DNA from: Candidatus Accumulibacter necessarius | Lineage (GTDB): Bacteria; Pseudomonadota; Gammaproteobacteria; Burkholderiales; Rhodocyclaceae | Assembly: GCA_017302435.1 (NCBI GenBank) | Contig: JAFLDL010000017.1 | Coordinates: 14,492 to 78,491 of the forward strand | Reading direction: 5' to 3' | Length of the DNA: 64,000 nt | Part shown: positions 1 through 64,000 of the stretch, in pieces | Position numbering within the stretch: the first letter of the stretch is position 1 | Layout: each line of letters begins with the position of its first letter | Notes under the pieces: generated by a model | What the model was told of the DNA's origin: nothing | The model's database searches: none | Seen by the model: only the letters and a program-made list of their open reading frames with translations | Program-made: the position numbers and the translations under genes

Positions 1-1668
1 TCCCTGCGAAGGCTGCAGACCAGTCGTTTCAGTATCGAAGACGGTATAGCTCAACTCCACCAGCGAGCGGTCGTCGAGTTCATGGCTGGCAGCCGACCAG
101 CCAAAGATATCGAAATCATAGAATTCGGGACGCTCACCCTCGCCTGCGGCGACGATCGCCCGCGGCAGATCCTTCGGCGGCTCGGCGGCCGGTAGCATGG
201 TGCGGAAAAAGGCACGGTGCGAAACCCGCTCGCGCTGAAACCAGATCTCGCCGTTGCAGCGTTCGATCACATCGAGCACGCTGAGTGGCAATGACTCGCC
301 AGCCGTCGTCATCGGATCCTGCAGCCAGCTCATCGCCGTTTCGTTGTTCATGAAGGTGCCTAGCCACGACAGATCGAACTGCGCCAACTGTCCGCTGCGA
401 GTCAGCGACAGCCGTACCTCGCGTACCTCATATTCGTCCTGCAAGCGCAGGGCCAGATAGCGCAAGGCCTGCAAGAGTCCGAAGGTGTCCACCCGCAGCC
501 ACAGGTCATCATCGACGTCTTCGGTCTTGACGGCCAGCGCGCGCCGCTCGCTCGTGCGTCGCTCGGCGATGCGTCGCGCAGCCACCAGCAGGAGTTCGCC
601 GCCCAGGATTTCCTCCAGCAACCAGCGCTCACGCAGATCATTCGAGAAGGCGCTCGCCGCCTTCTCGAACTGGAGCGACAGTACGGCAGCCTCGTCACGA
701 ATGACGCGCAGGAACCGGTCGCGCTGCTGACTCGGCATGTCAGAAAAGTCGGAGAGCATTTCACCCGCCGCGCGAATGCTGCCCAGGGGTCCGCGCCCGC
801 CCTCGATCAGTGCCTGGATCAGCGCATCGCGCCGCGCATGGCGCTCGTTGGTACTGGTCACGTCTTCAAGCACGAGCACGAAGCCGGTAATCGAAAGTCC
901 ACCAACCTGGGCATGGTGCGGGCCGTTGCCACCCAGGACCGGCGACATGTGCGCGCGCAACAAACGTCCCGCACGCGTGGCGGTCACGAACTGCGCCGAG
1001 CCGACGAGTTGCTTGCTGTCTCCCTCGGCCCGCTCTTGACTGGCTTGCTGCAGACGTTCCAGCGCATGCCCGATCAGCGCGCGATCGAATACGGTGTAGA
1101 TCGAACGCCCAAGACCCAGCAATTCGGCATTGCTGCCGTCTTCTCCTGCCGACAGCTCCTGTTTGGCCCGCTGGTTATAGAGCAGCACGCGGCCATCGAG
1201 GTTACAGACGACGACGCTCTGGCTGAGATCGGCCATCAGCGCCGCCAAACGACTTCGTTCCTCCTCGAGCGAGGCGCGGGCTTCGCGAACGCGCTCGGCG
1301 ACATCGTTTTCGCGCGCTTCGTGCAGGGCGAGCAGTTGATTGGCGGCCTGGCCCAGGACCTGAAGTTCGCCGGCGCCATGGGCGCTCACCCGCAGGGAAC
1401 CGTGCGCCAGCGTCGCCGCGAGTTCTTCGGCCATCCGCAATGGAGCGCTGACATACAGCGCGTAAAGCCGGAAAATCATCCAGCAGCTGACGGCACAGGC
1501 GGCCAGGGTCAGGACCACCAGGGCAACGATTCTTTCCTCCGGCGTCCGGCCGCCACCGCTGCCGTCAGCTTCGCCGGCCAGCATCAACGCGGCGGTCGCG
1601 GCGACGACCGCCAGCAGAAACAGGCACACCGCTGTCGCTGCCAGGACGGGCTTGCGCGCGGTCTTCAT
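1..1668 (-). CDS. membrane-anchored sensor (TM, PAS-like region) fused to a DnaQ-type 3'-5' exonuclease domain; partial, runs off the window start
   Basis: Absent from the ORF track because it has no stop in the window. Hand translation from ATG at 1668 stays open to position 1. It starts MKTARKPVLAATAVCLFLLAVVAATAALMLAG (TM helix), contains LSQSVVVCNLDGRVLLYNQRA (PAS-like), and its last residues VELSYTVFDTETTGLQPSQG match the ExoI motif of DnaQ-like exonucleases. The start lies 4 nt after the receiver gene stop on the same strand. Confidence 0.6.
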   Translation of the reverse strand, partial: MKTARKPVLAATAVCLFLLAVVAATAALMLAGEADGSGGGRTPEERIVALVVLTLAACAVSCWMIFRLYALYVSAPLRMAEELAATLAHGSLRVSAHGAGELQVLGQAANQLLALHEARENDVAERVREARASLEEERSRLAALMADLSQSVVVCNLDGRVLLYNQRAKQELSAGEDGSNAELLGLGRSIYTVFDRALIGHALERLQQASQERAEGDSKQLVGSAQFVTATRAGRLLRAHMSPVLGGNGPHHAQVGGLSITGFVLVLEDVTSTNERHARRDALIQALIEGGRGPLGSIRAAGEMLSDFSDMPSQQRDRFLRVIRDEAAVLSLQFEKAASAFSNDLRERWLLEEILGGELLLVAARRIAERRTSERRALAVKTEDVDDDLWLRVDTFGLLQALRYLALRLQDEYEVREVRLSLTRSGQLAQFDLSWLGTFMNNETAMSWLQDPMTTAGESLPLSVLDVIERCNGEIWFQRERVSHRAFFRTMLPAAEPPKDLPRAIVAAGEGERPEFYDFDIFGWSAASHELDDRSLVELSYTVFDTETTGLQPSQG

Positions 1669-1671
1669 CGG

Positions 1672-2040
1672 CTACATTCCCAGCAGCTTGCGCACCTCGG
1701 CGAGCAACTCCTTGGTTGAAAAGGGCTTCGTCATGTAGCCATCAGCACCCAGCCCGAGACCCTTGCTCACTTCCGTATCGCGCCCCTTGGCAGTCAGCAT
1801 CAGGATGCGGGTGGCGCTCAGATCCGGATCCGCACGCAACGCCTGGCAGACGTCGAAGCCATTCATCTTCGGCATCATCACGTCGAGCAGGACGAGATCC
1901 GGCCGTTCGGCGCGCACCTTCGCCAGCGCTTCCTCGCCGTCGCCGGCCACCAGTACCTCGAAGCCCTCGCGGCGCAGCAGGAACTCGATCGAGATGACAA
2001 TATTTTGTTCGTCGTCGGCAATCAGTATTTTCTTGCTCAT
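1672..2040 (-). CDS. stand-alone CheY-like response regulator receiver
   Basis: MSKKILIADDEQNIVISIEFLLRREGFEVLVAGDGEEAL...PDLVLLDVMMPKMNGFDVC...TAKG...KPFSTKELLAEV has the typical receiver DD/D/T/K pattern and no output domain. Start moved to the internal ATG at 2040; the upstream part of the track ORF overlaps the kinase and looks non-coding. Confidence 0.85.
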   Translation of the reverse strand: MSKKILIADDEQNIVISIEFLLRREGFEVLVAGDGEEALAKVRAERPDLVLLDVMMPKMNGFDVCQALRADPDLSATRILMLTAKGRDTEVSKGLGLGADGYMTKPFSTKELLAEVRKLLGM

Positions 2041-2077
2041 CAACACTCCGATCATGAATGAACTACGCCAAAATCGA

Positions 2078-4843
2078 CTACCCACCCGCAGCCAGCGCGG
2101 GCGCCTGCTCCTGAACCGGGGCAAGAGGCAATGTAAACCGGAAAGTCGCCCCCTCGCCGGGCACGCTTTCCACCCACAGCCGCCCGCCGAGGTGCTCGAC
2201 GATCCGTCGGCTGATCGGCAGCCCGAGCCCGGTACCGGATGGTTTGGCGGTCATCGTGTCGCCCACCTGGCGGAACTTCTCGAAAACCAGCTCCTGATCC
2301 TCCGGACGAATTCCCGGACCGTTGTCGGCCACACAGACTTCGAGTTGATCGGCCAGCCGGCAAAGAGCGACACGAACCCGGCCACTGCCCGGCGTCAGGA
2401 ACTTCGCCGCGTTCGAAAGCAGATTCAGCATCACCTGGATCAGGCGATCCCGGTCAGCCAGGATCAACGGCAGATTATCGGGCAGATCAAGCTCGACGTG
2501 CGCCTCTTTCTCACGAAAGAGCTGACTGGTCGCTGCCATCGACTGTTCGATGACTTCTTTCAGGTCGAGTTCGCAGGCGTTCCAGTCCGCCCTCCCCGAC
2601 TCGATCTTTGCCAGGTCGAGGGTCTGGTTGATCAGCCGCGTCAGACGCTCGGCTTCGCTGACGATCAGCCCGAGAAAGCGCACGCGGTCGGCCAGGTGCA
2701 TCCGCGGATCGTCGCGCAGCAGTTCCGAGAAGGCCCGAATCGAGGTCAGCGGCGTCCGCAACTCGTGCGTCACCGAAGACATGATGTCGTCCTTGACCCG
2801 GTCGAGTTCCTGCAGACGCTCATTGGCCTCCTGCAGCTCCAGCGTGGCCGCAGTCAGCTCGCGCGACTTGCGCTCGAGTTCGCGGCTGTAGGTACGCAGT
2901 TGCGACGCCTCGTCGAGGATATGCATCACCTCGTCGATGCTCAGCGGCTCCTCCTTGGCCACCGAGGCGACCATCACCCGCGCCGAGGCACTGCCGATCG
3001 CGCCGGCGAGCAATGATTCCGAGAACTGCACCAGCCGGGCATCGGCCTCCAGCGCGTTGCCCTCGCCTACGCCGTGTCGGCGGGCATAGCCAGCAAAGGC
3101 CAGCTCGGCCTTCGTCGGGCCGAGAAAACGGCCAACCAGTTCCTGCAGATCACTCACCTTCGCGCGCCCTCGCCAGAGCACCGCACCGATCGGACCGCTT
3201 TCCTTCAGTGCGTCGACGAATACCGTCGCCTGCGTCGCCTCGGCCACCTCCGGTGGCCGCAACAGCGAAACGCCGACATAGGCGCCAATATTGGCGAGGA
3301 AACTCCAGAACAGGCAGTGCGAAATCTCGTCAATGCCGGTCAGACCAAACAGCTGCTGGGGCCGCAACAGCTCCATTCCAAACACTCCCTGCGTCAGAAA
3401 GCCATCCGGCAGCCAGCCGGACTTGGCAAACGACGGCAATAGCAAGGTGTAGCCCCAGACCAGAAAGCCTGCCGACAGACCGGCGAGGGCGCCGCCGCGC
3501 GTTCCACCCCGCCAGTACATGCCACCGATCATCGCCGGCGCGAACTGGGCCACGGCCGAGAAGCTGATCAGGCCGATGGCGACCAGCGCGTAAGCCTCGC
3601 CCGCCAGCCGGAAGTAAAGATAGCCAAGCAGCAGGATGGCGACAATCGCACCGCGGCGGATACCGAGCAGCAGACCGGAGAGGTCTCTGGCCTCTTCCAG
3701 CGTCTCCCTTTGATGGCGCAGCAGCAACGGCATGACCAGGTCGTTGCAGACCATGGTCGACAGGGCGATGGTTTCGACGATGACCATGCCAGTGCCCGCC
3801 GACAGACCACCGATGAACACCAGCAGCGCCAGCCCCTCCTGCCGCTGCGACATCGGCAGGGTCAGGACGAAGGTATCGGCATCGACTCCCTGCCCCGAGA
3901 AATGCAGCAGACCGCCAAGCGCGATCGGCAGAACGAAGAGATTGATCAGCAACAGATAGAGCGGAAACAGCCAGGCTGCCCGCTTCAGGTGCGCCTCATT
4001 GACGTTCTCGACGACGGCAACCTGGAACTGTCGCGGCAAAAAGAGAACCGCCATCGCCGACAGCATGATGAGCGCAAACCAGCCCGTGTAGCCCTGGCCG
4101 GATGGAATCGCACTCGTCAGGTGGCGCAGTTCCGGGTGGGTCTCGACATGCTCGAAAATGTCGCCGAAACCATCGTAGAGCCCATAGGTGACAAAGACGC
4201 CGACCGCGATGAAGGCGACTAGTTTGACGCCGGATTCGAGCGCAATCGCCGCCACCATGCCCTCGTGGCGTTCAGTGGCGTCAAGGTGCCGGGTACCGAA
4301 GACAATCGTGAAGGCTGCCAGGATCAGCGCTATGTAGAAGCTGATGTCGGCGGCCACCGGCAGCGTCGGACTGCGATTCGGCATGACGATTTCCGGGTAG
4401 CTGAGGAACAGGCTGACGGTGCTCGAAACGGCCTTCAGCTGCAGGGCGATGTACGGAATGATGCCCACCACGGCGATGATCGTCACCAGACCACCGAGAA
4501 GATGACTCTTGCCGTAGCGCGAGGAAATGAAGTCGGCGATCGAGGTGATGCGGTTAGCCTTGACGATGCGGATCATCTTCAGCAGCACGAACCAGCCGAG
4601 CGCCATCACCAGCGTTGGCCCCAGGTAGACCGGCAGGAAGCCGATTCCCGATACCGCCGCGCGCCCGACACTGCCATAGAAGGTCCAGGTCGTGCAGTAG
4701 ACGGCCATCGACAGGGCATAGATGGTCGGGTTGGCGATGATCGAGCGTCCCTGATCAGCGCGCTTGTCACCCCACCAGGCGACCGCAAACAGCAGCCCGA
4801 GATAGAGCAGCGAGACGGCGATCAGGACCGGGGCGTCAAGCAT
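2078..4843 (-). CDS. sensor histidine kinase with N-terminal sodium:solute symporter (SSS) family domain (CbrA/CrbS-like architecture)
   Basis: 921 aa. The N-terminal ~500 aa are polytopic membrane sequence (MLDAPVLIAVSLLYLGLLFAVAWWGDKRA...YCTTWTFYGSVG). The C-terminus has an H-box (SSVTHELRTPLTSI) and HATPase N/G boxes (LLSNAAKF, DNGPGI, GTGLGLPISRRIVE). Confidence 0.85.
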   Translation of the reverse strand: MLDAPVLIAVSLLYLGLLFAVAWWGDKRADQGRSIIANPTIYALSMAVYCTTWTFYGSVGRAAVSGIGFLPVYLGPTLVMALGWFVLLKMIRIVKANRITSIADFISSRYGKSHLLGGLVTIIAVVGIIPYIALQLKAVSSTVSLFLSYPEIVMPNRSPTLPVAADISFYIALILAAFTIVFGTRHLDATERHEGMVAAIALESGVKLVAFIAVGVFVTYGLYDGFGDIFEHVETHPELRHLTSAIPSGQGYTGWFALIMLSAMAVLFLPRQFQVAVVENVNEAHLKRAAWLFPLYLLLINLFVLPIALGGLLHFSGQGVDADTFVLTLPMSQRQEGLALLVFIGGLSAGTGMVIVETIALSTMVCNDLVMPLLLRHQRETLEEARDLSGLLLGIRRGAIVAILLLGYLYFRLAGEAYALVAIGLISFSAVAQFAPAMIGGMYWRGGTRGGALAGLSAGFLVWGYTLLLPSFAKSGWLPDGFLTQGVFGMELLRPQQLFGLTGIDEISHCLFWSFLANIGAYVGVSLLRPPEVAEATQATVFVDALKESGPIGAVLWRGRAKVSDLQELVGRFLGPTKAELAFAGYARRHGVGEGNALEADARLVQFSESLLAGAIGSASARVMVASVAKEEPLSIDEVMHILDEASQLRTYSRELERKSRELTAATLELQEANERLQELDRVKDDIMSSVTHELRTPLTSIRAFSELLRDDPRMHLADRVRFLGLIVSEAERLTRLINQTLDLAKIESGRADWNACELDLKEVIEQSMAATSQLFREKEAHVELDLPDNLPLILADRDRLIQVMLNLLSNAAKFLTPGSGRVRVALCRLADQLEVCVADNGPGIRPEDQELVFEKFRQVGDTMTAKPSGTGLGLPISRRIVEHLGGRLWVESVPGEGATFRFTLPLAPVQEQAPALAAGG

Positions 4844-4852
4844 CGTCGGCGC

Positions 4853-5053
4853 CTATCGGATACGGCCTTCGATCGCCCAGGCCATCAGGCCGATGACCGC
4901 GATCCAGGCGCAAAAGACATACGCGTAGACCAGGGGAATCCCGAAGATCTCGGTTGGTCGGTCGAAAAGGGAAAGCAGCGGGTAATTGAACAGCACACAG
5001 CCCACCAGGAACGCCGCGATCAGTCGGTCCCCAGCCAGTATCCTGCGATGCAT
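4853..5053 (-). CDS. small two-TM membrane protein preceding the SSS-domain kinase (DUF3311-like position)
   Basis: MHRRILAGDRLIAAFLVGCVLFNYPLLSLF...GIPLVYAYVFCAWIAVIGLMAWAI has two hydrophobic helices. A strong RBS (GGGAGGGTGAG) precedes the ATG at 5053. The gene ends 10 nt upstream of the kinase start. Confidence 0.5.
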   Translation of the reverse strand: MHRRILAGDRLIAAFLVGCVLFNYPLLSLFDRPTEIFGIPLVYAYVFCAWIAVIGLMAWAIEGRIR

Positions 5054-5180
5054 CTCACCCTCCCGATTCGCAAGTGATGGCACCAGCCAGCCGCAGGCTG
5101 CCTGGTCATGGCCATCGTCAATCAGCCCTCGTCAGCCGCTATACTGCCGACAGTCACTCCTCCCTGGGGAAGCCCCCGAG

Positions 5181-5333
5181 ATGATCCACCCCGCTCTCGA
5201 CCAGCAGCCAGGCCTTGCCGGCACGGCCTGCACCGAGATCCGTCGCGATGCCGCCCAAGGCATCGCCCGCATTGTCATCAATCGGCCCCGGAGACGCAAT
5301 GCCTTTCGACCAGAAACCATTCACCAGCGATGA
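5181..5333 (+). pseudogene. N-terminal remnant of a crotonase-superfamily gene (MenB/BadI-like enoyl-CoA hydratase), about 50 codons
   Basis: Translation is MIHPALDQQPGLAGTACTEIRRDAAQGIARIVINRPRRRNAFRPETIHQR*. The segment GIARIVINRPRRRNAFRPET matches the conserved MenB/crotonase N-terminal signature (GIAKITINRPxVRNAFRP). The frame stops after ~50 codons, and its TGA overlaps the helicase ATG (ATGA at 5330-5333). Confidence 0.35.
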
Positions 5334-7435
5334 GAATGCCTGACAAGAATAGCCGAAACGTCACCGACCCGCTGGCGCAGCTCAATCAGGCGCAGCGCGC
5401 CGCTGCCACGTTCGGCATCGACCAGCACCCAGCAGCAGCCGGCAGCGACCACCCTCCCCTGCTGGTGATCGCCGGCGCCGGATCGGGCAAGACCAGCACG
5501 CTCGCGCACCGGGTCGCGCAGATCGTCAGCCAGGGCACCGATCCCGGCCGCATTCTGCTGCTGACCTTCTCGCGCCGCGCAGCCAGCGAAATGACGCGCC
5601 GCGTCGAGCGGATCCTGAGCCGGCGAACCAGGGCCAGCTCGCTCCCGACCGCGGCCGCGCTGGCCTGGTCCGGCACCTTCCACAGCGTCGGCGCGCGCCT
5701 GCTGCGCGAGTACGCCGGCCGCATTGGTCTCGATCCGGCGTTCACCATCCATGACCGACAGGACTCGGCCGACCTGATGAACCTGGTGCGCCATGGCCTC
5801 GGCCTGTCGGCGAAGAGCAGGCGTTTTCCCCTCAAGACGACCTGCCTGGCGATCTACTCGGCGGTGCTCAACACGCAGGCGACGCTGGTCGAAGTACTGC
5901 AGTCGCGCTTTCCCTGGTGCAGCGAATGGGACGCCGACCTCAAGCGCCTGTTCCTCGAATACGTCGAGACGAAGCAGGCGCAGCGGGTGCTCGACTACGA
6001 CGACCTGCTGCTCTATTGGGCGCAGATGGTCGGCGAACCCGAGCTCGGCCGGGAAATCGGCGAGCGTTTCAGCCATGTGCTCGTTGACGAGTACCAGGAC
6101 ACCAATCGGCTGCAGGCGGCGATCCTGCTGGCGATGAAACCCGATGGCCGGGGCCTCACCGTCGTCGGCGACGACGCCCAGTCGATCTATGCCTTTCGCG
6201 GTGCGACGGTACGCAACATCCTCGATTTCCCCCGCCACTTCGAGCCGCCGGCGCAGGTCGTGACACTCGACCGCAACTACCGCTCGACGCAGCCGATCCT
6301 GGCCGCCGCCAACCAGGTGATCGCCGGCGCCGCCGAACGCTTCACCAAGGATTTGTGGAGCGACCGCGTCGCCGCCGAAAGGCCGCGGCTGATCTCGCTG
6401 CGCGACGACGCCGACCAGGCGCTCTACGTCGTCGAACAGACGCTCGCCCGACGCGAGGCCGGCGTCCAGCTCAAGGCGCAGGCGGTGCTCTTCCGGACGG
6501 CACAGCACAGCGTCCGCCTGGAGATCGAGTTGACGCGGCGCAATATCCCATTCGTCAAGTTCGGCGGTCTCAAGTTTCTCGAAGCGGCGCATGTCAAGGA
6601 TGTCCTAGCCATCCTGCGCTGGGCGCAGAATTCGCGCGACCACCTGGCCGGTTTCCGCGCCATGCAACTGGTCGCCGGCATCGGCCCGAAAACCGCCGGC
6701 CGGGTGCTGGCCAACGTCAGCACGGCCAACCCCGCTTGCCAGCTGCTCGGCGAACAGCCGGTGCCGGACACGGCAAGATCCGCCTGGCTCGAGTTCGCGG
6801 CGGTGGTCGAAGCCGGCGGCCGGGACGCCACTCCCTGGCCGGCCCCCTTCGACCGGATCTGCGGCTGGTACCAGGCACAGATCGATCGCCTGCATGACGA
6901 CGCCGAAGTCCGGCAGGCCGACCTCGAACAGCTCGGCCGCATCGCCGCGACGTATCCCGGCGCGGAACGTTTCCTCACCGAACTGACGCTCGACCCGCCC
7001 GACGCCAGCAGCGACGAGGCCGGCACGCCGCTGCTCGACGAGGACTATCTGATCCTGTCGACCATCCACTCGGCCAAGGGCCAGGAGTGGACCGCGGTCA
7101 CCGTCCTCAACGCCGTCGATGGCTGTATCCCCTCCGACATGGCCACCGGCTCGACGGCTGAAATCGAGGAGGAACGCCGCCTGCTGTATGTCGCCATGAC
7201 GCGCGCCAAAGACCACCTCGAGATCCTGCTGCCGCAGCGCTTCTACGTTTCGCATCAGCCCGGATTCGGCGATCGCCACGTCTACGCCAACCGCACGCGC
7301 TTCATCGGCAATGCCTTGCTGCCGTATTTCGAACAGATCTCGTGGCCACCCCCAGCCGAAGCGCGGGTCGCCAATCCGCAGGCGAAGCAGCAGGCGCTCG
7401 ACCTCGCGGCGCGGATGCGGGCGATGTGGAGGTAA
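5330..7435 (+). CDS. UvrD/Rep/PcrA-family ATP-dependent DNA helicase
   Basis: Walker A (AGAGSGKTSTLAHRVA), motif II (VLVDEYQDTN), and the DDAQSIYAFRGA, LDRNYRST, STIHSAKGQEW and LLYVAMTRAK motifs. Start set at the internal ATG (MRMPDKNS...) because the upstream part of the track ORF is Pro/Arg-rich shadow sequence. Confidence 0.85.
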   Translation: MRMPDKNSRNVTDPLAQLNQAQRAAATFGIDQHPAAAGSDHPPLLVIAGAGSGKTSTLAHRVAQIVSQGTDPGRILLLTFSRRAASEMTRRVERILSRRTRASSLPTAAALAWSGTFHSVGARLLREYAGRIGLDPAFTIHDRQDSADLMNLVRHGLGLSAKSRRFPLKTTCLAIYSAVLNTQATLVEVLQSRFPWCSEWDADLKRLFLEYVETKQAQRVLDYDDLLLYWAQMVGEPELGREIGERFSHVLVDEYQDTNRLQAAILLAMKPDGRGLTVVGDDAQSIYAFRGATVRNILDFPRHFEPPAQVVTLDRNYRSTQPILAAANQVIAGAAERFTKDLWSDRVAAERPRLISLRDDADQALYVVEQTLARREAGVQLKAQAVLFRTAQHSVRLEIELTRRNIPFVKFGGLKFLEAAHVKDVLAILRWAQNSRDHLAGFRAMQLVAGIGPKTAGRVLANVSTANPACQLLGEQPVPDTARSAWLEFAAVVEAGGRDATPWPAPFDRICGWYQAQIDRLHDDAEVRQADLEQLGRIAATYPGAERFLTELTLDPPDASSDEAGTPLLDEDYLILSTIHSAKGQEWTAVTVLNAVDGCIPSDMATGSTAEIEEERRLLYVAMTRAKDHLEILLPQRFYVSHQPGFGDRHVYANRTRFIGNALLPYFEQISWPPPAEARVANPQAKQQALDLAARMRAMWR

Positions 7436-7694
7436 GCCCAGGGCGCTGCCTCCACCGAAAGAGAGGCTGGAGGAGTTTCTCAGTAGCAGGAAAAGCTGTT
7501 AGCATTGGTTTCGTCTGTTTGAGCACGAACAACCAATGGACTTTAATCGCGCCAGATCAACCCATCCCGTTGGCGATTGTTCAACGCCGCAGGCTAGCCA
7601 GTGGGCGAGTGTTCCTGCCTCGGCCTTGCACGCCAAGGGCAGTCATCCAGATGGCGAGAGAAGTCGATGATGGCTAGATTGCTTGGAGTTGGAT

Positions 7695-7961
7695 ATGGTA
7701 ACGATTTTCATCAGCAGCCTTCCCTTTCGAGCCGACGAAGCGTTTATCCGCGATCTGTTCAGCCCCTATGGCCGGGTCGTGTCGATTGATCTGCATGCTG
7801 ACTGGGTCAATCCGACCCATGAGCCTTATGCCTATGTCGACTTGGACGCCACAGACCCGCAACTGGCGGTAGACGCACTGGATGGCCAGAAATTTGGCCA
7901 GAACCATATCCGTGTGCATGAGCGGGTGATGCCGCCAAGCCGTGAGGTCAAGGCCGTCTGA
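7695..7961 (+). CDS. RRM-type RNA-binding protein
   Basis: MVTIFISSLPFRADEAFIRDLFSPYGRVVSIDL...YAYVDL...ALDGQKFGQNHIRV has RNP2-like (IFISSL) and RNP1-like (YAYVDL) elements. GGAG lies 7 nt before the ATG. Confidence 0.8.
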   Translation: MVTIFISSLPFRADEAFIRDLFSPYGRVVSIDLHADWVNPTHEPYAYVDLDATDPQLAVDALDGQKFGQNHIRVHERVMPPSREVKAV

Positions 7962-8002
7962 ACGCCCTCCCATTCCCCACTCGTCCTTTCGGAGCGACCC
8001 GC

Positions 8003-9187
8003 ATGGCCAAGGATATCGACCAGCAGATCCTCAATGATCTGCGCCAGTTTGACTTTGTGTCGCAGAAGATCTGGCCCCATGTGCGACGCCTGTTCAAAGG
8101 CAAGATAGCCGCGCGCTGCAGCCAATGCGTCATTTCGTCACATGTGCCCTATATCACGCTGACCGACGGCGTCTGCAACCTGTGCCACGAGCACAACAAG
8201 TTGCGCGCCAATGACGATGAAACGCTCTGGCAGAAGAAGTACGTCGAGCATCAGCGCCAGGAACTGGACCAACTGCTGAAAAGCCATCAGGGCAAAGGAC
8301 GCGACCGTTACGACGCTCTCGTCCTATTCAGCGGCGGCAAGGACAGCGTGTACATGCTGTCGCGGCTACGCAAGGAATACCCTGGCCTGCGCATTCTCCT
8401 GATGACCTGGGACAATGGCTTCTATTCCATACTGTCGCTGCAACGCTGCGAGGAAGTCGCAGTCAAACTCGACCTCGACCACATCGTCTACAAACCGCGC
8501 TCGTCGGTTTACAAGACGCTGTACCGCTATACGCTGAAGAACGTCGAGATGAAGGGCAGCTATCAGACGGTCGACCGCCTGGATGGTACGCTGAACCAGA
8601 TGCTGGGCTTTTATTTCGCTTATGACATGAATATTCCGCTGGTCCTGGCTGGTGTCGATTTCGCGCAGGAACTGATCATGCAGTTCCATTCCTACTACGT
8701 GATGCCGTTCGAGGACATGTGTTCGCGCATCCTGACCGACCGCATGGAGCGCCGGTCAGGCTTCAAGATTGCCGACATCTTCACTGAGGAAGACCAGAAG
8801 CTGTTCTGGGACGGCACCGGCAAGGACCCCGATCGCATTCCGCAATACGTGCTGCCCTTCGTCGCCTGGCGCCCCGACAAGGCGGCCATTCTCGGCGAAC
8901 TCGAACAGGAGAGCCTGATGCCGGAGCGTGACTCATCGCCCATCCTGACAAACAATCAGGTGCTTTCGATCATGACCGCCATCGACATCAAGACGATCGG
9001 CTACTGCAGCTTTGAACCGGAGTTCGCCGAGATGATCCGCTTCCGCGAAAACGATCCGGTCTATTGGCGAAACGCCTTTGAGATGGCCGAGTTCGGTGCT
9101 CGCAACAAGATTTTCCTGCAACGGACGGTTTCAAAGGTGCTGCGCAAGCTTGACCTGACCTATCAAGAGGTGGGTCTCGAAGCCTAG
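8003..9187 (+). CDS. Zn-ribbon + PP-loop ATP pyrophosphatase, N-acetyl-sugar amidotransferase-like (WbuX/PseA-type architecture)
   Basis: N-terminal CxxC...CxxC (CSQCVISSHVPYITLTDGVCNLCHEH) is followed by the PP-loop SGGKDS (ALVLFSGGKDSVYMLSRL). RBS GGAG lies 8 nt upstream. Family assignment rests on motifs only. Confidence 0.7.
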   Translation: MAKDIDQQILNDLRQFDFVSQKIWPHVRRLFKGKIAARCSQCVISSHVPYITLTDGVCNLCHEHNKLRANDDETLWQKKYVEHQRQELDQLLKSHQGKGRDRYDALVLFSGGKDSVYMLSRLRKEYPGLRILLMTWDNGFYSILSLQRCEEVAVKLDLDHIVYKPRSSVYKTLYRYTLKNVEMKGSYQTVDRLDGTLNQMLGFYFAYDMNIPLVLAGVDFAQELIMQFHSYYVMPFEDMCSRILTDRMERRSGFKIADIFTEEDQKLFWDGTGKDPDRIPQYVLPFVAWRPDKAAILGELEQESLMPERDSSPILTNNQVLSIMTAIDIKTIGYCSFEPEFAEMIRFRENDPVYWRNAFEMAEFGARNKIFLQRTVSKVLRKLDLTYQEVGLEA

Positions 9188-9220
9188 CAGCCAAGCGCTT
9201 CGCGGAGGCTGGCTTGCCAG

Positions 9221-10432
9221 TCAGACGTTCTGCCGCAGCGCGTCCACGACAGGAATCTGTGTCACTCGTCGCGCCGGAAACACCGCCGCGGCGACGGTGG
9301 CGACAAGACCGACGCAGAAAGCAAGGATGAGTTCCCTCGGCACGACCTGAATCTGCGCCATGTAGCCGACCTCGCTGCCTGGCGGGGGAGGCATGGGAAT
9401 GCCGATGGCCGAGATCACCAAGGCCAGCGCAACGCCGACGAGCACCCCGGCGGAACTGCCGATTACCCCGATCAAAACATTCTCCAGCATCACCAGGCGG
9501 AATACGTCCAGCCGTCGATTGCCGAGCGCCATCATGGTTCCGAACTCCCCCACGCGCTCGAACACGCTCATGTTGACGCTATTGGCGACACCGAGCAAAA
9601 CCATGATCAGGACGATCAAGCGCAGGACGCCGAACTGCCGGTCGTAGAGCGTGACGGTCTTGTCGTAAAAATCGGACAACTCGTTCCATTTCTTGATCTC
9701 GAACTGGTCGCTGTCAAGCTGCCCCGCGAGCAGTCCTGCGATGCGCGCCGTGTCGAGGGTATCCGTGAGCGACACGACCAAGGTATTGACGCCTTTGGCA
9801 TTCAGGAGCTCCTGGGCTGCGGCCAACGGAACGCGTACCGTGCGAGCGTCGTAATCCCGGGAAAAGCTCCTGAACGTCCCGACGACGTCGAACTCCAGCG
9901 TGTTCAACGCACCACCCGAAGTACTGACCAGAACGGTCACCCGGTCCCCGACGGCGATCTTGAACGCGTCAGCCAGGCCCTTTCCGAGCATGATGCCGTA
10001 GCGGTCCTGATCGTTGAGCGCGCGGCCCGATTCGATGCGGATGAAAGTGCCCAGCTTGCTTTCCCGGCTCGGCTCGATGCCCTCGCCGACGATCGAACGG
10101 TCCGTACGACCGGTGTTGAGAAGGCCGGAGAAGCTGACCCGCGCCATGACGTCAGTCACACCCGGCAACCTGGCGAACTGCTGTCGCAGCGGCTCGGCAT
10201 CGTCGATCATGAATCTGTCTGGCGCTCGCGCCCCCTTCTCGAAGAACCCCTGCGCGTTGACCTGGATATGGCCGAACTGCGAGTGAATCACCGCCTCGCG
10301 CAGCTGTATGAACATGTCCTCGATGAAGCCGCCTGAAAGGACGAGGCTCATGACGCCAAAGAAAACGGCACCGAACGTCATCCCGGTGCGAAGCTTGTGT
10401 CCGAAAAGATTGCGGAGTGCGAACTCGAACAT
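9221..10432 (-). CDS. ABC transporter permease, FtsX/MacB/LolCE type
   Basis: 403 aa. N-terminal TM, ~220-aa periplasmic domain, three C-terminal TMs (LRLIVLIMVLLGVANSVNMSVFERVGEFGTMMALG is the FtsX signature region). Paralogous to the adjacent gene and shares the IPMPPPPG segment with it. Confidence 0.8.
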   Translation of the reverse strand: MFEFALRNLFGHKLRTGMTFGAVFFGVMSLVLSGGFIEDMFIQLREAVIHSQFGHIQVNAQGFFEKGARAPDRFMIDDAEPLRQQFARLPGVTDVMARVSFSGLLNTGRTDRSIVGEGIEPSRESKLGTFIRIESGRALNDQDRYGIMLGKGLADAFKIAVGDRVTVLVSTSGGALNTLEFDVVGTFRSFSRDYDARTVRVPLAAAQELLNAKGVNTLVVSLTDTLDTARIAGLLAGQLDSDQFEIKKWNELSDFYDKTVTLYDRQFGVLRLIVLIMVLLGVANSVNMSVFERVGEFGTMMALGNRRLDVFRLVMLENVLIGVIGSSAGVLVGVALALVISAIGIPMPPPPGSEVGYMAQIQVVPRELILAFCVGLVATVAAAVFPARRVTQIPVVDALRQNV

Positions 10433-10459
10433 GGGTCAGCCCTGATCCATGGTCGGCGC

Positions 10460-11680
10460 TCAGCGGTTGAACCGTAGCGCGTCGACGATGACCATCCCCG
10501 ACGCCGTCCGTGCCGGGATGATGCTGGCGATCAGTGTCGACACCACCGCGAGTATGAATGCGTCGACGGCGAGCCGGGCTGAAACCATGACCTCGCCCAT
10601 GAACCCCCAGGATTGCCCGGGCGGCGGAGGCATGGGGATTCCAATGTAGGAGATGACCCAAGCAAGCATTGTTCCCAATGCCAGCCCCAGAATCCCGCCG
10701 ACGGTGCCGAGCATCGCGCCCTCCACGAGGATCATGCGGAGGATGGTGCGACGTGTCAGTCCCAGCGCCATCGCTGTACCGATCTCGCCCGTCCGCTCCA
10801 TGACACTCATCATCATCGTGTTGAAGATGCTCAGCACGATGATCACGGCGATGATGACTTTCATGACGCCAGCCTGCTTGGCAAGCAGCGACACCGCCTT
10901 GACATGGAAATCGGCGAGTTCGATCCATTCGGTGAAGACCAGGCCCTCGCCTGCATGGCGCTCACGCAGTGTCTGCAACGTGCGACCCGTCTGATCGGTT
11001 TCTTCGAGCAGCACTGCCCAAACGTGGGCGCCATCCACTTTCAACAGCCTCTGGGCGACCGACAGCGGCACCCTCAGGGCGACGTCGTCGTAAGCTTTCG
11101 ACATCGTCGCAAAAAGACCCCTCACCCGACACTCGACCGCATTCACGCTGCCGGTCGCGGTGTTCGCCATGAGGACGACCGAATCCCCGACGTCAACGCC
11201 GAGGTTGGCGGCGAGACCCAGTCCCAGGATAATTCCTTTCGGGTCATCGAGCGAAAGGTTGGCGCCCTTGGGGACCCTCAGCGAGCTACTCAGGACCTCC
11301 TCCTTGTCCGGTTCGACGCCCTCGGCGACAAAGGACACGGTTTCGTCGCCCCTGCTCACCAGGCCGCTGAACGCCAGGCGTCGGCCGAGAACCCGCACCT
11401 CCGGGAGTCGTTCGATGCTGTCCTGTACGGGCGAAGCCTTGGCCAGGAGGTAGCGGAACGGGTCGGCCATGCCATCTTCGGAATACCCCTTCCGCGTTAC
11501 CTGTATATGGCCAAACTGCGAGGTGATGGTGGTTTCCCGATGCTTGAACATGATCCAGTCGACAAAGCCGTTGGCAACGATCAGGGCGGCCACCCCGAAA
11601 GCAATGGCGGCGAGCGCGAACGCGGAGCGTCGTCGTTGTCGCGCGATACTTCGAGCCGCCAGGAAAACGTCGGTCAGCAA
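10460..11680 (-). CDS. ABC transporter permease, FtsX/MacB/LolCE type (paralog of 9221..10432)
   Basis: 406 aa with the same architecture (VIIAVIIVLSIFNTMMMSVMERTGEIGTAMALG; YIGIPMPPPPGQSWG). The track start is TTG, so the start codon is uncertain. Confidence 0.8.
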   Translation of the reverse strand: MLTDVFLAARSIARQRRRSAFALAAIAFGVAALIVANGFVDWIMFKHRETTITSQFGHIQVTRKGYSEDGMADPFRYLLAKASPVQDSIERLPEVRVLGRRLAFSGLVSRGDETVSFVAEGVEPDKEEVLSSSLRVPKGANLSLDDPKGIILGLGLAANLGVDVGDSVVLMANTATGSVNAVECRVRGLFATMSKAYDDVALRVPLSVAQRLLKVDGAHVWAVLLEETDQTGRTLQTLRERHAGEGLVFTEWIELADFHVKAVSLLAKQAGVMKVIIAVIIVLSIFNTMMMSVMERTGEIGTAMALGLTRRTILRMILVEGAMLGTVGGILGLALGTMLAWVISYIGIPMPPPPGQSWGFMGEVMVSARLAVDAFILAVVSTLIASIIPARTASGMVIVDALRFNR

Positions 11681-11858
11681 AGGATGGATTCAGCTCGAGC
11701 AGCTTGCATGAGCAAACGCAGTTGGGTAGGCATTGACGCGATCCAGATTGCGACAGACAAATTATGACACACCCGTGTGCCCAAATGGGCGATTGACGCG
11801 GCTTGATAGGGGCTCGTATCCTTTAAACTAGTCGCTGGATTTCCTGCCCTTTCACCGA

Positions 11859-13535
11859 TTGGCGAAACGCAACGTGGCTAACGACAACGCAACTCCCCTC
11901 GTCAGTGCCTTTGATCCACGCAGCGACCTGCCCGGCGCTCTCGGCGAGTGGCGGGCGCTCCTCGGCGACAGCAACGTGCTCGTCGACGACCAAGCACTGA
12001 CCCATTACTCCCGCACCACGTCCTCGTCCAGCCGGCGCCCCGCAGCGATCCTGAAACCGGGCACGCGGGACGAGGTCGTGCAGCTCGTGAGCATTGCACG
12101 CCGCTGCAGAACCCCCCTGTATCCGCTCAGCACCGGCCAGAACTGGGGCTACGGTGACGCCTGTGCAGTTTACGACGGACAGGTCATCGTCGACCTCGGA
12201 CGGATGAACCGGATCGAGCACGTTGACAGCGCGCTGGGCTACGCCGTCATCGAGCCGGGCGTGACCCAGGGACAACTCTCCCGGCACCTTGCCGAGCAGG
12301 GCGTGCCGTACTGGATCGACTGCACCGGCAGCGGCCCGAATTCAAGCCTTATCGGCAACATCCTCGAGCGTGGATTTGGACACAGCCCCTACGGCAACCG
12401 CTTCCAGAGCTTCTCGGGCATGGAGGTGGTCCTCGGCTCAGGCGAGGTGCTGCGCACTGGATTCGGCCACTTCCCTGGCGCCAGGACCACCCACCTGTAT
12501 CCTTACGGCATCGGTCCCTACCTCGACGGCATCTTCACCCAGTCGAACTTCGGGATCGTCACCAAACTCGGACTGTGGCTGGTGCCAATCCCGGAGTCTT
12601 TCTGTCCGTACATCGTGCTTTTCGACGAGGACAAGGATCTCCTCGAGGCCCTGCCGCAGCTGCAGAAACTCAGGCTTGACCGGATTCTGCAGAGCGTCCC
12701 CCACATCGGGAACGATCTCCGGGCACTGGCTTCCGACGCCCCGTTTCCCCGCGATCGACTGCCCGGGCACGCCCGCCTGACTCCGGAAGTCAGGGCAGCG
12801 CTACGCAAGGGCGCAGGCATCGGCGCCTGGTCGATGTCGGGGGCCTTCTATGGCACTTCGCGCCAGGTCGCACTGCACAAGAGGCTGTTGAAGCGCGCAT
12901 TGGCGAAGGTGGACGCGAAAGTGATCTTCCTGCCACCGCACATCCTGGCCGCCGGCCAGTTGTTTGTGCGCCTCTTCGGCCATCTGGCGCCCTTTCGCGG
13001 CCTGGAGAAGAAGATCCGGCTCGGCTCGGCGCTTGCGGACATGCACAGCGGGAAACCCACCGGGGCATTCCTGCGCGGCTGCTATTGGCGCCACCAGCAA
13101 GGCGTGCCGGCAGATTTCTCCGACCAGACTGATCTCGCGCGAGAACGTATCGGCATCATGTGGATGGCGCCGATCATTCCGTTCCTGCGCGAGGACCTCG
13201 CACTACTCAACCGGGAGATGGACGAGCTTTTCGCCCGCTTCGACTTTGACTGTCACGTCACCGTGAACATGATCAATGAGCGCGCATTGGCGGCCGTGTA
13301 CACAATCGATTACGACGCAGAAGACGAAGCTGAGACCCGGCGGGGAGTGGCGTGCTACGAGGCGGGCGTGCGCAGGCTGTTCGAACTCGGATATCCCTTG
13401 TACCGGGCGTCGGTGCGCGGAATGGGGCTCCTGGCCAGCGCGCGCGACGATGAGTTCGCCGGCACCGTCGCGAGGTTGAAGCGCGCGCTCGATCCGGAGG
13501 GCATCATCGCGCCGGGGCGTTACGACGGGTTTTAG
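11859..13535 (+). CDS. FAD-binding oxidoreductase, VAO/PCMH-type
   Basis: The N-terminal region RRPAAILKPGTRDEVVQLVSIARRCRTPLYPLSTGQNWGYGDA is typical of the PCMH-type FAD-binding domain. 558 aa; TTG start in the track. Confidence 0.7.
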   Translation: MAKRNVANDNATPLVSAFDPRSDLPGALGEWRALLGDSNVLVDDQALTHYSRTTSSSSRRPAAILKPGTRDEVVQLVSIARRCRTPLYPLSTGQNWGYGDACAVYDGQVIVDLGRMNRIEHVDSALGYAVIEPGVTQGQLSRHLAEQGVPYWIDCTGSGPNSSLIGNILERGFGHSPYGNRFQSFSGMEVVLGSGEVLRTGFGHFPGARTTHLYPYGIGPYLDGIFTQSNFGIVTKLGLWLVPIPESFCPYIVLFDEDKDLLEALPQLQKLRLDRILQSVPHIGNDLRALASDAPFPRDRLPGHARLTPEVRAALRKGAGIGAWSMSGAFYGTSRQVALHKRLLKRALAKVDAKVIFLPPHILAAGQLFVRLFGHLAPFRGLEKKIRLGSALADMHSGKPTGAFLRGCYWRHQQGVPADFSDQTDLARERIGIMWMAPIIPFLREDLALLNREMDELFARFDFDCHVTVNMINERALAAVYTIDYDAEDEAETRRGVACYEAGVRRLFELGYPLYRASVRGMGLLASARDDEFAGTVARLKRALDPEGIIAPGRYDGF

Positions 13536-13683
13536 TAGCGACCCGTTTAGCGGCCAGTCCCTGCAGATACCGGAACCACCCGCGCAGCCATTTCGGGGAG
13601 TCGGGGGTTGGCGGTCGCACGGATTGCCTGGCGGATAGACCTACTGGCGCAAGCCTGCTGGCAAAACGGCTGCATGAAGCAGA

Positions 13684-13713
13684 CAGCCCCGCAGGCGGGC
13701 GCCTGCGGGGCTG
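13684..13713. terminator. GC-rich hairpin between convergent genes (possible bidirectional terminator)
   Basis: CAGCCCCGCAGGC-GGGC-GCCTGCGGGGCTG is a perfect 13-bp stem. It lies between the FAD oxidase stop (13535) and the PEP-CTERM gene stop (13770). U-tracts are weak on both strands. Confidence 0.4.
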
Positions 13714-13769
13714 TGTCGTGTCGGACGTCTCGCCCCACCAAAGCGGGGTCAAGACGCTTGGCAACCTGC

Positions 13770-14765
13770 TTAGGCCTTCCTGCGACGGGTGAGGCCCAGG
13801 CCGGCCAAACCGATACCGAGGAGCGCCAGGCTGACCGGCTCAGGAAGGTCCGTCGACTCAGCATTGACAAAGGTCGTGTGGCCGATGCTGAAGCGATAGT
13901 CCCCTGCGTCGAGCCTTGCCTGCACGCCAAAGTCGCCAGAACCGGTATTGACCGTATCGGCGATGTTCAACGTGCCCACCTGGCTATTCAGGCTGAACGG
14001 GTCGTCGAGTTCCGAGCAAGTCCCGGCAACGGAGCACAAGCCCAGGGAGCCCGCAAGACCGCCGTTCGGGTTCCATTCAAGGACCGGAACGAACGCAAAG
14101 AATCCCGGGGCAACCTCGATATTCTTTTCGACTTTCAAACCCCAGTTTACAACCGAATTGGCCGCAACGCCCGGCTGGGCAAGCGCCGCCCGCTGAAACA
14201 GATCGGCAGTGAAGGTGACGTTGAAAGTGTCTTCCTGAAGGAGTGTCAGGGTGAACTCTGTCGTCAGAGTCTGCGCAGAGTTGGCGCCACCCTTCGCGAT
14301 GCCGTTGATGTTAACCTGGGCCTGGGTTTGGGCCAGGGTAGGATTGAGCGGGTCAAGTCCGCTACCGATGTGGTTTACCGACGACCCGGCAAACGTACCG
14401 GCGCCCAGGGTGCCAACGCCGTAGGAAACGTACGGCGTGTACGCCCCTACACTCGCCGTAACGTCGAACGAGGCCCCGGGGTTGGTAATCGGATCGATGC
14501 TCGAGGGCAGGCCCGCCGCAACGACATTATTGATGCTGGCGGTCGGAGACTGCCCGCGCACATCGGTCTTGAGGTTCGTGAAGTTGGCAGCCGTGATGTC
14601 GCCTGTAATCGCGGACTTGAGCCGGAAATTGGACACGATCAACTCCGATTCGGCATAAGCGGCCGGTCCGAACGCGACGATGTCTGCTTGTGCCGGCAGC
14701 CCGTAGCCCGCGAGGAAGGCGGTGCTCACGGCAGCGGCGATTGTATTTAGTTTGCGCATTTTCAA
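13770..14765 (-). CDS. PEP-CTERM sorting-signal protein (secreted, exosortase substrate type)
   Basis: Signal peptide MKMRKLNTIAAAVSTAFLAGYGLPAQA. The C-terminus is DLPEPVSLALLGIGLAGLGLTRRRKA: a PEP motif, a TM helix and a basic tail. Confidence 0.85.
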   Translation of the reverse strand: MKMRKLNTIAAAVSTAFLAGYGLPAQADIVAFGPAAYAESELIVSNFRLKSAITGDITAANFTNLKTDVRGQSPTASINNVVAAGLPSSIDPITNPGASFDVTASVGAYTPYVSYGVGTLGAGTFAGSSVNHIGSGLDPLNPTLAQTQAQVNINGIAKGGANSAQTLTTEFTLTLLQEDTFNVTFTADLFQRAALAQPGVAANSVVNWGLKVEKNIEVAPGFFAFVPVLEWNPNGGLAGSLGLCSVAGTCSELDDPFSLNSQVGTLNIADTVNTGSGDFGVQARLDAGDYRFSIGHTTFVNAESTDLPEPVSLALLGIGLAGLGLTRRRKA

Positions 14766-14878
14766 TCCCTTTTTATCAAAAGTTACGGTTTAACGGATGG
14801 TCAAGACTTGTTGTCGCGAAGACCCCGTTCGGTCCAGGCACCCAATTGCATTAACCCCGGGCATCCTTGCATAGAGCA

Positions 14879-14895
14879 AAGCACATTGCATGCCA
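14879..14895 (-). promoter_or_regulatory. sigma-54 (-24/-12) promoter upstream of the PEP-CTERM gene
   Basis: The minus strand reads TGGCATGcaatGTGCTT. GG and GC have the exact consensus spacing of TGGCACG-N4-TTGCW. It sits in an AT-rich intergenic region ~115 nt upstream of the start at 14765. Confidence 0.55.
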
Positions 14896-15039
14896 TGCCC
14901 CACCAATCGCGATCTTTATCCAATTATTCAACAGCTTAAGAAATACATCGGAAAAGTCTCTGGAGGGCAGTGTAAAAAAATCCGACACCTAGCCCGTGCA
15001 ACCAGCGATAAAAGGCCGATAGCGAACAGAGGGTGAGGA

Positions 15040-15780
15040 TCACTCAGTGCCGCAAGTGTAGCGGCCCGCATCGGTCATGAGTTCCCAGACCGACCTCGCC
15101 ACCCGCTTGATGTTCGGCAAAGTTTCGTTCACGTTGCCCAGGCAGGGAATTCGTTCACCGTGGTAATCGACTGCCGGGCCGATCTGATCGAATGTCGCGC
15201 CGAAGCGGCCCAGGAGTCGATACAGCGCTGGCTCCATTACCGCATAGCCATGGGTCAGGCCGTGCTCATGCATCATCCGCAACTCAGCGGCAAACAGTCC
15301 GAGCGACAGGTGCGGCAGGACGCGGCGCTCGTCCGGCTCGAAATACATATCCACCTTTCCCGAGACGCCGATCAAGCTCCCGGCTTCGCCAATCCGCTTC
15401 TTGAACGCCTTGGAAACCGCGAAGCGCGACAACTCTCCCAAACGGCGCCTCGCCTCCGGATCACGAATCGCCAGACCGTCGTAAAACGGGCAGTGTCTCT
15501 CAATGGGAAAGGGGGCCAAGGGGGCAGACAAATCGGGCAGGATCATCCGCGCGGTGGCCGCGTAAACGCCGGTGGCGCGATGCCTGAGCAGGTAGTGATC
15601 AGAGCGCTCGTCGAAGACATCTCTCTCGATCCCGTTGGGATGGTCTTCGCATCGCTCGAAACCGGTTTCCACGATGTACACCTGATAGCGCAGCCGGAAC
15701 ACCTCCTCGCGGAGCTGGTCGCTGTCTGCATGCAGCAACTCGAAGTACTGATTGAAAGCCGTACACAGGTCAGTTGCCAA
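15040..15780 (-). CDS. N-acyl amino acid synthase-like acyltransferase (PEP-CTERM/exosortase-associated, autoinducer-synthase-like GNAT fold)
   Basis: FNQYFELLHADSDQLREEVFRLRYQVYIVETGFE...DERSDHYLLRHRATGVYAATARMILPD resembles the TIGR03694 family. Start placed at TTG 15780 (GAGG 5 nt upstream). The track start at 15888 is only the most upstream TTG. Confidence 0.7.
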   Translation of the reverse strand: MATDLCTAFNQYFELLHADSDQLREEVFRLRYQVYIVETGFERCEDHPNGIERDVFDERSDHYLLRHRATGVYAATARMILPDLSAPLAPFPIERHCPFYDGLAIRDPEARRRLGELSRFAVSKAFKKRIGEAGSLIGVSGKVDMYFEPDERRVLPHLSLGLFAAELRMMHEHGLTHGYAVMEPALYRLLGRFGATFDQIGPAVDYHGERIPCLGNVNETLPNIKRVARSVWELMTDAGRYTCGTE

Positions 15781-16129
15781 GACAGCCTCACAGATCGCAG
15801 TAAAACGCAGGAAATTCAGCAGCGCAACAGAGGGTATCTTCCCGCCGGTGGCAACGTCAACTTGATGGCGTACCCGGCAGGCTGACAACCTTGTACCGCC
15901 GTGACCGGGAATTGGCTTTGCGAGGACGCAGCCGGCCGGCTCTGCGCCATGTGCTGCCGGCGTCCCTCTGGTTCGGCAAAGTGGCCAGCGCGCTGCCTTT
16001 TGTCACCAGGCACCGTGCCTCGACGGCAGGAAGAAGCGGGATCAAGCTTGCGGTCAATCAACGGTGCTTGCGCTGCCGGCCCGGCGCGCAACCGACTCGC
16101 CGAGACCTGGCAAGCAGTGAGGAAGCGCC

Positions 16130-17440
16130 TCACCTGTCGGTCATGAAGCGTGTGGCGTCTTCCAGGTCAGCATGCGTACTGCCACTGTATAGCGCATTGA
16201 CGAACTTGCGCCAGATCAGGTCCGGCTCACCCATCCGAAAACCGTAGACGCCAGCCCCCGACTCCCTGGATGCCGCGACCTTGATGCGCGACACTTCAGA
16301 GGGTCCAAGTTGAATCCTCACTTCACCCCAGACATTGATCGGAACAGCATTCCGCGCGTGCGCCTGAAAACCGTAGCGCGAGAGCTGCACGATTTCGAGG
16401 TTGACCTTGCTTTCTGTCCCGTCGGGCGCATGGACAGAAAATCTGGCCGGACACCTGACCGAAAAGCGCCGATGGCGCCTGCGGGCCGTATCGTCCTGAC
16501 TGTCTTCGGAAAGCGCCGGCAGAACTTCCCGGTACGCTGGCAGGTCGTAGATCGTATGCAAAAGGCACTTCTTGCGATCACTCAACTGGCTGAAGACGCT
16601 GGTGCGAACATTGAAGAAATAGTCGAGCAGTTCCGGCGTCAGCACCGGATCGTTGGTGGTATAGAAACGGCGTGCCGGCAGTTTGATGTTGGGCAGCTTC
16701 ACCTCGGTGAAAAAGGCATGGAGATTTCGCTTCGGTGCTTTGGAGGAATAGTGTTTCCTGAAGATCTCCGGCGCAGTACTGAGGTCGAGCGTCGCGCCGA
16801 TCGCCGGCGCGCCATTGACGAAATCGTAATTCTCGACCACATTCTGAGTCAGGCGCTTGAAGAACAGCAGTGATTCGTACATCTCGATGTGGCTGGGATT
16901 GACTGCAATCACCAAGTGCCGGGTATCAAAGAAGGTCGTGCAATATTCGTACATGAACTTCATCAGCGGAAACAGAATCGTTCCACCGGTGCGGCGAAAA
17001 CGCCGGTGGATCGCCAGTGCCGACACCTCGGCGATGTTTCCCTTCTTCTCGCGCAGTGCCGTCAGGTCGAAGATTCTTTGGAGGGGAAAACCCAGGACAC
17101 TCTCCCGGATCAGGGACAGGGTCCCAACCACCTCCCCGTCGTACTTCGCACAGAGAGTCGTGGTTGTCGGCAAGGCATGATAGATGGTCACCCGCATCCC
17201 GGAAGGATCCGGCCGCATGAACTTGCTACCGACATAGGCATCGTGCAGCAGGGTGAAACACGCTTCGAGTTCTTCCTGCGTCTCGGCGATCTTCAGCACC
17301 AGGCGTTCATCCGGCGCTGGATCGCAATCAACGAAATTTCGGTACACGGCAAAACGGCTTTCTCGTGGGAGAAAGTTGAACCACTTCCTCAACGTCCCGC
17401 TTAGCAGCTTTCGTGCCGGCGAGACCAGTTTTCTGATCAT
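16130..17440 (-). CDS. FeeM-like N-acyl amino acid synthase domain fused to a C-terminal PilZ-like domain
   Basis: N-terminal part: LKIAETQEELEACFTLLHDAYV...GEVVGTLSLIRESVLGFPLQRIF...AEVSALAIHRRFRRTGG (GNAT/FeeM-like). C-terminal part: RRRHRRFSVRCPARFSV...EIVQLSRYGFQ (PilZ RxxxR plus a degenerate D/NxSxxG). Start at ATG 17440 with RBS GGGGAG 4 nt upstream. Confidence 0.7.
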   Translation of the reverse strand: MIRKLVSPARKLLSGTLRKWFNFLPRESRFAVYRNFVDCDPAPDERLVLKIAETQEELEACFTLLHDAYVGSKFMRPDPSGMRVTIYHALPTTTTLCAKYDGEVVGTLSLIRESVLGFPLQRIFDLTALREKKGNIAEVSALAIHRRFRRTGGTILFPLMKFMYEYCTTFFDTRHLVIAVNPSHIEMYESLLFFKRLTQNVVENYDFVNGAPAIGATLDLSTAPEIFRKHYSSKAPKRNLHAFFTEVKLPNIKLPARRFYTTNDPVLTPELLDYFFNVRTSVFSQLSDRKKCLLHTIYDLPAYREVLPALSEDSQDDTARRRHRRFSVRCPARFSVHAPDGTESKVNLEIVQLSRYGFQAHARNAVPINVWGEVRIQLGPSEVSRIKVAASRESGAGVYGFRMGEPDLIWRKFVNALYSGSTHADLEDATRFMTDR

Positions 17441-17743
17441 CACACTCCCCAGGCAGCCACTACCGTTGAAAAAAGCATGCCCGCCCGCTGGCACGAGCAC
17501 TGCCGCCTTGTCCCTGGACATCCTGATGCGCGGCCAGTTTATCGCATACTTCGCGCAGAATGGCACGCACAATCGCACAGACTACGATATACCGATCCGA
17601 AAGCGAGCGAAAGCAGCACCAGGCCGATATCCCGCTCACCGCTTTTTCGCCATGCGTGTGAGCGGAATCGGCGCCATTCCCAAGACTGAATTTGGCCAGC
17701 CTGTTGACCCGTTCCGAAAGGATCTCGGCGAGGCAGATCATTG

Positions 17744-17811
17744 CCGGAGATGGCGACGAACACGGACTTTCCCTTGCTCATTTTCGTCCCCTGCTGACGT
17801 TCGATTGGCGA
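17744..17811 (-). repeat. 68-bp duplicate of the mnmA leader/5' end (copy A, downstream of mnmA)
   Basis: By hand alignment about 59 of 68 positions match 18981..19048 at an offset of 1237 bp. The 45-bp core 17767-17811 has 2 mismatches. Translated, it gives MSKGKSVFVAISGND against mnm[18 protein letters not shown]. Confidence 0.8.
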
Positions 17812-17917
17812 GCGTCTTGCCGGGCTCCTTGCCCAAAGATGGCTTGCCATCGGAGAACAGCGCGGCCCCCGGACGACACCGGTACCGGCCCCGGCCCCAG
17901 CGAAGGAATCGCAACCC

Positions 17918-19018
17918 TCAGGCAATCACGCCCCCACCAAGGCAGACCCGGCTTTCGTAGACCACCACCGATTGCCCCGGCGTGATTGCCCATTGCGGCT
18001 CGGCGAAGCGGATCAGGCACGCGTCGCCGCCGACGCGTTCGATTTCGCAGGGGGCGTCGGCCTGGCGGTAGCGCGTCCTGGCGGTATACACCCAGTGTGC
18101 ATGCGGCGGCTCGCCGGCCACCCAGGACAGGTCCCAGGCGCTCAGCTCGTCGGCCAGCAGCGCCGGATGCGTGTGCCCCTGAACGACGTAGAGGACATTG
18201 CTGGCGATGTCCTTCCCGGCCACGAACCAGGCGTCGTGGTCGCCACTCGGGCCGCTCCTGCCCCCCTTGACGCCGCCAATGTGCAGGCCCTTGCGCTGGC
18301 CGATGGTATGGTAGGCAACGCCATCGTGCTCACCGAGTACCCGGTCGTCGTCGAGGCAGCGGATCTCGCCCTTCTTCGGCGGCAGATAGCGCATCAGGAA
18401 CTCCTTGAACGGGCGCTCGCCGATGAAGCAGATGCCGGTCGAATCCTTCTTCAGCGCGACGTGCAGGCCGGCGGCCGCGGCGATCCTGCGCACCTCGCGC
18501 TTGTACAGGTCGGCCAGCGGGAACAGCGTCCTGGCCAACTGCTGCTGGTTGAGGCGATGCAGGAAGTAGCTCTGGTCCTTGGTGCCATCCTCGGCCTTGA
18601 GCAACTGCCAGGCGCCCTGGAACTCGCGCACGCCGGCGTAATGACCGGTGGCGATGCGGTCGGCACCGATCTTCAGTGCGTGCTCGAGGAAAGCGCTGAA
18701 CTTGATCTCCGAGTTGCAGAGCACATCCGGATTCGGTGTCCGGCCAGCCTCGTACTCGCTGAGGAAATGGGCAAAGACGCGTTCCCGGTATTCGCTGGCG
18801 AAGTTCACCACGTCAACGTCGATGCCGAGGGTGTCGGCAACGCTCATCACATCGACCAGATCCTGGCGCGATGCGCAGTATTCGTCGGTGTCGTCGTCCT
18901 CCCAGTTCTTCATGAACAGGCCAACCACCTGCCAGCCCTGCTGCTTGAGCAACAGGGCTGCCACCGCCGAATCGACGCCGCCGGACAAACCGACGACCAC
19001 TGTCTTTCCCTCGCTCAT
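17918..19018 (-). CDS. mnmA: tRNA 2-thiouridine(34) synthase
   Basis: [43 protein letters not shown] (PP-loop), ...TGHYA...DQSYFL...: full-length MnmA-like sequence, 366 aa. Confidence 0.95.
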
Positions 19019-19048
19019 TTTCGTCCCCTGCTAACGTTCGATTGGCGA
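18981..19048 (-). repeat. 68-bp copy B of the repeat (native mnmA 5' end, 12-nt spacer and 3' end of the upstream gene)
   Basis: Partner of 17744..17811. Covers the last codons of the 19031..19672 gene (SPIER*), the intergenic spacer and the first ~13 codons of mnmA. Confidence 0.8.
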
Positions 19049-19672
19049 ACCATCGCCAGGCCTCTCGGCGACCACGACCACCCTCTCGGTTTCTTCCTCG
19101 CCTTCGCCGTCGAGCCAGTTGGCCAGCGGCAGGACCACCGCCGGCTGACCGTTGTCACGAAACCAGCTGTCGACGACAAAGCGCACCGGGTCGGCCGCGA
19201 GCGGTTGTGGTTCTTTCGGTACCGGGGCGAACTCCTCGATCTGCGCCGAGAAGTGGACCGCCACCAGATAGCGGATGCGTCGCACCGGCTCCAGGACCCG
19301 GTGGAACTGCAGCCAGCCCCGATTCTCGAGCAGCCGCAACAGGCGCGTTGTGGTGGTCGAATGGTCGATGCAGTCCATCCGACCATGGACGCCACCGTCG
19401 GCCACGTTGCCGCCGCGGTCGGCGGCAATCGGTGTCTGCTGGCCTGCCCAGCCGAGCAGCCAGCCGACCGCCTGGGAGAGGTGGTCGCGCTCTTCGGCGG
19501 CGCTGCCGGCAGCGCCAAGCAGACCCCGGACCTGCGCCAACTGCTCACCGGCGTAGTGGACCTCCTCCTCGACCAGGCACCCATAGTCGTGACACACCTT
19601 CACCGTCGCAGCGGTGTCGGCGATGGCCGCCGTCGCGGCAGAGAGAAGAAGACAAAGCGTCAGCCAGCGCAT
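19031..19672 (-). CDS. hypothetical exported protein
   Basis: Signal peptide MRWLTLCLLLSAATAAIADTA. No motif I recognise. Lies between nudJ and mnmA on the same strand and overlaps nudJ by 13 nt. Confidence 0.55.
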   Translation of the reverse strand: MRWLTLCLLLSAATAAIADTAATVKVCHDYGCLVEEEVHYAGEQLAQVRGLLGAAGSAAEERDHLSQAVGWLLGWAGQQTPIAADRGGNVADGGVHGRMDCIDHSTTTTRLLRLLENRGWLQFHRVLEPVRRIRYLVAVHFSAQIEEFAPVPKEPQPLAADPVRFVVDSWFRDNGQPAVVLPLANWLDGEGEEETERVVVVAERPGDGSPIER

Positions 19673-20115
19673 GTCTCGTGGTGCAGCAACTCGAGGGGAT
19701 AGCGCCTGCCGGCCAGCCAGTCCTCGATACAGCGCAGCACCAGCGGACTGCGGTGCTGCGCCTGCAGCGCCCGGATTTGATCGAGTGTCAGCCAGTGAGC
19801 CGCCAGGATGCCCTCGTCGAGCGGCCGGCCGGGATCATGCGCGCTGATTTCGCCACCGAAGGCGAAACGCAGATAGGTCACATTCCTCGCCTCGTTGCGG
19901 TAGTTGTAGATCCCGACCAGATACTGCGGATTCAGGCGATACGCTGTCTCTTCGAGTGTTTCGCGGATCACGGCATCGATCAGTGACTCGCCGCATTCCA
20001 GGTGGCCAGCCGGCTGGTTATAACAGACGCCGTACTCGGTGTCCTCCTCGACCAGCAGGAAGCGACCCTCCCGTTCGAGCACCGAAGCGACCGTCACATT
20101 GGGTTTCCAGACCAT
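19660..20115 (-). CDS. nudJ: NUDIX hydrolase, NudJ-like
   Basis: MVWKPNVTVASVLEREGRFLLVEE...QPAGHLECGESLIDAVIRETLEETAY parallels E. coli NudJ (MFKPHVTVACVV...NQPAGHLEADETL...ELWEETG) and carries the Nudix box GX5EX7REUXEEXGU. Adjacency to mnmA matches E. coli. Confidence 0.8.
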   Translation of the reverse strand: MVWKPNVTVASVLEREGRFLLVEEDTEYGVCYNQPAGHLECGESLIDAVIRETLEETAYRLNPQYLVGIYNYRNEARNVTYLRFAFGGEISAHDPGRPLDEGILAAHWLTLDQIRALQAQHRSPLVLRCIEDWLAGRRYPLELLHHETCAG

Positions 20116-20220
20116 TGCAGAAGCCTTGAATTGGGGACCAAGCGCCATTTTACCGCCAACCGGGGGGCGAAATCGGCTAGAATTTCCGCTTCAGGGTTTC
20201 CGGCAAAGGGAGAGCGGGCC

Positions 20221-21141
20221 ATGTCCATGGCGGATCGTGACGGCTTCATCTGGTATGACGGCAAGCTGGTGCCATGGCGCCAGGCCACCACCCATGTACT
20301 GACGCACACCCTGCACTACGGCATGGGCGTTTTCGAGGGCATCCGCGCCTACAAGGCCGAAAAGGGCACCGCCATTTTCCGGCTCGACGAACACACCGAC
20401 CGCCTGTTCAACTCGGCGTACATCTTCCAGATGAAGATGCCTTACGACAAGGAAACTCTGCTCGAAGCGCAGAAGGAAGTTGTCCGCGCCAACCAGCTCG
20501 AATCCTGCTACATCCGGCCGATCGTTTTCTATGGCTCCGAGGCCATGGGCATCGCAGCCACGGCGGTCAGCACGCACGTGGCGGTGGCCGCCTGGCCGTG
20601 GGGCGCCTACCTCGGCGCCGAGGGGATGGAGAAAGGGATCCGCGTCAAGACTTCGTCCTTCACCCGGCATCACGTGAACATCAACATGTGCCGCTCGAAG
20701 TCGGTCGGCACCTACACCAACTCGATCCTCGCTCACCAGGAGGTGGCGCACGATGGCTACGACGAGGCGCTGCTGCTCGACGTTGACGGCTACGTTGCCG
20801 AAGGTGCCGGCGAGAACGTCTTCATCGTCAAGAAAGGCAAACTGTACACCCCGGATCTGACCTCCTGCCTGGAGGGGATTACCCGCGCCTCGGTGCTGCA
20901 ACTGGCTGACGAGCTGGGAATCCCGGTGATCGAAAAACGCATCACGCGCGACGAAGTGTATTGCGCGGACGAGGCCTTCTTTACCGGTACGGCGGCTGAA
21001 GTGACGCCCATCCGCGAACTCGACAATCGCCAGATCGGTCCCGGCCACCGGGGACCGATCACGACCAGAATCCAGAGTCTGTTCTTCGACTGCGTCAACG
21101 GCCGCGTGCCGGCGCATGAAGACTGGCTCGCCTACGTCTAA
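20221..21141 (+). CDS. ilvE: branched-chain amino acid aminotransferase
   Basis: MSMADRDGFIWYDGKLVPWRQATTHVLTHTLHYGMGVFEGIRAY..., 306 aa, class IV aminotransferase pattern. Start at internal ATG 20221. Confidence 0.9.
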   Translation: MSMADRDGFIWYDGKLVPWRQATTHVLTHTLHYGMGVFEGIRAYKAEKGTAIFRLDEHTDRLFNSAYIFQMKMPYDKETLLEAQKEVVRANQLESCYIRPIVFYGSEAMGIAATAVSTHVAVAAWPWGAYLGAEGMEKGIRVKTSSFTRHHVNINMCRSKSVGTYTNSILAHQEVAHDGYDEALLLDVDGYVAEGAGENVFIVKKGKLYTPDLTSCLEGITRASVLQLADELGIPVIEKRITRDEVYCADEAFFTGTAAEVTPIRELDNRQIGPGHRGPITTRIQSLFFDCVNGRVPAHEDWLAYV

Positions 21142-21167
21142 TTTCAGCCTGCAAGGTTGCCACAATC

Positions 21168-21365
21168 ATGTCCCAGACCGCCCCGCAGAAGCCCATCGAG
21201 GTCACCGCTCACGACTTGCCGCTGCACTGCCCGACCAAGGATGCACCGCTCTGGGCAAGGCATCCGCGCGTCTTTCTCGACGTCACGCACAGCGGCCAAG
21301 TCGTCTGTCCCTACTGCAGCGCCCACTACGTCTTCAAGGGTGAACTGCCGACGGGGCACCACTGA
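21168..21365 (+). CDS. small zinc-finger (CHCC-type) protein
   Basis: 65 aa with ...LHCP...VVCPYCSAHY. This small gene is commonly found between ilvE and waaF in related genomes (recollection, not verified). Confidence 0.65.
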   Translation: MSQTAPQKPIEVTAHDLPLHCPTKDAPLWARHPRVFLDVTHSGQVVCPYCSAHYVFKGELPTGHH

Positions 21366-21403
21366 CCGTCACCCGGCGCGGGTAGCCGGCTGAACAGCCA
21401 CCC

Positions 21404-22420
21404 ATGAAGGCACTCATCGTCGCCCCATCCTGGATCGGCGACACGGTATTGGCGCAAGCGCTCTTCATCCGACTGCACGAACGGATCCCCGGCCTGCAAC
21501 TCGACGCTCTCGCACCCCGCTGGGTGGCACCGGTCCTTGAACGCATGCCGGAGATTGCCGAGGTCGTCGATAGCCCCTTTGTCCATGGCGAGCTGTCACT
21601 GAAGGCACGTCAGCGGGTGGCTCGTCAGCTGGCGCAACGCGGGTATCAGCGAGCCTACGTGCTACCCAATTCGATCAAATCGGCACTGATCCCGTTCTTT
21701 GCCGACATTCCCGAGCGCATCGGCTTCGTCGGCGAAAGTCGCTACGGCCTGATCAACCGCCGGCACACGCTGAACAAGGCGCTGCTGCCACAGATGGCCG
21801 AACGCTTCGCGCAACTCGCCGAGGCGCCAGGGGCGCCACTCGTCAGGCCAATCCCCCAGCCACGACTGAGATCCGGCAGCGAGCAACGCGCTGCCACGCT
21901 GATCGCACTGGGGGTTGCTCTCCCCGAGAAGCTGGCCGTTTTCTGTCCCGGCGCCGAATACGGCCCGGCCAAGCGCTGGCCGACACGGCATTTCGCCGCC
22001 CTGGCTGATTCGCTGGCTAAGGCGGGTTACGCGGTGTGGCTGCTAGGCTCGGCGAAAGACCGGGCCATCGGTGAGCAGATCGTCGACCAGGCACAGCCGG
22101 CCAACCTGCCGCTCAACCTCTGCGGCGCCACCTCGCTGACCCAGGCCATCGACCTGCTGGCAGCAGCGGCGTTCGTCGTCTGCAACGATTCGGGCCTGAT
22201 GCACGTCGCCGCCGCCCTCGGACGACCGCTGATCGCGCTGTATGGCTCGTCGTCCCCCGGCTTCACGCCGCCGCTCTCGGAGAAGGCAAGGATCCTCAGT
22301 CTTGAGCTTGACTGCAGCCCCTGCTTCAAGCGCCAATGCCCGCTGGGCCATCTCGACTGCCTCAACAAGCTCGACCCGCAGCGGGTTCTGGCAGCCTGCC
22401 TGGCCAGGGCGCTCGCATGA
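21404..22420 (+). CDS. waaF: ADP-heptose:LPS heptosyltransferase II
   Basis: MKALIVAPSWIGDTVLAQALF...FCPGAEYGPAKRWP...NDSGLMHVAAALGRPLIALYGSSSP are glycosyltransferase family 9 signatures. Confidence 0.85.
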   Translation: MKALIVAPSWIGDTVLAQALFIRLHERIPGLQLDALAPRWVAPVLERMPEIAEVVDSPFVHGELSLKARQRVARQLAQRGYQRAYVLPNSIKSALIPFFADIPERIGFVGESRYGLINRRHTLNKALLPQMAERFAQLAEAPGAPLVRPIPQPRLRSGSEQRAATLIALGVALPEKLAVFCPGAEYGPAKRWPTRHFAALADSLAKAGYAVWLLGSAKDRAIGEQIVDQAQPANLPLNLCGATSLTQAIDLLAAAAFVVCNDSGLMHVAAALGRPLIALYGSSSPGFTPPLSEKARILSLELDCSPCFKRQCPLGHLDCLNKLDPQRVLAACLARALA

Positions 22421-22860
22421 TTGTCGTCTTTGCCACGCCTGAAGATGTCGAAACGGCCTTCTACGAGGCGATCGCACGTGCCGATCTGGTCGCCCTGATG
22501 AGTGTCTGGGCGGACGACGAAGAGATCGTCTGCATTCACCCCACCGGCCAGCGCCTGACCGGTGCCGAGGCGATCCGCAACAGTTGGCGCGGCATCTTTG
22601 CCAACAACCCCCGCCTGATGGTACGCCTGTCGCGCGGCGTTCGCTGGAACGGCATGCTGCTGTCGGTGCACAACGTCGTCGAGACCCTGTACATCGGCGA
22701 GGAGCGCAAACCGCAGGGCCCGATGCTGGCGACCAATGTCTTCCAGCGTGGCGCCAGCGGCTGGCGCCTGCTCGCGCACCACTCCTCGAGCGCCGCCGAT
22801 CGGGACGCCGCCGATAGCAGCGGAGCCGGCGAGCGCAGCGGGCCGCGGACGCTGCATTGA
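22417..22860 (+). CDS. SnoaL/NTF2-like (DUF4440-type) protein
   Basis: MIVVFATPEDVETAFYEAIARADLVALMSVWADDEEIVCIHPTG...AIRNSW. The ATG overlaps the waaF stop (ATGA). Confidence 0.6.
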   Translation: MIVVFATPEDVETAFYEAIARADLVALMSVWADDEEIVCIHPTGQRLTGAEAIRNSWRGIFANNPRLMVRLSRGVRWNGMLLSVHNVVETLYIGEERKPQGPMLATNVFQRGASGWRLLAHHSSSAADRDAADSSGAGERSGPRTLH

Positions 22861-23828
22861 CCAGCTACCGTGCGCCCGGCTGGCTACCCGGTGGCCACGC
22901 CCAGACCATCTACCCGCTGCTGATCCGGCCCGATCCCCTGCCCTATCACCGCGAGCGCTGGGAAACACCGGATGGCGATTTCATCGATCTCGACTGGACC
23001 GACGCCCCGGCCGCGCGACAGCCCCGGGATTCACGCCCGCTCCTGATCCTTTTCCACGGGCTCGAAGGCAGTTCGAGCAGCTATTACGCGATCACCCTGA
23101 TGGGCGCGGCCGCGGCCATCGGCTGGTCGGGCGTGGTGGTGAATTTCCGCGGTTGCTCGGGCGAGAGCAATCGCCTGGCGCGTGCCTACCATTCCGGGGA
23201 CAGTGACGAGATCGACTGGATCCTGCGCCGCCTCCGAGCGCTTTTCCCACTGCGGCCGCGCTACGCCGTCGGCGTCTCACTCGGTGGCAATGCCCTGCTC
23301 AAGTGGCTGGGGGAGAGAGAAGCAGGCACCAGCGATTACCTGCAAGCGGCCGCCGCGATCAGCGCGCCGCTCGACCTCACCGCCTGCGGGCACCACCTCG
23401 CGCGCGGTTTCAACCGCGTCTACACCCGGCATTTCCTGCACACCCTCAAGCGCAACGCTGCCGCAAAACTGGGCCGCCACCCCGGCATCTTCGACGAACG
23501 CCGCATGGCTGCGGCCAGTAACCTGTACGAATTCGACGACGTCGTCACGGCACCGCTGCATGGTTTCAAAGGCGCCGAAGACTACTGGCGACGAGCGTCG
23601 AGCAAGCCCTGGCTGGCTGGCATCCGTCTGCCGACGCTGGTCCTCAACGCCCGCAACGATCCTTTCCTGCCAGCGCAGGCTCTGCCTACCCCCAGCCAGG
23701 TCGCCGCCAGCGTACAACTCGAATTCCCGCGCCAGGGCGGACACGTCGGCTTTGTCACCGGCAGCCTGCCGGGGCAACTCGACTGGCTACCACAGCGCAT
23801 CTTCAATTATTTCCAGCACGAGGTCTGA
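22857..23828 (+). CDS. alpha/beta-fold hydrolase, YheT-like
   Basis: YRAPGWLPGGHAQTIYP...LILFHGLEGSSSS...AVGVSLGGNALLKW (nucleophile elbow GxSxG). TTG start overlaps the previous stop. Confidence 0.8.
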   Translation: MTSYRAPGWLPGGHAQTIYPLLIRPDPLPYHRERWETPDGDFIDLDWTDAPAARQPRDSRPLLILFHGLEGSSSSYYAITLMGAAAAIGWSGVVVNFRGCSGESNRLARAYHSGDSDEIDWILRRLRALFPLRPRYAVGVSLGGNALLKWLGEREAGTSDYLQAAAAISAPLDLTACGHHLARGFNRVYTRHFLHTLKRNAAAKLGRHPGIFDERRMAAASNLYEFDDVVTAPLHGFKGAEDYWRRASSKPWLAGIRLPTLVLNARNDPFLPAQALPTPSQVAASVQLEFPRQGGHVGFVTGSLPGQLDWLPQRIFNYFQHEV

Positions 23829-23829
23829 C

Positions 23830-25209
23830 ATGAATGCTCCCCTGCCGGCCACGATCTTCAAGGCCTATGACATTCGCGGTATCGTCGGCACAACGCTGAC
23901 GGCCGATATCGTCTGCCAAATCGGCCACGGCCTCGGGTCGCTGGCGGTTGAGCGTGGCCAGCGCGCGATCGCAGTAGGCCGCGACGGGCGCCTGTCGGGA
24001 CCCGAACTCTCGGCGGCATTGATGGAAGGCATCCGCAGGGCCGGCATCGATACCGTCGATGTCGGCTGCGTGCCGACGCCGGTGGTCTACTTCGCGGCGC
24101 ACGAACTGGGCTGCCAGAGCTGTGTCGCCGTCACCGGCAGCCACAATCCGCCCGACTATAATGGGTTGAAAATGGTCATCGGCGGCGAGACACTGGCCGG
24201 CGAAGCGATCCAGTCAATCAGGCAGCGCGTGGACGCCAGCCGGCTCATTCACGGCGCCGGCCAGGCCAGCAGTGCCGACGTCCGACCAGCCTACCTGGCG
24301 CGGATCACCGGCGACGTCCGGCTGGCGCGGCCGATGAAGATCGTCATCGACTGTGGCAACGGCGTGGCCGGCGGCATCGCCCCGGAACTCTTCCGCGCGC
24401 TGGGCTGCGAGCTGGTCGAGCTGTTCTGTGAAGTCGACGGCAGCTTCCCGAATCACCATCCCGACCCGTCGAAGCCCGAGAATCTGCAGGACGTGATCCG
24501 CGCACTGCGCGCGACCGACGCCGAACTCGGGTTGGCTTTCGATGGCGATGGCGACCGCCTTGGCGTCGTCACCCGCGACGGCGAAATCATCTACCCGGAT
24601 CGTCAGTTGATGCTCTTCGCCGCCGATGTCCTCAGCCGCTGCCCCGGCCAGCAGATCATCTACGATGTCAAATGCACCCGCCTGCTGGCGCCCTGGATTC
24701 GTCAGCACGGTGGTGAGCCCCTGATGTGGAAGACCGGCCACGCGCTGGTCAAGGCCAAGCTCAAGGAAACCGGTGCGCCGCTGGCTGGCGAAATGAGCGG
24801 CCACGTGTTCTTCAAGGAACGTTGGTTCGGCTTCGACGATGGTCTTTACGCTGGCGCCCGCCTGCTCGAGGTGCTCGCGCGCGCGGCCGACGCCAACGCG
24901 CTGCTGAAAGCACTGCCTGACAGCAGTTCGACACCCGAGCTGAACATCGGCATGCAGGAAGGCGAGCCCTTCGCACTGATTGAAGAACTGCAGCGTCAGG
25001 CGCACTTCCTGGGCGCCCGCGAAATCATCACCATCGACGGCTTGCGCGTCGAGTACGCTGACGGCTTTGGCCTGGCACGTCCGTCGAACACCACCCCGGT
25101 GGTAGTGCTGAGATTCGAGGCCGACACCCGTGAGGCACTCGAAAGAATTCAGGCGGATTTTCGCCGTGTCCTCAACGCGGCGCGCCCCGGTCTGGTGCTG
25201 CCATTCTGA
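23830..25209 (+). CDS. algC: phosphomannomutase/phosphoglucomutase
   Basis: MNAPLPATIFKAYDIRGIVG..., active-site loop TGSHNPPDYNGLK, metal site FDGDGDR, 459 aa. Confidence 0.9.
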   Translation: MNAPLPATIFKAYDIRGIVGTTLTADIVCQIGHGLGSLAVERGQRAIAVGRDGRLSGPELSAALMEGIRRAGIDTVDVGCVPTPVVYFAAHELGCQSCVAVTGSHNPPDYNGLKMVIGGETLAGEAIQSIRQRVDASRLIHGAGQASSADVRPAYLARITGDVRLARPMKIVIDCGNGVAGGIAPELFRALGCELVELFCEVDGSFPNHHPDPSKPENLQDVIRALRATDAELGLAFDGDGDRLGVVTRDGEIIYPDRQLMLFAADVLSRCPGQQIIYDVKCTRLLAPWIRQHGGEPLMWKTGHALVKAKLKETGAPLAGEMSGHVFFKERWFGFDDGLYAGARLLEVLARAADANALLKALPDSSSTPELNIGMQEGEPFALIEELQRQAHFLGAREIITIDGLRVEYADGFGLARPSNTTPVVVLRFEADTREALERIQADFRRVLNAARPGLVLPF

Positions 25210-25254
25210 TTCGCCAGGCCGTTGGGATAGCGCAGGAAAGCATGACCCACAGAG

Positions 25255-26508
25255 ATGACTGAGCAATCGCTGAAGAACGCCTTTCTCTTCCGCCAGCCGA
25301 TACTTGACCGGCAGCAAGAGCTTGCCGGCTACCAGCTGTCCTTGCGGCGCAGCGACGACCTCGCCGACGAGCGCAGCGTCAGCCGTGACGCCGCTGCGCT
25401 GTGCGCGGCCTATGCCGAACTCGGCATGCAGAGCGCGTTGGGCAATGCCCGTGCCTTCATCGGTATCGATGCCGACTATCTGCGACAGGAAGCCATCGAA
25501 TTGCTGCCCGCGAGCGGCGTCGCCATCGAGCTGAACGTCGTCAGTGTGCCCGACAGGGTGACACTGACGCGCTGCCAAAACCTGCGCGAACGTGGCTACT
25601 CGCTGGTGTTGACCGATTACCGGGGAATTGACGACCGCAGCCGGCCGCTGTTGCCGATGGTCGAAGTGATCAAGATCGACGTCAATGCCGCCGACCCGGA
25701 GCAGTTGCAGAATTTCGCCGGCTCGCTGCGCAAGCTGCCGATCAAGCTGCTGGCGCAGGGCGTCGGCAGCCGCGAGCAGATGGAGCGCTGTCGCAACCTC
25801 GGCTTCGAGCTTTTCCAGGGTCGCTACTTCGCCCAGGCCGAAATCGTCAGCGGCCGCCGTCTCTCGGCCTCGCAGGCAGCGCTGATTCGCCTGGTCAACC
25901 TCGTCGGCCGCGACGTCGATACCGCGGTCATCGAGGACGCCTTCAAGCATGAACCGGCGCTGACTCTCAACCTGCTGCGGGTGGTCAACTCGGTCGGCTG
26001 CCGTGGCAGCCGCCTGGCGCAGCCAGTGACTACCCTGCGCCATGCCATCACGCTGTTCGGACGCCGCCAGCTGCAGCGCTGGTTATCGCTCCTCCTGCTG
26101 GCACCCGGCAGCGACGGTGGCGACCCGGCCCGCTCGCCGCTGCTGCAGGTTGCCGCGCTGCGCGGACGCATGATGGAGTTGCTGATCGAGCATGGTCCGT
26201 CGGGAGACCACCGCAAGCTCGCCGATCTGGCGTTCATCACCGGCATCCTGTCGATGATGCCGGTGGCGCTGGGCCTGCCGATCGCAGAAATCCTCGAACA
26301 GATTGCCGTCGAACGCGATGTCCGACTGGCTCTCTCGGAACACCGTGGCGTGCTGGGCACCCTCCTCGCCTTGCTCGAGAGCTTCGACAATGACGACGCG
26401 GCGGGCTGCGACCGGCTGCTGTCAGGCCTCCCCGGCGGCTTCGACCGGCACACCCTGAACACCTGCCTGAGCGTCGCGCTGCGGTGGTTGAATGGCAACG
26501 CCGCGTGA
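25255..26508 (+). CDS. EAL + HDOD domain signalling protein
   Basis: The N-terminal FLFRQPILDRQQELAGYQLSLR...IKIDV...LLAQGVGSREQ is EAL-like. The C-terminal HDOD-like region includes PALTLNLLRVVNS. Confidence 0.7.
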   Translation: MTEQSLKNAFLFRQPILDRQQELAGYQLSLRRSDDLADERSVSRDAAALCAAYAELGMQSALGNARAFIGIDADYLRQEAIELLPASGVAIELNVVSVPDRVTLTRCQNLRERGYSLVLTDYRGIDDRSRPLLPMVEVIKIDVNAADPEQLQNFAGSLRKLPIKLLAQGVGSREQMERCRNLGFELFQGRYFAQAEIVSGRRLSASQAALIRLVNLVGRDVDTAVIEDAFKHEPALTLNLLRVVNSVGCRGSRLAQPVTTLRHAITLFGRRQLQRWLSLLLLAPGSDGGDPARSPLLQVAALRGRMMELLIEHGPSGDHRKLADLAFITGILSMMPVALGLPIAEILEQIAVERDVRLALSEHRGVLGTLLALLESFDNDDAAGCDRLLSGLPGGFDRHTLNTCLSVALRWLNGNAA

Positions 26509-26588
26509 AGGGATGCCGACGCCACGCCGGGGGAACGCGTTGCTGGTGCGGCGCGCCGTAAAGCTACGGCGAAACAGCCTCAAGCCGT

Positions 26589-27953
26589 TCAGCCACGACC
26601 ATCTGCCGCCGTGAAGCACCTCCCGACTTCGAGCTCGTTGCCTGCCTTGACGGCCTCGTATTTCTCCAGAAAGGAGGCGTCGATCGCCTTGAGATCGGCG
26701 CGCTGTTTCGGCTTGCGGTAACGCGTCAGATGACCGGGCCCGCCGTTGTACACCGCGTAGGTGCCGCGAGCGAGGTCGTCGGGATCACTGCTGACCGATG
26801 GTTCGCTGCGTGCGATGGCGTAGTCTCGCAGGTAGTGGTGCAGGATCTCGGCCCCTGCACGGCCGTTGTAGCCAACATCCGTCTGCAAGCCGGTGACATC
26901 ATAGAAGCCCCGCCAGACCCGCGGGTAGACCTGCATCAAGCCGACTGCGCCAACGCCCGACTGGATCGGCTGTACCCTACCCTTGCGACGAACGAACTGG
27001 CGCCAGCAGCTCTCCTGCCACGCGGTCGCAAGCACCAGATGGCGGTAGAGGTTATGGAACTGCGCGTCAAGGCTGCGCCCGGCATCCTCCCGCTCATTCA
27101 GCGTGGCGTCAGCGGTGCGCTGCAACAGGCTGCGCATCTCGGGTAAATAGGTGCTCAGATCGCTGCGCGTGGGAAGCCAGTTGTTCAAGCGTTTGGCGAG
27201 CGCGGCCGTCTCGGGGTCGAGCGACGCGGCGACTGGCAAGGGCACGGCAAAAGCCGCCGGCACCAGCCAGCGCAAGGGATCGATGGACGACGGCAAGCGG
27301 CTGGCCCCCAGCAGCCGGCTGCGCTCGGCGGGCGGGAGCGGCGCACCAAAACCAAAAAGCGAGCGCAGCTCGGGGTCGACAGCGAGATCATAGGCCAGCG
27401 GATCCCCGGCCTGCTCCGGCATGACCAAGCGTACCAGTTGGCGCAGTGTATCCGGCGTGACCCGGACGCCAAGGACATCGCCAAAGCCTTGCGCCGCCTG
27501 CAGCGCGTCGCCAGCCTTGAGCAGTGCCTGGAACTGCCTGGCCGCTTGCGCATCAAGTTCGCCGCTCAGGCCGCGGAGCAGCGGCGCCAGGCGTTCCCAG
27601 CTCAGCAGGAAGAGCTCGCGCAGCGGGTCCGGGATCGCGGCGTCGCTGGCGAGCAGCGCCACGCCATCGTGGCGGCCGCTCAGCAGGACAAACAGAAACT
27701 CGTTACGCCGGTCACCATCACTCGCCTTGCCGGCCGAGCGCTTGATCACTTGTGTCAGAAAGGCGTCCCACAAGTCGGCCGACTCGACCTTCGAGACTGC
27801 GGCGCGTGGCCTGGCCTGCCCGATCGGCACTGGCTTGCCCTTGCGCAGCACGTCCCCGAGCATTTCCCAGGGCCCCGGCTCAGCGTCGCGCGCCTGGCCT
27901 GGCGTCGCCAGACCGATGAGAAGAACGACGAGCAGCGGGAGAAGCGGCTTCAT
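26589..27953 (-). CDS. lytic transglycosylase domain protein (secreted)
   Basis: Signal peptide MKPLLPLLVVLLIGLATPGQA. C-terminal SLT motifs ...ESCWRQF..., GLMQV, AVYNGGPG. Start moved to ATG 27953. Confidence 0.75.
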   Translation of the reverse strand: MKPLLPLLVVLLIGLATPGQARDAEPGPWEMLGDVLRKGKPVPIGQARPRAAVSKVESADLWDAFLTQVIKRSAGKASDGDRRNEFLFVLLSGRHDGVALLASDAAIPDPLRELFLLSWERLAPLLRGLSGELDAQAARQFQALLKAGDALQAAQGFGDVLGVRVTPDTLRQLVRLVMPEQAGDPLAYDLAVDPELRSLFGFGAPLPPAERSRLLGASRLPSSIDPLRWLVPAAFAVPLPVAASLDPETAALAKRLNNWLPTRSDLSTYLPEMRSLLQRTADATLNEREDAGRSLDAQFHNLYRHLVLATAWQESCWRQFVRRKGRVQPIQSGVGAVGLMQVYPRVWRGFYDVTGLQTDVGYNGRAGAEILHHYLRDYAIARSEPSVSSDPDDLARGTYAVYNGGPGHLTRYRKPKQRADLKAIDASFLEKYEAVKAGNELEVGRCFTAADGRG

Positions 27954-27960
27954 GGCAATA

Positions 27961-29913
27961 TCAGCCGTGGTGGCCGGCTTCGCCGTTTCGCCCGGCCAGG
28001 AACGCCTGCGCCTCCTCGCGGCGTTCGAAGACATGCGGCGCGATGCTGCGTGCGGAGAAGGCCTCGCCCAGCTTGGCACGGAGGAAGGCGCTGGTGGCGT
28101 AGCGGGTGATCTGGCTGAAATAATTGGCGAGAAAGTAGCGGTCCATTTCGGCATAGGCGTCGTACATGTCCTGGTTGATCCGGAACCGGTCGTAATTGAT
28201 GATCACGCCGACGCGCTTGCCGGCAGCCCGGCAGCGCAGCTCGCAGATGTCCCAGATCGCCTTGACGTCCTCGACCACCCGGACATGCATGCCCTCGAAA
28301 TTGAGGAACAGGATATTGCGCTCCGGATCATAGATGACCCGCTCCGGCAAGGACAGATTGAGCAGTTCAGCCTCGAGGCCCATCGGGTTGGCATTGAAGA
28401 TGCGCGCGTCCATCTCGCCGTACTCACCAATGATCGGCTCGAAGTCCATGTACGGCAGGATGTCCCGCTCGACCTCGATGCCCGGCGCCACCTCGATCAG
28501 CGCCAGACCCCGGCGAACCCGCCGGAACACGCAGCGCTCGGTGACGTAATAGACGGGCTTGCCGCGATCATAGGCGTACTGGCCATTGAAAGTGATCTGC
28601 TCGACCTGCTTGACGAACTTCCGCTGCCGGCCCTCCTCGATGATCCGGAGCTTGCCGTCATTGACCTCGACCTTGAGCTCGTTGCCGGTGAAGGTGCCGA
28701 CGAACACCACCAGGCGGGCGTTCTGGCTGATGTTGATGAAGCCGCCGGCCCCCATCAGCCGGCCACCGAAGCGGCTGACGCCGACGTTGCCGGCGGCATC
28801 GCACTCGGCCATGCCGAGACACGCCATGTCGAGCCCACCTCCGTCGTAGAAGTCGAACTGCTGATTCTCGTCGATCACCGCATCCATGTTGACGCCGGTC
28901 CCGAAGTTGCCGCCGCTCGCGGGAATCCCGCCGATCAGGCCGGACTCCACGGTCAGCGTCAGCAGGTGCGAGATCCGCTCCTCCTGGGCGACCGCCGCAA
29001 CGCCTTCGGGCATCCCGACCCCCAGGTTGATGATGCCGTTGGGCGGCAATTCGAAGGCGGCTCGGCGGGCGATGATCTTGCGCCCGGTCAGCGGCGTCGA
29101 GACCAGGCTCGGGCTGGGAACCCGGAACTCGCCGGCGTAGGCAGCGCTGTACTGGGTCGCCAGGGTCTGCATGTGCTGGACCGGTTCGGCCACCACCACG
29201 CAATCGACCAGGATCCCGGGAATCTTGACCTGCCGCGGCGGCAGTCCGCTGCGCTCGGCGATGCGCTCGACCTGGGCGATCACGATGCCGTTGCTGTTCT
29301 TGGCCGCCATCGCCATGGCGAGATTGTTGAGCGTGAGGGCTTCACGCTCCATCGTGATGTTGCCGAAGGTATCCGACGTGGTGCCACGCACAAAGGCGAC
29401 GTTGACCTGGCCGACTTTGTAGAACAGCCACTCCTCACCATCGACTTCGACCAGATTGACGATGTCCCGGGTGGTGGCCGCGTTGATCCGGCCGCCGCCG
29501 TAGCGCGGATCGACGAAGGTGTGCAGTCCGACCTTGGAGAAGGAACCGGGTTTGCCCGAGGCCAGATCCCGGAATAACTGGCAGATGATTCCCTGCGGCA
29601 GGTTATAGGCCTGGATGCGGTTGTCGAGCGCCAGTTGCGCCACCTTCGGCATGCGGCCCCAGTGGCCTGCCACCACCCGGCGCAGCAGGCCTTCGTGGCC
29701 CAGGTGATTGAGCCCCAGGGTCTTGCCGTCGCCCTGGCCAGCGGCAGCGAACAAGGCCAGGTTCGTTGGGCTGCCGGTGGCGAGGAATCGGCGCTCCAGC
29801 GCCGACAGCAGGGCCTCGGCGAAACCGGTCTGGACGAACCCGGTACTGGCCAGCGTATCGCCATCCCGGATCAGGGCGATCGCTTCGTCGGCGGTAACGA
29901 TCTTGCTGCGCAT
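27961..29913 (-). CDS. acyl-CoA:acetate/propionate CoA-transferase family enzyme
   Basis: MRSKIVTADEAIALIRDGDTLASTGF...GHWG...GGGLDMACLGMAECDAAGNVGVSRFG is typical of the family I CoA-transferase fused type (Pct/YdiF-like), with a C-terminal extension. Confidence 0.8.
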   Translation of the reverse strand: MRSKIVTADEAIALIRDGDTLASTGFVQTGFAEALLSALERRFLATGSPTNLALFAAAGQGDGKTLGLNHLGHEGLLRRVVAGHWGRMPKVAQLALDNRIQAYNLPQGIICQLFRDLASGKPGSFSKVGLHTFVDPRYGGGRINAATTRDIVNLVEVDGEEWLFYKVGQVNVAFVRGTTSDTFGNITMEREALTLNNLAMAMAAKNSNGIVIAQVERIAERSGLPPRQVKIPGILVDCVVVAEPVQHMQTLATQYSAAYAGEFRVPSPSLVSTPLTGRKIIARRAAFELPPNGIINLGVGMPEGVAAVAQEERISHLLTLTVESGLIGGIPASGGNFGTGVNMDAVIDENQQFDFYDGGGLDMACLGMAECDAAGNVGVSRFGGRLMGAGGFINISQNARLVVFVGTFTGNELKVEVNDGKLRIIEEGRQRKFVKQVEQITFNGQYAYDRGKPVYYVTERCVFRRVRRGLALIEVAPGIEVERDILPYMDFEPIIGEYGEMDARIFNANPMGLEAELLNLSLPERVIYDPERNILFLNFEGMHVRVVEDVKAIWDICELRCRAAGKRVGVIINYDRFRINQDMYDAYAEMDRYFLANYFSQITRYATSAFLRAKLGEAFSARSIAPHVFERREEAQAFLAGRNGEAGHHG

Positions 29914-30662
29914 GCGGCTTTCCTCCCGATCATCTTCCTGACTTCCGGCCCAGGGCCGGACGGTCCGGCACAAGCGCAGGACCGGGCACGGCCCCCGCCT
30001 TCAGCGAATGGAACGTCGGGCCGCCATGCAGTTGCGCAAGTAAAACACACTACAGGGGAGCAGACTCAATTGCCAGGAACAACTTTTCGCGCGCATCTTC
30101 CAGCGCCGCCTCGGGACGGGTGGCTCGCGCCAGGACAAGTCAGCGGCGCGCAGCCCCTGGCCGGGAATTCGGCTCCAGCCGGGTGGCTGACGATGGTCCT
30201 CGGCATCCAGGCGCGACAGCAACCCTCGCCACGACTGCCCTTTCCTGACAAGGTGCTGCGAGCTGGTGAACGTAACCCCATGCCGGATTGGCGGCCCCGG
30301 ACCCTCGCTGCTCATCGCCGCCACGCCCCTGGCGCTGGCCAGGTCGCTTGCGAGAGCCCGTCTTCGATGGTAGCGTTCCCTCATTCCAGCGGTCACCTGG
30401 CGGCACTCCCTGTCCCTTTTCCCGGCCATCGCTGCTCTGGTGGCGCTGCCGCAGGCCGCCCGCACTGATAGCCCGGGAGAAGCCGATGAGCCAGGCCGAT
30501 TGGCGCTGCAAGACCCTTGCTGCGAGAGGCGACCGGCTCGCCCGGGCCCACGCTGCACTTGCTGCCCGGTGCTACCGGACGGTGGTCCGTTGGTTCGACA
30601 GGGCGCCGCCGGGCAGCGGGCGGTCCGACCTCGGGGTGCCGGCAAACAGCTACGGTGGGACC

Positions 30663-33497
30663 ATGAACCGCACACAGGGTAGTCGATGGCTGACCTGCCT
30701 ACCGGCCTTGTGCACGGCCGGGCGCCGGCTGGCACGCGCGCTCCTGTTGGCCTGGCTGTGGCTGTTGCCCGCGCCGGCAGCTGTCGCCGGTAACGACACG
30801 GCAGCCTCGCTGCGGCCGCTGGCCGATGGCGCCCGCAGCACGCTGGCCGAGCGCATCGAGGCGCCGGCGGCGCGCCTGCCATTCCTGTGTACGGTGCGCC
30901 GCACTGAAGGCGCTCCGCTGCGCGAATACGTGCTGCGACAACAGTCTCAGGCGATCGAGGCGCTGCTGGCTGGGGCCACCTCGCGCGCGGAAACCGAGCG
31001 CGTCGGCCGGCTTCTCGGCGAGTTGCAGCGCGACGGGTTCGCCCGCGATGCAAATGCCCGCCTGGCCGATATTGCCCCCGGCGGGGCGATCGGGCTGCGG
31101 CTCGCCGCCAGCCTGGGCGAGCTGCCGGCGGCGCTGCACGATCGCATGCAGCCGGGCTGCGGTGGCAGCCCCTACCGTGGCCTGCTGGGGCGCACCGACC
31201 AACCTCTGGGCCAACTGGCACGCGTGGACTACGAGCGCCTGACCGAGATCGAAGCCGCCGATCCCTGGCACTGGCTGGTGCTGGCCTGGCTCGCCGGTGA
31301 GCAGGGCGAGCACGCCTTGCGGCGTAGCCTGGCCGCCGCCCAGATCGCGGCGACACCCGAAGCGCTGCGCGTGCAGGTGTTCGCCTGGCAGCAGATGGCC
31401 TGGCTGCGCCGCCAGCAGGCGCGCGGCAGCGAGGCGCAGGTGGCGGCCGAGGAGGCAATGCGCCTGGCCGCGGCCGCAGTCGCCCAGACCGGTACGGATG
31501 CGGCACAACCTGCGGCTCGACAGGCCCTGCGCGACATCGGTCAGACGGGCAGCACGCTGGCCATCGTGCTCGAGGACAGCGGCCAGACAGCCGCCGCATC
31601 CGCCGTGCTGGCCAACGTGCTGCCACTGCAGCAGCGGCTGGCCAAACGGCAGCCCGATGACCTGCCGGCGCAGTATGCCCTGATCGACACCCTGGGCCGC
31701 CTGGGCATGCTGCAACGCGCACTCGGCGCGACCACAGGCGGCGCGCCCGCCTACAGTGACCAGGCCCTGGCGCTCCACCAGCAACTGCAGGCGCGCACGC
31801 CCTTTGACCCGATCCTGAGCCGCTCGGGCTGGCCCGGCATGTTCGCCATGGCCGTCGGCGTGGCCGGCCTGCTCACCCTGCTGCTGGGCTGGGCACTGCT
31901 CTGGCGCTACCGGCAACGCGTCGCCCAACTGATGACGTCAGTAGCCGGCCGCACAGCCACAGTGCAGCCGCCCGTCAGCGCTGCCGCCCGACCATCGCGG
32001 GCGCCGTTGGCGCCGTCGGCGACTCCAGCGGCCGATACGGCGACAACGCGCGCAGCTGCCGGCGCACTGCGTCAGGCGGCCGTGGTACAGGCCGTCGCCG
32101 GGCTGGCTTTCGGCCTCGCCGCCGCCTGGCTGCAGTTGCGCGCCGACGGCACCGAAGCCAACCTCAACCGCATGGCGGTGATGAGCTGGACCTGGGCCTG
32201 GCCCACGGTACTCGCGCTCGGCCTGGTCTGGGACGGCGATCGCCGCCGCCGGCGCTGGGTCCTGGCGGCATACTTCGGCGTACTGCTGCTCATCTGCACC
32301 CGCATCGCCCTCGGCGAGACACCGCCGCTGCAGATGTTCGGCGTCAGCGTGCCGGCATTCTTCCAGGGCATGGTCTTCTGGGCGATGAGCCTGTCGTACT
32401 CGCCTTTCCTGCTGCTGTTCCTCAACCGCGCGGTGCGCAGCATCGGCCCGGCGCTGCTGGCGATGATGCTGGTGGCCGTGGTCGGCGGCACCCTGGCGAT
32501 GGTGGCGGCGAGCACGCCGAGGGGCATGAGTGCGGTGGTCCATGCGCTGATGGCCGTGCACCTGCCCACCGAGTGGATGCTGGCGGCCGTGCTGCTGGCC
32601 GGCATGCTCGCCTCGGCCCCGCTGGCCTGGTGGGTCGCCCGCCGGCTGCGCGCTGCCTATGCCGCCAAGTGGCTCACCGATCAGAGTCTGATGATCGACA
32701 CGCTGTGGCTCTTCCAGGCGGTACTGCTGTCGTTCAGCCTCACCCAGTCGATCGGCCCCGTGGGCTGGATGGGGCTGGGCGTGTTCGGGCTGCACAAGGT
32801 CATCACACTGGCCGGCATGTGGCCGGCGGCACGGGCGGCGCGCGCTCGTACGCCGCTACGACTGTTGCTGCTGCGGGTGTTCAACCGCCGCGATGCCCAG
32901 GGCAAGGCGGTCAGCCGGCGCGCCGACGCCGAGCGCCTGTTCGACCTCCTCGGCTCGCGCTGGCGCTACGCCGGCCCGATCCACATGATCGGCGCGCCGG
33001 ATCTCGCCAGCAGCACGATCGACCCTGACGAATTCCTAGACTTTCTAGCCGGGCGGCTGCGCGAGCGCTTCATCCTCGATCCGACGGCCGTGCCGGAACG
33101 TCTCGCCGCACTCGACGAGCGCTGCGACTTCGACGCCCGCTGGCGAGTCAGCGAACTCTTCTGCGGCGACGACGCCTGGCGCGCCGCGGTACTGGCGCTG
33201 ATGGCGCGCAGCGATCTGGTGGCGATGGACCTGCGCGACTTCGGCCCGGACAATCAGGGCTGCGTGTTCGAGCTTCAGGCCCTGCTCGACCTGGTGCCCG
33301 CCCAGCGCGTGGCACTGCTGGTCGACCAGAGCACGCGCCTCGACTTCCTGGATGCGACGATCGACGCCTGCCTCGCCCGCGTCCCCGCCAGTTCGCCAAA
33401 CGTACAGGCCCCCGCGCGCATGGCGCAGGTGAACATCGACGGTGGCGAGCAGGCCGCGGTGGACCAGCTGCTGCACATGGCGACGGCGGCGGCCTGA
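30663..33497 (+). CDS. large polytopic membrane protein of unknown function (signal peptide, helical periplasmic region, ~9 TM, C-terminal soluble domain)
   Basis: MNRTQGSRWL...LLLAWLWLLPAPAAVAG (signal peptide), an Ala/Leu/Arg-rich region, multiple hydrophobic helices from ~31800 to ~32830, and a C-terminal ~210 aa (LLLLRVFNRRDAQG...IHMIGAPD...DLVAMDLRDF...RVALLVD). No motif recognised. Start chosen at internal ATG 30663. Confidence 0.5.
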   Translation: MNRTQGSRWLTCLPALCTAGRRLARALLLAWLWLLPAPAAVAGNDTAASLRPLADGARSTLAERIEAPAARLPFLCTVRRTEGAPLREYVLRQQSQAIEALLAGATSRAETERVGRLLGELQRDGFARDANARLADIAPGGAIGLRLAASLGELPAALHDRMQPGCGGSPYRGLLGRTDQPLGQLARVDYERLTEIEAADPWHWLVLAWLAGEQGEHALRRSLAAAQIAATPEALRVQVFAWQQMAWLRRQQARGSEAQVAAEEAMRLAAAAVAQTGTDAAQPAARQALRDIGQTGSTLAIVLEDSGQTAAASAVLANVLPLQQRLAKRQPDDLPAQYALIDTLGRLGMLQRALGATTGGAPAYSDQALALHQQLQARTPFDPILSRSGWPGMFAMAVGVAGLLTLLLGWALLWRYRQRVAQLMTSVAGRTATVQPPVSAAARPSRAPLAPSATPAADTATTRAAAGALRQAAVVQAVAGLAFGLAAAWLQLRADGTEANLNRMAVMSWTWAWPTVLALGLVWDGDRRRRRWVLAAYFGVLLLICTRIALGETPPLQMFGVSVPAFFQGMVFWAMSLSYSPFLLLFLNRAVRSIGPALLAMMLVAVVGGTLAMVAASTPRGMSAVVHALMAVHLPTEWMLAAVLLAGMLASAPLAWWVARRLRAAYAAKWLTDQSLMIDTLWLFQAVLLSFSLTQSIGPVGWMGLGVFGLHKVITLAGMWPAARAARARTPLRLLLLRVFNRRDAQGKAVSRRADAERLFDLLGSRWRYAGPIHMIGAPDLASSTIDPDEFLDFLAGRLRERFILDPTAVPERLAALDERCDFDARWRVSELFCGDDAWRAAVLALMARSDLVAMDLRDFGPDNQGCVFELQALLDLVPAQRVALLVDQSTRLDFLDATIDACLARVPASSPNVQAPARMAQVNIDGGEQAAVDQLLHMATAAA

Positions 33498-33603
33498 GCG
33501 AACGCTACCGAAACCTGGAGTAATGCGCAAGGCTGGTTGGCCATGTCCCAGTCGGGTGCAATCAAGCCTTACACCGGCTTGAACGCCACTCTTGGGTGGT
33601 CGC

Positions 33604-34638
33604 TCAGTCGCTGCCCACACGAATGATCAGCTTGCCAAAATTGCGCCCTTCGAGCAGTCCGATGAAGGCTTGTGGGGCGTTCTCCAGGCCATCGACGATG
33701 TCTTCGCGGAACTTGATCTTGCCCACCTTCAGCCAGGTGCTCATCTGACTGAAGAACTCGCCGTAGCGAGTGCCGTAGTCGTCGAAGATGATGAAGCCCT
33801 GCATCCTGATGCGTCTGGTGAGCAGCGTGCGGGTAAGTAGGCCAAGGCGGTCGGGCCCTGGCGGCAGACCGGTGTCGTTGTAGTGGGCAATCAGCCCGCA
33901 CACCGGCACCCGGGCACTGACGTTCAACAGCGGCAGGACGGCGTCGAAGACCGCCCCCCCAACATTCTCGAAGTAGGCATCGATGCCTTTCGGGCAGGCG
34001 GCCGCCAGTTGCTCGCGCAGATTGGCACTACGACGGTCGATGCAGGCATCGAAGCCCAATTCTTCGACGACGAAGCGGCATTTTTCAGCACCGCCGGCGA
34101 CACCGACCACACGGCAGCCTTTGAGGCGCGCCAGCTGGCCCACCACCGAGCCGACCGCCCCACTCGCCGCAGCGACGACCACGGTCTCTCCGGCTTTCGG
34201 CTGACCAATATCGAGCAAGCCCATGTAGGCCGTAAAACCAGGCATGCCGAGCACGCCGAGTGCCAGCGAGGGCTGTCTCATCCGGGTATCGAGCCGGGTG
34301 AGATCGCTGCCCTTGGCGAGGGCATAGTCCTGCCAGCCGCCGTAGCCGAGCACCAGGTCGCCGGCCTGGTAGTCGGGGTGCTGCGAGGCTGCCACGCGTC
34401 CGACCGTGCCGCCGACCATCACCTCACCGAGCGCCAGCGGCGCGGTGTAGGACGGCGCATCGCTCATGCGGCCACGCATGTACGGGTCAAGCGACAGATA
34501 CAGGGCGCGCGTCAGCACCTGCCCGGAGGCGGGAACCGGAACGTCGCACGCCTCCAGACGAAAGTTCTCGGCGGTCGGCGCGCCGACCGGACGGGAGTTG
34601 AGGACGATCCGGCGATTGACGGTATTGTTCTGGTTCAT
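33604..34638 (-). CDS. NADP-dependent oxidoreductase, MDR family (YncB/CurA/PTGR-like)
   Basis: RIVLNSRPVGAPTAENFRLE...YLSLDPYMRGRM...VVAAASGAVGSVVGQLARLKGCRVVGVAG...NFGKLIIRV. Confidence 0.85.
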   Translation of the reverse strand: MNQNNTVNRRIVLNSRPVGAPTAENFRLEACDVPVPASGQVLTRALYLSLDPYMRGRMSDAPSYTAPLALGEVMVGGTVGRVAASQHPDYQAGDLVLGYGGWQDYALAKGSDLTRLDTRMRQPSLALGVLGMPGFTAYMGLLDIGQPKAGETVVVAAASGAVGSVVGQLARLKGCRVVGVAGGAEKCRFVVEELGFDACIDRRSANLREQLAAACPKGIDAYFENVGGAVFDAVLPLLNVSARVPVCGLIAHYNDTGLPPGPDRLGLLTRTLLTRRIRMQGFIIFDDYGTRYGEFFSQMSTWLKVGKIKFREDIVDGLENAPQAFIGLLEGRNFGKLIIRVGSD

Positions 34639-34770
34639 GTTGCTGACCTCCTGAGGGTTGTCCAATGTCTTCTGCGTCAAGGCCCACGACTTCTACAGCA
34701 GATCGTCATCAGCCGGCTATGTACGGTAGCAGACAGAATGATTGCCGGCGATTGTCTAGGATCGAATAGT

Positions 34771-34787
34771 TGGCAAAGCAGGCGCAA
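34771..34787 (+). promoter_or_regulatory. candidate sigma-54 promoter upstream of the Spy/CpxP/ZraP-like gene
   Basis: TGGCAAAGCAGGCGCAA has GG and GC at the correct spacing, but the -12 region is weak (GCGCAA vs TTGCA). It lies 62 nt upstream of ATG 34849. Confidence 0.3.
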
Positions 34788-34848
34788 GAATAAAGCAGCA
34801 GCCAGCTTGACCGACAGATGACCCCATGATCCATAGAGGAGAATCCAC

Positions 34849-35334
34849 ATGACCAGCTATCGTACCTTCGCTTCTTCCCTGCTTCTGGCTTCGAGCCTGG
34901 GTGCGCTTGCCGCACCGGCTGTGGCTGCGCCACAGGACTGTGGTCCAGCGGGGATGCGCGGCGCCTGGGAATACCGCGGCGAGCGCATGGCGCAACATCA
35001 CCAGCAACTCCACAACGCGCTCAAGCTGACGCCCGAGCAGGAAGGCGCGTGGAAAAAACTGATGGACAGCCAGCATCCGATGGCCAGAATGCAGCCTGAC
35101 AAGGCCGACGACTGGGCGAAGCTCACGACCCCGGAACGGGCGGACAGGATGCTTGAACGGATGAAAGAGCAACAGTCGCGCATGACGGAGCATGTGCTCG
35201 CCCTCAAGGACTTTTACGCCGTGCTGACGCCCGAGCAGAAGAAGACCTTCGACGGCTTTCATTCCGGTGCACCGTCTGGCAAGCCTGGGAGGCACGGACC
35301 CCGCTCGATGGACAGGGCCGCACCGACGCCCTGA
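34849..35334 (+). CDS. periplasmic Spy/CpxP/ZraP-family protein (LTxxQ motifs)
   Basis: Signal peptide MTSYRTFASSLLLASSLGALAAPAVA. Two LTPEQ motifs (LKLTPEQEGAWKKL, AVLTPEQKKTFDGF). RBS GAGGAG. Confidence 0.75.
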   Translation: MTSYRTFASSLLLASSLGALAAPAVAAPQDCGPAGMRGAWEYRGERMAQHHQQLHNALKLTPEQEGAWKKLMDSQHPMARMQPDKADDWAKLTTPERADRMLERMKEQQSRMTEHVLALKDFYAVLTPEQKKTFDGFHSGAPSGKPGRHGPRSMDRAAPTP

Positions 35335-35336
35335 GC

Positions 35337-36305
35337 ATGTCTATCCGGAAGCCCTTCGCCTGGGCCTCTTCCGAACCAATCTCGCCGGCGATCAGCAGAC
35401 CAGCGGCGAGCCTGTGTCAGTCGCCGCCAGGGACGTCAGCCCCTGCTTTACCGACGGCTGCCGCTGTCGGTAGTATTGACGCGTACATCCAGGCTGCGAG
35501 GCAGTTTGCTCTACTGACGCGGGACGAAGAATTTCTTCTGGCAAGCCGTTATCGTGGAACGAATGATCTCGAAGCAGCGCGACAGTTGATTCTGTCGCAC
35601 CTCCGTCTGGTGATTTCAATCGCCCGTGGCTACCTGGGGTATGGCTTGCCGCACGCCGATCTGATCCAGGAAGGCAATATCGGGCTGATGAAGGCGGTGA
35701 AGCGCTTCGACCCGAAGCGTGGCGTTCGCCTGGTTTCGTTTGCCATCCACTTCATCAAGGCAGAAATTCATGAGTACGTCGTGAGGAACTGGCGGATGCT
35801 CAAGGTGGCAACGACCAAGGGGCAGCGCAAGCTGTTTTTCAACCTGCGCAGCATGAAAACCGGCAGCGACGGTCTGGATTCGGTGCAGGCCGCAGAAATC
35901 GCCCGCATCCTGAACGTAAAGCCCGATGAAGTGATCGAGATGGACACTCGCATGTCCGGCCGCGACTTGGCGCTGGACGGCGAGAGCGATGATGACGAGG
36001 CATTTGCACCGATCCACTATCTTGCCGACCACGCGACCGAACCGCTGCAGGTGCTCGAAGCGCGTGCCCGGGACCGACTGCAGACCGAGGGATTGCAGGG
36101 CGCTCTGGCGATGCTCGATCCGCGCAGCCGCCGCATTGTCGAGGCGCGCTGGCTGATGGACGACAAGCGCGCAAGCCTGCACGATCTGGCAGCGGAATTC
36201 GGTGTATCCGCCGAGCGGATTCGCCAGGTCGAAGCGAAAGCACTGCAGAAAATGCGCTCAAGCCTGGCATCCATGGCAGCCGGGACGTGGGCGGCAGCGC
36301 ACTGA
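35337..36305 (+). CDS. rpoH: RNA polymerase sigma-32 (heat-shock sigma factor)
   Basis: QEGNIGLMKAVKRFDP, and the RpoH box FAIHFIKAEIHEYVVRNWRMLKVATTKGQRKLFFNLR. The start is uncertain because the N-terminus is ~35 aa longer than typical RpoH. The ATG lies 2 nt after the preceding stop. Confidence 0.9.
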   Translation: MSIRKPFAWASSEPISPAISRPAASLCQSPPGTSAPALPTAAAVGSIDAYIQAARQFALLTRDEEFLLASRYRGTNDLEAARQLILSHLRLVISIARGYLGYGLPHADLIQEGNIGLMKAVKRFDPKRGVRLVSFAIHFIKAEIHEYVVRNWRMLKVATTKGQRKLFFNLRSMKTGSDGLDSVQAAEIARILNVKPDEVIEMDTRMSGRDLALDGESDDDEAFAPIHYLADHATEPLQVLEARARDRLQTEGLQGALAMLDPRSRRIVEARWLMDDKRASLHDLAAEFGVSAERIRQVEAKALQKMRSSLASMAAGTWAAAH

Positions 36306-36407
36306 GGTCCGCACGTGCCAACTCGTCCTCGACCAACATTCGGAGCCTTACGCACGGTCGCATTGGCCTCATTTCACACCCACATTACCACCTGCGCCAC
36401 CCTCCGC

Positions 36408-37013
36408 TCAATCAAGCTCGACCATGACCTCGTTGCGTCGCCAGAACCATGGCTTCCAGGGCGGATCATAACGCGCCCACATGGGCTCGCCGTGCCAGGA
36501 CAGACCCGCTTTTTCGAGCGCATCCTGCAACTTCTTCAGGTGCTCTTCGTAGCGACTCTGCGACCAGGTCCCGGAGTAAGCAAGGACTGCAATCATTCGC
36601 GCGGGGATCTCCCGCAGCGTCACGCGCGGGTCGTTGGGCTCGGGCAGCGTTTTCAGCGTCCATTCTCGCGGCATCGCGAACTGAATGAGGTAACCACCGG
36701 CCGTCGCACTCTGTGCCACTGGCGCGGTCATCGCAATCCTGACCGGGGTCTGCGCGACGGGAGCGGTCATCTCGATTCTTCGCTCCCCCTTGTTTCCGCC
36801 GAAGATGTACCCCGCCAGGATGCGAAAACCCTGGTTCCCGGCCTCTTCGGCCGTCGCGCTGACAACCGTCTCGGCCACCAGGTAAGGCTCGTAGCGGCGT
36901 ACCTCGAAGAGCCCTTCGGTGCGGACGACGGTATAGCGGGGTTCATCAATGGCCATTGCGGGACTCCCGACGACAGACAACATGAGCAGAACGAAAAACT
37001 GGAAGCGAGTCAT
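36408..37013 (-). CDS. SOUL heme-binding family protein (secreted)
   Basis: The signal peptide is followed by IDEPRYTVVRTEGLFEVRRYEPYLVAETVV...GFRILAGYIFGGN...IEMTAPV, the characteristic SOUL/HBP pattern. Confidence 0.8.
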   Translation of the reverse strand: MTRFQFFVLLMLSVVGSPAMAIDEPRYTVVRTEGLFEVRRYEPYLVAETVVSATAEEAGNQGFRILAGYIFGGNKGERRIEMTAPVAQTPVRIAMTAPVAQSATAGGYLIQFAMPREWTLKTLPEPNDPRVTLREIPARMIAVLAYSGTWSQSRYEEHLKKLQDALEKAGLSWHGEPMWARYDPPWKPWFWRRNEVMVELD

Positions 37014-37317
37014 TGCGATTCCCGGTGAAATGATGTCAACAGCCCGGCCAAACCTGCCTCCGGTGGCTGGCCGGCTTTCAGCCGGCGCATTGCGCAGGCT
37101 GGGAAGCTCACCGAACCGGCGCGATGGCGCAGGCGGTTCGGCGTGCCGCCTGAAACATGCGCCTCGTATCCTGGCAGGCCAATCATGAGCCCATTCAGCG
37201 CCAGTTACCAGCGATCAATCACGAGACGCTCGAGACACTTCGCACTCAAGGCCTTGTATTATGGTCGGATCTGGAACGGATCCCTCTGATACGCCCGAAG
37301 TGAAACCACAGGAGAAG

Positions 37318-39018
37318 ATGATGGCAGCGATAACTGACAGAATCTGGCTGAAAAACTATCCGCCCGGCGTACCCGCCGACATCGACGCTGACCATTACCA
37401 CTCCATTCCGGATCTGTTCGAGGAAATCGTCGCCAAGTATGCCGACAAACCGGCTTTTCACAGCCTCGGCCGAACGCTCAGCTACGCCGAACTCGACAAG
37501 CTGTCGCGCGATTTTGCCGCTTTCCTGCAGGGACTACCGGGCATGGGCAAGGGTGAACGCGTCGCCATCATGTCGCCGAACCTGCTGCAATACCCGGTGG
37601 CGCTGTTCGGCATCCTGCGCGCCGGCATGGTCGTGGTCAACGTCAACCCCCTGTACACGGCGAGAGAACTTGAGCACCAGTTGAGGGACTCCGGCACCAA
37701 GGCCATCGTTGTCGTCGAGAACTTCGCCGCGACACTGGCACAAGTGTGGAAGAAGACACCGGTCGAGCATATCATCACGACGCAGATCGGTGACCTGCTG
37801 CCGATCCCGAAGCGCTGGATCGTCAACTTTGTGATCAAGTACGTGAAGAAGATGGTGCCCGACTGGCGGCTCGACGGCGCCCTGCCGTTCAGCGAAGCGC
37901 TCGCGCGCGGCGCCGCGGCGCGTTGCACGCCGGTCAGCATGAACGCCAGTGAGCTCGCCTTCCTGCAGTACACCGGCGGCACCACCGGCGTCTCGAAGGG
38001 GGCCATGCTCACCCATCGCAACATGCTCGCCAATCTCGAGCAGACGGGCGTCTGGATCTCGGGGAGTTTCAAGGCAGGCAGTGAAATCGTCATCGCACCG
38101 CTGCCCATGTACCACATTTTCTGCCTGACATCGACGCTCTCGTTCATGAAGTGGGGTAGCCTGAGCGTCCTGATCACCAACCCGCGCGACCTGCCGGCAC
38201 TGGTGCACGAGCTCGCGCAGTGGAAGTGGAGCGTCATGAGTGGCGTCAATACGCTATTCAACGGATTGCTGAACACACCGGGGTTCAGCGCCCTTGACTT
38301 TTCTTCGTTGAAAGTGGTGATCGGTGGCGGAGCGGCGGTGCAGAAGTCGGTCGCCGAGCGCTGGAAGGAGGTCACCGGGTGCTACATCACCGAAGCTTAC
38401 GGCCTCACCGAAGCGTCGCCCGGCGTCAGTGCCTCGCCCCTCGACACCCCATGGAACGGCATGATCGGCCTGCCGTTCTCGTCTACCGAGGTATCGATCC
38501 GTAGTGATGACTTCACCGCACTGCCGCCGTGGAACGGTCAAGACGACGTCGAAGCGCACACTGGCGAGATCTGCGTCCGCGGCCCGCAGGTGATGGCGGC
38601 CTACTGGGGTAACGCCAAAGAAACGGCAAAGGTGATCGAGGACGGCTGGCTGAGGACCGGCGACATCGGCCACATGGATGATCGGGGTTACGTCACAATC
38701 ACCGATCGCAAGAAGGACATGATCCTGGTCTCGGGTTTCAACGTCTATCCAAGCGAGATCGAGAACGTGGTGGCGTCGCATCCGGGCGTGCTCGAATGCG
38801 GCGCCATCGGCGTGCCAGACGAGCGCACAGGCGAGGCGGTGAAGGTCGTGATCGTCCGCAAGCACCCTGACCTCACCGACCAGGCGGTGGTCCAGCATTG
38901 CAGGGCCCACCTCACCGGCTACAAGATGCCGCGCCAGATCGAGTTCCGCGATGCGCTGCCAAAGTCGCCGATCGGCAAGATTCTGCGCCGCGAACTGCGG
39001 ACCCCGCCGAAGACCTAG
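37318..39018 (+). CDS. fadD: long-chain fatty acid-CoA ligase
   Basis: MMAAITDRIWLKNYPPGVPADID..., AMP-binding motif LQYTGGTTGVSKGAMLTHRN, ...GYGLTE..., TGDIG...DRKKDMILVSGFNVYPSEIE. Confidence 0.9.
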   Translation: MMAAITDRIWLKNYPPGVPADIDADHYHSIPDLFEEIVAKYADKPAFHSLGRTLSYAELDKLSRDFAAFLQGLPGMGKGERVAIMSPNLLQYPVALFGILRAGMVVVNVNPLYTARELEHQLRDSGTKAIVVVENFAATLAQVWKKTPVEHIITTQIGDLLPIPKRWIVNFVIKYVKKMVPDWRLDGALPFSEALARGAAARCTPVSMNASELAFLQYTGGTTGVSKGAMLTHRNMLANLEQTGVWISGSFKAGSEIVIAPLPMYHIFCLTSTLSFMKWGSLSVLITNPRDLPALVHELAQWKWSVMSGVNTLFNGLLNTPGFSALDFSSLKVVIGGGAAVQKSVAERWKEVTGCYITEAYGLTEASPGVSASPLDTPWNGMIGLPFSSTEVSIRSDDFTALPPWNGQDDVEAHTGEICVRGPQVMAAYWGNAKETAKVIEDGWLRTGDIGHMDDRGYVTITDRKKDMILVSGFNVYPSEIENVVASHPGVLECGAIGVPDERTGEAVKVVIVRKHPDLTDQAVVQHCRAHLTGYKMPRQIEFRDALPKSPIGKILRRELRTPPKT

Positions 39019-39121
39019 TGCGCGCCGGTGCCGGACGGTGTGGTGCTGACCACCAGGGCACCGGCTGACGTAGCCACCGGTGCTGCCCGCCCGCCACCCG
39101 TTGTCAACCCCGGAGACCGTC

Positions 39122-40921
39122 ATGAGTGAATCAAGACCTGCCAGCCCCGCCCCTCCGGAACCGGGCCGCCTCGCCGCGCGACGCGGAGCCGCCCAACCGA
39201 CCGGCTACCTGAAGTGGCTGCCGGGCCTGCAGACCCTGCGTCACTACGAGCTGGCCTGGCTGCGTCACGATATTGCCGCCGGTCTGGTGCTGACCACCAT
39301 GCTGGTGCCGGTCGGTATTGCCTACGCCGTCGCCTCGGGCGTGCCGGGCATCTACGGCCTCTACGCCACGATCATCCCGCTGCTCGCCTATGCGCTGTTC
39401 GGCCCGAGCCGCATTCTGGTACTGGGGCCGGACTCGTCGCTGGCGGCGCTGATCCTCGCCGTCGTCCTGCCGCTATCCGGTGGCGACCCGCTGCGCGCTG
39501 TCGCTCTGGCAAGCATGATGGCGGTGGTCTCTGGGGTCCTCTGCATCCTGGCGGGCGTCGCGCGTCTCGGCTTCGTCACCGAGCTGCTCTCGAAACCGAT
39601 CCGCTACGGCTACATGAACGGCATTGCCTTGACCGTGCTGATCAGCCAGTTGCCCAAGCTCTTTGGCTTCTCGGTCGATGCCGACGATCCGCTGCACAAG
39701 GTCTGGGCGTTCGTTCAGGCCCTGCTGGCCGGCAAGACCAACGCGGTCGCACTGATGGTCGGCGGCGGCACGCTGGTGCTGATCATGCTCCTCAAACGCA
39801 GCAAGCGCTTGCCCGGGGTGCTGATCGCCGTGATCGGTGCCACCGTCCTCGTCGCGACGCTTGGCCTCGACAACTACGGCGTGTCGGTTCTCGGTTCGCT
39901 GCCGCAAGGCTTGCCGGCGTTCGCCATCCCCTGGATCACGCCTGCCGATGTCGTACCCGTGCTGATGGGCGGCTTTGCCGTCGCCATCGTTTCGTTCGCC
40001 GATACCAGCGTACTCTCGCGGACCTATGCCGAGAAGACGGCCAGCCACGTGGACCCGAACCAGGAGATGGTCGGGCTCGGGGCAGCCAACCTGGCGGCGG
40101 GATTCTTCCAGGGCTTTCCGATCAGCAGCAGCTCGTCGCGCACCCCCGTCGCCGAGGCCGCCGGCGCCCGAACCCAACTGACCAGTGTCGTCGGGGCTCT
40201 GGCCGTTGCCCTGCTGCTGTTACTGGCGCCAAACCTGCTGCAGTACCTGCCGAACACCGCCCTGGCCGCCGTCGTGATCGCCGCGGCGATCGGCCTGTTC
40301 GAGTTTGCCGACCTGCAGCGAATCTACCGTATCCAGCGCTGGGAGTTCTGGCTGTCGATCGTCTGCTGCATCGGGGTCGTCGTCCTCGGCGCCATTCCGG
40401 GCATTGGCCTGGCGATCCTGCTGGCCGTCATCGAGTTCCTCTGGGATGGCTGGCGACCGGACTCGGCCGTGCTAGGTCGCGTCAAGGGCATCAATGGCTA
40501 CCACGATATCTTGCGCTACCCCGACGCGCGCCAGATTCCGGGCCTGGTCCTCTTTCGCTGGGCCGCACCGCTGTTTTTCGCCAACGCCGAGTGGTTCCAC
40601 GAGCGCGCCCTCGACGCCGTCGCCGCCTCACCGACGCCGGTGCGCTGGCTGGTGGTGACCGCGGAACCGGTCACCAGCGTGGATGTCACCGCCGCCGACA
40701 TCGTCGCCAAGCTCGACGAGACCCTGCAGGCGGCGGGCATCGAGTTGTGCTTTGCCGAGATGAAGGATCCGGTCCAGGACAAGCTCAAGCGCTTCGGGCT
40801 CTTCTCCCGGCTCGGCGCGGAAGTCTTCTTTCCGACCATCGGCGAAGCCGTGAACACTTATCTCAGAACCTATCCCGAGGTGGCGGCGCAATGGCGAGCG
40901 AGCAAGGGGTCCAGTCAGTGA
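39122..40921 (+). CDS. SulP-family anion transporter with C-terminal STAS domain
   Basis: LRHDIAAGLVLTTMLVPVGIAYAVASGVP..., polytopic, with a STAS-like C-terminus (LVLFRWAAPLFFANAEWF...). ATG 39122 is preceded by GGAG. Confidence 0.85.
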   Translation: MSESRPASPAPPEPGRLAARRGAAQPTGYLKWLPGLQTLRHYELAWLRHDIAAGLVLTTMLVPVGIAYAVASGVPGIYGLYATIIPLLAYALFGPSRILVLGPDSSLAALILAVVLPLSGGDPLRAVALASMMAVVSGVLCILAGVARLGFVTELLSKPIRYGYMNGIALTVLISQLPKLFGFSVDADDPLHKVWAFVQALLAGKTNAVALMVGGGTLVLIMLLKRSKRLPGVLIAVIGATVLVATLGLDNYGVSVLGSLPQGLPAFAIPWITPADVVPVLMGGFAVAIVSFADTSVLSRTYAEKTASHVDPNQEMVGLGAANLAAGFFQGFPISSSSSRTPVAEAAGARTQLTSVVGALAVALLLLLAPNLLQYLPNTALAAVVIAAAIGLFEFADLQRIYRIQRWEFWLSIVCCIGVVVLGAIPGIGLAILLAVIEFLWDGWRPDSAVLGRVKGINGYHDILRYPDARQIPGLVLFRWAAPLFFANAEWFHERALDAVAASPTPVRWLVVTAEPVTSVDVTAADIVAKLDETLQAAGIELCFAEMKDPVQDKLKRFGLFSRLGAEVFFPTIGEAVNTYLRTYPEVAAQWRASKGSSQ

Positions 40922-41078
40922 CCGGGGGACCGCCCGTCTGGCCGCATGGTCACCCGGTCTGCTGGCGAGCGATCACGCGCCGGGCATCAGCGCCATACCA
41001 GGCGGCGTCAGAAAACTGACCAGCTGAACGAGAGCTGCAGTAGCATGGTCTGATCACCTTTACCGGGCAAGACGCCGC

Positions 41079-41975
41079 ATGGCGGATATTTTCCTGAGTT
41101 ATGCGACCGAAGACCGCGAGAAGGCCGTCCAGGTCGCCAGCCAGTTCGAGTCCATCGGCTTCAGCGTCTGGTGGGACCGAAAGATCCCTGCGGGCATGAC
41201 CTGGCGGCAGGTGATCGAGACCTCGCTCAACCAGATGGGCTGCATGGTGGTGCTGTGGTCAGAGCATTCGATCGCCAGTTCCTGGGTCAGCGAGGAGGCC
41301 GAGGAGGGCCGCAACCGCGCCAGGCTGGTGCCGGCCCTGATCGATCCGGTCATGCCGCCCCTCGGTTTCCGGGGAATCCAGGCCGCCGATCTGATCGACT
41401 GGACTGGCTCGCCCGACGAACCGGGCTTCCGCCACCTGGTGGCAGGCGTCGAGGCACTGGTCGGACGTCGCTCCGGCGTAGGTCGCGCGGCCGACTCCGC
41501 GACTTCGACGGCGCGCGCCGGCAACCGTAGTCGCCGCAAGCGGCTGCTCGCCGGCAGCGGTCTGGCGGTCCTGCTGGCGATGGCTGCCTGGGTCTGGCAC
41601 GGTCAGAGGAGCGACACTGGCGAGGCTTCCCAGCCGCGCACCGTCAACGTTGGCCCGAGCCCAACGTCGCCAGGTCCGTCGCCCGCGCTCACTCCCATTG
41701 ACCCAGTCGCCGCGCCCACCGCAGCCGCAGCGCCGCCGGCCGAGGCTGCCATCGAGAAACCCAGCCCGGCCAAAGAGCTGCCGCCAAAGCCCAGGACGAC
41801 GGCCGTAGCTACCGCGGGCACCACCACCGTGGCAAAACCCGCGCGCTCCGAAGCGCAGCCCGGCGTGCGCACCGCTCGACCAGCGCGCTGCCGCGACATC
41901 CTCGAACGTCAGGGCCTTGGCGATGCACTGACCGCCGAAGACCGCGCTTTCTTCCAGAAGGAGTGCAGACCATGA
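41079..41975 (+). CDS. TIR-domain protein with single TM helix and Pro/Ala-rich periplasmic tail
   Basis: MADIFLSYATEDREKAVQVASQFESIGFSVWWDRKIPAGMTWRQVIETSLNQMGCMVVLWSEHSIASSWVSEEAEEG matches the bacterial TIR_2 pattern, including the SxWxxxE glutamate. TM helix LLAGSGLAVLLAMAAWVW, then a low-complexity P/A/T-rich region. Confidence 0.8.
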   Translation: MADIFLSYATEDREKAVQVASQFESIGFSVWWDRKIPAGMTWRQVIETSLNQMGCMVVLWSEHSIASSWVSEEAEEGRNRARLVPALIDPVMPPLGFRGIQAADLIDWTGSPDEPGFRHLVAGVEALVGRRSGVGRAADSATSTARAGNRSRRKRLLAGSGLAVLLAMAAWVWHGQRSDTGEASQPRTVNVGPSPTSPGPSPALTPIDPVAAPTAAAAPPAEAAIEKPSPAKELPPKPRTTAVATAGTTTVAKPARSEAQPGVRTARPARCRDILERQGLGDALTAEDRAFFQKECRP

Positions 41976-43219
41976 AAGACATCGACCGGATCAGCGGCCT
42001 CCCGAAGGTCCTGTCCCACTGGCTGGCCGTCACCGCAGCCGCCATCGCACTCAGCGCCTGCCAACTGTCACCGCCGGGCAGTTCCGGACCGACGGGAGCG
42101 CCGCCAGCGGTACCTCCCCCACCGCCAATCGCCTTCGACGACGCAGTTCTGAAAGCAGCGAACGAGCTGTTCAGCAAGGTGCCATTGCCAGTGGGCAGCA
42201 GCGCGCGCCAACCGCTGGTGATCGACCCGCTGGTCGACGGGGTCACCGGTGCCCAGTCGGCAGCCACCCGCTCGATGGAGCAAAAGCTCGTCGACCTCGT
42301 GCGCCGCCGGCACCCGCGTTTCGAAGTCGAGGCCTTCACCACAGCCAACCTCGCCCAGCAGCCGCTGGTACTGGTCGGAACCTTCACGCCAATCAACAAC
42401 AGCGCCGGACAGCCAACCGGCGAACGCGATGCATTCCGCATCTGTCTCGCCCTCGCCGACCTGAAGACCGGCAAGGTCATCGCCAAAGGCGTCGCCCGCG
42501 CGCGACCCAATGGCGTCGACATGGCGCCGCTGCCCTTCGATGCGGACAGCCCGGCGTGGACCAGCGACCCCGCGGTCGACGGCTACATCAAGACCTGCCA
42601 GGGGAGCAAGGCAGGCGATCCGATCAACGCGACCTACGCCGATCGGATCCTCGCCGCAGCGCTGATCAACGACGCCACCAATGCCTACAACGCTCGGCGC
42701 TATCGGGAATCGCTCGAACTCTACCGAAGCGCGCTGCGCACGCCCGGCGGTGAGCAGCTGCGCGCATACAACGGCGTCTACTTGGCGAGCTGGAAGCTCA
42801 AGCGCCGCGACGAAGCGATACAGGCCTACGCAAGAATCGTCGACTACGGCCTGGCCAACCGTCAGCTGTCGGTGAAGTTCCTCTTCCGCCCCGGCTCCAC
42901 CCAGTTCTGGGCGGACGCACAGATCAGTGGCCCTTACCCCCTGTGGCTGAACCAGATTGCACAGCGCAGCGCCCACAGCAAGGCCTGCCTGGAAATCATC
43001 GGTCACACCAGCCGCAGCGGCCCCGAGCCGCTCAACGAACGGCTATCGGTCCTGCGCGCGCAAGCCATCAAGGACCGTCTCGAAGCGGCCGCAGCGGAAC
43101 TCGCCAAACGCACCATCGCCAGCGGCGTGGGTTCGCGCGAGAACCTGGTCGGCACCGGCGCTGACGACGCCAGCGACGCCCTCGACCGTCGAGTCGAATT
43201 CAAGGTCATCGGCTGCTGA
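41972..43219 (+). CDS. lipoprotein with TPR-like region and C-terminal OmpA-like (peptidoglycan-binding) domain
   Basis: Lipobox AIALSAC. TPR-like NAYNARRYRESLELYRSAL...RRDEAIQAYARIV. OmpA_C-like LEIIGHTSRSGPEPLNERLSVLRAQAIKDRL...DRRVEFKVIGC. ATG 41972 overlaps the TIR gene stop (ATGA), with GGAG 9 nt upstream. Confidence 0.75.
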   Translation: MKDIDRISGLPKVLSHWLAVTAAAIALSACQLSPPGSSGPTGAPPAVPPPPPIAFDDAVLKAANELFSKVPLPVGSSARQPLVIDPLVDGVTGAQSAATRSMEQKLVDLVRRRHPRFEVEAFTTANLAQQPLVLVGTFTPINNSAGQPTGERDAFRICLALADLKTGKVIAKGVARARPNGVDMAPLPFDADSPAWTSDPAVDGYIKTCQGSKAGDPINATYADRILAAALINDATNAYNARRYRESLELYRSALRTPGGEQLRAYNGVYLASWKLKRRDEAIQAYARIVDYGLANRQLSVKFLFRPGSTQFWADAQISGPYPLWLNQIAQRSAHSKACLEIIGHTSRSGPEPLNERLSVLRAQAIKDRLEAAAAELAKRTIASGVGSRENLVGTGADDASDALDRRVEFKVIGC

Positions 43220-43333
43220 GGCGGACAGGACACGCTCGCCACGCCGCGGAGCCGCCCGCCGGAGGTTTCGCGGCCGGCGGCCGGTTCGGTGGGCCTTGCC
43301 AGAACTGACGTGGAAGCCGGGGTTCAGCGGGGT

Positions 43334-43951
43334 TCAGTACTCGACCGGCACCGGATCAAGGCTGCGCCAGAGATACCAGGTCGCCACCGAACGCCAGGGA
43401 CGCCAGCGCTCGCCGTGTTCGGCAAGCAGCCGTCGCCCCGGACGCTCGCCCTGGCAATAGTGGACGGCCACCGCCTTCTGCAAGCCGATATCGTCGAGCG
43501 GAAAAACATCGGGCCGCAACTGGTTGAAGATCAGGAACATCTCCGCGGTCCACACGCCGATGCCGCGCACGCTGGTCAGTTCGGCGATGATCTCCGCATC
43601 GCTCATCACCGACCAGTAAGCAACGTGCATCTGCCCGTTCGCGAAATGCCGGGCGAGGTCAAGGACGTACTCGGCCTTGCGCACGGAGAGACCGCAGGCA
43701 CGCAGCGTTTGCGGCTCGTGCGACAGCACCCCGGCCGGCGTGGGTTCGGGCAATGCAGCGGTCAAACGCGTCCAGACGCTGTCGGCGGCCTTCACCGAGA
43801 TCTGCTGCCCGACGATCGAGCGTAGCAGCGTCACGAAGGGGTCGCCGCGCGAAACGAGAGCGCTGCCAGCAAAGCGCTCGACGAGACCAGCCAGAACGAG
43901 GTCATCTTGCGCAAGGTCCGCAGAAGCTTGCTGCCAGTAGCTCGGAGTCAT
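43334..43951 (-). CDS. DNA-3-methyladenine glycosylase II-type HhH-GPD base-excision enzyme
   Basis: IVGQQISVKAADSVWTRL..., VRGIGVWTAEMFLIFNQLRPDVFPLDDIGLQKAV (HhH-GPD with catalytic Asp). Start at ATG 43951. Confidence 0.8.
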   Translation of the reverse strand: MTPSYWQQASADLAQDDLVLAGLVERFAGSALVSRGDPFVTLLRSIVGQQISVKAADSVWTRLTAALPEPTPAGVLSHEPQTLRACGLSVRKAEYVLDLARHFANGQMHVAYWSVMSDAEIIAELTSVRGIGVWTAEMFLIFNQLRPDVFPLDDIGLQKAVAVHYCQGERPGRRLLAEHGERWRPWRSVATWYLWRSLDPVPVEY

Positions 43952-44060
43952 CGGCGGCGGGTAGCGCTGGCCAGCGCTTCCATACCGCGCCAATTCCTCA
44001 CAGCCTCCGAACCCGCCGCGTCCTGACGGCGAGGCTGACCACCCGGAAAAGCGGGCTCGC

Positions 44061-44567
44061 TCAGGCTCTCTTCCTGTCCTTTTCCCGGGCCTTTTCCTTT
44101 GCCTTGCGGCGACTCGCATCGACCTCGGGCGGACGATAGACAAGAACCGGGATACTGGAATGGGTCAGCACCCGATAGGTTTCACTGCCGAGCAACAGCG
44201 ACGACAGGCCGCCGCGACCGTGCTTGGACATGAAGATCAGGTCGCAATCGTTGTCCTCGGCGACATTGACGATGGCTTCCCACAGCGTTTCACTGACCAC
44301 CGCCAGCGTCGTACACTCGACTCCGGCCTCCTTGCAGAGCTTCTTGATGAAACCCAGATACTCCTTGGATTTCCCTTCCGACCCCGAAACCAGCCGGTCA
44401 AGCACCGCGGGTTCCACCAGATTGCCGACGTTTTCGGTGTTCCCGACCGGCTTCGCGTACAGGGCCGTGATTGTCGCGTTAGCCGCCTTGGCAAAAGATA
44501 CTGCTCGTTCCGCGGTGTCCCGCGAGAGTTGGCTACCATCGGTCGGCAGCAGGATATGCTGAAACAT
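44061..44567 (-). CDS. universal stress protein (UspA family) with Lys/Arg-rich tail
   Basis: MFQHILLPTDGSQLSRDTAERAVSFAKA...CDLIFMSKHGRGGLSSLLLGSETYRVLTHSSIPVLV (ATP-binding G-2x-G-9x-G(S/T)-like). Confidence 0.8.
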   Translation of the reverse strand: MFQHILLPTDGSQLSRDTAERAVSFAKAANATITALYAKPVGNTENVGNLVEPAVLDRLVSGSEGKSKEYLGFIKKLCKEAGVECTTLAVVSETLWEAIVNVAEDNDCDLIFMSKHGRGGLSSLLLGSETYRVLTHSSIPVLVYRPPEVDASRRKAKEKAREKDRKRA

Positions 44568-44798
44568 TCTTGTTCTCCCACAGGTTGGCGCCATCTCTGA
44601 ATCCCTCCGGACGCGCGCCTGATCATAGCCCAAAAAACCGCCCATTGGCGGCGAATCTGACCCGAAAAAACCCCAGGGACCCCCGAAAGGACCCGCCCGG
44701 CACCTGACTGAAGGGGGCAGCCATGCCCTCAGGCGAGCCACCCCGGAGCCGTCGTGGCAACGTTGCCTGAACAGCCTCTGATGCACGCGTCGGCCAGC

Positions 44799-47009
44799 CT
44801 ATTCCTGCATGGCCATCAACTCCTTGTCGGAGTAGCGCAGTCTCAACGCCAGCACCTTGGCGACGGCCTCGACCAGATGGCAGGCAAGACGCTTGTGTTC
44901 CTCCCTGAGCTTTTCGAATTGCTCGCGCTGCAGCACATACAGTTCCGTCTCTTCGAGCGCGGTCGCATCGTTGAAGCGAGTCATCTGCGACAGGAAAGCC
45001 ATGCCGCCGAAGAAGTCACCGCGTCCGTAGGTCAGGGCATGATGGTCTGCCGCCTCGCCGGCGGTCGGCAGGGTGATGCGGACGGCACCCTTGCGGATCA
45101 GGTACAACTCGTTGCCAGGGTCGCCAAACGAGTACACTTTCTCGTCTTTCGCTATCGAACGTCGCTCGAGACAGGCCTCGAGGTCGACCAGCGTCTCTTC
45201 CTTGTGGTCCTTGAAGAGTTCGAGATCGTTCAGTTCAAGCGCAGTGACCTGGGACTCCTGCGCCGGCCCCTGGCCGAGGATCTGGTCTTCGATCCACTCA
45301 AGCGCGCCATCGAGTTCGGAAAACACCTTGACGTGCTCGGTCATGGTCGTCAGTTCCATCTGATCGAAGAACTCGGCGATGTTGCGGCCATTGGGCAGGC
45401 TATGCGACAGATTGCTGAAAATCAGGAAGGCGTCACGTTCGATCAGCGAATCCCGAATCTGGCTCAGCAGGTGCACCGCCGTGACGTCAACCGACTGCAC
45501 ACGTCGCATGTCGAGCACGACATACCTGCGCTTGCCGAGTTCTGGTTCAAGCGCCGTGTACAGCTGATCCTTGGTACCAAAGAACAGACCACCCTGCAAC
45601 TCGAGGATGACCGTCTGCGAGCCCTGCTTTTCCAGCACGGCCATATCCTGGCGCAGGCGCACCCGCTTCGAGAACCGGCTGCCGCCATCCAGCTTGCGAC
45701 GAATCACGGTGCTGCTCAGTTGTTCGCGAATGAACAGGAACATCGCCAGGGCAATGCCGACACCGGAGGCAGCAATCAGGCTGTACCCGACCGCCACGGC
45801 CACCACGGCCACGATGACGATGAAGTCGAGCATGGTCCACGGCGACTCCAGCAGATGAAAGCTGTGCCGGTCGATCATGCGGACGCCGACGACAATCAGG
45901 ATCCCGGCCAGCGCCCCGACCGGAATCCAGGCGATGAAAGTTCCCAGCGCAAGAAATGCGACCAGCGACAGCACGCCCTCGATGACTCCGGAAACGCGGG
46001 TCTGACCCCCACTCGCCAGATTGACCAGCGTTGCCCCCATCTGGCCGGCGCCCGGCATACCGCCGGCACAGGCCGAAGCCACATTGCCGAGACCCTGCGC
46101 GATCAGCTCGCGATTGGAATCATGGCGACTGCGGGTCAGGGCATCGAGAACGACAGCCGTCTTCAGGGTGTCAATAGACAGCAACACCGCGAGGGTGAAC
46201 GCCGTACCAAGCAGGCTGCCGATCTGGCTCAACTTGAGTTCGCCGATCTCCTGCCAACGGCCCGTGATCGCCTCGAACATGCTTGATGCCGTACCGCCCA
46301 GTGGACCGATGATCAGCTTGTTGCCTTCGATGACCAGCAGCGACTCGTCCATCGAGGCGAGCCCGAAGTACGTCAGCACACCGGCCAACAGGCCAAGAAT
46401 GGCCGCCGGAACGACGCGCGTGACCAACGGTGCGCCGACCATCACGGCGGCCGTCACGGCGCCGATGGCCGCGCTCTGCCACTGCCACAACTCCGGCGCG
46501 ATCAGGGCGCGCCACCACGAGGTGCCACCCGGAACACCGAGGAATTTCGGGATCTGGCTACCAATGATGATCAGCCCAACACCCGTGAGATAACCGCTGA
46601 CGACGGGAAACGGGATGTACTTGATGAGGCTGCCGATGCCCATGAAACCCAGGAGCAGTTGAACCAGCCCGGAAACCAGACCAAGTGCGGTCAACATCAG
46701 TACGATCGACGGCGCCGCGACACCGTGCTGTACGAGTTCAATGGCAAAGGCCGAGAGAACTGCCGCGGCGGGGGCACACGGGGCTGTGATCAGGCGGTTG
46801 GTACCACCCAGCGCGGGCGCCACCAGCCCGAGAGCAGTCGCACCGAGAATCCCGGCCAGCGCGCCGAGGCCGGCGTAAGCCGGGCCGATGGCGGCATAGA
46901 TGGTGACGCCGAACGCGATCGCCGACGGCAGGGCGACCAGCATCGCGGCCATGCCACCCCAGAAATCGCCGACAAGCTTGTCATTCTTGAACCTAATTGC
47001 AAGTTCCAC
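44799..47009 (-). CDS. SulP-family transporter fused to STAS and cyclic-nucleotide-binding domains
   Basis: 736 aa. SulP membrane core, a STAS-like segment (VILELQGGLFFGTKDQL), and a C-terminal cNMP-binding motif (FGDPGNELYLIRKGAVRITL...GRGDFFGGMAFL). Confidence 0.85.
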   Translation of the reverse strand: MELAIRFKNDKLVGDFWGGMAAMLVALPSAIAFGVTIYAAIGPAYAGLGALAGILGATALGLVAPALGGTNRLITAPCAPAAAVLSAFAIELVQHGVAAPSIVLMLTALGLVSGLVQLLLGFMGIGSLIKYIPFPVVSGYLTGVGLIIIGSQIPKFLGVPGGTSWWRALIAPELWQWQSAAIGAVTAAVMVGAPLVTRVVPAAILGLLAGVLTYFGLASMDESLLVIEGNKLIIGPLGGTASSMFEAITGRWQEIGELKLSQIGSLLGTAFTLAVLLSIDTLKTAVVLDALTRSRHDSNRELIAQGLGNVASACAGGMPGAGQMGATLVNLASGGQTRVSGVIEGVLSLVAFLALGTFIAWIPVGALAGILIVVGVRMIDRHSFHLLESPWTMLDFIVIVAVVAVAVGYSLIAASGVGIALAMFLFIREQLSSTVIRRKLDGGSRFSKRVRLRQDMAVLEKQGSQTVILELQGGLFFGTKDQLYTALEPELGKRRYVVLDMRRVQSVDVTAVHLLSQIRDSLIERDAFLIFSNLSHSLPNGRNIAEFFDQMELTTMTEHVKVFSELDGALEWIEDQILGQGPAQESQVTALELNDLELFKDHKEETLVDLEACLERRSIAKDEKVYSFGDPGNELYLIRKGAVRITLPTAGEAADHHALTYGRGDFFGGMAFLSQMTRFNDATALEETELYVLQREQFEKLREEHKRLACHLVEAVAKVLALRLRYSDKELMAMQE

Positions 47010-47039
47010 TGGCCCCTGCCCTCATTCAGTGTCCAACGC

Positions 47040-47076
47040 AAAATGGCTCGCAGCAGGCCAAGCGGCCTGCTGCGAG
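47040..47076 (-). terminator. rho-independent terminator candidate after the DUF47-like gene
   Basis: CTCGCAGCAGGCC-AAGC-GGCCTGCTGCGAG is a perfect 13-bp stem. On the minus strand it is followed by CCATTTTG. It lies ~200 nt downstream of the stop at 47274. Confidence 0.45.
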
Positions 47077-47273
47077 CACCCGTGATACGAGCCAAAAGCG
47101 ACCCCGGCCGGCTGCGTGACCCGGGCCGTGTGCGACGCCAGAACGATTGGCTTGTTTTGCAAGAGAAGGCCGAAGCCGGGCAGGTAACAGCCCGGCGACC
47201 TGCGAAAGCGAAGCGAAGCAGCGCGCGAACGCGGCGGGACAAGACGAGCCGGTGGCGCGGGTCTGGCGAACAG

Positions 47274-47990
47274 TCAGTGCGAATCTCTTGCGCGAACCGC
47301 GGGCAGGCCTGCTGTGCGCCTGGCCCGAAGTTCAAGGTCGATGCCTTCGGCCTGGTCGGCGACGCGGTCGATTTCTTCGACGAGTTGCGCGAGCGACAGC
47401 TGCAACTTGAGGTCCAGGCTTTGATCGGCGAAAAGCTTTTTGAGAAGTTGCATCGACAGACGATCCGACTGGTTCTCGTACCAGCTCACGCTCCGCTCTC
47501 CGTCGATCGACGACGCTTGTTCCCAGCACAGCAGGGATGGACGATAGCTCTCGACCAGCGCATCCACGGCCGCGCAGACCTCGTCGGTCAGTTCCTGCAC
47601 GTCCGGAACCAGGGACGCTGGAACGCTGCGGCCGGGACCGGAAAAGCCCGACTCAATGGCGAAACCGGTGATCTGCCGCCGCATGTCCTTGAGCAAACGA
47701 CTGACGCCGGTCGTGGGGTCGACCATCGCCAGAACCACATCGCCGAGTACCGAGCCCGGACGCACCCCGGTCTCGAGCTTCTGCTGCAACTCGTCGAGCG
47801 TGCGCATGTGCTCTGCGACCCGTTTCGCCTGGCGCCAGCATCCCCCGTCAGGCCCGGTTTGCAGATAAACGTCGACCGCTTCCCTGAAAATCGCCGTCGC
47901 ACCCGCTATTGCATCCAGATAGCTGTCGAGATCGCCTTCGATCGACCGCGAAATTACGGGCCTCTCTGCCGCTTGCACTTGAGTTTCCAC
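47274..47990 (-). CDS. divergent DUF47/TIGR00153-like (PhoU-like helical bundle) protein
   Basis: The C-terminal SWYENQSDRLSMQLLKKLFADQSLDLKLQLSLAQLVEEIDRVADQAEGIDLEL follows the DUF47 pattern (E-EAD-x-L...LF...iDxiAD-AEd). The N-terminal part aligns loosely. Start set at GTG 47990 (GGAG 8 nt upstream). The track start ATG 48080 adds 30 residues of implausible sequence. Confidence 0.55.
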   Translation of the reverse strand: METQVQAAERPVISRSIEGDLDSYLDAIAGATAIFREAVDVYLQTGPDGGCWRQAKRVAEHMRTLDELQQKLETGVRPGSVLGDVVLAMVDPTTGVSRLLKDMRRQITGFAIESGFSGPGRSVPASLVPDVQELTDEVCAAVDALVESYRPSLLCWEQASSIDGERSVSWYENQSDRLSMQLLKKLFADQSLDLKLQLSLAQLVEEIDRVADQAEGIDLELRARRTAGLPAVRARDSH

Positions 47991-48092
47991 AATGACTTCT
48001 CCTGCATGAAGTAAAAAACTGGAGCCCGACCCGCCTGGAGAACGCTTCCCCAAGCCGCCAGCGCTTCTTGAAATTCGCATAAATACCTTATA

Positions 48093-48857
48093 TCAACTAA
48101 ATAGCAATTGCCGTGACAGACTGCGCACGACTGCTCCGGCAGACCGGTCAAGCAAACTGGCAGAGAGTTGCCGTGACCAGCCCTTGAGAATGCTTCCTGC
48201 GTCAGCAAGCTCGTGAGCGATGCCGGCGAGAACGCCATGCAGCTCGTACAGCCACAGCGCGTGGCCCGGAGAGCCTGAGCTCGTCTCCGGACGCCTGGTG
48301 GATTGCGCCAGTTCCTGCCTCTGGTCGATCCCCTGAAAGGCCAGGCTGCGATAGCTTCCCAAGGCGTCCTTGCTACCAATTGCGGCATCAGCAGAGCACT
48401 CGGCAGCCGGCGAGCCGTCGGCCAGCTGGGCATAGCCATGCTGCAGGCTCTCGATCGCGTGTTGAATGATCAGTATCATCTGCGAGGCCACCTCATCGCG
48501 AGTTGACCGCAGGTGATCGAGACTTCGGGCGATCTGGAACAGGCCCGCTGCGGACCGATCCAGGGCATTCATGGTCCAGTCAATCTCGTCAAGTCGGGCA
48601 TGCCGGTCATGCACCGAACTGACGGCCGCCTGATTGCGCCGCTGCAGTTCCTCACGACGCTGTTCCAGGTCGAGCAGGCACAGCGAATGGGTGGACTCCC
48701 TGCCCTGCAGCACCTCGCCGACGATCCGGGACAGATTCACCACCAATTTCGCTTGCCGATTGATCATCGCGAAGAAATCAGGCATTTCGGCAGCGCGCAC
48801 TGGCGGGCGGACTCTACGCACAACTTGCGCAAGGGCGACGTTTGTCACGGCATTCAC
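48093..48857 (-). CDS. hypothetical protein (predicted helical/coiled-coil), first gene of a sigma-54 transcribed pair
   Basis: The ORF frame stays open to 49067, but the -24/-12 promoter at 48952-48968 lies inside that extension, and the extension is low-GC and W/C-rich. The real start must therefore be downstream of ~48940. Candidates are GTG 48857, ATG 48785 and ATG 48767. No recognisable motif. Confidence 0.5.
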   Translation of the reverse strand: MNAVTNVALAQVVRRVRPPVRAAEMPDFFAMINRQAKLVVNLSRIVGEVLQGRESTHSLCLLDLEQRREELQRRNQAAVSSVHDRHARLDEIDWTMNALDRSAAGLFQIARSLDHLRSTRDEVASQMILIIQHAIESLQHGYAQLADGSPAAECSADAAIGSKDALGSYRSLAFQGIDQRQELAQSTRRPETSSGSPGHALWLYELHGVLAGIAHELADAGSILKGWSRQLSASLLDRSAGAVVRSLSRQLLFS

Positions 48858-48951
48858 CTGTCTTCTACTTCTATCGGGCCTGGTGGAATAGTCATCTGCA
48901 AGAAGCTCTTCGATCTGCAAGGACGATCGATCTGTGCTTGCATACTTAATC

Positions 48952-48968
48952 AAGCACAAAGCGTGCCA
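48952..48968 (-). promoter_or_regulatory. sigma-54 (-24/-12) promoter P1
   Basis: The minus strand reads TGGCACGctttGTGCTT, with GG/GC spacing exactly as in TGGCACG-N4-TTGCW. Confidence 0.65.
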
Positions 48969-49045
48969 CATCCAACGAAAATCGATTTGTCGCATAAAAG
49001 CAATGCCCTGGAAGAGAACAGTAGGCGAAGGAGCGACCTTGCGGG

Positions 49046-49165
49046 GGTGCAACAAAACGCACTTCAATACCGACCGTAATCCTGGAAGGTGATCAAATTC
49101 GGCATTGAATACAGCCGGTTAGGCGACCTGTTCAGGAGCGGCGTCAGACCGCGAAGCGTTACACC
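49046..49165 (-). promoter_or_regulatory. paired inverted GTTRCACC boxes (candidate enhancer/UAS) for P1
   Basis: On the plus strand, GGTGCAAC sits at 49046-49053 (extended GGGTGCAACAAAACG), 78 nt from P1. GTTACACC sits at 49158-49165, 112 nt further. The same layout occurs at P3 and P4. Confidence 0.5.
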
Positions 49166-49307
49166 ATGATGCCGGCGAGAGGTATGGCGCGCGCCCACAC
49201 CGAGGCAAACCAGAGCCGCCCGGCAAACAAGAAACGCGTTGAGACGACCGCAGCAGAGTGGCGGCAAGCGCGGGCCGACATCAGCGGTAAAGAATTCGTG
49301 CAGCAGC

Positions 49308-49346
49308 AAAAACGCCGTTATTCCCGCGCCAGCGGGAATAACGGCG
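49308..49346 (-). terminator. rho-independent terminator after the CHAD gene
   Basis: The minus strand reads CGCCGTTATTCCCGC-TGGC-GCGGGAATAACGGCG followed by TTTTTGCTG. The stem is 15 bp and the element lies ~95 nt downstream of the stop at 49439. Confidence 0.65.
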
Positions 49347-49438
49347 AGCCTGCAGTGGCAAACAGCGTCGCTACTTCTCAGGCGGTCACCTGACAAGAGC
49401 AAGACCGACCCGTCTCGCCTGCCTGGCATAGGCAGAAT

Positions 49439-50494
49439 TCATTGCGTCCGCCACGGCGCCGCCTGCAGGTGGAAGTCGCCCAGCAAGGCTTCGAGTTCCG
49501 GTAGCAGCCTTTCGGTCTGCCCTGCCAACCAACAGCACAAGGCTTCCCCCTGCGAGCCGGGAAGCGCTTCGGCGGTCAGTTCGCCGGCCACTGCCAGGTC
49601 GTTCAAGCGGCCGAGCAGTTCCTGCAGGCCACTCGCCGACTGGTGGTAGTTGCGCAGCGAATCGCCGGGAAAGAGCGGCGCGAAGAATTCGAGCGCGTAA
49701 CGTAGCCGCTTGTAGGCCACACGCAGACGGTGGCGGGCCGGCGCATCGCCGCCCGCAGCCTCTGCGGCCAGCTGGCCGACCTGCGCGGCGCGTTTGTCGA
49801 GACAACGTGGGGCAAAGGCTTCGAGCCGACGCGCCTTGCCCTCGGGAAGCGCCAGTACGGCAGCCGCGAACTCGAGCAGCAGGCGAGAATAGTCGACCGA
49901 CTCCAGCGCAACGCGTGCCGCCTCACGATTGATCACGCAGCGTTTTCGCGCGTACTGCGACAGACGGATAATCTCGTCGCCCTCCGGGAACGCCAGGAGG
50001 ATGGACGGCAAGGTTTCGGCAAGAAACACATCCCAGTTACGCGTCTCACCGAGTTGCCTGGCCAGTGCCTGCCAGAGCGGGTCGAAGCTGGCGACGAACT
50101 CCTGTGGCAAGCTCGGCTTCCACACGCGGATCGCCGAGCGCAGACGGCGAATCGCCACCCTCGCCTGATGCACGAACTCCGGATTGTCGCTCTCGCACAG
50201 GCCTTGCTCGTTACTCTGCAGGTGCGTGAGACAGGCCAGCGCAATGGTGCGGAACCCGGCAACGGCCGTCATGCCGCCGTTTGTCTCGATCGGCAGCGCC
50301 TTGACCGGCTGCAGGGATTCGTCCAGCCGCACACGATGGCCACATGGAAGCTTGCCGGCAGCTTCCGCATGCGGCGACAAACCGGCCGGCAGTTCCGCGA
50401 CGGCGGAAAACCGATCGGCAAGCAAGGGATGCTTCAGCCGCCGGCTGGCAACTCCAGGCGTTGGCGAAAGGTTGAGTTCGGTTTCAATACCCAT
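49439..50494 (-). CDS. CHAD domain protein (polyphosphate-granule-associated domain family)
   Basis: Repeated basic helices typical of CHAD: VHQARVAIRRLRSAIRVWK, RHRLRVAYKRLRYALEFF. 351 aa. RBS AGGAG 9 nt before ATG 50494. Confidence 0.85.
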   Translation of the reverse strand: MGIETELNLSPTPGVASRRLKHPLLADRFSAVAELPAGLSPHAEAAGKLPCGHRVRLDESLQPVKALPIETNGGMTAVAGFRTIALACLTHLQSNEQGLCESDNPEFVHQARVAIRRLRSAIRVWKPSLPQEFVASFDPLWQALARQLGETRNWDVFLAETLPSILLAFPEGDEIIRLSQYARKRCVINREAARVALESVDYSRLLLEFAAAVLALPEGKARRLEAFAPRCLDKRAAQVGQLAAEAAGGDAPARHRLRVAYKRLRYALEFFAPLFPGDSLRNYHQSASGLQELLGRLNDLAVAGELTAEALPGSQGEALCCWLAGQTERLLPELEALLGDFHLQAAPWRTQ

Positions 50495-50601
50495 CTGACA
50501 AGCTCCTGAGAATTGGACTGGAAACCAGTCACGTCAACATGCCCCTGACCAGACTGGTGGCAATCCAGGATCGGTCGGAGGAGTCCTTACATTCTCATAT
50601 C

Positions 50602-50618
50602 AAGCACAAGTCATGCCA
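50602..50618 (-). promoter_or_regulatory. sigma-54 (-24/-12) promoter P3 upstream of the CHAD gene
   Basis: The minus strand reads TGGCATGacttGTGCTT, ~110 nt upstream of ATG 50494, with an AT-rich tract just upstream. Confidence 0.65.
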
Positions 50619-50694
50619 GGCATATTTCCGATGGATAATCATTTAAATTCAATCTGATAGCGCCGCGTGTCGCAGTGCTGTGGCGCTCGCGGCG

Positions 50695-50814
50695 GGTGTA
50701 ACAAAACGAATCGGGATTGCCCCCCCAGGGCCCGTCCCGACTGCGGATTACGTCTGAGAAACAGTGTCTTACGGCCGGCTGCCGGGACGCTGCACGGCGC
50801 AGAAACGTTACACC
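50695..50814 (-). promoter_or_regulatory. paired inverted GTTRCACC boxes (candidate UAS) for P3
   Basis: On the plus strand, GGTGTAAC sits at 50695-50702 (extended GGGTGTAACAAAACG), 77 nt from P3. GTTACACC sits at 50807-50814, 112 nt further. Confidence 0.5.
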
Positions 50815-50995
50815 TGCGAGCGGTATGATCAGCAGTCTGATGGTTGCCGGCAGTCAGTCGCAGAAGCGCATACCCAGCCGCCCCGCCAGCCGCGCCTGCC
50901 CCACACCGCCTGCGTGCCGTGCCTTCCCAGGCATCCGATGCAGACTCCCATGGTCACCATCCACGCGCCTGACGGCCAATGAGATGTACTGCCCC

Positions 50996-51032
50996 AAGAA
51001 AAACGGGGAAGGACCTTGCCGGTCGCCTCCCC
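50996..51032 (-). terminator. terminator candidate after the DUF47 gene
   Basis: The minus strand reads GGGGAGGcgaccggcaaggtCCTTCCCC followed by GTTTTTCTT, 26 nt downstream of the stop at 51058. The stem is imperfect (one G-U pair). Confidence 0.4.
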
Positions 51033-51057
51033 GAATTCGAGCCGTCTGCTGCGGACT

Positions 51058-51714
51058 TCAGCAGAGCTTGACGACGATGTCCAGCAGCGTGCTGTTGCAG
51101 ACGTTCAAGCGGGAGCCGGCGCTCAGAAGCTGGTTGTAGATTTCCTTGCGGCGGAAGATATTCTGGAAATCGGTATCGTTGAACAGTTCTGCGAGGGCGC
51201 GTCGGTGGCATCGCGTCAGGTTGCGCACCGCCTTGTCCGACTTCTCGGCGTCGGCGCGGCCAAGCTTCGGATCGGTCCCCAGACGGCCATAACCCGCGGC
51301 CACTGCCTCCGCCCCGTCCTTCAGGTAGACCGCCATCTCCAGGCAATACTTGTCCGCCTTCAACGCCAGGACATTGGCGTCCATCTCGGCGACCACCGTC
51401 TTGCAACTGTTGATGATCTCGTCGAGGTTGATGATTGCCCGGTGCAGGTCTTCACGGTCGATCGGCGTCGAGAACGCTTCGTTGAGCAGCGTCAGGTTGC
51501 GGACCTTGAGCCGATCCCCCTCGTGCTCGGCGTCGATCACCCGCTTGGCGACGTCCGGGCTGCCGGAGCCCATGTAGTCGACCAGTAGCGCGGCACTGAG
51601 ACCTACCTGCGCGCTCTGTTCGGCGAGCAGGGCAAAAAAGTTCGGCACTTTCGGAAAGACGCGGTGCAGAATCCGGCGAGTGAAGGAGGTTGACGCAGTG
51701 CTAGCGGTCGACAT
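51058..51714 (-). CDS. DUF47-family protein (PhoU-like putative phosphate transport regulator)
   Basis: FFALLAEQSAQVGLSAALLVDYM...VIDAEHEGDRLKVRNLTLLNEAFSTPIDREDLHRAIINLDEIINSCK is the canonical DUF47 pattern. It starts 3 nt after the PiT gene. Confidence 0.85.
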   Translation of the reverse strand: MSTASTASTSFTRRILHRVFPKVPNFFALLAEQSAQVGLSAALLVDYMGSGSPDVAKRVIDAEHEGDRLKVRNLTLLNEAFSTPIDREDLHRAIINLDEIINSCKTVVAEMDANVLALKADKYCLEMAVYLKDGAEAVAAGYGRLGTDPKLGRADAEKSDKAVRNLTRCHRRALAELFNDTDFQNIFRRKEIYNQLLSAGSRLNVCNSTLLDIVVKLC

Positions 51715-51716
51715 GT

Positions 51717-52757
51717 TTAGGCCTTTCCGAGAAAGAGATTAACGAGAGCGAAAGTCTGAATGGCAACCAGTGCCGAACCCGGAATCGTGATCACCCAGGT
51801 GATGGCAATGTCCTTGGCCTTCTTCCAGCGAACGGCCTTCGGCCGCTCCGAAGACCCGATGCCCATGATCGACGTGCCAACCACGTGTGTGGTCGATACC
51901 GGAGCACCGATCGCCGATGCGGTCATGATCACCAGCGCCGAGGTCAGCTGCGAACTCAGGGCGTGAATGGGGCGTACGCGGTAGATGGCGAAACCGAGCG
52001 TGCGGACGATCCGCCAGCCGCCGGAGAGGATGCCAAGCGTAATCGCAATGGCGCAGGCCAGCATCACCCAGAAGGGAACTTCAAAGGTTGGGATGAAACC
52101 ACCCAGCAGCAGGGCCAGCGTCAGCATACCCATGCTCTTCTGCGCGTCGTTGGCGCCATGCGAGAAGGCCAAACCGGCCGCCGTGACAAACTGGGCGTAG
52201 CGCAGCCCGGTATTGGCCGACGGCTTGGCAGCGAACAAGGCGATATTCATCAGGCGCAAGATCAGAAAACCGACCCAGAACCCGAGCAATGGGGAGACGA
52301 TCAGGCTGGCCAGCACCTTCACGATTCCGGTCACCTGGCCGTGCATCAATTGCGAGAAGCCCCAGACCACGTTGTCCAGGCCAGCCGAGACGACGACGGC
52401 GCCGATCAGCCCGCCGACCAGTGCGTGCGAGGAAGACGACGGAATGCCGAAATACCAGGTGGCCAGATTCCACACGATGGCACCCACCAGGCCACTGATC
52501 AGGATCGCCAGCGAAAGAACAGCCTGGACATCGCCCAGGGTGACGAACTTGCCGATGGTATTGGCCACCGCCGTCCCGCCGAGCAAGGGGCCGAGGAACT
52601 CGAAGGTACCGACGATGATCACCGCCTGCACGGGCGTCATCGCGCGCGAAGCGATAATCGTCGCCACGATGTTGGCGGCATCATGGAAGCCGTTGGTATA
52701 GTCAAAAAATAGAACGATGGCGACGGTCAAGATCGTCAGAATCAATAGTGTGCTCAT
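51717..52757 (-). CDS. pit: inorganic phosphate transporter, PiT family
   Basis: MSTLLILTILTVAIVLFFDYTNGFHDAANIVATIIASRAM... and a second GANDAQKSMG repeat: the two PiT signature motifs (GxxDxxN). Confidence 0.9.
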   Translation of the reverse strand: MSTLLILTILTVAIVLFFDYTNGFHDAANIVATIIASRAMTPVQAVIIVGTFEFLGPLLGGTAVANTIGKFVTLGDVQAVLSLAILISGLVGAIVWNLATWYFGIPSSSSHALVGGLIGAVVVSAGLDNVVWGFSQLMHGQVTGIVKVLASLIVSPLLGFWVGFLILRLMNIALFAAKPSANTGLRYAQFVTAAGLAFSHGANDAQKSMGMLTLALLLGGFIPTFEVPFWVMLACAIAITLGILSGGWRIVRTLGFAIYRVRPIHALSSQLTSALVIMTASAIGAPVSTTHVVGTSIMGIGSSERPKAVRWKKAKDIAITWVITIPGSALVAIQTFALVNLFLGKA

Positions 52758-53180
52758 GAAGCGGCCCTGTGGTTGTGGTCGTGTGTTGAAGCGCGACTCT
52801 CAAGAAGGTCCAGGTGCGGCGAAACTCGCCTGCCGGGATCCGACTGGATGGTTGCCTGCATGTTCTTGCGACTCCTGTTGTTCCTCCTTGTCAAGGCCTG
52901 CCCCGGCAGGCCCAGTCCATCGACGAGCGGCTGCGCGCAATCGACCGTGCGTCCCTTTGCGGCGCTCGACCGTCGTTCCCGCAGTGGCCCTTACCGATCA
53001 GATAATGACGCGAGGCCTGCCAGCCGTCGGCACTCGGTAGCCGACAGAAATTCCGTTCACCGTTTGCAGGCACATGACATCCCCCCAGATATCGGACTTA
53101 CCCATGTTTGAATTGGCGCGCCCAAGCCATCGCCGATGGCCATCGGCCAAAGCGCCAGGTCACGGGCATCCTATGGAAGA

Positions 53181-53197
53181 AAGCATCATTCATGCCA
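53181..53197 (-). promoter_or_regulatory. sigma-54 (-24/-12) promoter P4 upstream of pit
   Basis: The minus strand reads TGGCATGaatgATGCTT with correct GG/GC spacing. It lies ~425 nt upstream of the pit ATG (52757), which implies a long leader. Confidence 0.6.
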
Positions 53198-53274
53198 GAA
53201 TTGACAGACGATGCACAGGCTCCGGAAAGCAGGCGCCTGGCGCCCATCACCACCACCAGGGCAGCCGCCAATGG

Positions 53275-53391
53275 GGTGTAACAGAATGTATGGCCCTTCA
53301 CCCGCATGTCTTGTCCGTAGACATGCAGCCCTTTTATATCAGTGAATTACTTTCTTGTATGCGGCCGACCGGAATGTCAACATGTAACACC
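53275..53391 (-). promoter_or_regulatory. paired inverted GTTRCACC boxes (candidate UAS) for P4
   Basis: On the plus strand, GGTGTAAC sits at 53275-53282 (extended GGGTGTAACAGAATG), 78 nt from P4. GTAACACC sits at 53384-53391 (one mismatch), 109 nt further and ~40 nt from the stop of the activator gene. Confidence 0.45.
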
Positions 53392-53432
53392 GGGGTTGGC
53401 CGATCGACCTGGCAAACCGGGCGGGCGCAGAC

Positions 53433-54863
53433 TCAGGACTCCGGCTGCATCGCCCGCCGCGCCAGGCGCCTGTTGAGTGCCGGCCGTGACAGTCCGAGCA
53501 TCGTCGCGGCAACGCCCTGGTTCCCCTTGGCGCGTTTCAGCGCCTCCCTGACCATTGCCTCCTCGACCTCGTCGAGCGTGGGGAAGCGCCCTGGAATCAC
53601 GATCGGCAGGCCGTCGGACGGTTCGGCCGCGTGCTCCTCGGCACCCGTCTTCTGCTGTTTCTGGATAGCCTGGCGGAAGCTGTCCATCGCCAGCACTGAC
53701 CCCCCGCGATGCAGCGCCATGGCGTTGAAGACCATCGCCCGCAGTTCGCGGACGTTGCCGGGGAAATGATAGTTGGAGAGCAGCGTGACGAGCTCGTTCG
53801 ACGGCTCTGGCGCGGGCTTGTTGATCGCTGCCGCCGCCTCGTCAAGGAAGTGCTGCAACAGCAGCGGGATGTCTTCCTTGTGCTGGCGCAGCGGCGGCAC
53901 TTCGACCTGATGCACGGACAGGCGAAAGAAAAGGTCCGAGCGAAAATGGTTCTGACGCATCATCTGGGCGAGATTGCAGTTGGTCGCGCAAACGACGCGC
54001 GCATCACTCGGGCGAGCGACATCCGATCCGAGCGGAAAGTACATGTGCTCCTGGAGCAGGCGCAGCAGTTTGACCTGCGACGCCATCGACAGATCGCCGA
54101 TCTCGTCCAGGAACAGCGTGCCGCCGGCGGCCTGGGCGATCAGACCGGCACGCGACTGGTCGGCACCGGTGAAGGCACCTTTCTTGTGGCCGAACAAGGT
54201 GTCGGAAAAGAGCGTGTCATCAAGGCCGGCGACATTGACCTGCACGAACTGTCCGCTCAGGCCGCTGAGCTTGTGCAGCGCGTGCGCGAACATTTCCTTG
54301 CCGGCGCCGGTCTCGCCGGAGATCAGCACCGGTTCGGCGGAAACGGCAACCGCTTCGAGATACTGGAAAAGTGCTCTCATCTTGCGGCTGTTGGTGACGA
54401 TGCCGGCAAAGGCCTCGTTGTTCTGCAGACAATCCGACAGCAGATAGCGCTTCAGCACCCCCATCTGCCGCCGCAACGAGTGCACCTCGAGGGCATGGCG
54501 AACACTGGCCACCAGACGGCTTTCCTCGACCGGCTTGACCAGATAGTCGAAAGCGCCTTCCTTCATGCTGCGGACGGCGGTTTCCACATCGAGTGCTGCG
54601 GTCATGACGATCACCGGCACTTCCGGGTAGAGGTGAACGATATCCGGCAACAGCTTGTTGCCGGTGATATGCGGCATGAAGAGATCGAGCAGGACCGCAC
54701 TGGCCGGCTGCCGCTCGAGTGCGGGCAGCAGTTCCCGGCTGTCGCTCACCATCTCGACCTTCGCCACACCGGCACTGTGCAGCACTGCTGCGGTGGCGTG
54801 CAGGACCGACTCCTCGTCATCGACCAGGAAAACAGGCAGGCTGGCAAAGGGTTTTTCTTTCAT
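53433..54863 (-). CDS. sigma-54-dependent response regulator (NtrC family: receiver + AAA+ + HTH)
   Basis: Receiver (VFLVDDEESV...AVLLDLFMPHITG). AAA+ Walker A GETGAGKE, the sigma-54 contact loop GAFTGA (KKGAFTGADQ), GTLFLDEIGDL. C-terminal HTH GNQGVAATMLGLSRPALNRRL. Confidence 0.9.
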   Translation of the reverse strand: MKEKPFASLPVFLVDDEESVLHATAAVLHSAGVAKVEMVSDSRELLPALERQPASAVLLDLFMPHITGNKLLPDIVHLYPEVPVIVMTAALDVETAVRSMKEGAFDYLVKPVEESRLVASVRHALEVHSLRRQMGVLKRYLLSDCLQNNEAFAGIVTNSRKMRALFQYLEAVAVSAEPVLISGETGAGKEMFAHALHKLSGLSGQFVQVNVAGLDDTLFSDTLFGHKKGAFTGADQSRAGLIAQAAGGTLFLDEIGDLSMASQVKLLRLLQEHMYFPLGSDVARPSDARVVCATNCNLAQMMRQNHFRSDLFFRLSVHQVEVPPLRQHKEDIPLLLQHFLDEAAAAINKPAPEPSNELVTLLSNYHFPGNVRELRAMVFNAMALHRGGSVLAMDSFRQAIQKQQKTGAEEHAAEPSDGLPIVIPGRFPTLDEVEEAMVREALKRAKGNQGVAATMLGLSRPALNRRLARRAMQPES

Positions 54864-57446
54864 TCACTCCTCCATGGCGATCGGCAGATCGATACTGACC
54901 GTCGTGCCGCAGTCACTGTTCGGCTCGAAGCGCAATGCCCCGCCGTGTTTTTCGACGATCGACGACGAGATGGAAAGGCCCAGCCCGGTACCGCCGCTTT
55001 CGGCCTTCGTCGTGAAGAAGGGTTCGCCGATCTGCGCCATCACGTCCTCGGCAATTCCTTTTCCCTGATCCACGACTTCGACGATGATCCGGTTGCTGGC
55101 ACTGTCCAGCCTCGCTGAAACCTTGACCGACCGGCTGCGCTCGGGCAGCGACTCCAGGGCATTGACGATCACGTTGATGAACACCTGTTCCAGCTGCTGC
55201 ACATTCCCCCTCACCGTCGGCAGCACCTCGGGCAGGTCCAGGACAAAGCGATCGGTGTGCTTGCGAATGCGGGTTTCAAGCAGCGTTGCCACGGCCTGCA
55301 GCACTTTCCCGATATCTGCCAGCTCGTCCATGTGCCCCCGGTCCTGTTTGCCGAGATGCTTCAGGTTATCGACGATCTTCTGAATGCGTTTGCCGTTCTG
55401 GCCAATGTCGTTCATGCCGCGCGAGATGACCTCCCGCGCCTGCGCGAAGCTCAGGCCGGCAAGCAGGAACGATCCCTGCTCCTGCTCATACTCACCGAGA
55501 ATCGGCAACGCATCCTGCCAGATCCGGGCCAGCAGCGAAGCATTCGCCAGAATGGCGTGATTGGGATTGTTGATTTCGTGCGCGATGCCGGCCGAAAGCA
55601 CGCCCAGTGAGGCCAGGCGCGAGCTGCGGATAGCCTGCCATTGCAGCTTGCGGTTCTCGGTGATGTCGGTGACCACCACCATGGCCGCCATCACCGCCGC
55701 CTCCGAACTGATCGGCACCATCCGGACTTCCCACCAGGTGGCATCAGTCGACCGGTACTGGAAATGCTCGATTCGCCCACTTGAGAAGACATGTCGGAGC
55801 CTCTGCAGGTATCCCGACCGCACGTCGGGCGGCAGAATCAGTTCCGATCGCTTCTCGCCGGTGCCACCCGCCGGATACGGCAGGGGCCGGTTGGTAAACA
55901 GGATGTTGGCCTCACCATCAACCGTAAAGATCAGGTCGGGGGAGTGGTTGAACAGCGTACGCAACTTCGCCTCGGAGTCGCGCAAGGCGTCTTCCGCCAG
56001 CTTGTGCTCGGTAATGTCCTCCAGAAAGCCGACGATGCGACTCAGCTCGCCGCCCGTTTCGCGCACCGGAAATCCGCAGACACGCAGCCAGCGCCGGCCA
56101 CGGTCGCCACTCAACACCGGCAGGACGACGGTGAAACGGCCGCCCTCAACGCGCAGCTGGCTGATCGCCTCGACCAGCGTACGCCGGTCGTCGGCTTCGA
56201 AGACATCGAGCATCAGTGCCGGCGCGGGACTGTTGAGCCTGGCCTCACGCCCGGCAATCTGCCGGAACGCGGGGCCGATGTACTCGAGCCGCGACGCGTC
56301 GGCGTTGATCGCCCAGAACACGACATCGACCGTTTCCGCCAACTGGCGAAACAGTTCCTCGCGCTCGTAGATCGTCTGTGTCAACTGTATTCGATTGTCC
56401 AGTTCGCGCCGACTGCGTACCAGGTAGAAGCTGAGCAGGGCGGTAAACAGGATGCCGCCGAGCAGCACCGACCAATGCGCCTTGGTAAACGCTTCTGCAC
56501 TACGGAAGGTATGGGTGGCAACGCAAGTGACCGTCCATGTACGGTCGCCGACGGGAATGCTGACCACCATCCGCGGCTGATCCTCGTCCCCTGCCGGCAT
56601 CAGACCGCCGGCGGCGGCGGCGCGCGGCTCGAGGCGACTGGCGTAGAAGTGGAGAAACTGCGCATCAGCACCCGCCGAGTCGTCACGCACCAGCACCTCG
56701 ACACCGCGCGGCTCGAGCAGGCTGATGGCGACGTGAACCAGTTTCTCGATGTCGTAAACGCCGATCACGAAGCCAAGGGGATCGGGCCGTTTGCCGGGCG
56801 CGGCCGCGGAAACAGCACCACGCGCGGCACCCGGCGCATAGACCGGCAGCGCCGCGTAGATGACGGACACCGCTTCCCCGCCCGCCCGCGCAAGTTCCAT
56901 TCGTCCACTGACCGCGACATTGCCGGTCTCTCGCGCCCGCTGGAAGAGTGCCGCCAGTTCCCCGGTCGCGTTCAGATCGACGCCCTGCGCACTTCCCGGG
57001 CCAGCGCGAGACGCGGAAAGCAGTACCGGCACGCGCCAGTCGCCCGCACCCAACCCTTGCTCAGCCCGCGTGGCAGCACTCGCTGCCGGCGGGCGGCCGG
57101 GTGCCGTCCCGGGCAGCGCCTGCTGCGGGGAGGTCAGCAGCGGGGCCCACAACAGACTGTCGATGTACGGTCGGCGTTTGAGCACCGATTCGGTGAAAAC
57201 CAGGAAATCCTGCTCGTCGATTCCCTGCGCCGCATGGAACAGCCCCCGGATTTCCAGCAGCGCATCCAGGCCCTGGTCAACCACCGCCCGCAGGGACTGG
57301 ATGCGGTCCCCTGCGGCCCACTCGAACTCCTTGAGGTGGCTGGTCTGCAGTTCCTGCCGCACATTCCATGACGAGAGGCAGGTCAGCAGCACTCCACCGA
57401 TCGCCACTGCATAGGCGGCGGCATACTTTCGCAGATTGTCAAACAT
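54864..57446 (-). CDS. sensor histidine kinase (CHASE-like periplasmic domain, PAS domains, HisKA/HATPase)
   Basis: The N-terminal TM is followed by KEFEWAAGDRIQSLRAVVDQGLDALLEIRGLF...YIDSLLWAP (CHASE-like). H-box GIAHEINNPNHAIL; G-boxes DQGKGI, GTGLGLSISSSIVE. Its stop directly abuts the regulator start. Confidence 0.85.
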   Translation of the reverse strand: MFDNLRKYAAAYAVAIGGVLLTCLSSWNVRQELQTSHLKEFEWAAGDRIQSLRAVVDQGLDALLEIRGLFHAAQGIDEQDFLVFTESVLKRRPYIDSLLWAPLLTSPQQALPGTAPGRPPAASAATRAEQGLGAGDWRVPVLLSASRAGPGSAQGVDLNATGELAALFQRARETGNVAVSGRMELARAGGEAVSVIYAALPVYAPGAARGAVSAAAPGKRPDPLGFVIGVYDIEKLVHVAISLLEPRGVEVLVRDDSAGADAQFLHFYASRLEPRAAAAGGLMPAGDEDQPRMVVSIPVGDRTWTVTCVATHTFRSAEAFTKAHWSVLLGGILFTALLSFYLVRSRRELDNRIQLTQTIYEREELFRQLAETVDVVFWAINADASRLEYIGPAFRQIAGREARLNSPAPALMLDVFEADDRRTLVEAISQLRVEGGRFTVVLPVLSGDRGRRWLRVCGFPVRETGGELSRIVGFLEDITEHKLAEDALRDSEAKLRTLFNHSPDLIFTVDGEANILFTNRPLPYPAGGTGEKRSELILPPDVRSGYLQRLRHVFSSGRIEHFQYRSTDATWWEVRMVPISSEAAVMAAMVVVTDITENRKLQWQAIRSSRLASLGVLSAGIAHEINNPNHAILANASLLARIWQDALPILGEYEQEQGSFLLAGLSFAQAREVISRGMNDIGQNGKRIQKIVDNLKHLGKQDRGHMDELADIGKVLQAVATLLETRIRKHTDRFVLDLPEVLPTVRGNVQQLEQVFINVIVNALESLPERSRSVKVSARLDSASNRIIVEVVDQGKGIAEDVMAQIGEPFFTTKAESGGTGLGLSISSSIVEKHGGALRFEPNSDCGTTVSIDLPIAMEE

Positions 57447-57722
57447 GGGCGGCCATTAGAAGGTTGCTGTAGAGGGCTTCACCGGCGCAACTGCCTCAAT
57501 CGCCACTACCCGATCCGAACGAGCTTAGCAGAAACGGCCGCCGCCATGGGCCAAAAGTGGCAGGACTGGAGATAGCCGGTTCGGGTCAGGATCCGCAGCC
57601 ACCCTGGCCCACACCATGCCGCAGTTTGCGCTGCCGGTGTTCATCGTCATGGCTCGGCTCTCCGGCAGCAACACGCTCGGCGAAAAGCTGAGCTGAGCGG
57701 CTTCCCCTTCGGCCTTTGCCGT

Positions 57723-60700
57723 TCAGACAGGCGCTGTGCGATCGGGCGCCGTACGCGGCAACGTCAGGGTGAAGGTGGCGCCGTGCCCGGGAGAACTCTC
57801 GACCCCGATGGTCCCGCCCAGCACGCCGGTGACCAGATTGTACGCAATGTAAAGCCCCAGCCCGCTGCCGCCCTGCCCCAGACGGCTGGTGAAAAACGGT
57901 TCGAAAAGGCGATGAAGCGTCGCCGTCGGGATGCCCACCCCGTTGTCCACACAGCGCAGGACCACCTGTGTTTCGCCAACGGCCTGCGCCTGCAGCTCGA
58001 TGCAACCCTGCTCGATACCAACGAAGCCGTGCGTCAGGGAGTTGCCGACCAGATTGGTGATGACCTGTTCGAGCGGCCCGGGGTAACTGTCCATTTCCAG
58101 CCCGGCGGGAATATCGAGTTCGATCCGGTGCTGCGTTCGTTTGAACGTCAGGCGCAGCGTGACGAGCATTTCCTCGACCGTCTGGCGCAGGTCAAACGAG
58201 CGACGGCGAGCGCTGCTCTGGTCGACCGCCACCTGCTTGAAGTGGCCTACCAAATCAGCGGCGCGGGCGCTGTTGCGCTCCAGCAGCTCGACCGCCTCGC
58301 GACCGCGGTTGAGAAATCCGTCCATCTGCGAACGCCGCAGTTTGCCCGCTTCGACCGCACCGGCGAACTCGCGGAACTGCTCGCTGAGCAGGCTGGCAAC
58401 AATGCGCGTATTGCCCAGTGGCGTATTCAGCTCGTGTGCCACGCCGGCGACCAGATTACCCAGTGCGGCCAGCTTTTCCGCCTGGACAAGTTGCATCATC
58501 GCCTGCCGCAACTCGGCAGTCCGCTCGCTCACCATTTCCTCCAGGCGTTCGCGGTGGCGCTCGAGTTCCTCCTCGGCGCGCTTGCGCTCGGTAACGTCCG
58601 AGCCGACGCTGAAGACTTCCACCACCCGGCCCCAGTCATCGAAAACCGCCTTGTTGGTCCATGAAACCCACACCCGCTCGCCCCCGCGACGCATGTTCTC
58701 GGTCACCTTGCGTTCAAACTCGTCGGGATCCAGATGGATCGTCTCCACCAGAGAAAGCAGATCGTTGCTCTGGCCTGCCATCGGCGGTTGGATGGTGCCG
58801 ACCACCTGCCGGCCCAGCAGTTCCTCCTCCGAATAGCCGAAGAACTTGAGGCCAAACTCGTTGATGAAGGTGATCACGCCCGCCGGGGTCCAGCGCAGGA
58901 TGATGCTGTTGGCGTTCTCTACGAGTTCGCGGTACTTGAGTTCGCTTTCGAGCAATGCCTGCTCGGCGCGCTTGCGTTCGGTAATGTCGTTGACCAGTAC
59001 GAGTTCTGCCGGCCGCCCCTCGAAGGAGAGGGGGTGCGAGATGATCTCCACGTCAACCAGGGCGCCATCTTTCCGGCGATGTCGCCAGAAGCCAGCGTAA
59101 TCGCCCCTCTCCTCCACGGCGACGATATCCTCGCTCAGGAGCGGGCTGTCTTCGTCCGGGCTGAGGTCCATGATGGTCATGTCCTGGAACTCACTGCGGG
59201 AAAACCCGTAGCTGGCCACGGCGGCATCATTGACCGTCAGGAATGCCCGGGTTTCCGCGTCCAGAACCCACATCGCATGTGGATTGCTGTCAAACAGCAG
59301 TCGGTAGCGCGCCTCGCTTTCCTGCAGTGCCCTGTCCGTCCGGCCGCGCTCGAGCCGCATCCGCAGCACCGAGATGCCGAAGGCCAGATCTTCGGCGAGT
59401 TCGCTCAACAGAGCGACCTCGTCGCCGTCGAAGGCGTCCGCTGCCGCGGCGTAAATGCTCAAGGCACCCAGCGTCTGTTCCCCGACGATCAGCGGCAAGG
59501 CACACAAGGCGGCATAGCCACGCTCGACGGCCTCGGTACGCCAGGGCGTGAAGCGCGGATCGGCAGCGACGTTCGGGATCACGCAGGGGCGGCCGGTACG
59601 AATCGCCGTCCCATTGGCGCCACGCCCACGCTCGGCCTCCGCCCAGGTGGTATTCAGGCCCTCCAGATAACCTGCTTCATGACCGGCGTGTGCCATCGGC
59701 CGCACCGTGCGCTGCTCATCGTGCTCGGCGTAACCGACCCAGGCCATCCGGTAGCCGCCGACCTCGACGACGATGCGGCAGATGGTGCGCAGCAACTCGC
59801 TCTCGTCGGTTGCGCGAATCAGCGCCTGGTTACACTCGCTGATCATCCGCAACTGGCGGTTGGCCCGGCGAAGCGCCTCCTCGGCGCAACTGCGTTCGGT
59901 GATGTCGACGGCGACACCGATCACCTTGAGCGAACCGTCAGCCGCCCGCACCGGATTGAAATAGGTGTCGAAGAAGGTGTCGCCGAAGCGGGAGACGAAC
60001 TGCAGCGCCTCGCCACCGAGCGCTCGCTGCGCCTGGGCAGCGATCTCCGGGTAGTCGCGATAGAGCGTGAACAGGGACTGGCCGACCGCCTCGCCGGGCG
60101 TCAGGCCGGCACTCGCCAGACCTTTGCCTTCGCTGAGTTCGAAAACCCCCTCCTGATCGAACTGAAAAATCATCACCGGCGCGTTGCTGATCAACGACCG
60201 GTAGCGCGCCTCGCTGGCCGCCAGGTCGCGCTCGCGCTGGCGAATGGCCAGCGACATGCGATCGAGATCGTCGGCCAGGCTGTCGAATTCCCTGATCTGC
60301 GACAGCGGCCAGGATTGATCATAGTTGCCCTCGGCAATGGCATGCGCTTGTGCCGCATAGCGGCCAATTCGCCGTGCGAAGCCACGCGCCAGCAGCAGGG
60401 TGGCGCTGGTCGCCAGGAGCAGCGCCACCAGCGCGCCGGCAGCGAGGACCCAAAAGATGGACTGAAACGGCTGCAGGGCGTCGCTGCGCGGCTGCGCGAC
60501 GAGCACCGTCCAGCCGAGCTGCGGCACGCTGACCAGCGTGGCGATGAACTTCTCGCCTTCCAGTTCGAGCTCGTGGCTGACGAAGCGCCCGCGCAAGGCA
60601 TCGCCGACGATCGGCAGATGACCGAGGTTGAGTTGCTGGCCGCCGAGGCGACTGTGCGAATCCGCGATGATCTGGCCCTGGCGATCGAGGATCATGGTCG

Positions 60701-61295
60701 ACATCCCCGCTTCGGCCGGCAGGTGACCGATGAACTCGGCGAGCCGGTCAATGGCGACTTCGCCGACCAGTACCTGATTGCCCACCGGCATCGCCAGACT
60801 GACCGTCAGCCGGCCGCTGACGGCGGAGAGAAAAACGTCCGACCACACCGGCGCCTGCCGCTGGCGCGCTTCGCGCAGAACAGCCCAGCGCGAGAGGTCG
60901 ACCGCCAGCAGGTCTTCCCGCAGGCGCCGCTGTCCCGGCGGCAGGCCAACCGCGTACACGGAGTCAGCCGCGTCCGCGACATAGATCGCCGCGAATACCT
61001 CGCCGGATCCCACGTGCGCATCGAGAATCGGTTCGAACCAGAACGACGCCGGCTGCAAACCCCGCTGCTGCAGATACTCGGCTACAGCCGACAACTCGCG
61101 CCCGGCACTGCGCAGGTGCACTTCGACCTGGCCGGAGATGGCGCGAGCCAGGGCCTGGTGACGGGTTTCGATCTCCGCCAGCACCTGCGGCAGCAGCACC
61201 CACAGGAGCAGCGCGGCAACCAGCAGCAACGGCAGCATGCCTGCCAGCAGGAAGCGCAGCGCCAGCCACGGTCGAAGGGGCTTTGCCCAGGACAT
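57723..61295 (-). CDS. large multi-domain sensor histidine kinase (Cache-like, HAMP, several PAS, GAF, HisKA/HATPase)
   Basis: 1190 aa. N-terminal TM, periplasmic Cache-like region, second TM. PAS-like repeats. GAF (ICRIVVEVGGYRMAWVGYAEHDEQ...GALSIYAAAADAFD). H-box GVAHELNTPLGN. DNGVGI, GSGLGLYIAYNLV. Confidence 0.85.
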   Translation of the reverse strand: MSWAKPLRPWLALRFLLAGMLPLLLVAALLLWVLLPQVLAEIETRHQALARAISGQVEVHLRSAGRELSAVAEYLQQRGLQPASFWFEPILDAHVGSGEVFAAIYVADAADSVYAVGLPPGQRRLREDLLAVDLSRWAVLREARQRQAPVWSDVFLSAVSGRLTVSLAMPVGNQVLVGEVAIDRLAEFIGHLPAEAGMSTMILDRQGQIIADSHSRLGGQQLNLGHLPIVGDALRGRFVSHELELEGEKFIATLVSVPQLGWTVLVAQPRSDALQPFQSIFWVLAAGALVALLLATSATLLLARGFARRIGRYAAQAHAIAEGNYDQSWPLSQIREFDSLADDLDRMSLAIRQRERDLAASEARYRSLISNAPVMIFQFDQEGVFELSEGKGLASAGLTPGEAVGQSLFTLYRDYPEIAAQAQRALGGEALQFVSRFGDTFFDTYFNPVRAADGSLKVIGVAVDITERSCAEEALRRANRQLRMISECNQALIRATDESELLRTICRIVVEVGGYRMAWVGYAEHDEQRTVRPMAHAGHEAGYLEGLNTTWAEAERGRGANGTAIRTGRPCVIPNVAADPRFTPWRTEAVERGYAALCALPLIVGEQTLGALSIYAAAADAFDGDEVALLSELAEDLAFGISVLRMRLERGRTDRALQESEARYRLLFDSNPHAMWVLDAETRAFLTVNDAAVASYGFSRSEFQDMTIMDLSPDEDSPLLSEDIVAVEERGDYAGFWRHRRKDGALVDVEIISHPLSFEGRPAELVLVNDITERKRAEQALLESELKYRELVENANSIILRWTPAGVITFINEFGLKFFGYSEEELLGRQVVGTIQPPMAGQSNDLLSLVETIHLDPDEFERKVTENMRRGGERVWVSWTNKAVFDDWGRVVEVFSVGSDVTERKRAEEELERHRERLEEMVSERTAELRQAMMQLVQAEKLAALGNLVAGVAHELNTPLGNTRIVASLLSEQFREFAGAVEAGKLRRSQMDGFLNRGREAVELLERNSARAADLVGHFKQVAVDQSSARRRSFDLRQTVEEMLVTLRLTFKRTQHRIELDIPAGLEMDSYPGPLEQVITNLVGNSLTHGFVGIEQGCIELQAQAVGETQVVLRCVDNGVGIPTATLHRLFEPFFTSRLGQGGSGLGLYIAYNLVTGVLGGTIGVESSPGHGATFTLTLPRTAPDRTAPV

Positions 61296-61342
61296 TGATT
61301 TACCGGACCATCACGAACGGTTCATAGGACGGGCGCCCCTGC

Positions 61343-61975
61343 TCAATGTCCGAGCGCGGGAAAGAGCTTGATCAAACCATCGGCCATCACCTCGACGGCG
61401 ATCGCCGCGAGGATCAGACCCATCAGCCTGGTCATCACGTTGATGCCGGTCTGGCCCATGAACCGGCCAATGCGACCAGCCGCCGAAAGCGCCAACCAGG
61501 TTGCCAGGCCGATGACCAGCCCATAGATGACGAGCACGCCGAGTTGCCAGAAATCGCGTGCCTTTTCGGCATAGATCACCACCGTCGAGATCGACGCAGG
61601 ACCGGTCAACAGGGGGATGGTCAGTGGCACAACGGCGATGCTGGCCCCGGAATCGGCACGGCTGGCGCCGTCGTCGACGTCCTGTCCGCTTGATTCAGCT
61701 GGCTGCGCATTGAGCATGTGCATGGCGCTGATCAGCAGCAGCAAGCCGCCGCCAACCTCGAACGAGGCCAGCGAGATGCCGAAGAACTGCAGCACCTTGA
61801 GGCCCGCCAGAGCACTGGTGGCGATGACGACAAAAGCCGTGAACGCGGCGACGCGAATCGTCTTCGCTCGCTGCGCAAGACTGAAATTGCGCGTGAAATG
61901 GATGAAGAACGGGATGACGCCGATCGGGTTGACGATCGCGAGCAGCGTGATCAACGGTTTGATCGGGAAATCCAT
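61343..61975 (-). CDS. MarC-family (UPF0056) integral membrane protein
   Basis: MDFPIKPLITLLAIVNPIGVIPFFI... is the characteristic MarC N-terminus, with 6 predicted TM helices. Confidence 0.8.
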   Translation of the reverse strand: MDFPIKPLITLLAIVNPIGVIPFFIHFTRNFSLAQRAKTIRVAAFTAFVVIATSALAGLKVLQFFGISLASFEVGGGLLLLISAMHMLNAQPAESSGQDVDDGASRADSGASIAVVPLTIPLLTGPASISTVVIYAEKARDFWQLGVLVIYGLVIGLATWLALSAAGRIGRFMGQTGINVMTRLMGLILAAIAVEVMADGLIKLFPALGH

Positions 61976-62143
61976 GGCCTCCAGAGCGCCCGAATGGCGA
62001 CCCGGCAAGGGTTGAAAAGCGCTAGTCTAGCGCGATCGATCGCGCTCTGCCTGTGCTGGAGAGCGCTCCCGCGGCGCCAATGCCGGCCCGCGGCAGCGGC
62101 TTGGGAGTAGAATTGGCGCCGTCTCCTCTGCTGAAGCCCTGCA

Positions 62144-62995
62144 ATGCAATCCCTGTGGATGGTCCTGGCCAGCCTGCTGTTCGCCTGCATGGGCGTCTGT
62201 GTCAAGTTGGCAGCCGCCACCCATTCGGCCGTGGAAATCGTCTTCTACCGCAGCTTTCTCTCGCTGATCCTGATGTATGCCCTGGTTCGCCTGCGCGGCG
62301 TATCGCTGAGGACGCCGCACTGGCGCTGGCAGGTCAGCCGCGGCGTGGTCGGTTTCTCGGCGCTGTTTGCCTATTTCTGGGCACTCACGCTGCTGCCGCT
62401 GGCCACCGCGGTGACGCTCAACTACACCTCGGCCATTTTCCTGGCAATCTGCCTGGCACTGTCCGGCCAGCGCCTGACTGGCGGGATTCTCGGCGCCCTG
62501 GCACTCGGCCTGGCGGGGGTTGGCCTCCTCCTCAAGCCGACGCTGCACGCCGACCAACTGGTCGGTGGCCTGATCGGCCTGGGTTCCGGGTTACTCGCCG
62601 GCATCGCGTATTTCAGCGTTCGCGAACTGGGCTCACGCGGCGAACCGGAGACGCGCACGGTCTTCTATTTTTCGCTCGTGTCGTCGATATGCGGCAGCGT
62701 CTGGCTGCTGATTTCCGACATCCACCCGGTCGACCTGCACAGCGGGGCGTTGTTGCTCGGCGTCGCGACGTTCGCCACCGCCGCCCAGTTGGCAATGACC
62801 CGCGCCTACGCTGGCAGCAGGACCTTGATGGCGGCGGCTCTGGCCTACAGTACCGTCATCTTTGCCAGCCTCTTCGGCATGCTGATCTGGCACGAAACGC
62901 ACGATCTCTGGTCTTGGCTGGCGGTCGCGTTGATCGTCCTGTCGGGACTGGCGGCGACACATTTCTCGCCGGTGACGCTGGCTCGGAGACCGTGA
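62144..62995 (+). CDS. EamA/DMT-family transporter
   Basis: MQSLWMVLASLLFACMGVCVKLAA..., 10 hydrophobic segments forming two EamA-like halves. Confidence 0.85.
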   Translation: MQSLWMVLASLLFACMGVCVKLAAATHSAVEIVFYRSFLSLILMYALVRLRGVSLRTPHWRWQVSRGVVGFSALFAYFWALTLLPLATAVTLNYTSAIFLAICLALSGQRLTGGILGALALGLAGVGLLLKPTLHADQLVGGLIGLGSGLLAGIAYFSVRELGSRGEPETRTVFYFSLVSSICGSVWLLISDIHPVDLHSGALLLGVATFATAAQLAMTRAYAGSRTLMAAALAYSTVIFASLFGMLIWHETHDLWSWLAVALIVLSGLAATHFSPVTLARRP

Positions 62996-63132
62996 GGCAG
63001 AGGTGTGGCCGGAAAAAACGGCCATCCCCGCGCGAGCGGCAATCGAATTCGTCGGCAGCAACGCGGACAGGCTCGCCGGAAGAGAGACTGCGGCATTCGG
63101 TGCGGTGCTAAACGCTCGGGCGCACCATGCGA

Positions 63133-63452
63133 TCAACCTCCGAGTAAGCCGAGCGCCTCACGCGCCGTCAAGATGCGGGTGCCCTGATGACTTGAGAGGC
63201 TAAACCGGTCCCTTTTGTCACCGGTCACGAGAAGGTCGGCCTGGCCGGCCTGGGCCATCGCCAAGAGAAAATTGTCGTAAGGGTCAGCGAAACATCGAGC
63301 GTCGGCAAATTTTCGATGAGGGTTGCCAAGCGGCGGCGGTCATTGACGAGGCGTCCGGCCTCTGCTTGGTGGATGCGGAAACGGATACCTTGCCGGCGCG
63401 TGACCCGGCGAATTTCTTCAATCGTGCTCGACAGGGCGCAGGAAACACAATC
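63133..63452 (-). pseudogene. decayed PIN-family toxin gene (frameshifted, N-terminally truncated)
   Basis: One minus-strand frame gives ...CFADPYDNFLLAMAQAGQADLLVTGDKRDRFSLSSHQGTRILTAREALGLLGG*, the typical C-terminus of TIGR00305-type PIN toxins (DpxDnxfLxxAxxxxAdxLVTGDk). The upstream part (STIEEIRRVTRRQGIRFRIHQAEAGRLVNDRRRLATLIENLPTLDVS) is in a different frame, with the shift near 63290. The N-terminal acidic motif region is missing. Confidence 0.45.
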
Positions 63453-63522
63453 CTATACATGTAGACGTGGAGCATGAGGTAACAAGGCTTGGAGGTCATC
63501 GCAGGGAACCACGGGGCGACGG

Positions 63523-63820
63523 ATGGAAGATAACATATGGATGAATATGGGTGTAAATACGGGTAACGACGATGACTTTATGCTGAAAACTGACACCATT
63601 CAGATCACGCCGGAGTTGCTGGTGCTGATTGCCGAGGTTGACGAGTTCAAAGGCGCGTGGCTCGCCCTTGGCACCCTTGCGCCTGAGCGCTTACGGGCGC
63701 TGCGCCACGTCGCCGCCATGCGAGCCGCAACACACTCAAAGAGCATTTCAAACGATTGGGGGAACAAGCCTACCTTGTCCGCCACGGCACCGGCAAAGCG
63801 ACCTGGTATGCCCTGCCTTG
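63523..63820 (+). pseudogene. internally deleted Fic-family gene remnant
   Basis: The N-terminal piece ITPELLVLIAEVDEFKGAWLALGTLAPERLRALRHVA matches the conserved Fic N-terminal region. A different frame ends in HFKRLGEQAYLVRHGTGKATWYALP*, a typical wHTH C-terminus. The HxFx(D/E)GNGR core is absent. Confidence 0.45.
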
Positions 63821-64000
63821 ATTAAAACGAGAAAAATAAAGACCGATGCTTTAGGTCCAAGCGTCTCGAAGGCCTAGTCAACAAACAACAAGGCGGCGAA
63901 GTAATCCTCATCGTCCTAACGATGGCGGTGATCGCTGGCCCGCCAGGCGACCTCGGCCAAGCTCAAACCGCGGGGAAAAGGCGCGCCAGGTGCGCGTCGT

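Follow-up and report, generated by a model that had tools for sequence, protein, structure and literature searches.

Within the 64,000-nucleotide window that was analyzed, from a genome of Accumulibacter, a bacterium that removes phosphorus from wastewater, a locus of 10 kb beside mnmA encodes a small RRM-fold protein, a PP-loop enzyme, a permease pair, a flavoprotein oxidase, a PEP-CTERM protein, and two N-acyl amino acid synthases (Table 1). HMM searches confirmed every gene call of the initial annotation at or near its coordinates and with its domains; the PilZ call alone was weak. Also correct were its statements that the locus contains no housekeeping genes and that the window contains no exosortase or polysaccharide export gene; an ABC ATPase was likewise absent from the window. 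The search for an exosortase elsewhere, which the annotation had advised, returned a single one for the genome (contig C20:46331-47083), and the export and chain-length genes of the polysaccharide system were located on C20. Base composition was lower by measurement, as had been judged by eye (GC, 0.602 versus a genome mean of 0.627; SD, 0.022), but this was a modest dip and not an exceptional one: at the 10th percentile, about 10% of genome windows of equal length have GC as low or lower. The intergenic regions described as AT rich had GC of 0.48 (14766-15039) and 0.55 (7440-7690).

Table 1. Features of the locus and of its border with mnmA (positions in the window)
Feature	Position	Strand	Basis
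RRM-fold small protein	7695-7961 (alternative start TTG 7683)	+	PF00076 (RRM_1), E 7e-11
Zn-ribbon PP-loop ATP pyrophosphatase, fee-cluster type	8003-9187	+	SGGxDS, four Cys, fold, CSLC2 homologue
permB, MacB_PCD+FtsX permease	9221-10432	-	HMM; predicted half of heterodimeric membrane part of Lol-like exporter
permA, second MacB_PCD+FtsX permease	10460-11680	-	HMM; tandem with permB
VAO/PCMH flavoprotein, 4-phenol-oxidizing subgroup (FeeG/CndG-like)	11859-13535	+	PF01565 (FAD_binding_4), 96 bits
EDSAP-1 family PEP-CTERM protein, predicted exosortase substrate	13770-14765	-	NF041538, 148.9 bits (cut-off 100)
Sigma-54 -24/-12 promoter of PEP-CTERM gene, TGGCATGCAATGTGC	14881-14895	-	115 nt before start codon
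PEP-CTERM box (enhancer motif 1), TGTCGGATTTTTTTACA	14971-14987	-	75 nt upstream of sigma-54 site
TIGR03694 PEP-CTERM/exosortase-associated N-acyl amino acid synthase	15040-15888	-	239.2 bits (cut-off 111.95)
FeeM-type N-acyl amino acid synthase, PilZ-like C-terminal domain	16130-17440 (ORF extendable to 17578)	-	PF21926, 149.5 bits
69-nt direct repeat copy	17743-17811	.	87% identity to copy 18980-19048

Synthases, oxidase, and PP-loop enzyme

The TIGR03694 protein was the only member of its family in the genome, and in A. proximus (L002) its counterpart also adjoins a FeeM-PilZ gene (90% identity). For the second synthase, the FeeM part of the original call held: FeeM (2g0b) matched at E 1e-5, and an AEV motif aligned with the proposed catalytic Glu of FeeM. 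The PilZ part was weak, with PF07238 scoring 16.9 bits (E 0.008), below the cut-off of 22.5, and the second c-di-GMP motif of the tail degenerate (QLSRYG). The same NAS+PilZ architecture is found in Nas343 and Nas354, which yield N-acyltyrosine in E. coli (PMC4897644); OxzA and TyzA prefer Tyr or Phe. L-tyrosine is the most likely substrate of the synthases, judging from homology and gene context. Counting against the lipid reading, the FeeM-PilZ gene of the locus is a second genomic copy: an 84% paralogue (C3:29873-31234) represents the genus-conserved orthologue, in a context (beside AraC and a methylmalonyl-CoA mutase fusion) that is itself conserved and unrelated to the locus.

The oxidase aligned with p-cresol methylhydroxylase (1dii_A; E 2e-79) and with eugenol and vanillyl-alcohol oxidases (E 1e-57 to 1e-64), and the phenolate triad of 4-phenol oxidases (Tyr95/Tyr473/Arg474) was conserved in the alignment. 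FeeG and CndG are members of this 4-phenol-oxidizing VAO/PCMH subgroup (PMC11350588), in which they carry out the oxidative decarboxylation of N-substituted tyrosine (PMC11350588; PMC11959600; PMC8762209); as a point against this assignment, FeeG was not found among the best 120 relatives of the oxidase. The oxidase probably acts on the tyrosyl side chain of an N-acyl-tyrosine.

In the PP-loop enzyme, the SGGxDS motif and the four Cys were invariant across an alignment of 28 homologues. Membership in the WbuX subfamily was rejected: TIGR03573 covered the N-terminal half only (98 bits versus a cut-off of 203). In a fold comparison, an AF2 model (pLDDT 93) matched the N-acetyl sugar amidotransferase 8wex best (TM 0.58), with TtuA, NcsA, YcfA, AsnS, and LarE coming next. 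A protein of uncultured bacterium CSLC2, which we take to be Brady's fee-cluster clone, was 65% identical (AAM97301.2). The enzyme probably adenylates a carbonyl group of the lipid product. A homologous small RRM ORF lay directly upstream of close PP-loop homologues in 6/6 contexts (the window counted) from several phyla, the two are fused in homologue P0077, and the pair recurs in 4 sister Accumulibacter genomes. On this conservation, the RRM gene is a member of the module and the partner of the PP-loop gene; a lipid enzyme would not be expected to have such a partner, which counts against a lipid reading.

Predicted exporter parts, the PEP-CTERM gene, and their proposed partners elsewhere in the genome

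permB and permA scored 104 and 114 bits against the LolCE model (cut-off, 362), and they were rejected as the housekeeping LolCE, which is encoded at C59:8814-10046 (511 bits). Their tandem occurred in 45/301 genomes of the order and 39/40 of the genus. A second locus (C35:26799-30018) encodes an ATPase resembling LolD/DevA, a DUF1302 barrel, and a LolA-like protein of family PF17131, all 66 to 69% identical to versions that cluster with the permeases in other genomes. The initial label “ATPase-less” is right for the window and is explained by this second locus. The split from the ATPase, DUF1302, and LolA-like genes extends throughout the genus: the permease pair and DUF1302 were each present in 39/40 genomes and, in single-contig genomes, lay 1.3 to 2.7 Mb apart. 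permA and permB most likely supply the membrane component of a Lol-like exporter whose partners are encoded on C35.

The PEP-CTERM protein also matched TIGR02595 (21.2 versus a cut-off of 16). The sigma-54 site of its gene fits motif 2 of Haft 2006; EDSAP orthologues (30 to 35% identity) lie inside the same module at two other loci (L105 and L107), and matching sigma-54 promoters were found upstream of both and of a PEP-CTERM gene (L054). Exact TGTCG-N7-TTACA sites numbered 19 in the genome versus ~3.7 expected, with at least 10 of them preceding PEP-CTERM proteins, and the genome encodes both PrsR (C46:23122-24453; 732 bits) and PrsT. By these motifs, the gene has a canonical box and sigma-54 promoter that tie it to the PEP-CTERM system. 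Against a tie of the whole locus, the regulon has at least 10 members spread over the genome, of which this gene is one, and none of the other locus genes carries the box.

Neighborhood conservation and proposed function

Neighborhoods were searched with the PP-loop gene (11 flanks fetched) and the permease pair (20 flanks) as seeds. By direct similarity, 7/11 PP-loop flanks contained the permease pair, a VAO-type oxidase, a TIGR03694/FeeM acyltransferase, or an EDSAP-type PEP-CTERM gene, and in the remaining 4, XrtA polysaccharide genes adjoined a short FeeM gene. Around the permease pair, LolA-like, ATPase, and DUF1302 genes appeared in 17/20 flanks, a FeeM/TIGR03694 synthase in 14, ThiF in 13, and XrtA-system markers in 12. 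Across the order, co-occurrence of the PP-loop gene and the permease pair stood at 8/15 versus 36/285 (Fisher p = 3e-4, not corrected for phylogeny). The locus families cluster in many Burkholderiales families and other phyla, often by XrtA/PEP-CTERM polysaccharide genes; in Bdellovibrionaceae, a VAO-RRM-PP-loop operon adjoins a shikimate/TyrA operon. That the same families re-associate in different orders across unrelated genomes and phyla argues for functional coupling. Random juxtaposition, which would have undone the initial annotation, was thus not borne out, and the HMMs did not place the genes in unrelated, well-understood pathways.

Accumulibacter species carry alternative cassettes at the same site, usually beside mnmA: among 40 genomes, 19 had PP-loop types and 9 an Acg nitroreductase type, and the two never co-occurred (0/40; p = 0.001). 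No ThiF or Acg orthologue was found in the source genome. The five-gene RRM-PP-loop-perm-VAO block was 84 to 93% identical in four sister species, and since it occurs there without EDSAP, TIGR03694, and FeeM-PilZ genes nearby (~7 kb examined), the arrangement in the window is a lineage-specific mosaic; this speaks against a single pathway. The synthase pair was 90 to 92% identical to that of A. proximus, whose cassette differs, and the 69-nt repeat, whose second copy spans the 5' end of mnmA, marks by its position the junction of island and mnmA. Together with the genome-wide spread of PEP-CTERM genes, these observations favor functionally separate units recombined at a hotspot by mnmA (the five-gene block, one ordinary PEP-CTERM regulon member, and a duplicated synthase pair) without a single pathway. 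We consider this unlikely given the re-association described above and a MAG (L181; NCBI label, Deltaproteobacteria) in which VAO, RRM, PP-loop, FeeM::PilZ, FtsX, ABC, DUF1302, and LolA-like genes are all contiguous, enzymes and exporter thus forming one cluster.

Most likely, the locus is a fee-type acyl-tyrosine lipid cassette joined to the membrane part of a Lol-like exporter. We think it likely that, as one variant of a hypervariable island, it serves to make and tailor a lipid derived from N-acyl-tyrosine and to extract it from the membrane, and that it is tied genetically to the XrtA/PEP-CTERM floc system. The initial proposal of lipo-amino-acid production, modification, and export tied to PEP-CTERM sorting is thereby supported and made more specific. 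Its view that this is not a described system holds for the combination and the link to export, of which we found no description in the literature searched; it does not hold for most of the parts, which have published relatives (the fee cluster, FeeG/CndG chemistry, NAS+PilZ enzymes, and a published NAS/PEP-CTERM link).

The steps of such a pathway can be inferred from homology and gene context. The FeeM::PilZ and TIGR03694 synthases would N-acylate an amino acid, most likely L-tyrosine, from fatty acyl-ACP or acyl-CoA, and c-di-GMP may gate synthesis through the PilZ-like tail. The FeeG/CndG-like flavoprotein would then form a p-quinone methide by hydride abstraction from the p-hydroxybenzyl group, and the outcome would be either an N-acyl 4-hydroxystyryl enamide, by oxidative decarboxylation, or an N-acyl-dehydrotyrosine, by desaturation. 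Together with its RRM-fold partner, the PP-loop enzyme would adenylate a lipid carbonyl with ATP for nucleophile exchange. permA/permB and the three C35-encoded proteins (the LolD/DevA-like ATPase, the LolA-like carrier in the periplasm, and the DUF1302 barrel in the outer membrane) would jointly take the lipid out of the inner membrane and bring it to the outer membrane or the cell surface. The EDSAP-1 protein would be expressed from its PrsR/sigma-54 promoter and processed by the single C20 exosortase, and lipid and surface protein are therefore proposed to share an extracellular matrix context.

It is also conceivable, if quite improbable, that the Lol-like route carries proteins, the exosortase joining cleaved PEP-CTERM proteins to the amino-acid lipid and the exporter moving these lipid-anchored proteins to the surface. 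Lipoproteins are the usual cargo of LolCDE/LolA-type parts, the exosortase acceptor nucleophile was left unknown by Haft 2006, PEP-CTERM genes recur inside the module, and the module lies within or beside XrtA loci in the 12/20 cases counted above. However, the predicted products (N-acyl-Tyr and its enamide or dehydro form) lack a free amine that could serve as transpeptidation acceptor, OxzAB products are free small molecules, and two loci (L178 and L182) carry the cassette without a visible exosortase.

An RNA-modifying role for the RRM/PP-loop pair and a catabolic one, as p-cresol methylhydroxylase, for the oxidase, neither being lipid related, are highly improbable: a true RRM_1 match, the action of many PP-loop enzymes on tRNA (with TtuA and NcsA among the fold matches), the pair abutting mnmA in four genomes, and the JGI label of 4-cresol dehydrogenase for oxidase homologues are outweighed by a degenerate RNP1 motif, the lack of a cytochrome c subunit or aldehyde dehydrogenase gene next to the oxidase, a small-molecule amidotransferase as top fold match, the close CSLC2 homologue, and the co-occurrence of the pair across phyla with FeeM synthases, VAO oxidases, glycosyltransferases, and exporters.

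Predicted synthases and tailoring enzymes of the locus

ORF listing and HMM scans recovered every gene named in the initial annotation, which had read the locus as one for the production, modification and export of a lipo-amino-acid or a lipid-modified envelope component. By its FeeM-domain protein, the closest species genome was that of A. proximus (92% identity). The lower GC content claimed for the region is real (0.602 versus a genome mean of 0.627, sd 0.022) but unremarkable, lying at the 10th percentile, and base composition was therefore rejected as a strong argument for a foreign island. Two copies of a 69-nt direct repeat (87% identical) lie on either side of mnmA; the start region of mnmA (its 5' end) is duplicated in the downstream copy, which lies at the island junction, and the repeat may be a recombination scar.

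Features of the locus and its flanks, in window coordinates
Feature	Position	Strand	Match
RRM_1 protein	7695-7961	+	PF00076
Zn-ribbon PP-loop enzyme	8003-9187	+	TIGR03573, N-terminal half only
permB, MacB_PCD+FtsX permease	9221-10432	-	PF12704, PF02687
51-nt direct repeat, first copy	9378-9428		
permA, MacB_PCD+FtsX permease	10460-11680	-	PF12704, PF02687
51-nt direct repeat, second copy	10617-10667		
FAD_binding_4 oxidase	11859-13535	+	PF01565
EDSAP-1 PEP-CTERM protein	13770-14765	-	NF041538
Sigma-54 -24/-12 site	14881-14895		
PEP-CTERM box	14971-14987	-	
TIGR03694 acyltransferase	15040-15888	-	TIGR03694
FeeM-domain protein	16130-17440	-	PF21926
69-nt direct repeat, first copy	17743-17811		
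69-nt direct repeat, second copy	18980-19048		

Both putative N-acyl amino acid synthases were confirmed at the family level. The first scored 239.2 bits against the curated TIGR03694 cut-off of 111.95, and the genomic setting of that family is also present: PrsR (732 bits), at least 10 PEP-CTERM genes, and an exosortase (252 bits), which the initial annotation had proposed to seek elsewhere in the genome and which was found on contig C20 together with chain-length and export genes as the genome's sole exosortase. The second matched PF21926 above threshold (149.5 bits), and its alignment to the FeeM structure 2g0b set IAEV of the query against LAEV of FeeM, such that the AEV motif with FeeM's proposed catalytic glutamate is kept (Glu95, the residue count being uncertain by one position). 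Its C-terminal 126 residues gave a weak match to PilZ (PF07238; 16.9 bits versus a gathering score of 22.5), with the first PilZ motif present as RRRHRR (RxxxR) and the second reading QLSRYG versus (D/N)xSxxG; a protein 37% identical to it, from a MAG labelled Deltaproteobacteria at NCBI (locus L181), has precomputed matches to both FeeM and PilZ. A FeeM-like domain followed by a domain resembling c-di-GMP-binding PilZ is the architecture of Nas343 and Nas354, synthases from a slaughterhouse biofilm metagenome that made N-acyltyrosine in E. coli (Thies et al. 2016, PMC4897644). The AEV motif with the proposed catalytic glutamate is common to them and the window protein as well; the name Nas354 did not occur among the best 120 relatives of the window protein.

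The oxidase (FAD_binding_4, 96 bits) aligned best with p-cresol methylhydroxylase (1dii_A, E 2e-79) and then with eugenol and vanillyl-alcohol oxidases (E 1e-57 to 1e-64). The phenolate-binding triad Tyr95, Tyr473 and Arg474 was aligned and conserved, and the enzyme is assigned to the 4-phenol-oxidising VAO/PCMH subgroup (PchF, VAO, EUGO, FeeG and CndG). An identity as a catabolic p-cresol methylhydroxylase was rejected on context. FeeG of the fee cluster and CndG of chondrochloren biosynthesis, both placed in this subgroup (PMC11350588), catalyse oxidative decarboxylation of an N-substituted tyrosine through a p-quinone methide (PMC11350588, PMC11959600, PMC8762209). Among the best 120 relatives of the window oxidase, the name FeeG was absent.

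The PP-loop enzyme is a member of its superfamily, with S110, G111, G112, D114 and S115 of the SGGxDS motif invariant across 28 homologues. Its identity as a WbuX-type N-acetyl sugar amidotransferase was rejected because it failed the TIGR03573 cut-off (98 versus 203.2 bits, over profile positions 4-174 of 344 only); it is akin to that family without being a member. The AlphaFold model (pLDDT 93) found its best fold match, over the whole length, in the Legionella N-acetyl sugar amidotransferase 8wex (TM 0.58, 16% identity), followed by TtuA, NcsA, YcfA, asparagine synthetase, nitrile synthetase and LarE, all of them PP-loop enzymes. In these enzymes a carbonyl or carboxyl group is adenylated and its oxygen is then exchanged for nitrogen or sulfur. 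The window enzyme is 65% identical to AAM97301.2, whose record gives as source 'uncultured bacterium CSLC2', which we take to be CSLC-2, the eDNA clone carrying the fee cluster.

A small RRM-like ORF lies directly upstream of the PP-loop gene in 6 of 6 contexts (this window and five homologues of 50-71% identity). These ORFs are mutually homologous in alignment, and one homologue (P0077) is a natural RRM::PP-loop fusion. On account of the invariable pairing and the fusion, the RRM gene is considered part of the module. Both observations add to what is known of such loci, and the conserved pair, with its homologue from the CSLC2 clone, is a testable handle. The pair also recurs in other phyla. 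L181 combines in one cluster VAO, RRM, PP-loop, FeeM::PilZ, FtsX, ABC ATPase, DUF1302 and LolA-like genes; in another locus (L179) two FeeM genes are accompanied by genes for a desaturase, RRM, PP-loop, a glycosyltransferase, FtsX, ABC, VAO, a methyltransferase and a LolA-like protein; and in a Pirellulaceae genome (L180) RRM, PP-loop and glycosyltransferase genes lie about 4 kb from an exosortase gene. In a Bdellovibrionaceae MAG (L178:1391-11176), a VAO-RRM-PP-loop operon directly adjoins a shikimate/TyrA operon (chorismate synthase, EPSP synthase, DHQ synthase, DAHP synthase and chorismate mutase/prephenate dehydrogenase), an arrangement that suggests a dedicated tyrosine supply.

Co-conservation and alternative cassettes

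Neighbourhoods seeded with the FeeM-PilZ protein pointed at first to chance juxtaposition: about 75 of 80 loci had no neighbour in common with the window copy, and orthologues (65-92% identity) occurred throughout Rhodocyclaceae, almost never beside the window's other genes. This seed was misleading because the genome has two copies, of which the window holds the extra one. The other (C3:29873-31234, 84% identical) neighbours an AraC regulator and a MeaB/B12/methylmalonyl-CoA mutase fusion, a context kept in about 26 Accumulibacter loci (e.g., L004). It is this widespread orthologue that the seed tracked; the window gene is a lineage-specific copy.

FeeM-type genes were also seen in further settings. 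In Dechloromonas agitata (L074:9980-12654) and 10 other Azonexaceae loci, a gene for a GlcD-like FAD oxidase (FAD_binding_4 plus FAD-oxidase_C) has its start within the FeeM::PilZ orthologue, a synthase-flavoprotein pairing of another kind. On another contig of this genome, a short FeeM-like gene (266 aa) is translationally coupled to a bactofilin-domain gene (C32:19135-20627; L161:7135-8627), near a gene for a sigma-54 enhancer-binding protein (C32:15334-16641). Two contigs of a 'Methylotetracoccus' MAG (L022 and L023) encode FeeM::PilZ and TIGR03694 proteins close to those of the window (81% and 72-78% identity) and are probably mis-binned Accumulibacter contigs.

The PP-loop seed and the permease seed, the latter advised in the initial annotation, gave a different picture, and both recovered recurring families. 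The PP-loop gene was found in 16 of 301 genomes sampled from the order, and 7 of 11 fetched flanks held at least one window family within 10 kb, counting permA/permB orthologues (47-57%), a VAO-type oxidase (34%), a TIGR03694-like or FeeM synthase and an EDSAP-like PEP-CTERM gene. The remaining four (L101-L104) had a short FeeM-type gene beside the XrtA-system genes TIGR03007, TIGR03027 and TIGR03018, and PrsT (TIGR02917) borders the module in L101, L105 and L107. The tandem permease pair was found in 45 of the 301 genomes. Among 20 flanks fetched from many families, a PF17131 LolA-like gene, a LolD/DevA-like ATPase and a DUF1302 barrel were near the pair in 17, a FeeM/TIGR03694 synthase in 14, ThiF in 13 and XrtA markers in 12. 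Gene order and orientation vary between genomes, which argues for functional coupling rather than inherited synteny. The PP-loop gene and the permease pair co-occur above chance (8/15 versus 36/285; p = 3e-4, phylogeny uncorrected).

Within Accumulibacter, the permease pair lies within a few kb of mnmA in 6 of the 16 loci examined (G216, G306, G338, G335, G330 and G304), and mnmA is likewise where the island begins in this window and in A. proximus; in UW-1 a GDSL lipase gene separates the pair from mnmA. The accompanying genes vary between species. Four genomes (G306, G308, G335 and G338) share with the window a block of VAO, permA, permB, PP-loop and RRM genes (84-93% identical), other loci carry ThiF and an Acg-type nitroreductase, and in G304 a distant PP-loop type is accompanied by genes for an acyl-AMP ligase and a thioester reductase. 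In UW-1, the pair has an MBL-fold gene next to it as well as the GDSL lipase, with an Acg-type gene immediately upstream; A. proximus has FeeM-PilZ, TIGR03694, GDSL, MBL, Acg and ThiF. The window arrangement is accordingly a mosaic, with a five-gene block like that of the G306 group and a synthase pair like that of A. proximus. None of 40 Accumulibacter genomes has both a PP-loop type (19 genomes) and the Acg type (9 genomes; p = 0.001). Downstream of the distant PP-loop type (28-35% identity; L100-L108, L173 and L183) there is nearly always a gene for a FadD-like acyl-AMP ligase and one for a thioester-reductase (NAD_binding_4), and this combination forms a third tailoring cassette. Surface differences between Accumulibacter species could rest on these alternative cassettes, of which there are at least three, in a variable island, usually beside mnmA, that this analysis adds to the description of the genus.

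Brady, Chao and Clardy reportedly described in 2002 the fee cluster of the eDNA clone CSLC-2, including the N-acyltyrosine synthase FeeM and the oxidative decarboxylase FeeG. The window resembles it in its FeeM-family synthase (PF21926), in an oxidase related to FeeG through their shared 4-phenol subgroup and in the PP-loop enzyme, but lacks a dedicated ACP, acyl-activating enzyme or reductase. Additions here are a second synthase (TIGR03694), the PilZ-like tail, a pair of Lol-like permeases and the PEP-CTERM gene. In the pathways of OxzA/OxzB (Pseudoalteromonas rubra and others) and TyzA/TyzB/TyzC (M. tuberculosis), as proposed here, the work of an N-acyl-Tyr/Phe synthase is continued by an ATP-dependent adenylating enzyme and by a flavin oxidase, and OxzB and TyzB/TyzC have been characterised as converting N-acyl-Tyr to oxazolones (PMC10404671; bioRxiv 10.1101/2020.06.11.147165). 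Their counterparts, ThiF and the nitroreductase, occupy the same module in sister genomes and in most Burkholderiales; neither ThiF nor Acg has an orthologue in this genome, while both stand at the same site in sister species. Because a PP-loop enzyme and a VAO-type FAD oxidase replace ThiF and nitroreductase, the product here is probably no oxazolone. Judged by their chemistries, both cassettes would apply an ATP-dependent adenylating enzyme and a flavin oxidase to an N-acyl aromatic amino acid, and the fee-type cassette (VAO, RRM and PP-loop) is added here as an alternative to the OxzB type.

A putative split exporter and a proposed pathway

The two permeases had been described as lacking an ATPase. 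No ATPase gene lies beside them, but the genome supplies one on contig C35, where a LolD/DevA-like ATPase gene is followed by DUF1302, with a LolA-like gene divergent (C35:26799-30018) and no permease beside them. Compared with the versions clustered with the pair in L105, these proteins were 66% (ATPase), 44% (DUF1302) and 69% (LolA-like) identical. From the permease domains in both proteins, with the C35 ATPase as predicted cognate, the pair is assigned to the type VII (MacB/FtsX) ABC transporters. It falls short of LolCE (TIGR02212; 104 and 114 bits versus 362.45), and the genuine LolCE (511 bits) is encoded with LolD at a separate housekeeping locus on contig C59. Likeness to LolCDE-LolA-LolB therefore extends to two MacB_PCD+FtsX permeases, a LolD-like ATPase and a LolA-fold periplasmic protein, whereas all scores lie under the Lol equivalog cut-offs, the genes are divided between two loci, and a DUF1302 barrel rather than LolB is the predicted outer-membrane partner. 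A GIPMPPPPG segment is common to both permeases towards the end of the FtsX domain (about residues 343-351 of 403) and is visible in the DNA as a 51-nt direct repeat of 76% identity.

The permease pair was present in 39 of 40 Accumulibacter species genomes, as was DUF1302. In four single-contig genomes the two lie 1.3-2.7 Mb apart, from which it follows that the split of the exporter is genus-wide, a further addition of this analysis. Within the genus, permA shares only 45-59% identity with most congeners, which are no nearer to it than other families are, versus 61-89% for DUF1302; the pair diverges as fast as the tailoring genes (45-59% identity). Literature on DUF1302 with LolA yielded only an unrelated RND efflux system, and an exporter link to such lipid genes went unmentioned in the searchable literature, a scope that excludes Craig 2011; the words 'transporter' and 'exosortase' are absent from the OxzAB preprint (10.1101/2020.06.11.147165).

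The locus probably specifies an N-acyl-tyrosine pathway of FeeG-type chemistry, here in a defined organism. The two synthases would form long-chain N-acyl-tyrosine, possibly gated by c-di-GMP; the FeeG-like oxidase could convert it to an enamide or dehydro form, on which the PP-loop/RRM pair may next act in an ATP-dependent carbonyl substitution. Moving the product to the outer membrane or cell surface would then fall to the permease pair together with the C35 ATPase, the LolA-like carrier and the DUF1302 barrel, and a Lol-like route, if dedicated to such lipids, would account for their arrival there. Once exported, the product would function within the matrix where exosortase-processed PEP-CTERM proteins also act. 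Enhanced biological phosphorus removal is driven by Accumulibacter, whose usefulness hinges on forming flocs and granules, and floc formation in related sludge bacteria needs PEP-CTERM proteins and XrtA polysaccharide loci. A bolder and improbable reading is that the island determines the chemical nature of a lipid serving exosortase-processed PEP-CTERM proteins as anchor or partner, that the permease pair is a specificity-matched extractor handing lipid or lipid-linked protein to the conserved ATPase/LolA-like/DUF1302 core encoded elsewhere, and that the RRM-fold protein is a new non-RNA partner subunit of the PP-loop enzyme. Were the anchor so determined, floc and granule surface chemistry would differ between Accumulibacter species much as O-antigen loci differ between serotypes.

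The PEP-CTERM gene and its regulon

Craig, Cherry and Brady are said to have linked N-acyl amino acid synthases to PEP-CTERM/exosortase systems in 2011. Here, likewise, a TIGR03694 member adjoins a PEP-CTERM gene. The proposed stieleriacine cluster of Stieleria maiorica contains synthases, a TcdA/ThiF-like enzyme, an oxidoreductase, a methyltransferase, a PEP-CTERM gene and transporters (PMC7293339). Unlike in these systems, the exosortase and EPS genes of the present genome are on other contigs, and the tailoring enzymes differ.

The PEP-CTERM protein belongs to the EDSAP-1 family (NF041538, 148.9 bits versus 100; TIGR02595, 21.2 versus a cut-off of 16) and ends in the tail DLPEPVSLALLGIGLAGLGLTRRRKA; a literature search on EDSAP returned nothing relevant. 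Its upstream region contains a PEP-CTERM box, TGTCGGATTTTTTTACA, followed after 75 nt by a sigma-54 -24/-12 site, TGGCATGCAATGTGC, with the start codon 115 nt further on. Proteobacterial PEP-CTERM genes are preceded by a motif containing TTTACA, a spacer of about 63 nt and a sigma-54 -24/-12 motif (Haft 2006), an arrangement that the EDSAP-1 gene fits as a predicted promoter of that regulon, with PrsR and PrsT encoded on contig C46. By itself the sigma-54 pattern was not significant in the window (78 matches versus 81 expected); the site gains meaning from the enhancer box and from conservation in orthologous upstream regions. The combined architecture also stands upstream of the EDSAP orthologues of L105 and L107 and of one PEP-CTERM gene in L054, and the box without a sigma-54 site precedes PEP-CTERM genes in L049 and L108. 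Scanned with N7 spacing, the genome held 19 exact boxes versus about 3.7 expected, at least 10 of them preceding PEP-CTERM proteins. The box was absent from every other gene of the locus; the PEP-CTERM gene belongs to the regulon and happens to lie within the island.

Elsewhere in this genome, three secreted proteins of 545-589 aa, paralogues encoded in tandem (C40:15195, 17976 and 20721) and all ending in CATSLTAP, are likewise each preceded by an exact PEP-CTERM box, and two also by a sigma-54 site; because they lack a PEP-CTERM tail, they are read as non-PEP-CTERM members of the PrsR regulon.

Follow-up and report, generated by a model that had tools for sequence, protein, structure and literature searches.

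A probable two-component, sigma-54-dependent phosphate-handling regulon in Candidatus Accumulibacter

Candidatus Accumulibacter is an uncultured, phosphorus-removing bacterium of wastewater. Promoter opening by GAFTGA-dependent ATP hydrolysis is established for the NtrC family of sigma-54 activators. In Accumulibacter, rpoN is present and steadily expressed (PMC6446978), and in strain UW-1, the operons CAP2UW1_2085-2087 and CAP2UW1_2092-2094 are co-expressed with CAP2UW1_3728 at high soluble phosphate (PMC4796919). In strain SCUT-2, pit is upregulated at the anaerobic-to-aerobic transition (PMC11361876). CHAD is known to bind polyphosphate (PMC6537752), and a DUF47 protein has been named Pit accessory protein (bioRxiv 10.1101/2024.05.14.594254). 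A literature search recovered no paper describing an Accumulibacter sigma-54 phosphate circuit, and an earlier sequence-only reading of the locus considered here was likewise not aware of any description.

The 64-kb stretch of Candidatus Accumulibacter DNA that we analysed (hereafter, the window) likely carries a dedicated two-component, sigma-54-dependent phosphate-handling regulon, for which there are no start-site, binding or mutant data. If real, it would supply the regulator of genes whose co-expression at high phosphate has already been reported. The sequence-only reading had proposed three sigma-54 promoters that share one enhancer layout and place phosphate units under an adjacent activator; this remains the most likely interpretation in view of the module conservation, the kinase-activator co-occurrence and the co-expression in UW-1. 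The regulatory genes are the following:

57723..61295, minus strand: accessory sensor kinase, 1190 aa (Pfam dCache-HAMP-PAS-GAF-PAS-PAS-HisKA-HATPase)
54864..57446, minus strand: CHASE sensor kinase, 860 aa (Pfam CHASE-PAS-PAS-HisKA-HATPase)
53433..54863, minus strand: NtrC-type enhancer-binding response regulator, 476 aa (Pfam REC, Sigma54_activat (AAA+), HTH_8)

Pfam domains and sequence motifs bear out an NtrC-family activator accompanied by two sensor kinases: the GAFTGA loop is intact, Walker A, Walker B and the receiver aspartate are all present, and the HTH_8 recognition helix reads SRPALNRRLAR; no NCBIfam named-equivalog cut-off was reached by this protein. Both kinases are indeed there, but conservation of the partnership is limited to the CHASE kinase; the dCache/GAF kinase gene is found upstream of it in some Accumulibacter species only (loci L002, L003, L006, L014, L015, L030 and L131). 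The stop codon of the CHASE kinase gene abuts the activator start codon, the pair is kept at 63-86% identity within Accumulibacter and 40-44% in Gammaproteobacteria, and in UW-1, the kinase occupies the same genomic context; it is the probable cognate kinase of the activator.

Each of the three target units is preceded by the same series of elements, listed here from distal to proximal:

53384..53391, minus strand: distal activator box, pit promoter, GGTGTTAC on the minus strand, at about -218 from the predicted start
53337..53349, minus strand: IHF-like site 1, pit promoter, TAATTCACTGATA, 8/9 consensus positions, midway between the boxes
53275..53282, minus strand: proximal activator box, pit promoter, GTTACACC on the minus strand, extended motif cATTCTGTTACACCCC
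53227..53239, minus strand: IHF-like site 2, pit promoter, CAGGCGCCTGCTT, 6/9, a weak match
53181..53197, minus strand: sigma-54 -24/-12 element, pit unit, TGGCATGAATGATGCTT, predicted leader of about 415 nt
50807..50814, minus strand: distal box, CHAD promoter, GGTGTAAC
50759..50771, minus strand: IHF-like site 1, CHAD promoter, TAAGACACTGTTT, 7/9
50695..50702, minus strand: proximal box, CHAD promoter, GTTACACC, extended motif CGTTTTGTTACACCC
50647..50659, minus strand: IHF-like site 2, CHAD promoter, TATCAGATTGAAT, 7/9
50602..50618, minus strand: sigma-54 -24/-12 element, CHAD unit, TGGCATGACTTGTGCTT
49158..49165, minus strand: distal box, third promoter, GGTGTAAC
49109..49121, minus strand: IHF-like site 1, third promoter, TAACCGGCTGTAT, 6/9
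49046..49053, minus strand: proximal box, third promoter, GTTGCACC, extended motif GCGTTTTGTTGCACCCCC
48998..49010, minus strand: IHF-like site 2, third promoter, CAGGGCATTGCTT, 7/9
48952..48968, minus strand: sigma-54 -24/-12 element, third unit, TGGCACGCTTTGTGCTT

Read directly from the sequence, the -24/-12 elements and both boxes lie where they had previously been placed. Upstream of each promoter, GTTRCACC is found about 86 nt away, with an inverted GGTGTWAC 109-112 nt beyond (109, 112 and 112 nt between boxes). Measured start to start, the proximal box is 86, 85 and 86 nt from the GG of the -24 element, which is equivalent to the 78, 77 and 78 nt of the sequence-only reading, counted differently. 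All three elements match TGGCAYGNNNNRTGCTT on the minus strand, and the exact TGGCAYG-N4-RTGCTT sites on this strand also number three, one per target unit. Chance levels were set with 100 shuffles of the window: TGGCAYGNNNNRTGCTT matches four times against 0.35 expected, a count that no shuffle reached, and GGTGTWAC five times against 0.73, again unmatched in any shuffle. By contrast, the five matches to GGTGYAAC (2.9 expected; five or more in 13/100 shuffles) are not significant by count alone; its significance is in the placement, with 5/5 matches, as for GGTGTWAC, falling within the three intergenic regions. The fourth TGGCAYGNNNNRTGCTT match, at 14879-14895, has no relation to the three promoters. 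Apart from the boxes and promoter, the three upstream regions show essentially no alignable sequence and are therefore not recent duplicates.

The distal box had been described as an inverted copy of the proximal one. The inverted motif is present, but it is really the strong half-site of a dyad, GGTGTAAC-N10-GTTACACC, which is intact in gammaproteobacterial relatives; in Accumulibacter, one half of the dyad has decayed. The two phased IHF-like sites, of which each arm of the module holds one, are putative parts of the architecture, recognized solely as consensus matches (6-8/9 in the window); 53% of modules have such a match at one fixed position and 68% at the other, compared to a background of about 1%. 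The distal pit box is located 42 nt past the activator stop codon. The pit leader of other species measures about 80 nt; given the approximately 415 nt in the window, an additional undetected pit promoter cannot be excluded.

The genes and terminators downstream of the three promoters are:

51717..52757, minus strand: PiT-family low-affinity phosphate transporter, 346 aa (Pfam PHO4, E 2e-88)
51058..51714, minus strand: DUF47/PhoU_div protein, the Pit accessory protein, 218 aa (Pfam PhoU_div)
50996..51032, minus strand: hairpin and U-tract terminator at the end of the pit-DUF47 unit (fold -28.4 kcal/mol, z -2.85)
49439..50494, minus strand: CHAD-domain protein, 351 aa (Pfam CHAD, E 3e-52)
49313..49346, minus strand: strong hairpin terminator 3' of the CHAD gene (-34.9 kcal/mol, z -6.1)
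48093..48857, minus strand: divergent DUF47/PhoU_div paralogue, 254 aa, GTG start (hhalign against the DUF47 alignment)
47274..47990, minus strand: predicted PhoU/DUF47-fold protein, 238 aa from the GTG at 47990 (AlphaFold2 model, Foldseek)
47046..47077, minus strand: 14-bp hairpin separating the third unit from sulP, with a weak U tail, CAUUUUGCGU
44799..47009, minus strand: SulP-STAS-cNMP-binding anion transporter, 736 aa (Pfam)

Pfam agrees with the PiT, DUF47 and CHAD identities assigned earlier, and the three hairpin/U-tract terminator candidates form strong folds (z -2.9, -6.1 and -4.2), although the hairpin at 47046..47077 may be only a partial terminator. The window PiT and UW-1 Pit ACV35381 fall into one 90% identity cluster. 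Orthologues of the CHAD protein are mostly CYTH-CHAD proteins of about 490-507 aa, that of L001 likewise comprising CYTH and CHAD. The third unit had been presented as a novel gene pair, a description that does not hold. Its first product, labelled unknown, yielded no hit in a Pfam search but is a full-length divergent DUF47 paralogue by hhalign (probability 97.9%, E 5.6e-13, 210 columns). The longest open reading frame of the second gene extends to 48080, and the gene probably starts at 47990, the position implied by the protein length in the majority of public annotations. Its Pfam hits are weak; the AlphaFold2 model (pLDDT 76, pTM 0.74) matches 2iiu, 2olt, 3l39 and 1t72 in Foldseek (TM 0.68/0.77), predicting a PhoU/DUF47 fold. 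The pair would therefore represent two more PhoU-like accessory proteins. The second product has as UW-1 homologues CAP2UW1_3728 and a 226-aa protein encoded at the CAP2UW1_2093 position. SulP is a probable member of the regulon, here via read-through, because in other species, the module drives sulP directly (immediately 3' of the module in L075, L102, L103, L110, L136 and L140); the UW-1 SulP is co-expressed inside the CAP2UW1_2092-2094 operon (PMC4796919).

A search of loci from related genomes and metagenomes for the promoter with two phased boxes, along the lines that the sequence-only reading had suggested, identified 88 non-identical modules with the spacing kept, drawn from about 20 genomes of Accumulibacter and Dechloromonas, about 10 of Gammaproteobacteria and 60 metagenome contigs. 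The proximal box lies 85-88 nt from the GG in 79/88 modules, 95-99 nt in five and 79-84 nt in four, and the boxes are 108-112 nt apart in 85/88 and 119-120 nt in the three outliers; thus, most outliers are about one helical turn longer. The first gene after the module encodes CHAD or CYTH-CHAD in 32 of the 88, PiT in 18, the DUF47 paralogue in 13, a DUF47-like protein followed by a long PiT in nine, SulP in three, DUF47 in two, a Na/Pi cotransporter or the small membrane protein that partners it in two, a TPR protein heading the kinase-activator operon in two and a kinase in one; in six, no gene was recognized or the locus ended. In Gammaproteobacteria, the module is found upstream of a phosphate transporter that is non-homologous (PF02690) and, in one instance, carries a PhoU fusion. 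The metagenome scan with a stringent full-module pattern retrieved 62 stretches, with a recognized island gene right after the module in at least 56; the few remaining ones are too short or lack a recognized gene. One match, in L132, is a chance occurrence within a 1915-aa open reading frame. On contig L143, a complete module precedes a DUF47-paralogue/PhoU-fold/SulP unit without any activator or kinase gene within 9 kb, as would fit action in trans; CAP2UW1_3728 is identical in sequence to a protein encoded in this unit.

UW-1 (CP001715.1) contains complete modules before the Pit, CHAD and 258-aa genes at the CAP2UW1_2085, 2087 and 2092 positions, and the module-bearing units are those published as co-expressed (PMC4796919). 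The UW-1 cluster also contains an IS element. Since the UW-1 orthologues belong to the published 'high-phosphorus' pattern, the likeliest output is induction at high external phosphate, that is, low-affinity, high-capacity phosphate transport and granule proteins would most likely be produced when external phosphate is high. This signal is confounded with the anaerobic-to-aerobic transition in the published data: the rise of SCUT-2 pit at that transition coincides with peak external phosphate (PMC11361876). Hence it is possible, if rather unlikely, that the regulon is real but senses redox or oxygen, counter-cations (Mg2+, K+) released with phosphate or another anion, with the phosphate genes being one output of an anaerobic/aerobic switch, as might be suspected from the two cytoplasmic PAS domains of the kinase and from the presence in the regulon of a SulP-family anion transporter that has a cyclic-nucleotide-binding domain and an unknown substrate. 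However, phosphate transporters belonging to three unrelated families (short PiT, long PiT and Na/Pi-PhoU), their PhoU-like partners and CHAD proteins make up nearly all the targets in two proteobacterial classes, and the UW-1 orthologues were placed with soluble phosphate rather than in the separate 'redox transition' pattern (PMC4796919).

Under the favoured phosphate-responsive scheme, the CHASE kinase is inferred to phosphorylate the receiver domain of the activator, whose Fis-type helix-turn-helix (SRPALNRRLAR) would bind GGTGTAAC motifs at two places per target, a distal site near -218 and a proximal site near -107 that is an inverted single copy. The IHF-like sites, located mid-arm, would bend the DNA such that the activator oligomer meets the sigma-54 holoenzyme at TGGCAYG-N4-RTGCTT, as inferred from consensus matches and helical-phase conservation, and ATP hydrolysis via the GAFTGA loops would then open the promoter. 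The putative targets in the window are pit and its DUF47 accessory gene, the CHAD polyphosphate-granule protein, the two further PhoU/DUF47-fold proteins and, probably by read-through, SulP.

The assignment of the boxes to this activator rests on co-occurrence, in the absence of binding data, and the lone proximal half-site and half-degenerate Accumulibacter distal dyad are unusual for dimeric HTH_8 (NtrC-family) proteins. In Magnetococcales, the L044 and L046 activators share the recognition helix, with no module seen beside them, and the L038 and L043 homologues adjoin PiT-DUF47 without a recognizable module. Conceivably, then, another protein binds the GGTGTAAC boxes, the true activator being encoded elsewhere and the neighbourhood coincidental. 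We regard this as improbable: even in another proteobacterial class, the module is accompanied by orthologues of the CHASE kinase and the NtrC-type activator; in Accumulibacter, Dechloromonas and about 10 gammaproteobacterial genomes (orthologues at 58-64% identity), it lies directly 3' of the activator gene despite differing targets; the helix LG(L/I)SRPALNRRL is invariant in box-bearing loci and different in activator homologues without boxes; and in L031 and L034, the module precedes the kinase-activator operon itself. That the three modules merely reflect the copying of a promoter cassette, repeated or mobile, with their similarity inherited rather than selected and without shared regulation, is barely tenable even though units have been gained, lost and rearranged from one species to another and the UW-1 cluster harbours an IS element. 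Only the boxes, IHF-like sites and -24/-12 elements are conserved, flanking positions carrying about 0 bits of information with the spacing kept; terminal repeats were not noticed in the sequences that were read; co-expression of the UW-1 units is published (PMC4796919); and the modules are invariably oriented into the downstream gene.

We consider it likely that this region of the minus strand carries a previously undescribed regulon in which sigma-54 and an enhancer-binding protein control phosphate transport and polyphosphate-granule proteins in Candidatus Accumulibacter, the model phosphorus-removing bacterium; this is an inference about mechanism, and direct binding, the role of IHF and the signal remain undetermined. 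The sequence-only reading had proposed three sigma-54 promoters, each preceded by a distal box and an inverted proximal box at fixed spacing (together, a module), ahead of the pit-DUF47 unit, the CHAD gene and a novel gene pair. When the minus strand was read directly, all of these elements were found in place, the promoters being exact matches to TGGCAYG-N4-RTGCTT in a pattern scan:

48952-48968, minus strand: exact TGGCAYG-N4-RTGCTT site, ahead of the two small proteins
50602-50618, minus strand: exact TGGCAYG-N4-RTGCTT site, ahead of the CHAD gene
53181-53197, minus strand: exact TGGCAYG-N4-RTGCTT site, ahead of pit

The window contains four matches to this pattern versus 0.35 expected, a number reached in none of 100 shuffles. 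The three promoters listed have a GG-N10-GC core near the consensus TGGCAC-N5-TTGCW, lie upstream of genes, are oriented into them and are kept in orthologous regions while the flanks diverge; on these grounds they qualify as predicted sigma-54 promoters. Across modules, the GG and TGC are near-invariant. Every window copy of GGTGYAAC and GGTGTWAC is confined to the three intergenic regions. The count of a looser box pattern is not significant on its own (5 versus 2.9 expected), and it is the placement that is informative: the distal box (GGTGTWAC on the coding strand) is separated from the inverted proximal box (GTTRCACC) by 109, 112 and 112 nt, and the latter from the GG of the -24 element by 86, 85 and 86 nt. 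The three hairpin/U-tract terminator candidates proposed along with the promoters also give good folds.

Recent duplication of the three regions is ruled out by alignment: outside the shared elements the upstream regions cannot be aligned and hence are not recent copies of each other. Control by PhoB was rejected because the Pho box CTGTCATAWAWCTGTCAY is absent from the window, even with up to 3 mismatches allowed. A sigma-70 promoter scan of 44500-62000 yielded none versus 2.8 expected and is uninformative, and a literature search for the 8-mer boxes returned only primers and unrelated sequences.

The fourth exact TGGCAYG-N4-RTGCTT site (TGGCATGCAATGTGCTT; 14879-14895, minus strand) precedes by ~120 nt a gene (13770-14759, minus strand) whose product is secreted and bears a PEP-CTERM anchor motif; genes for FeeM-like N-acyl amino acid synthases (15040-17578) lie just upstream. 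Given that no GGTGTAAC boxes are found there, the site probably falls outside the regulon described here and belongs to a different sigma-54 regulon, perhaps of the PEP-CTERM/exosortase type.

In a species scan with the activator protein as query and one genome per species, relatives with 84-95% identity were identified in about 20 Candidatus Accumulibacter genomes, and the protein was also found in Candidatus Dechloromonas phosphorivorans and Dechloromonas sp. SSD3. The next relatives (58-64%) are from Gammaproteobacteria, including Chromatiaceae, sulfur-oxidising symbionts and activated-sludge bins, followed by remoter homologues. The gene order in Accumulibacter is CHASE kinase, activator, PiT-DUF47, CHAD, two small proteins and SulP; not every species has all of the individual units, and the same module stands ahead of the units everywhere. 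A wider scan for the promoter and two boxes, covering related genomes, as suggested by the sequence-only reading as a check, and also metagenomes, showed that the module is conserved with its spacing kept. The stringent full-module pattern matched 62 stretches of public metagenome contigs, at least 56 of which have a recognised island gene directly after the module, the remaining few being too short or lacking a recognised gene. One further metagenomic match (L132) was dismissed as a chance hit inside a 1915-aa ORF of an unrelated organism.

The pooled set comprises 88 non-identical modules. The distance from the proximal box to the GG is 85-88 nt in 79 of these, with five outliers at 95-99 nt and four at 79-84 nt, and the box-to-box distance is 108-112 nt in 85, with three outliers at 119-120 nt. 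Most of the outliers are thus longer by about one helical turn, as predicted by a face-of-the-helix constraint. The information content between the motifs is ~0, which points to selection, not common descent, as the reason for the conservation.

Candidatus Dechloromonas phosphorivorans has an activator that shares 92% identity with that in the window (loci L008 and L009 compared with L001-L018), about the same closeness as between many pairs of Accumulibacter species (84-95%), and no other Rhodocyclaceae are found among the best 80 species matches. From these sequence comparisons alone, there are hints that the island may have been recently exchanged among phosphate-accumulating lineages.

The first gene after each of the 88 modules was tabulated.

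First gene downstream of the module, with number of modules out of 88
CHAD or CYTH-CHAD: 32
PiT: 18
DUF47 paralogue (the 'unknown' protein of the sequence-only reading): 13
DUF47-like, followed by a 495-aa PiT: 9
SulP: 3
DUF47: 2
TPR protein, leading a kinase-activator operon: 2
Na/Pi cotransporter or its small membrane partner: 2
Kinase: 1
Locus edge or no recognised gene: 6

At least 75 of the 88 modules are followed first by a recognised phosphate-island gene. In Gammaproteobacteria, the module directly follows the activator gene and drives a ~100-aa membrane protein and a Na+/Pi cotransporter (PF02690), which in L024 also carries a fused PhoU domain. That the same module and orthologous regulators are coupled to non-homologous phosphate transporters in two classes is the strongest argument for a link of the regulon to phosphate.

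The ~100-aa protein (L020, 11863-12171; L026, 11768-12070; L024, 5086-5484; also L025, L027, L031 and L034) is conserved among the gammaproteobacterial relatives but matches no Pfam family; it is encoded first after the module, before the Na/Pi cotransporter, and has a hydrophobic stretch with a consensus around YLxFxAYQLMGxxGV. Island units have been gained, lost and reordered between species; L002 has two PiT-DUF47 pairs, and its CHAD gene is inverted. The DUF47-like/long-PiT pair is module-driven in L011, L013, L018, L071 and L075, and in L143 (15510-16147) it has no module and a sigma-70-like TTGACA...TAAACT instead, so that its promoter type has apparently been swapped between species.

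The gene content proposed for the window was borne out by Pfam, which identified PiT, DUF47, CHAD, an activator with the REC-AAA+-HTH_8 architecture, a CHASE-PAS kinase and a Cache-HAMP-PAS-GAF kinase. The activator has a receiver domain (Response_reg, E 8e-24, residues 11-121) with the aspartate in LLDLFMP, an AAA+ domain (Sigma54_activat, E 3e-57) and a C-terminal Fis-type helix-turn-helix (HTH_8, E 1.2e-8, residues 429-469); the GAFTGA loop is intact as claimed (KKGAFTGA), along with Walker A and B motifs (GETGAGKE and LFLDEIG). A generic response regulator of the NtrC family, it reaches none of the curated cut-offs of the NCBIfam equivalogs NtrC, AtoC, ZraR/HydG, GlrR, NtrX, LuxO and PgtA, the best scores being 340 bits for AtoC (cut-off 714) and 326 bits for NtrC (cut-off 559), with all others lower; therefore, the automatic 'HydG' labels in public records are unsupported. 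The stop codon of the CHASE kinase gene abuts the activator start codon, and the pair is conserved in both classes.

That the adjacent activator binds the boxes is inferred from co-occurrence, without binding data. A module is present immediately 3' of the activator gene in every orthologous locus with enough flanking sequence, and the recognition helix, LG(L/I)SRPALNRRL, is invariant in all module-bearing activator loci, whereas in box-less homologues it reads SRQSLNRRL, SRQTLNYRL, SRRALNNRL or a similar variant. The kinase-activator operon is itself module-driven in L031 and L034. Furthermore, L143 contains a complete module ahead of a unit with no activator or kinase gene within 9 kb, so the regulator must act in trans. 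Two Magnetococcales loci (L044 and L046) are exceptions, with the same recognition helix and no module beside the activator gene. The Magnetococcales activator homologues (58% identity) located beside PiT-DUF47 lack a GGTGTAAC module and a clear sigma-54 promoter, and for this reason we do not extend the regulon to this group. Another conserved stretch (CCTGAAAAAAATTTTCAYCCCCC...GAATTCCACTTCCAGACCCGCCCC), shared by L038 (11476-11540) and L043 (4903-4970), may be a Magnetococcales control region.

Support independent of the window comes from the reference strain UW-1 (CP001715.1), which shares the layout of the window: the order is CHASE kinase, activator, Pit, PhoU_div, CHAD, an IS insertion, a 258-aa protein, a 226-aa protein and SulP, with complete modules before the Pit, CHAD and 258-aa genes. 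The GG of these three modules is at 9520, 12170 and 17640 of L146, corresponding to about 2349379, 2352029 and 2357499 in the genome. The corresponding locus names are CAP2UW1_2085 for Pit, 2086 and 2093 for the phoU-like genes and 2094 for SulP (Oyserman et al., PMC4796919), and the gene order fits this numbering. The operons CAP2UW1_2085-2087 and 2092-2094 and the phoU-like CAP2UW1_3728 are co-expressed with a 'high-phosphorus pattern' (PMC4796919). CAP2UW1_3728 is sequence-identical to a protein in the unlinked module-bearing unit of L143. In a separate study, pit and phoU homologues were found to be laterally acquired, phoR and phoB to be barely transcribed, and phoU homologues to be highly transcribed out of step with pst, and 'Pho dysregulation' was invoked for Accumulibacter (Xie et al., PMC11361876). 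Neither PMC4796919 nor PMC11361876 names a regulator for the pit cluster, and the word 'sigma' does not occur in the latter. The Accumulibacter rpoN gene, located outside the window, is present and steadily expressed, and has served as a constitutive qPCR reference (PMC6446978). Overall, the core of the sequence-only reading is backed by strong comparative and published transcriptomic evidence, with corrections.

The IS element of UW-1 (L146, 13905-16872), inserted between CHAD and the third module-bearing unit, encodes an rve transposase, an AAA protein and a DUF6431 protein.

The putative activator sites lie near -107 and -218. In the gammaproteobacterial loci, and only there, the distal site is a full, intact dyad, GGTGTAAC-N10/11-GTTACACC; in Accumulibacter, the left half alone is strict and the second half is degenerate (consensus GGTGTAACgtttcg.c.tt..g). 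At the proximal position, one inverted copy stands alone beside T-rich sequence (gt.C.TTTTGTTaCACCCc). The possibility that each box forms its own local palindrome was rejected, as the 20 bp around the proximal box hold no conserved partner. The IHF consensus is matched, in one orientation (YAANNNNTTGATW), by two other conserved patches. Scored at the consensus level only, as at least 7 of 9 positions of the reverse complement of WATCAANNNNTTR, matches are found in 53% of the modules at -68/-67, counted from the proximal box, and in 68% at +42..+44, versus a background of ~1%. The first of these sites is midway between the boxes and is followed by A-rich positions; the second lies halfway from the proximal box to the promoter, at about -67 to -55 from the predicted start. 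The six sites in the window match at 6-8 of 9 positions. As a model rather than a result, two IHF-induced bends would fold the ~200-bp region, so that a single activator oligomer on the two inverted boxes would be brought to the closed complex. With boxes 111 bp apart and an IHF-like site in the middle of each arm, the enhancer is unusually regular and therefore suited to the study of DNA looping.

The promoter type, upstream sites and IHF-like element fit the classical enhancer-dependent scheme. As in NtrB-NtrC/glnAp2, DctB-DctD, ZraS-ZraR and AtoS-AtoC, the activator has the order REC, AAA+ (GAFTGA), HTH_8, with the kinase gene immediately upstream, and the targets have a GG-N10-GC element, activator sites beyond -100 and an IHF-like site in between. 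The window box GGTGYA also resembles the NtrC half-site in TGCACC-N5-GGTGCA. However, the classical NtrC-type layout consists of adjacent dyads, whereas the sites in the window are inverted and ~111 bp apart, and halfway between them is a second IHF-like site. A CHASE-PAS kinase acts as the sensor, and among the targets, phosphate transporters, PhoU-like proteins and CHAD proteins take the place of nitrogen, C4-dicarboxylate, zinc or acetoacetate genes. With PhoR-PhoB, the system shares two-component control of phosphate transport genes and PhoU-family proteins nearby. PhoB, however, belongs to the OmpR family, works through Pho boxes at sigma-70 promoters and is induced by phosphate scarcity, whereas the window promoters are of the sigma-54 type without a Pho box and the UW-1 orthologues are expressed at high phosphate, opposite to pst (PMC4796919; PMC11361876).

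The nearest thematic links are the E. coli RpoN effect and PolS-PolR of Microlunatus phosphovorus. In E. coli, RpoN affects polyphosphate accumulation, a genetic link of unresolved mechanism (bioRxiv 10.1101/2020.03.11.988303; 10.1101/2021.10.15.464621), which likewise ties sigma-54 to polyphosphate physiology but involves no dedicated activator, pit promoter or CHAD gene. PolS-PolR is also a two-component system of a polyphosphate-accumulating organism, and its regulator binds promoters of phosphate-transport and polyphosphate genes; it is, however, actinobacterial, of an unrelated sequence class and not described in the abstract as a sigma-54 activator, and it is supported by experimental binding data that the window system lacks (PMC6754071). 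Our searches of the literature on Accumulibacter, CHAD, polyphosphate and phosphate transporters together with sigma-54 or NtrC yielded no such circuit, as the sequence-only reading had supposed, and no description of sigma-54 activator control of PiT-DUF47 or CHAD/CYTH-CHAD genes.

Candidatus Accumulibacter is the main organism of enhanced biological phosphorus removal from wastewater, and the control of its phosphate uptake and release is unresolved. The system identified here provides a concrete candidate regulator, in which a single kinase and a single sigma-54 activator are paired with a defined DNA motif in a promoter of fixed geometry. This candidate can be tested without culture even though Accumulibacter is uncultured, and it extends the list of sigma-54-controlled processes to phosphate and polyphosphate handling. 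A far bolder reading, which we regard as unlikely to hold in all its parts jointly, is that the CHASE kinase and activator together act as a sensor of 'phosphate-sufficiency', the sigma-54 equivalent of PhoR-PhoB, that at high external phosphate would turn on low-affinity transport, PhoU-like modulators and granule proteins; that the whole cassette was laterally acquired from Gammaproteobacteria by the ancestor of the Accumulibacter and Dechloromonas phosphate accumulators; and that the enhancer is an inverted repeat split into two parts, which IHF folds at the midpoint so that the two distant boxes load one activator oligomer. Were this doubtful combination true, acquisition of the cassette would have been a key step as the polyphosphate-cycling phenotype arose.

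The sequence-only reading needs correction with respect to the protein that it called unknown (48093-48857), which aligns with the DUF47 family over 210 columns (hhalign probability 97.9%, E 5.6e-13) and shares the N-terminal PDFF..Q motif of DUF47, with no match to Pfam. The product of 51058-51714 is a DUF47/PhoU_div protein (PF01865, Pfam E 2.5e-10). That of 47274-47990 scores below the Pfam PhoU_div cut-off (19.4 versus 24.4 bits) and is not significantly matched to DUF47 by hhalign (E 0.084). Its AlphaFold2 model is a six-helix bundle (pLDDT 76, pTM 0.74), for which the best matches in a fold search are the PhoU-like/DUF47 crystal structures 2iiu, 2olt, 3l39, 1t8b and 1t72 (TM 0.68/0.77). 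The start of this gene was placed at the GTG at 47990 because most public gene calls give 238 aa; the family comprises 102 clusters from metagenomic sources, and all named members are from Accumulibacter or Dechloromonas. The three promoters therefore cover three PhoU/DUF47-fold proteins, one PiT and one CHAD protein, the two extra DUF47/PhoU-fold paralogues being highly divergent and in a unit of their own.

CHAD is a polyphosphate-binding module, and PiT and PhoU_div ('Pit accessory protein') genes are adjacent (PMC6537752; bioRxiv 10.1101/2024.05.14.594254). The CHAD assignment in the window (49439-50494, minus strand) rests on the domain match only (PF05235, Pfam E 3e-52). This protein consists of CHAD alone (351 aa), whereas most Accumulibacter orthologues are CYTH-CHAD proteins of ~490-507 aa (compared with L001, 14293-15816). 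Its first residues, MGIETELNL, may be what is left of the CYTH ExExK motif, and a few other species (L014, L015, L115 and L122) also seem to have the short form.

The predicted pit leader (52758-53170, minus strand) is ~415 nt long, compared with only ~80 nt in L014 and L015. An Rfam search of 46900-53500 with an E-value threshold produced no match, leaving a long leader without a known riboswitch or small RNA. The last ~40 nt before the pit ATG are conserved and rich in CA (CAACNCACGACNACAACCACAGGGCCGCTTC-ATG) and lack a classical Shine-Dalgarno sequence, and a small conserved hairpin lies further upstream; the leader could be a translational control element. At the other end of the island, SulP (44799-47009, minus strand) has a STAS domain and a cyclic-nucleotide-binding domain, and the next gene (44061-44786, minus strand) encodes a universal stress protein, a pairing that recurs at a second locus (L143 and L145).
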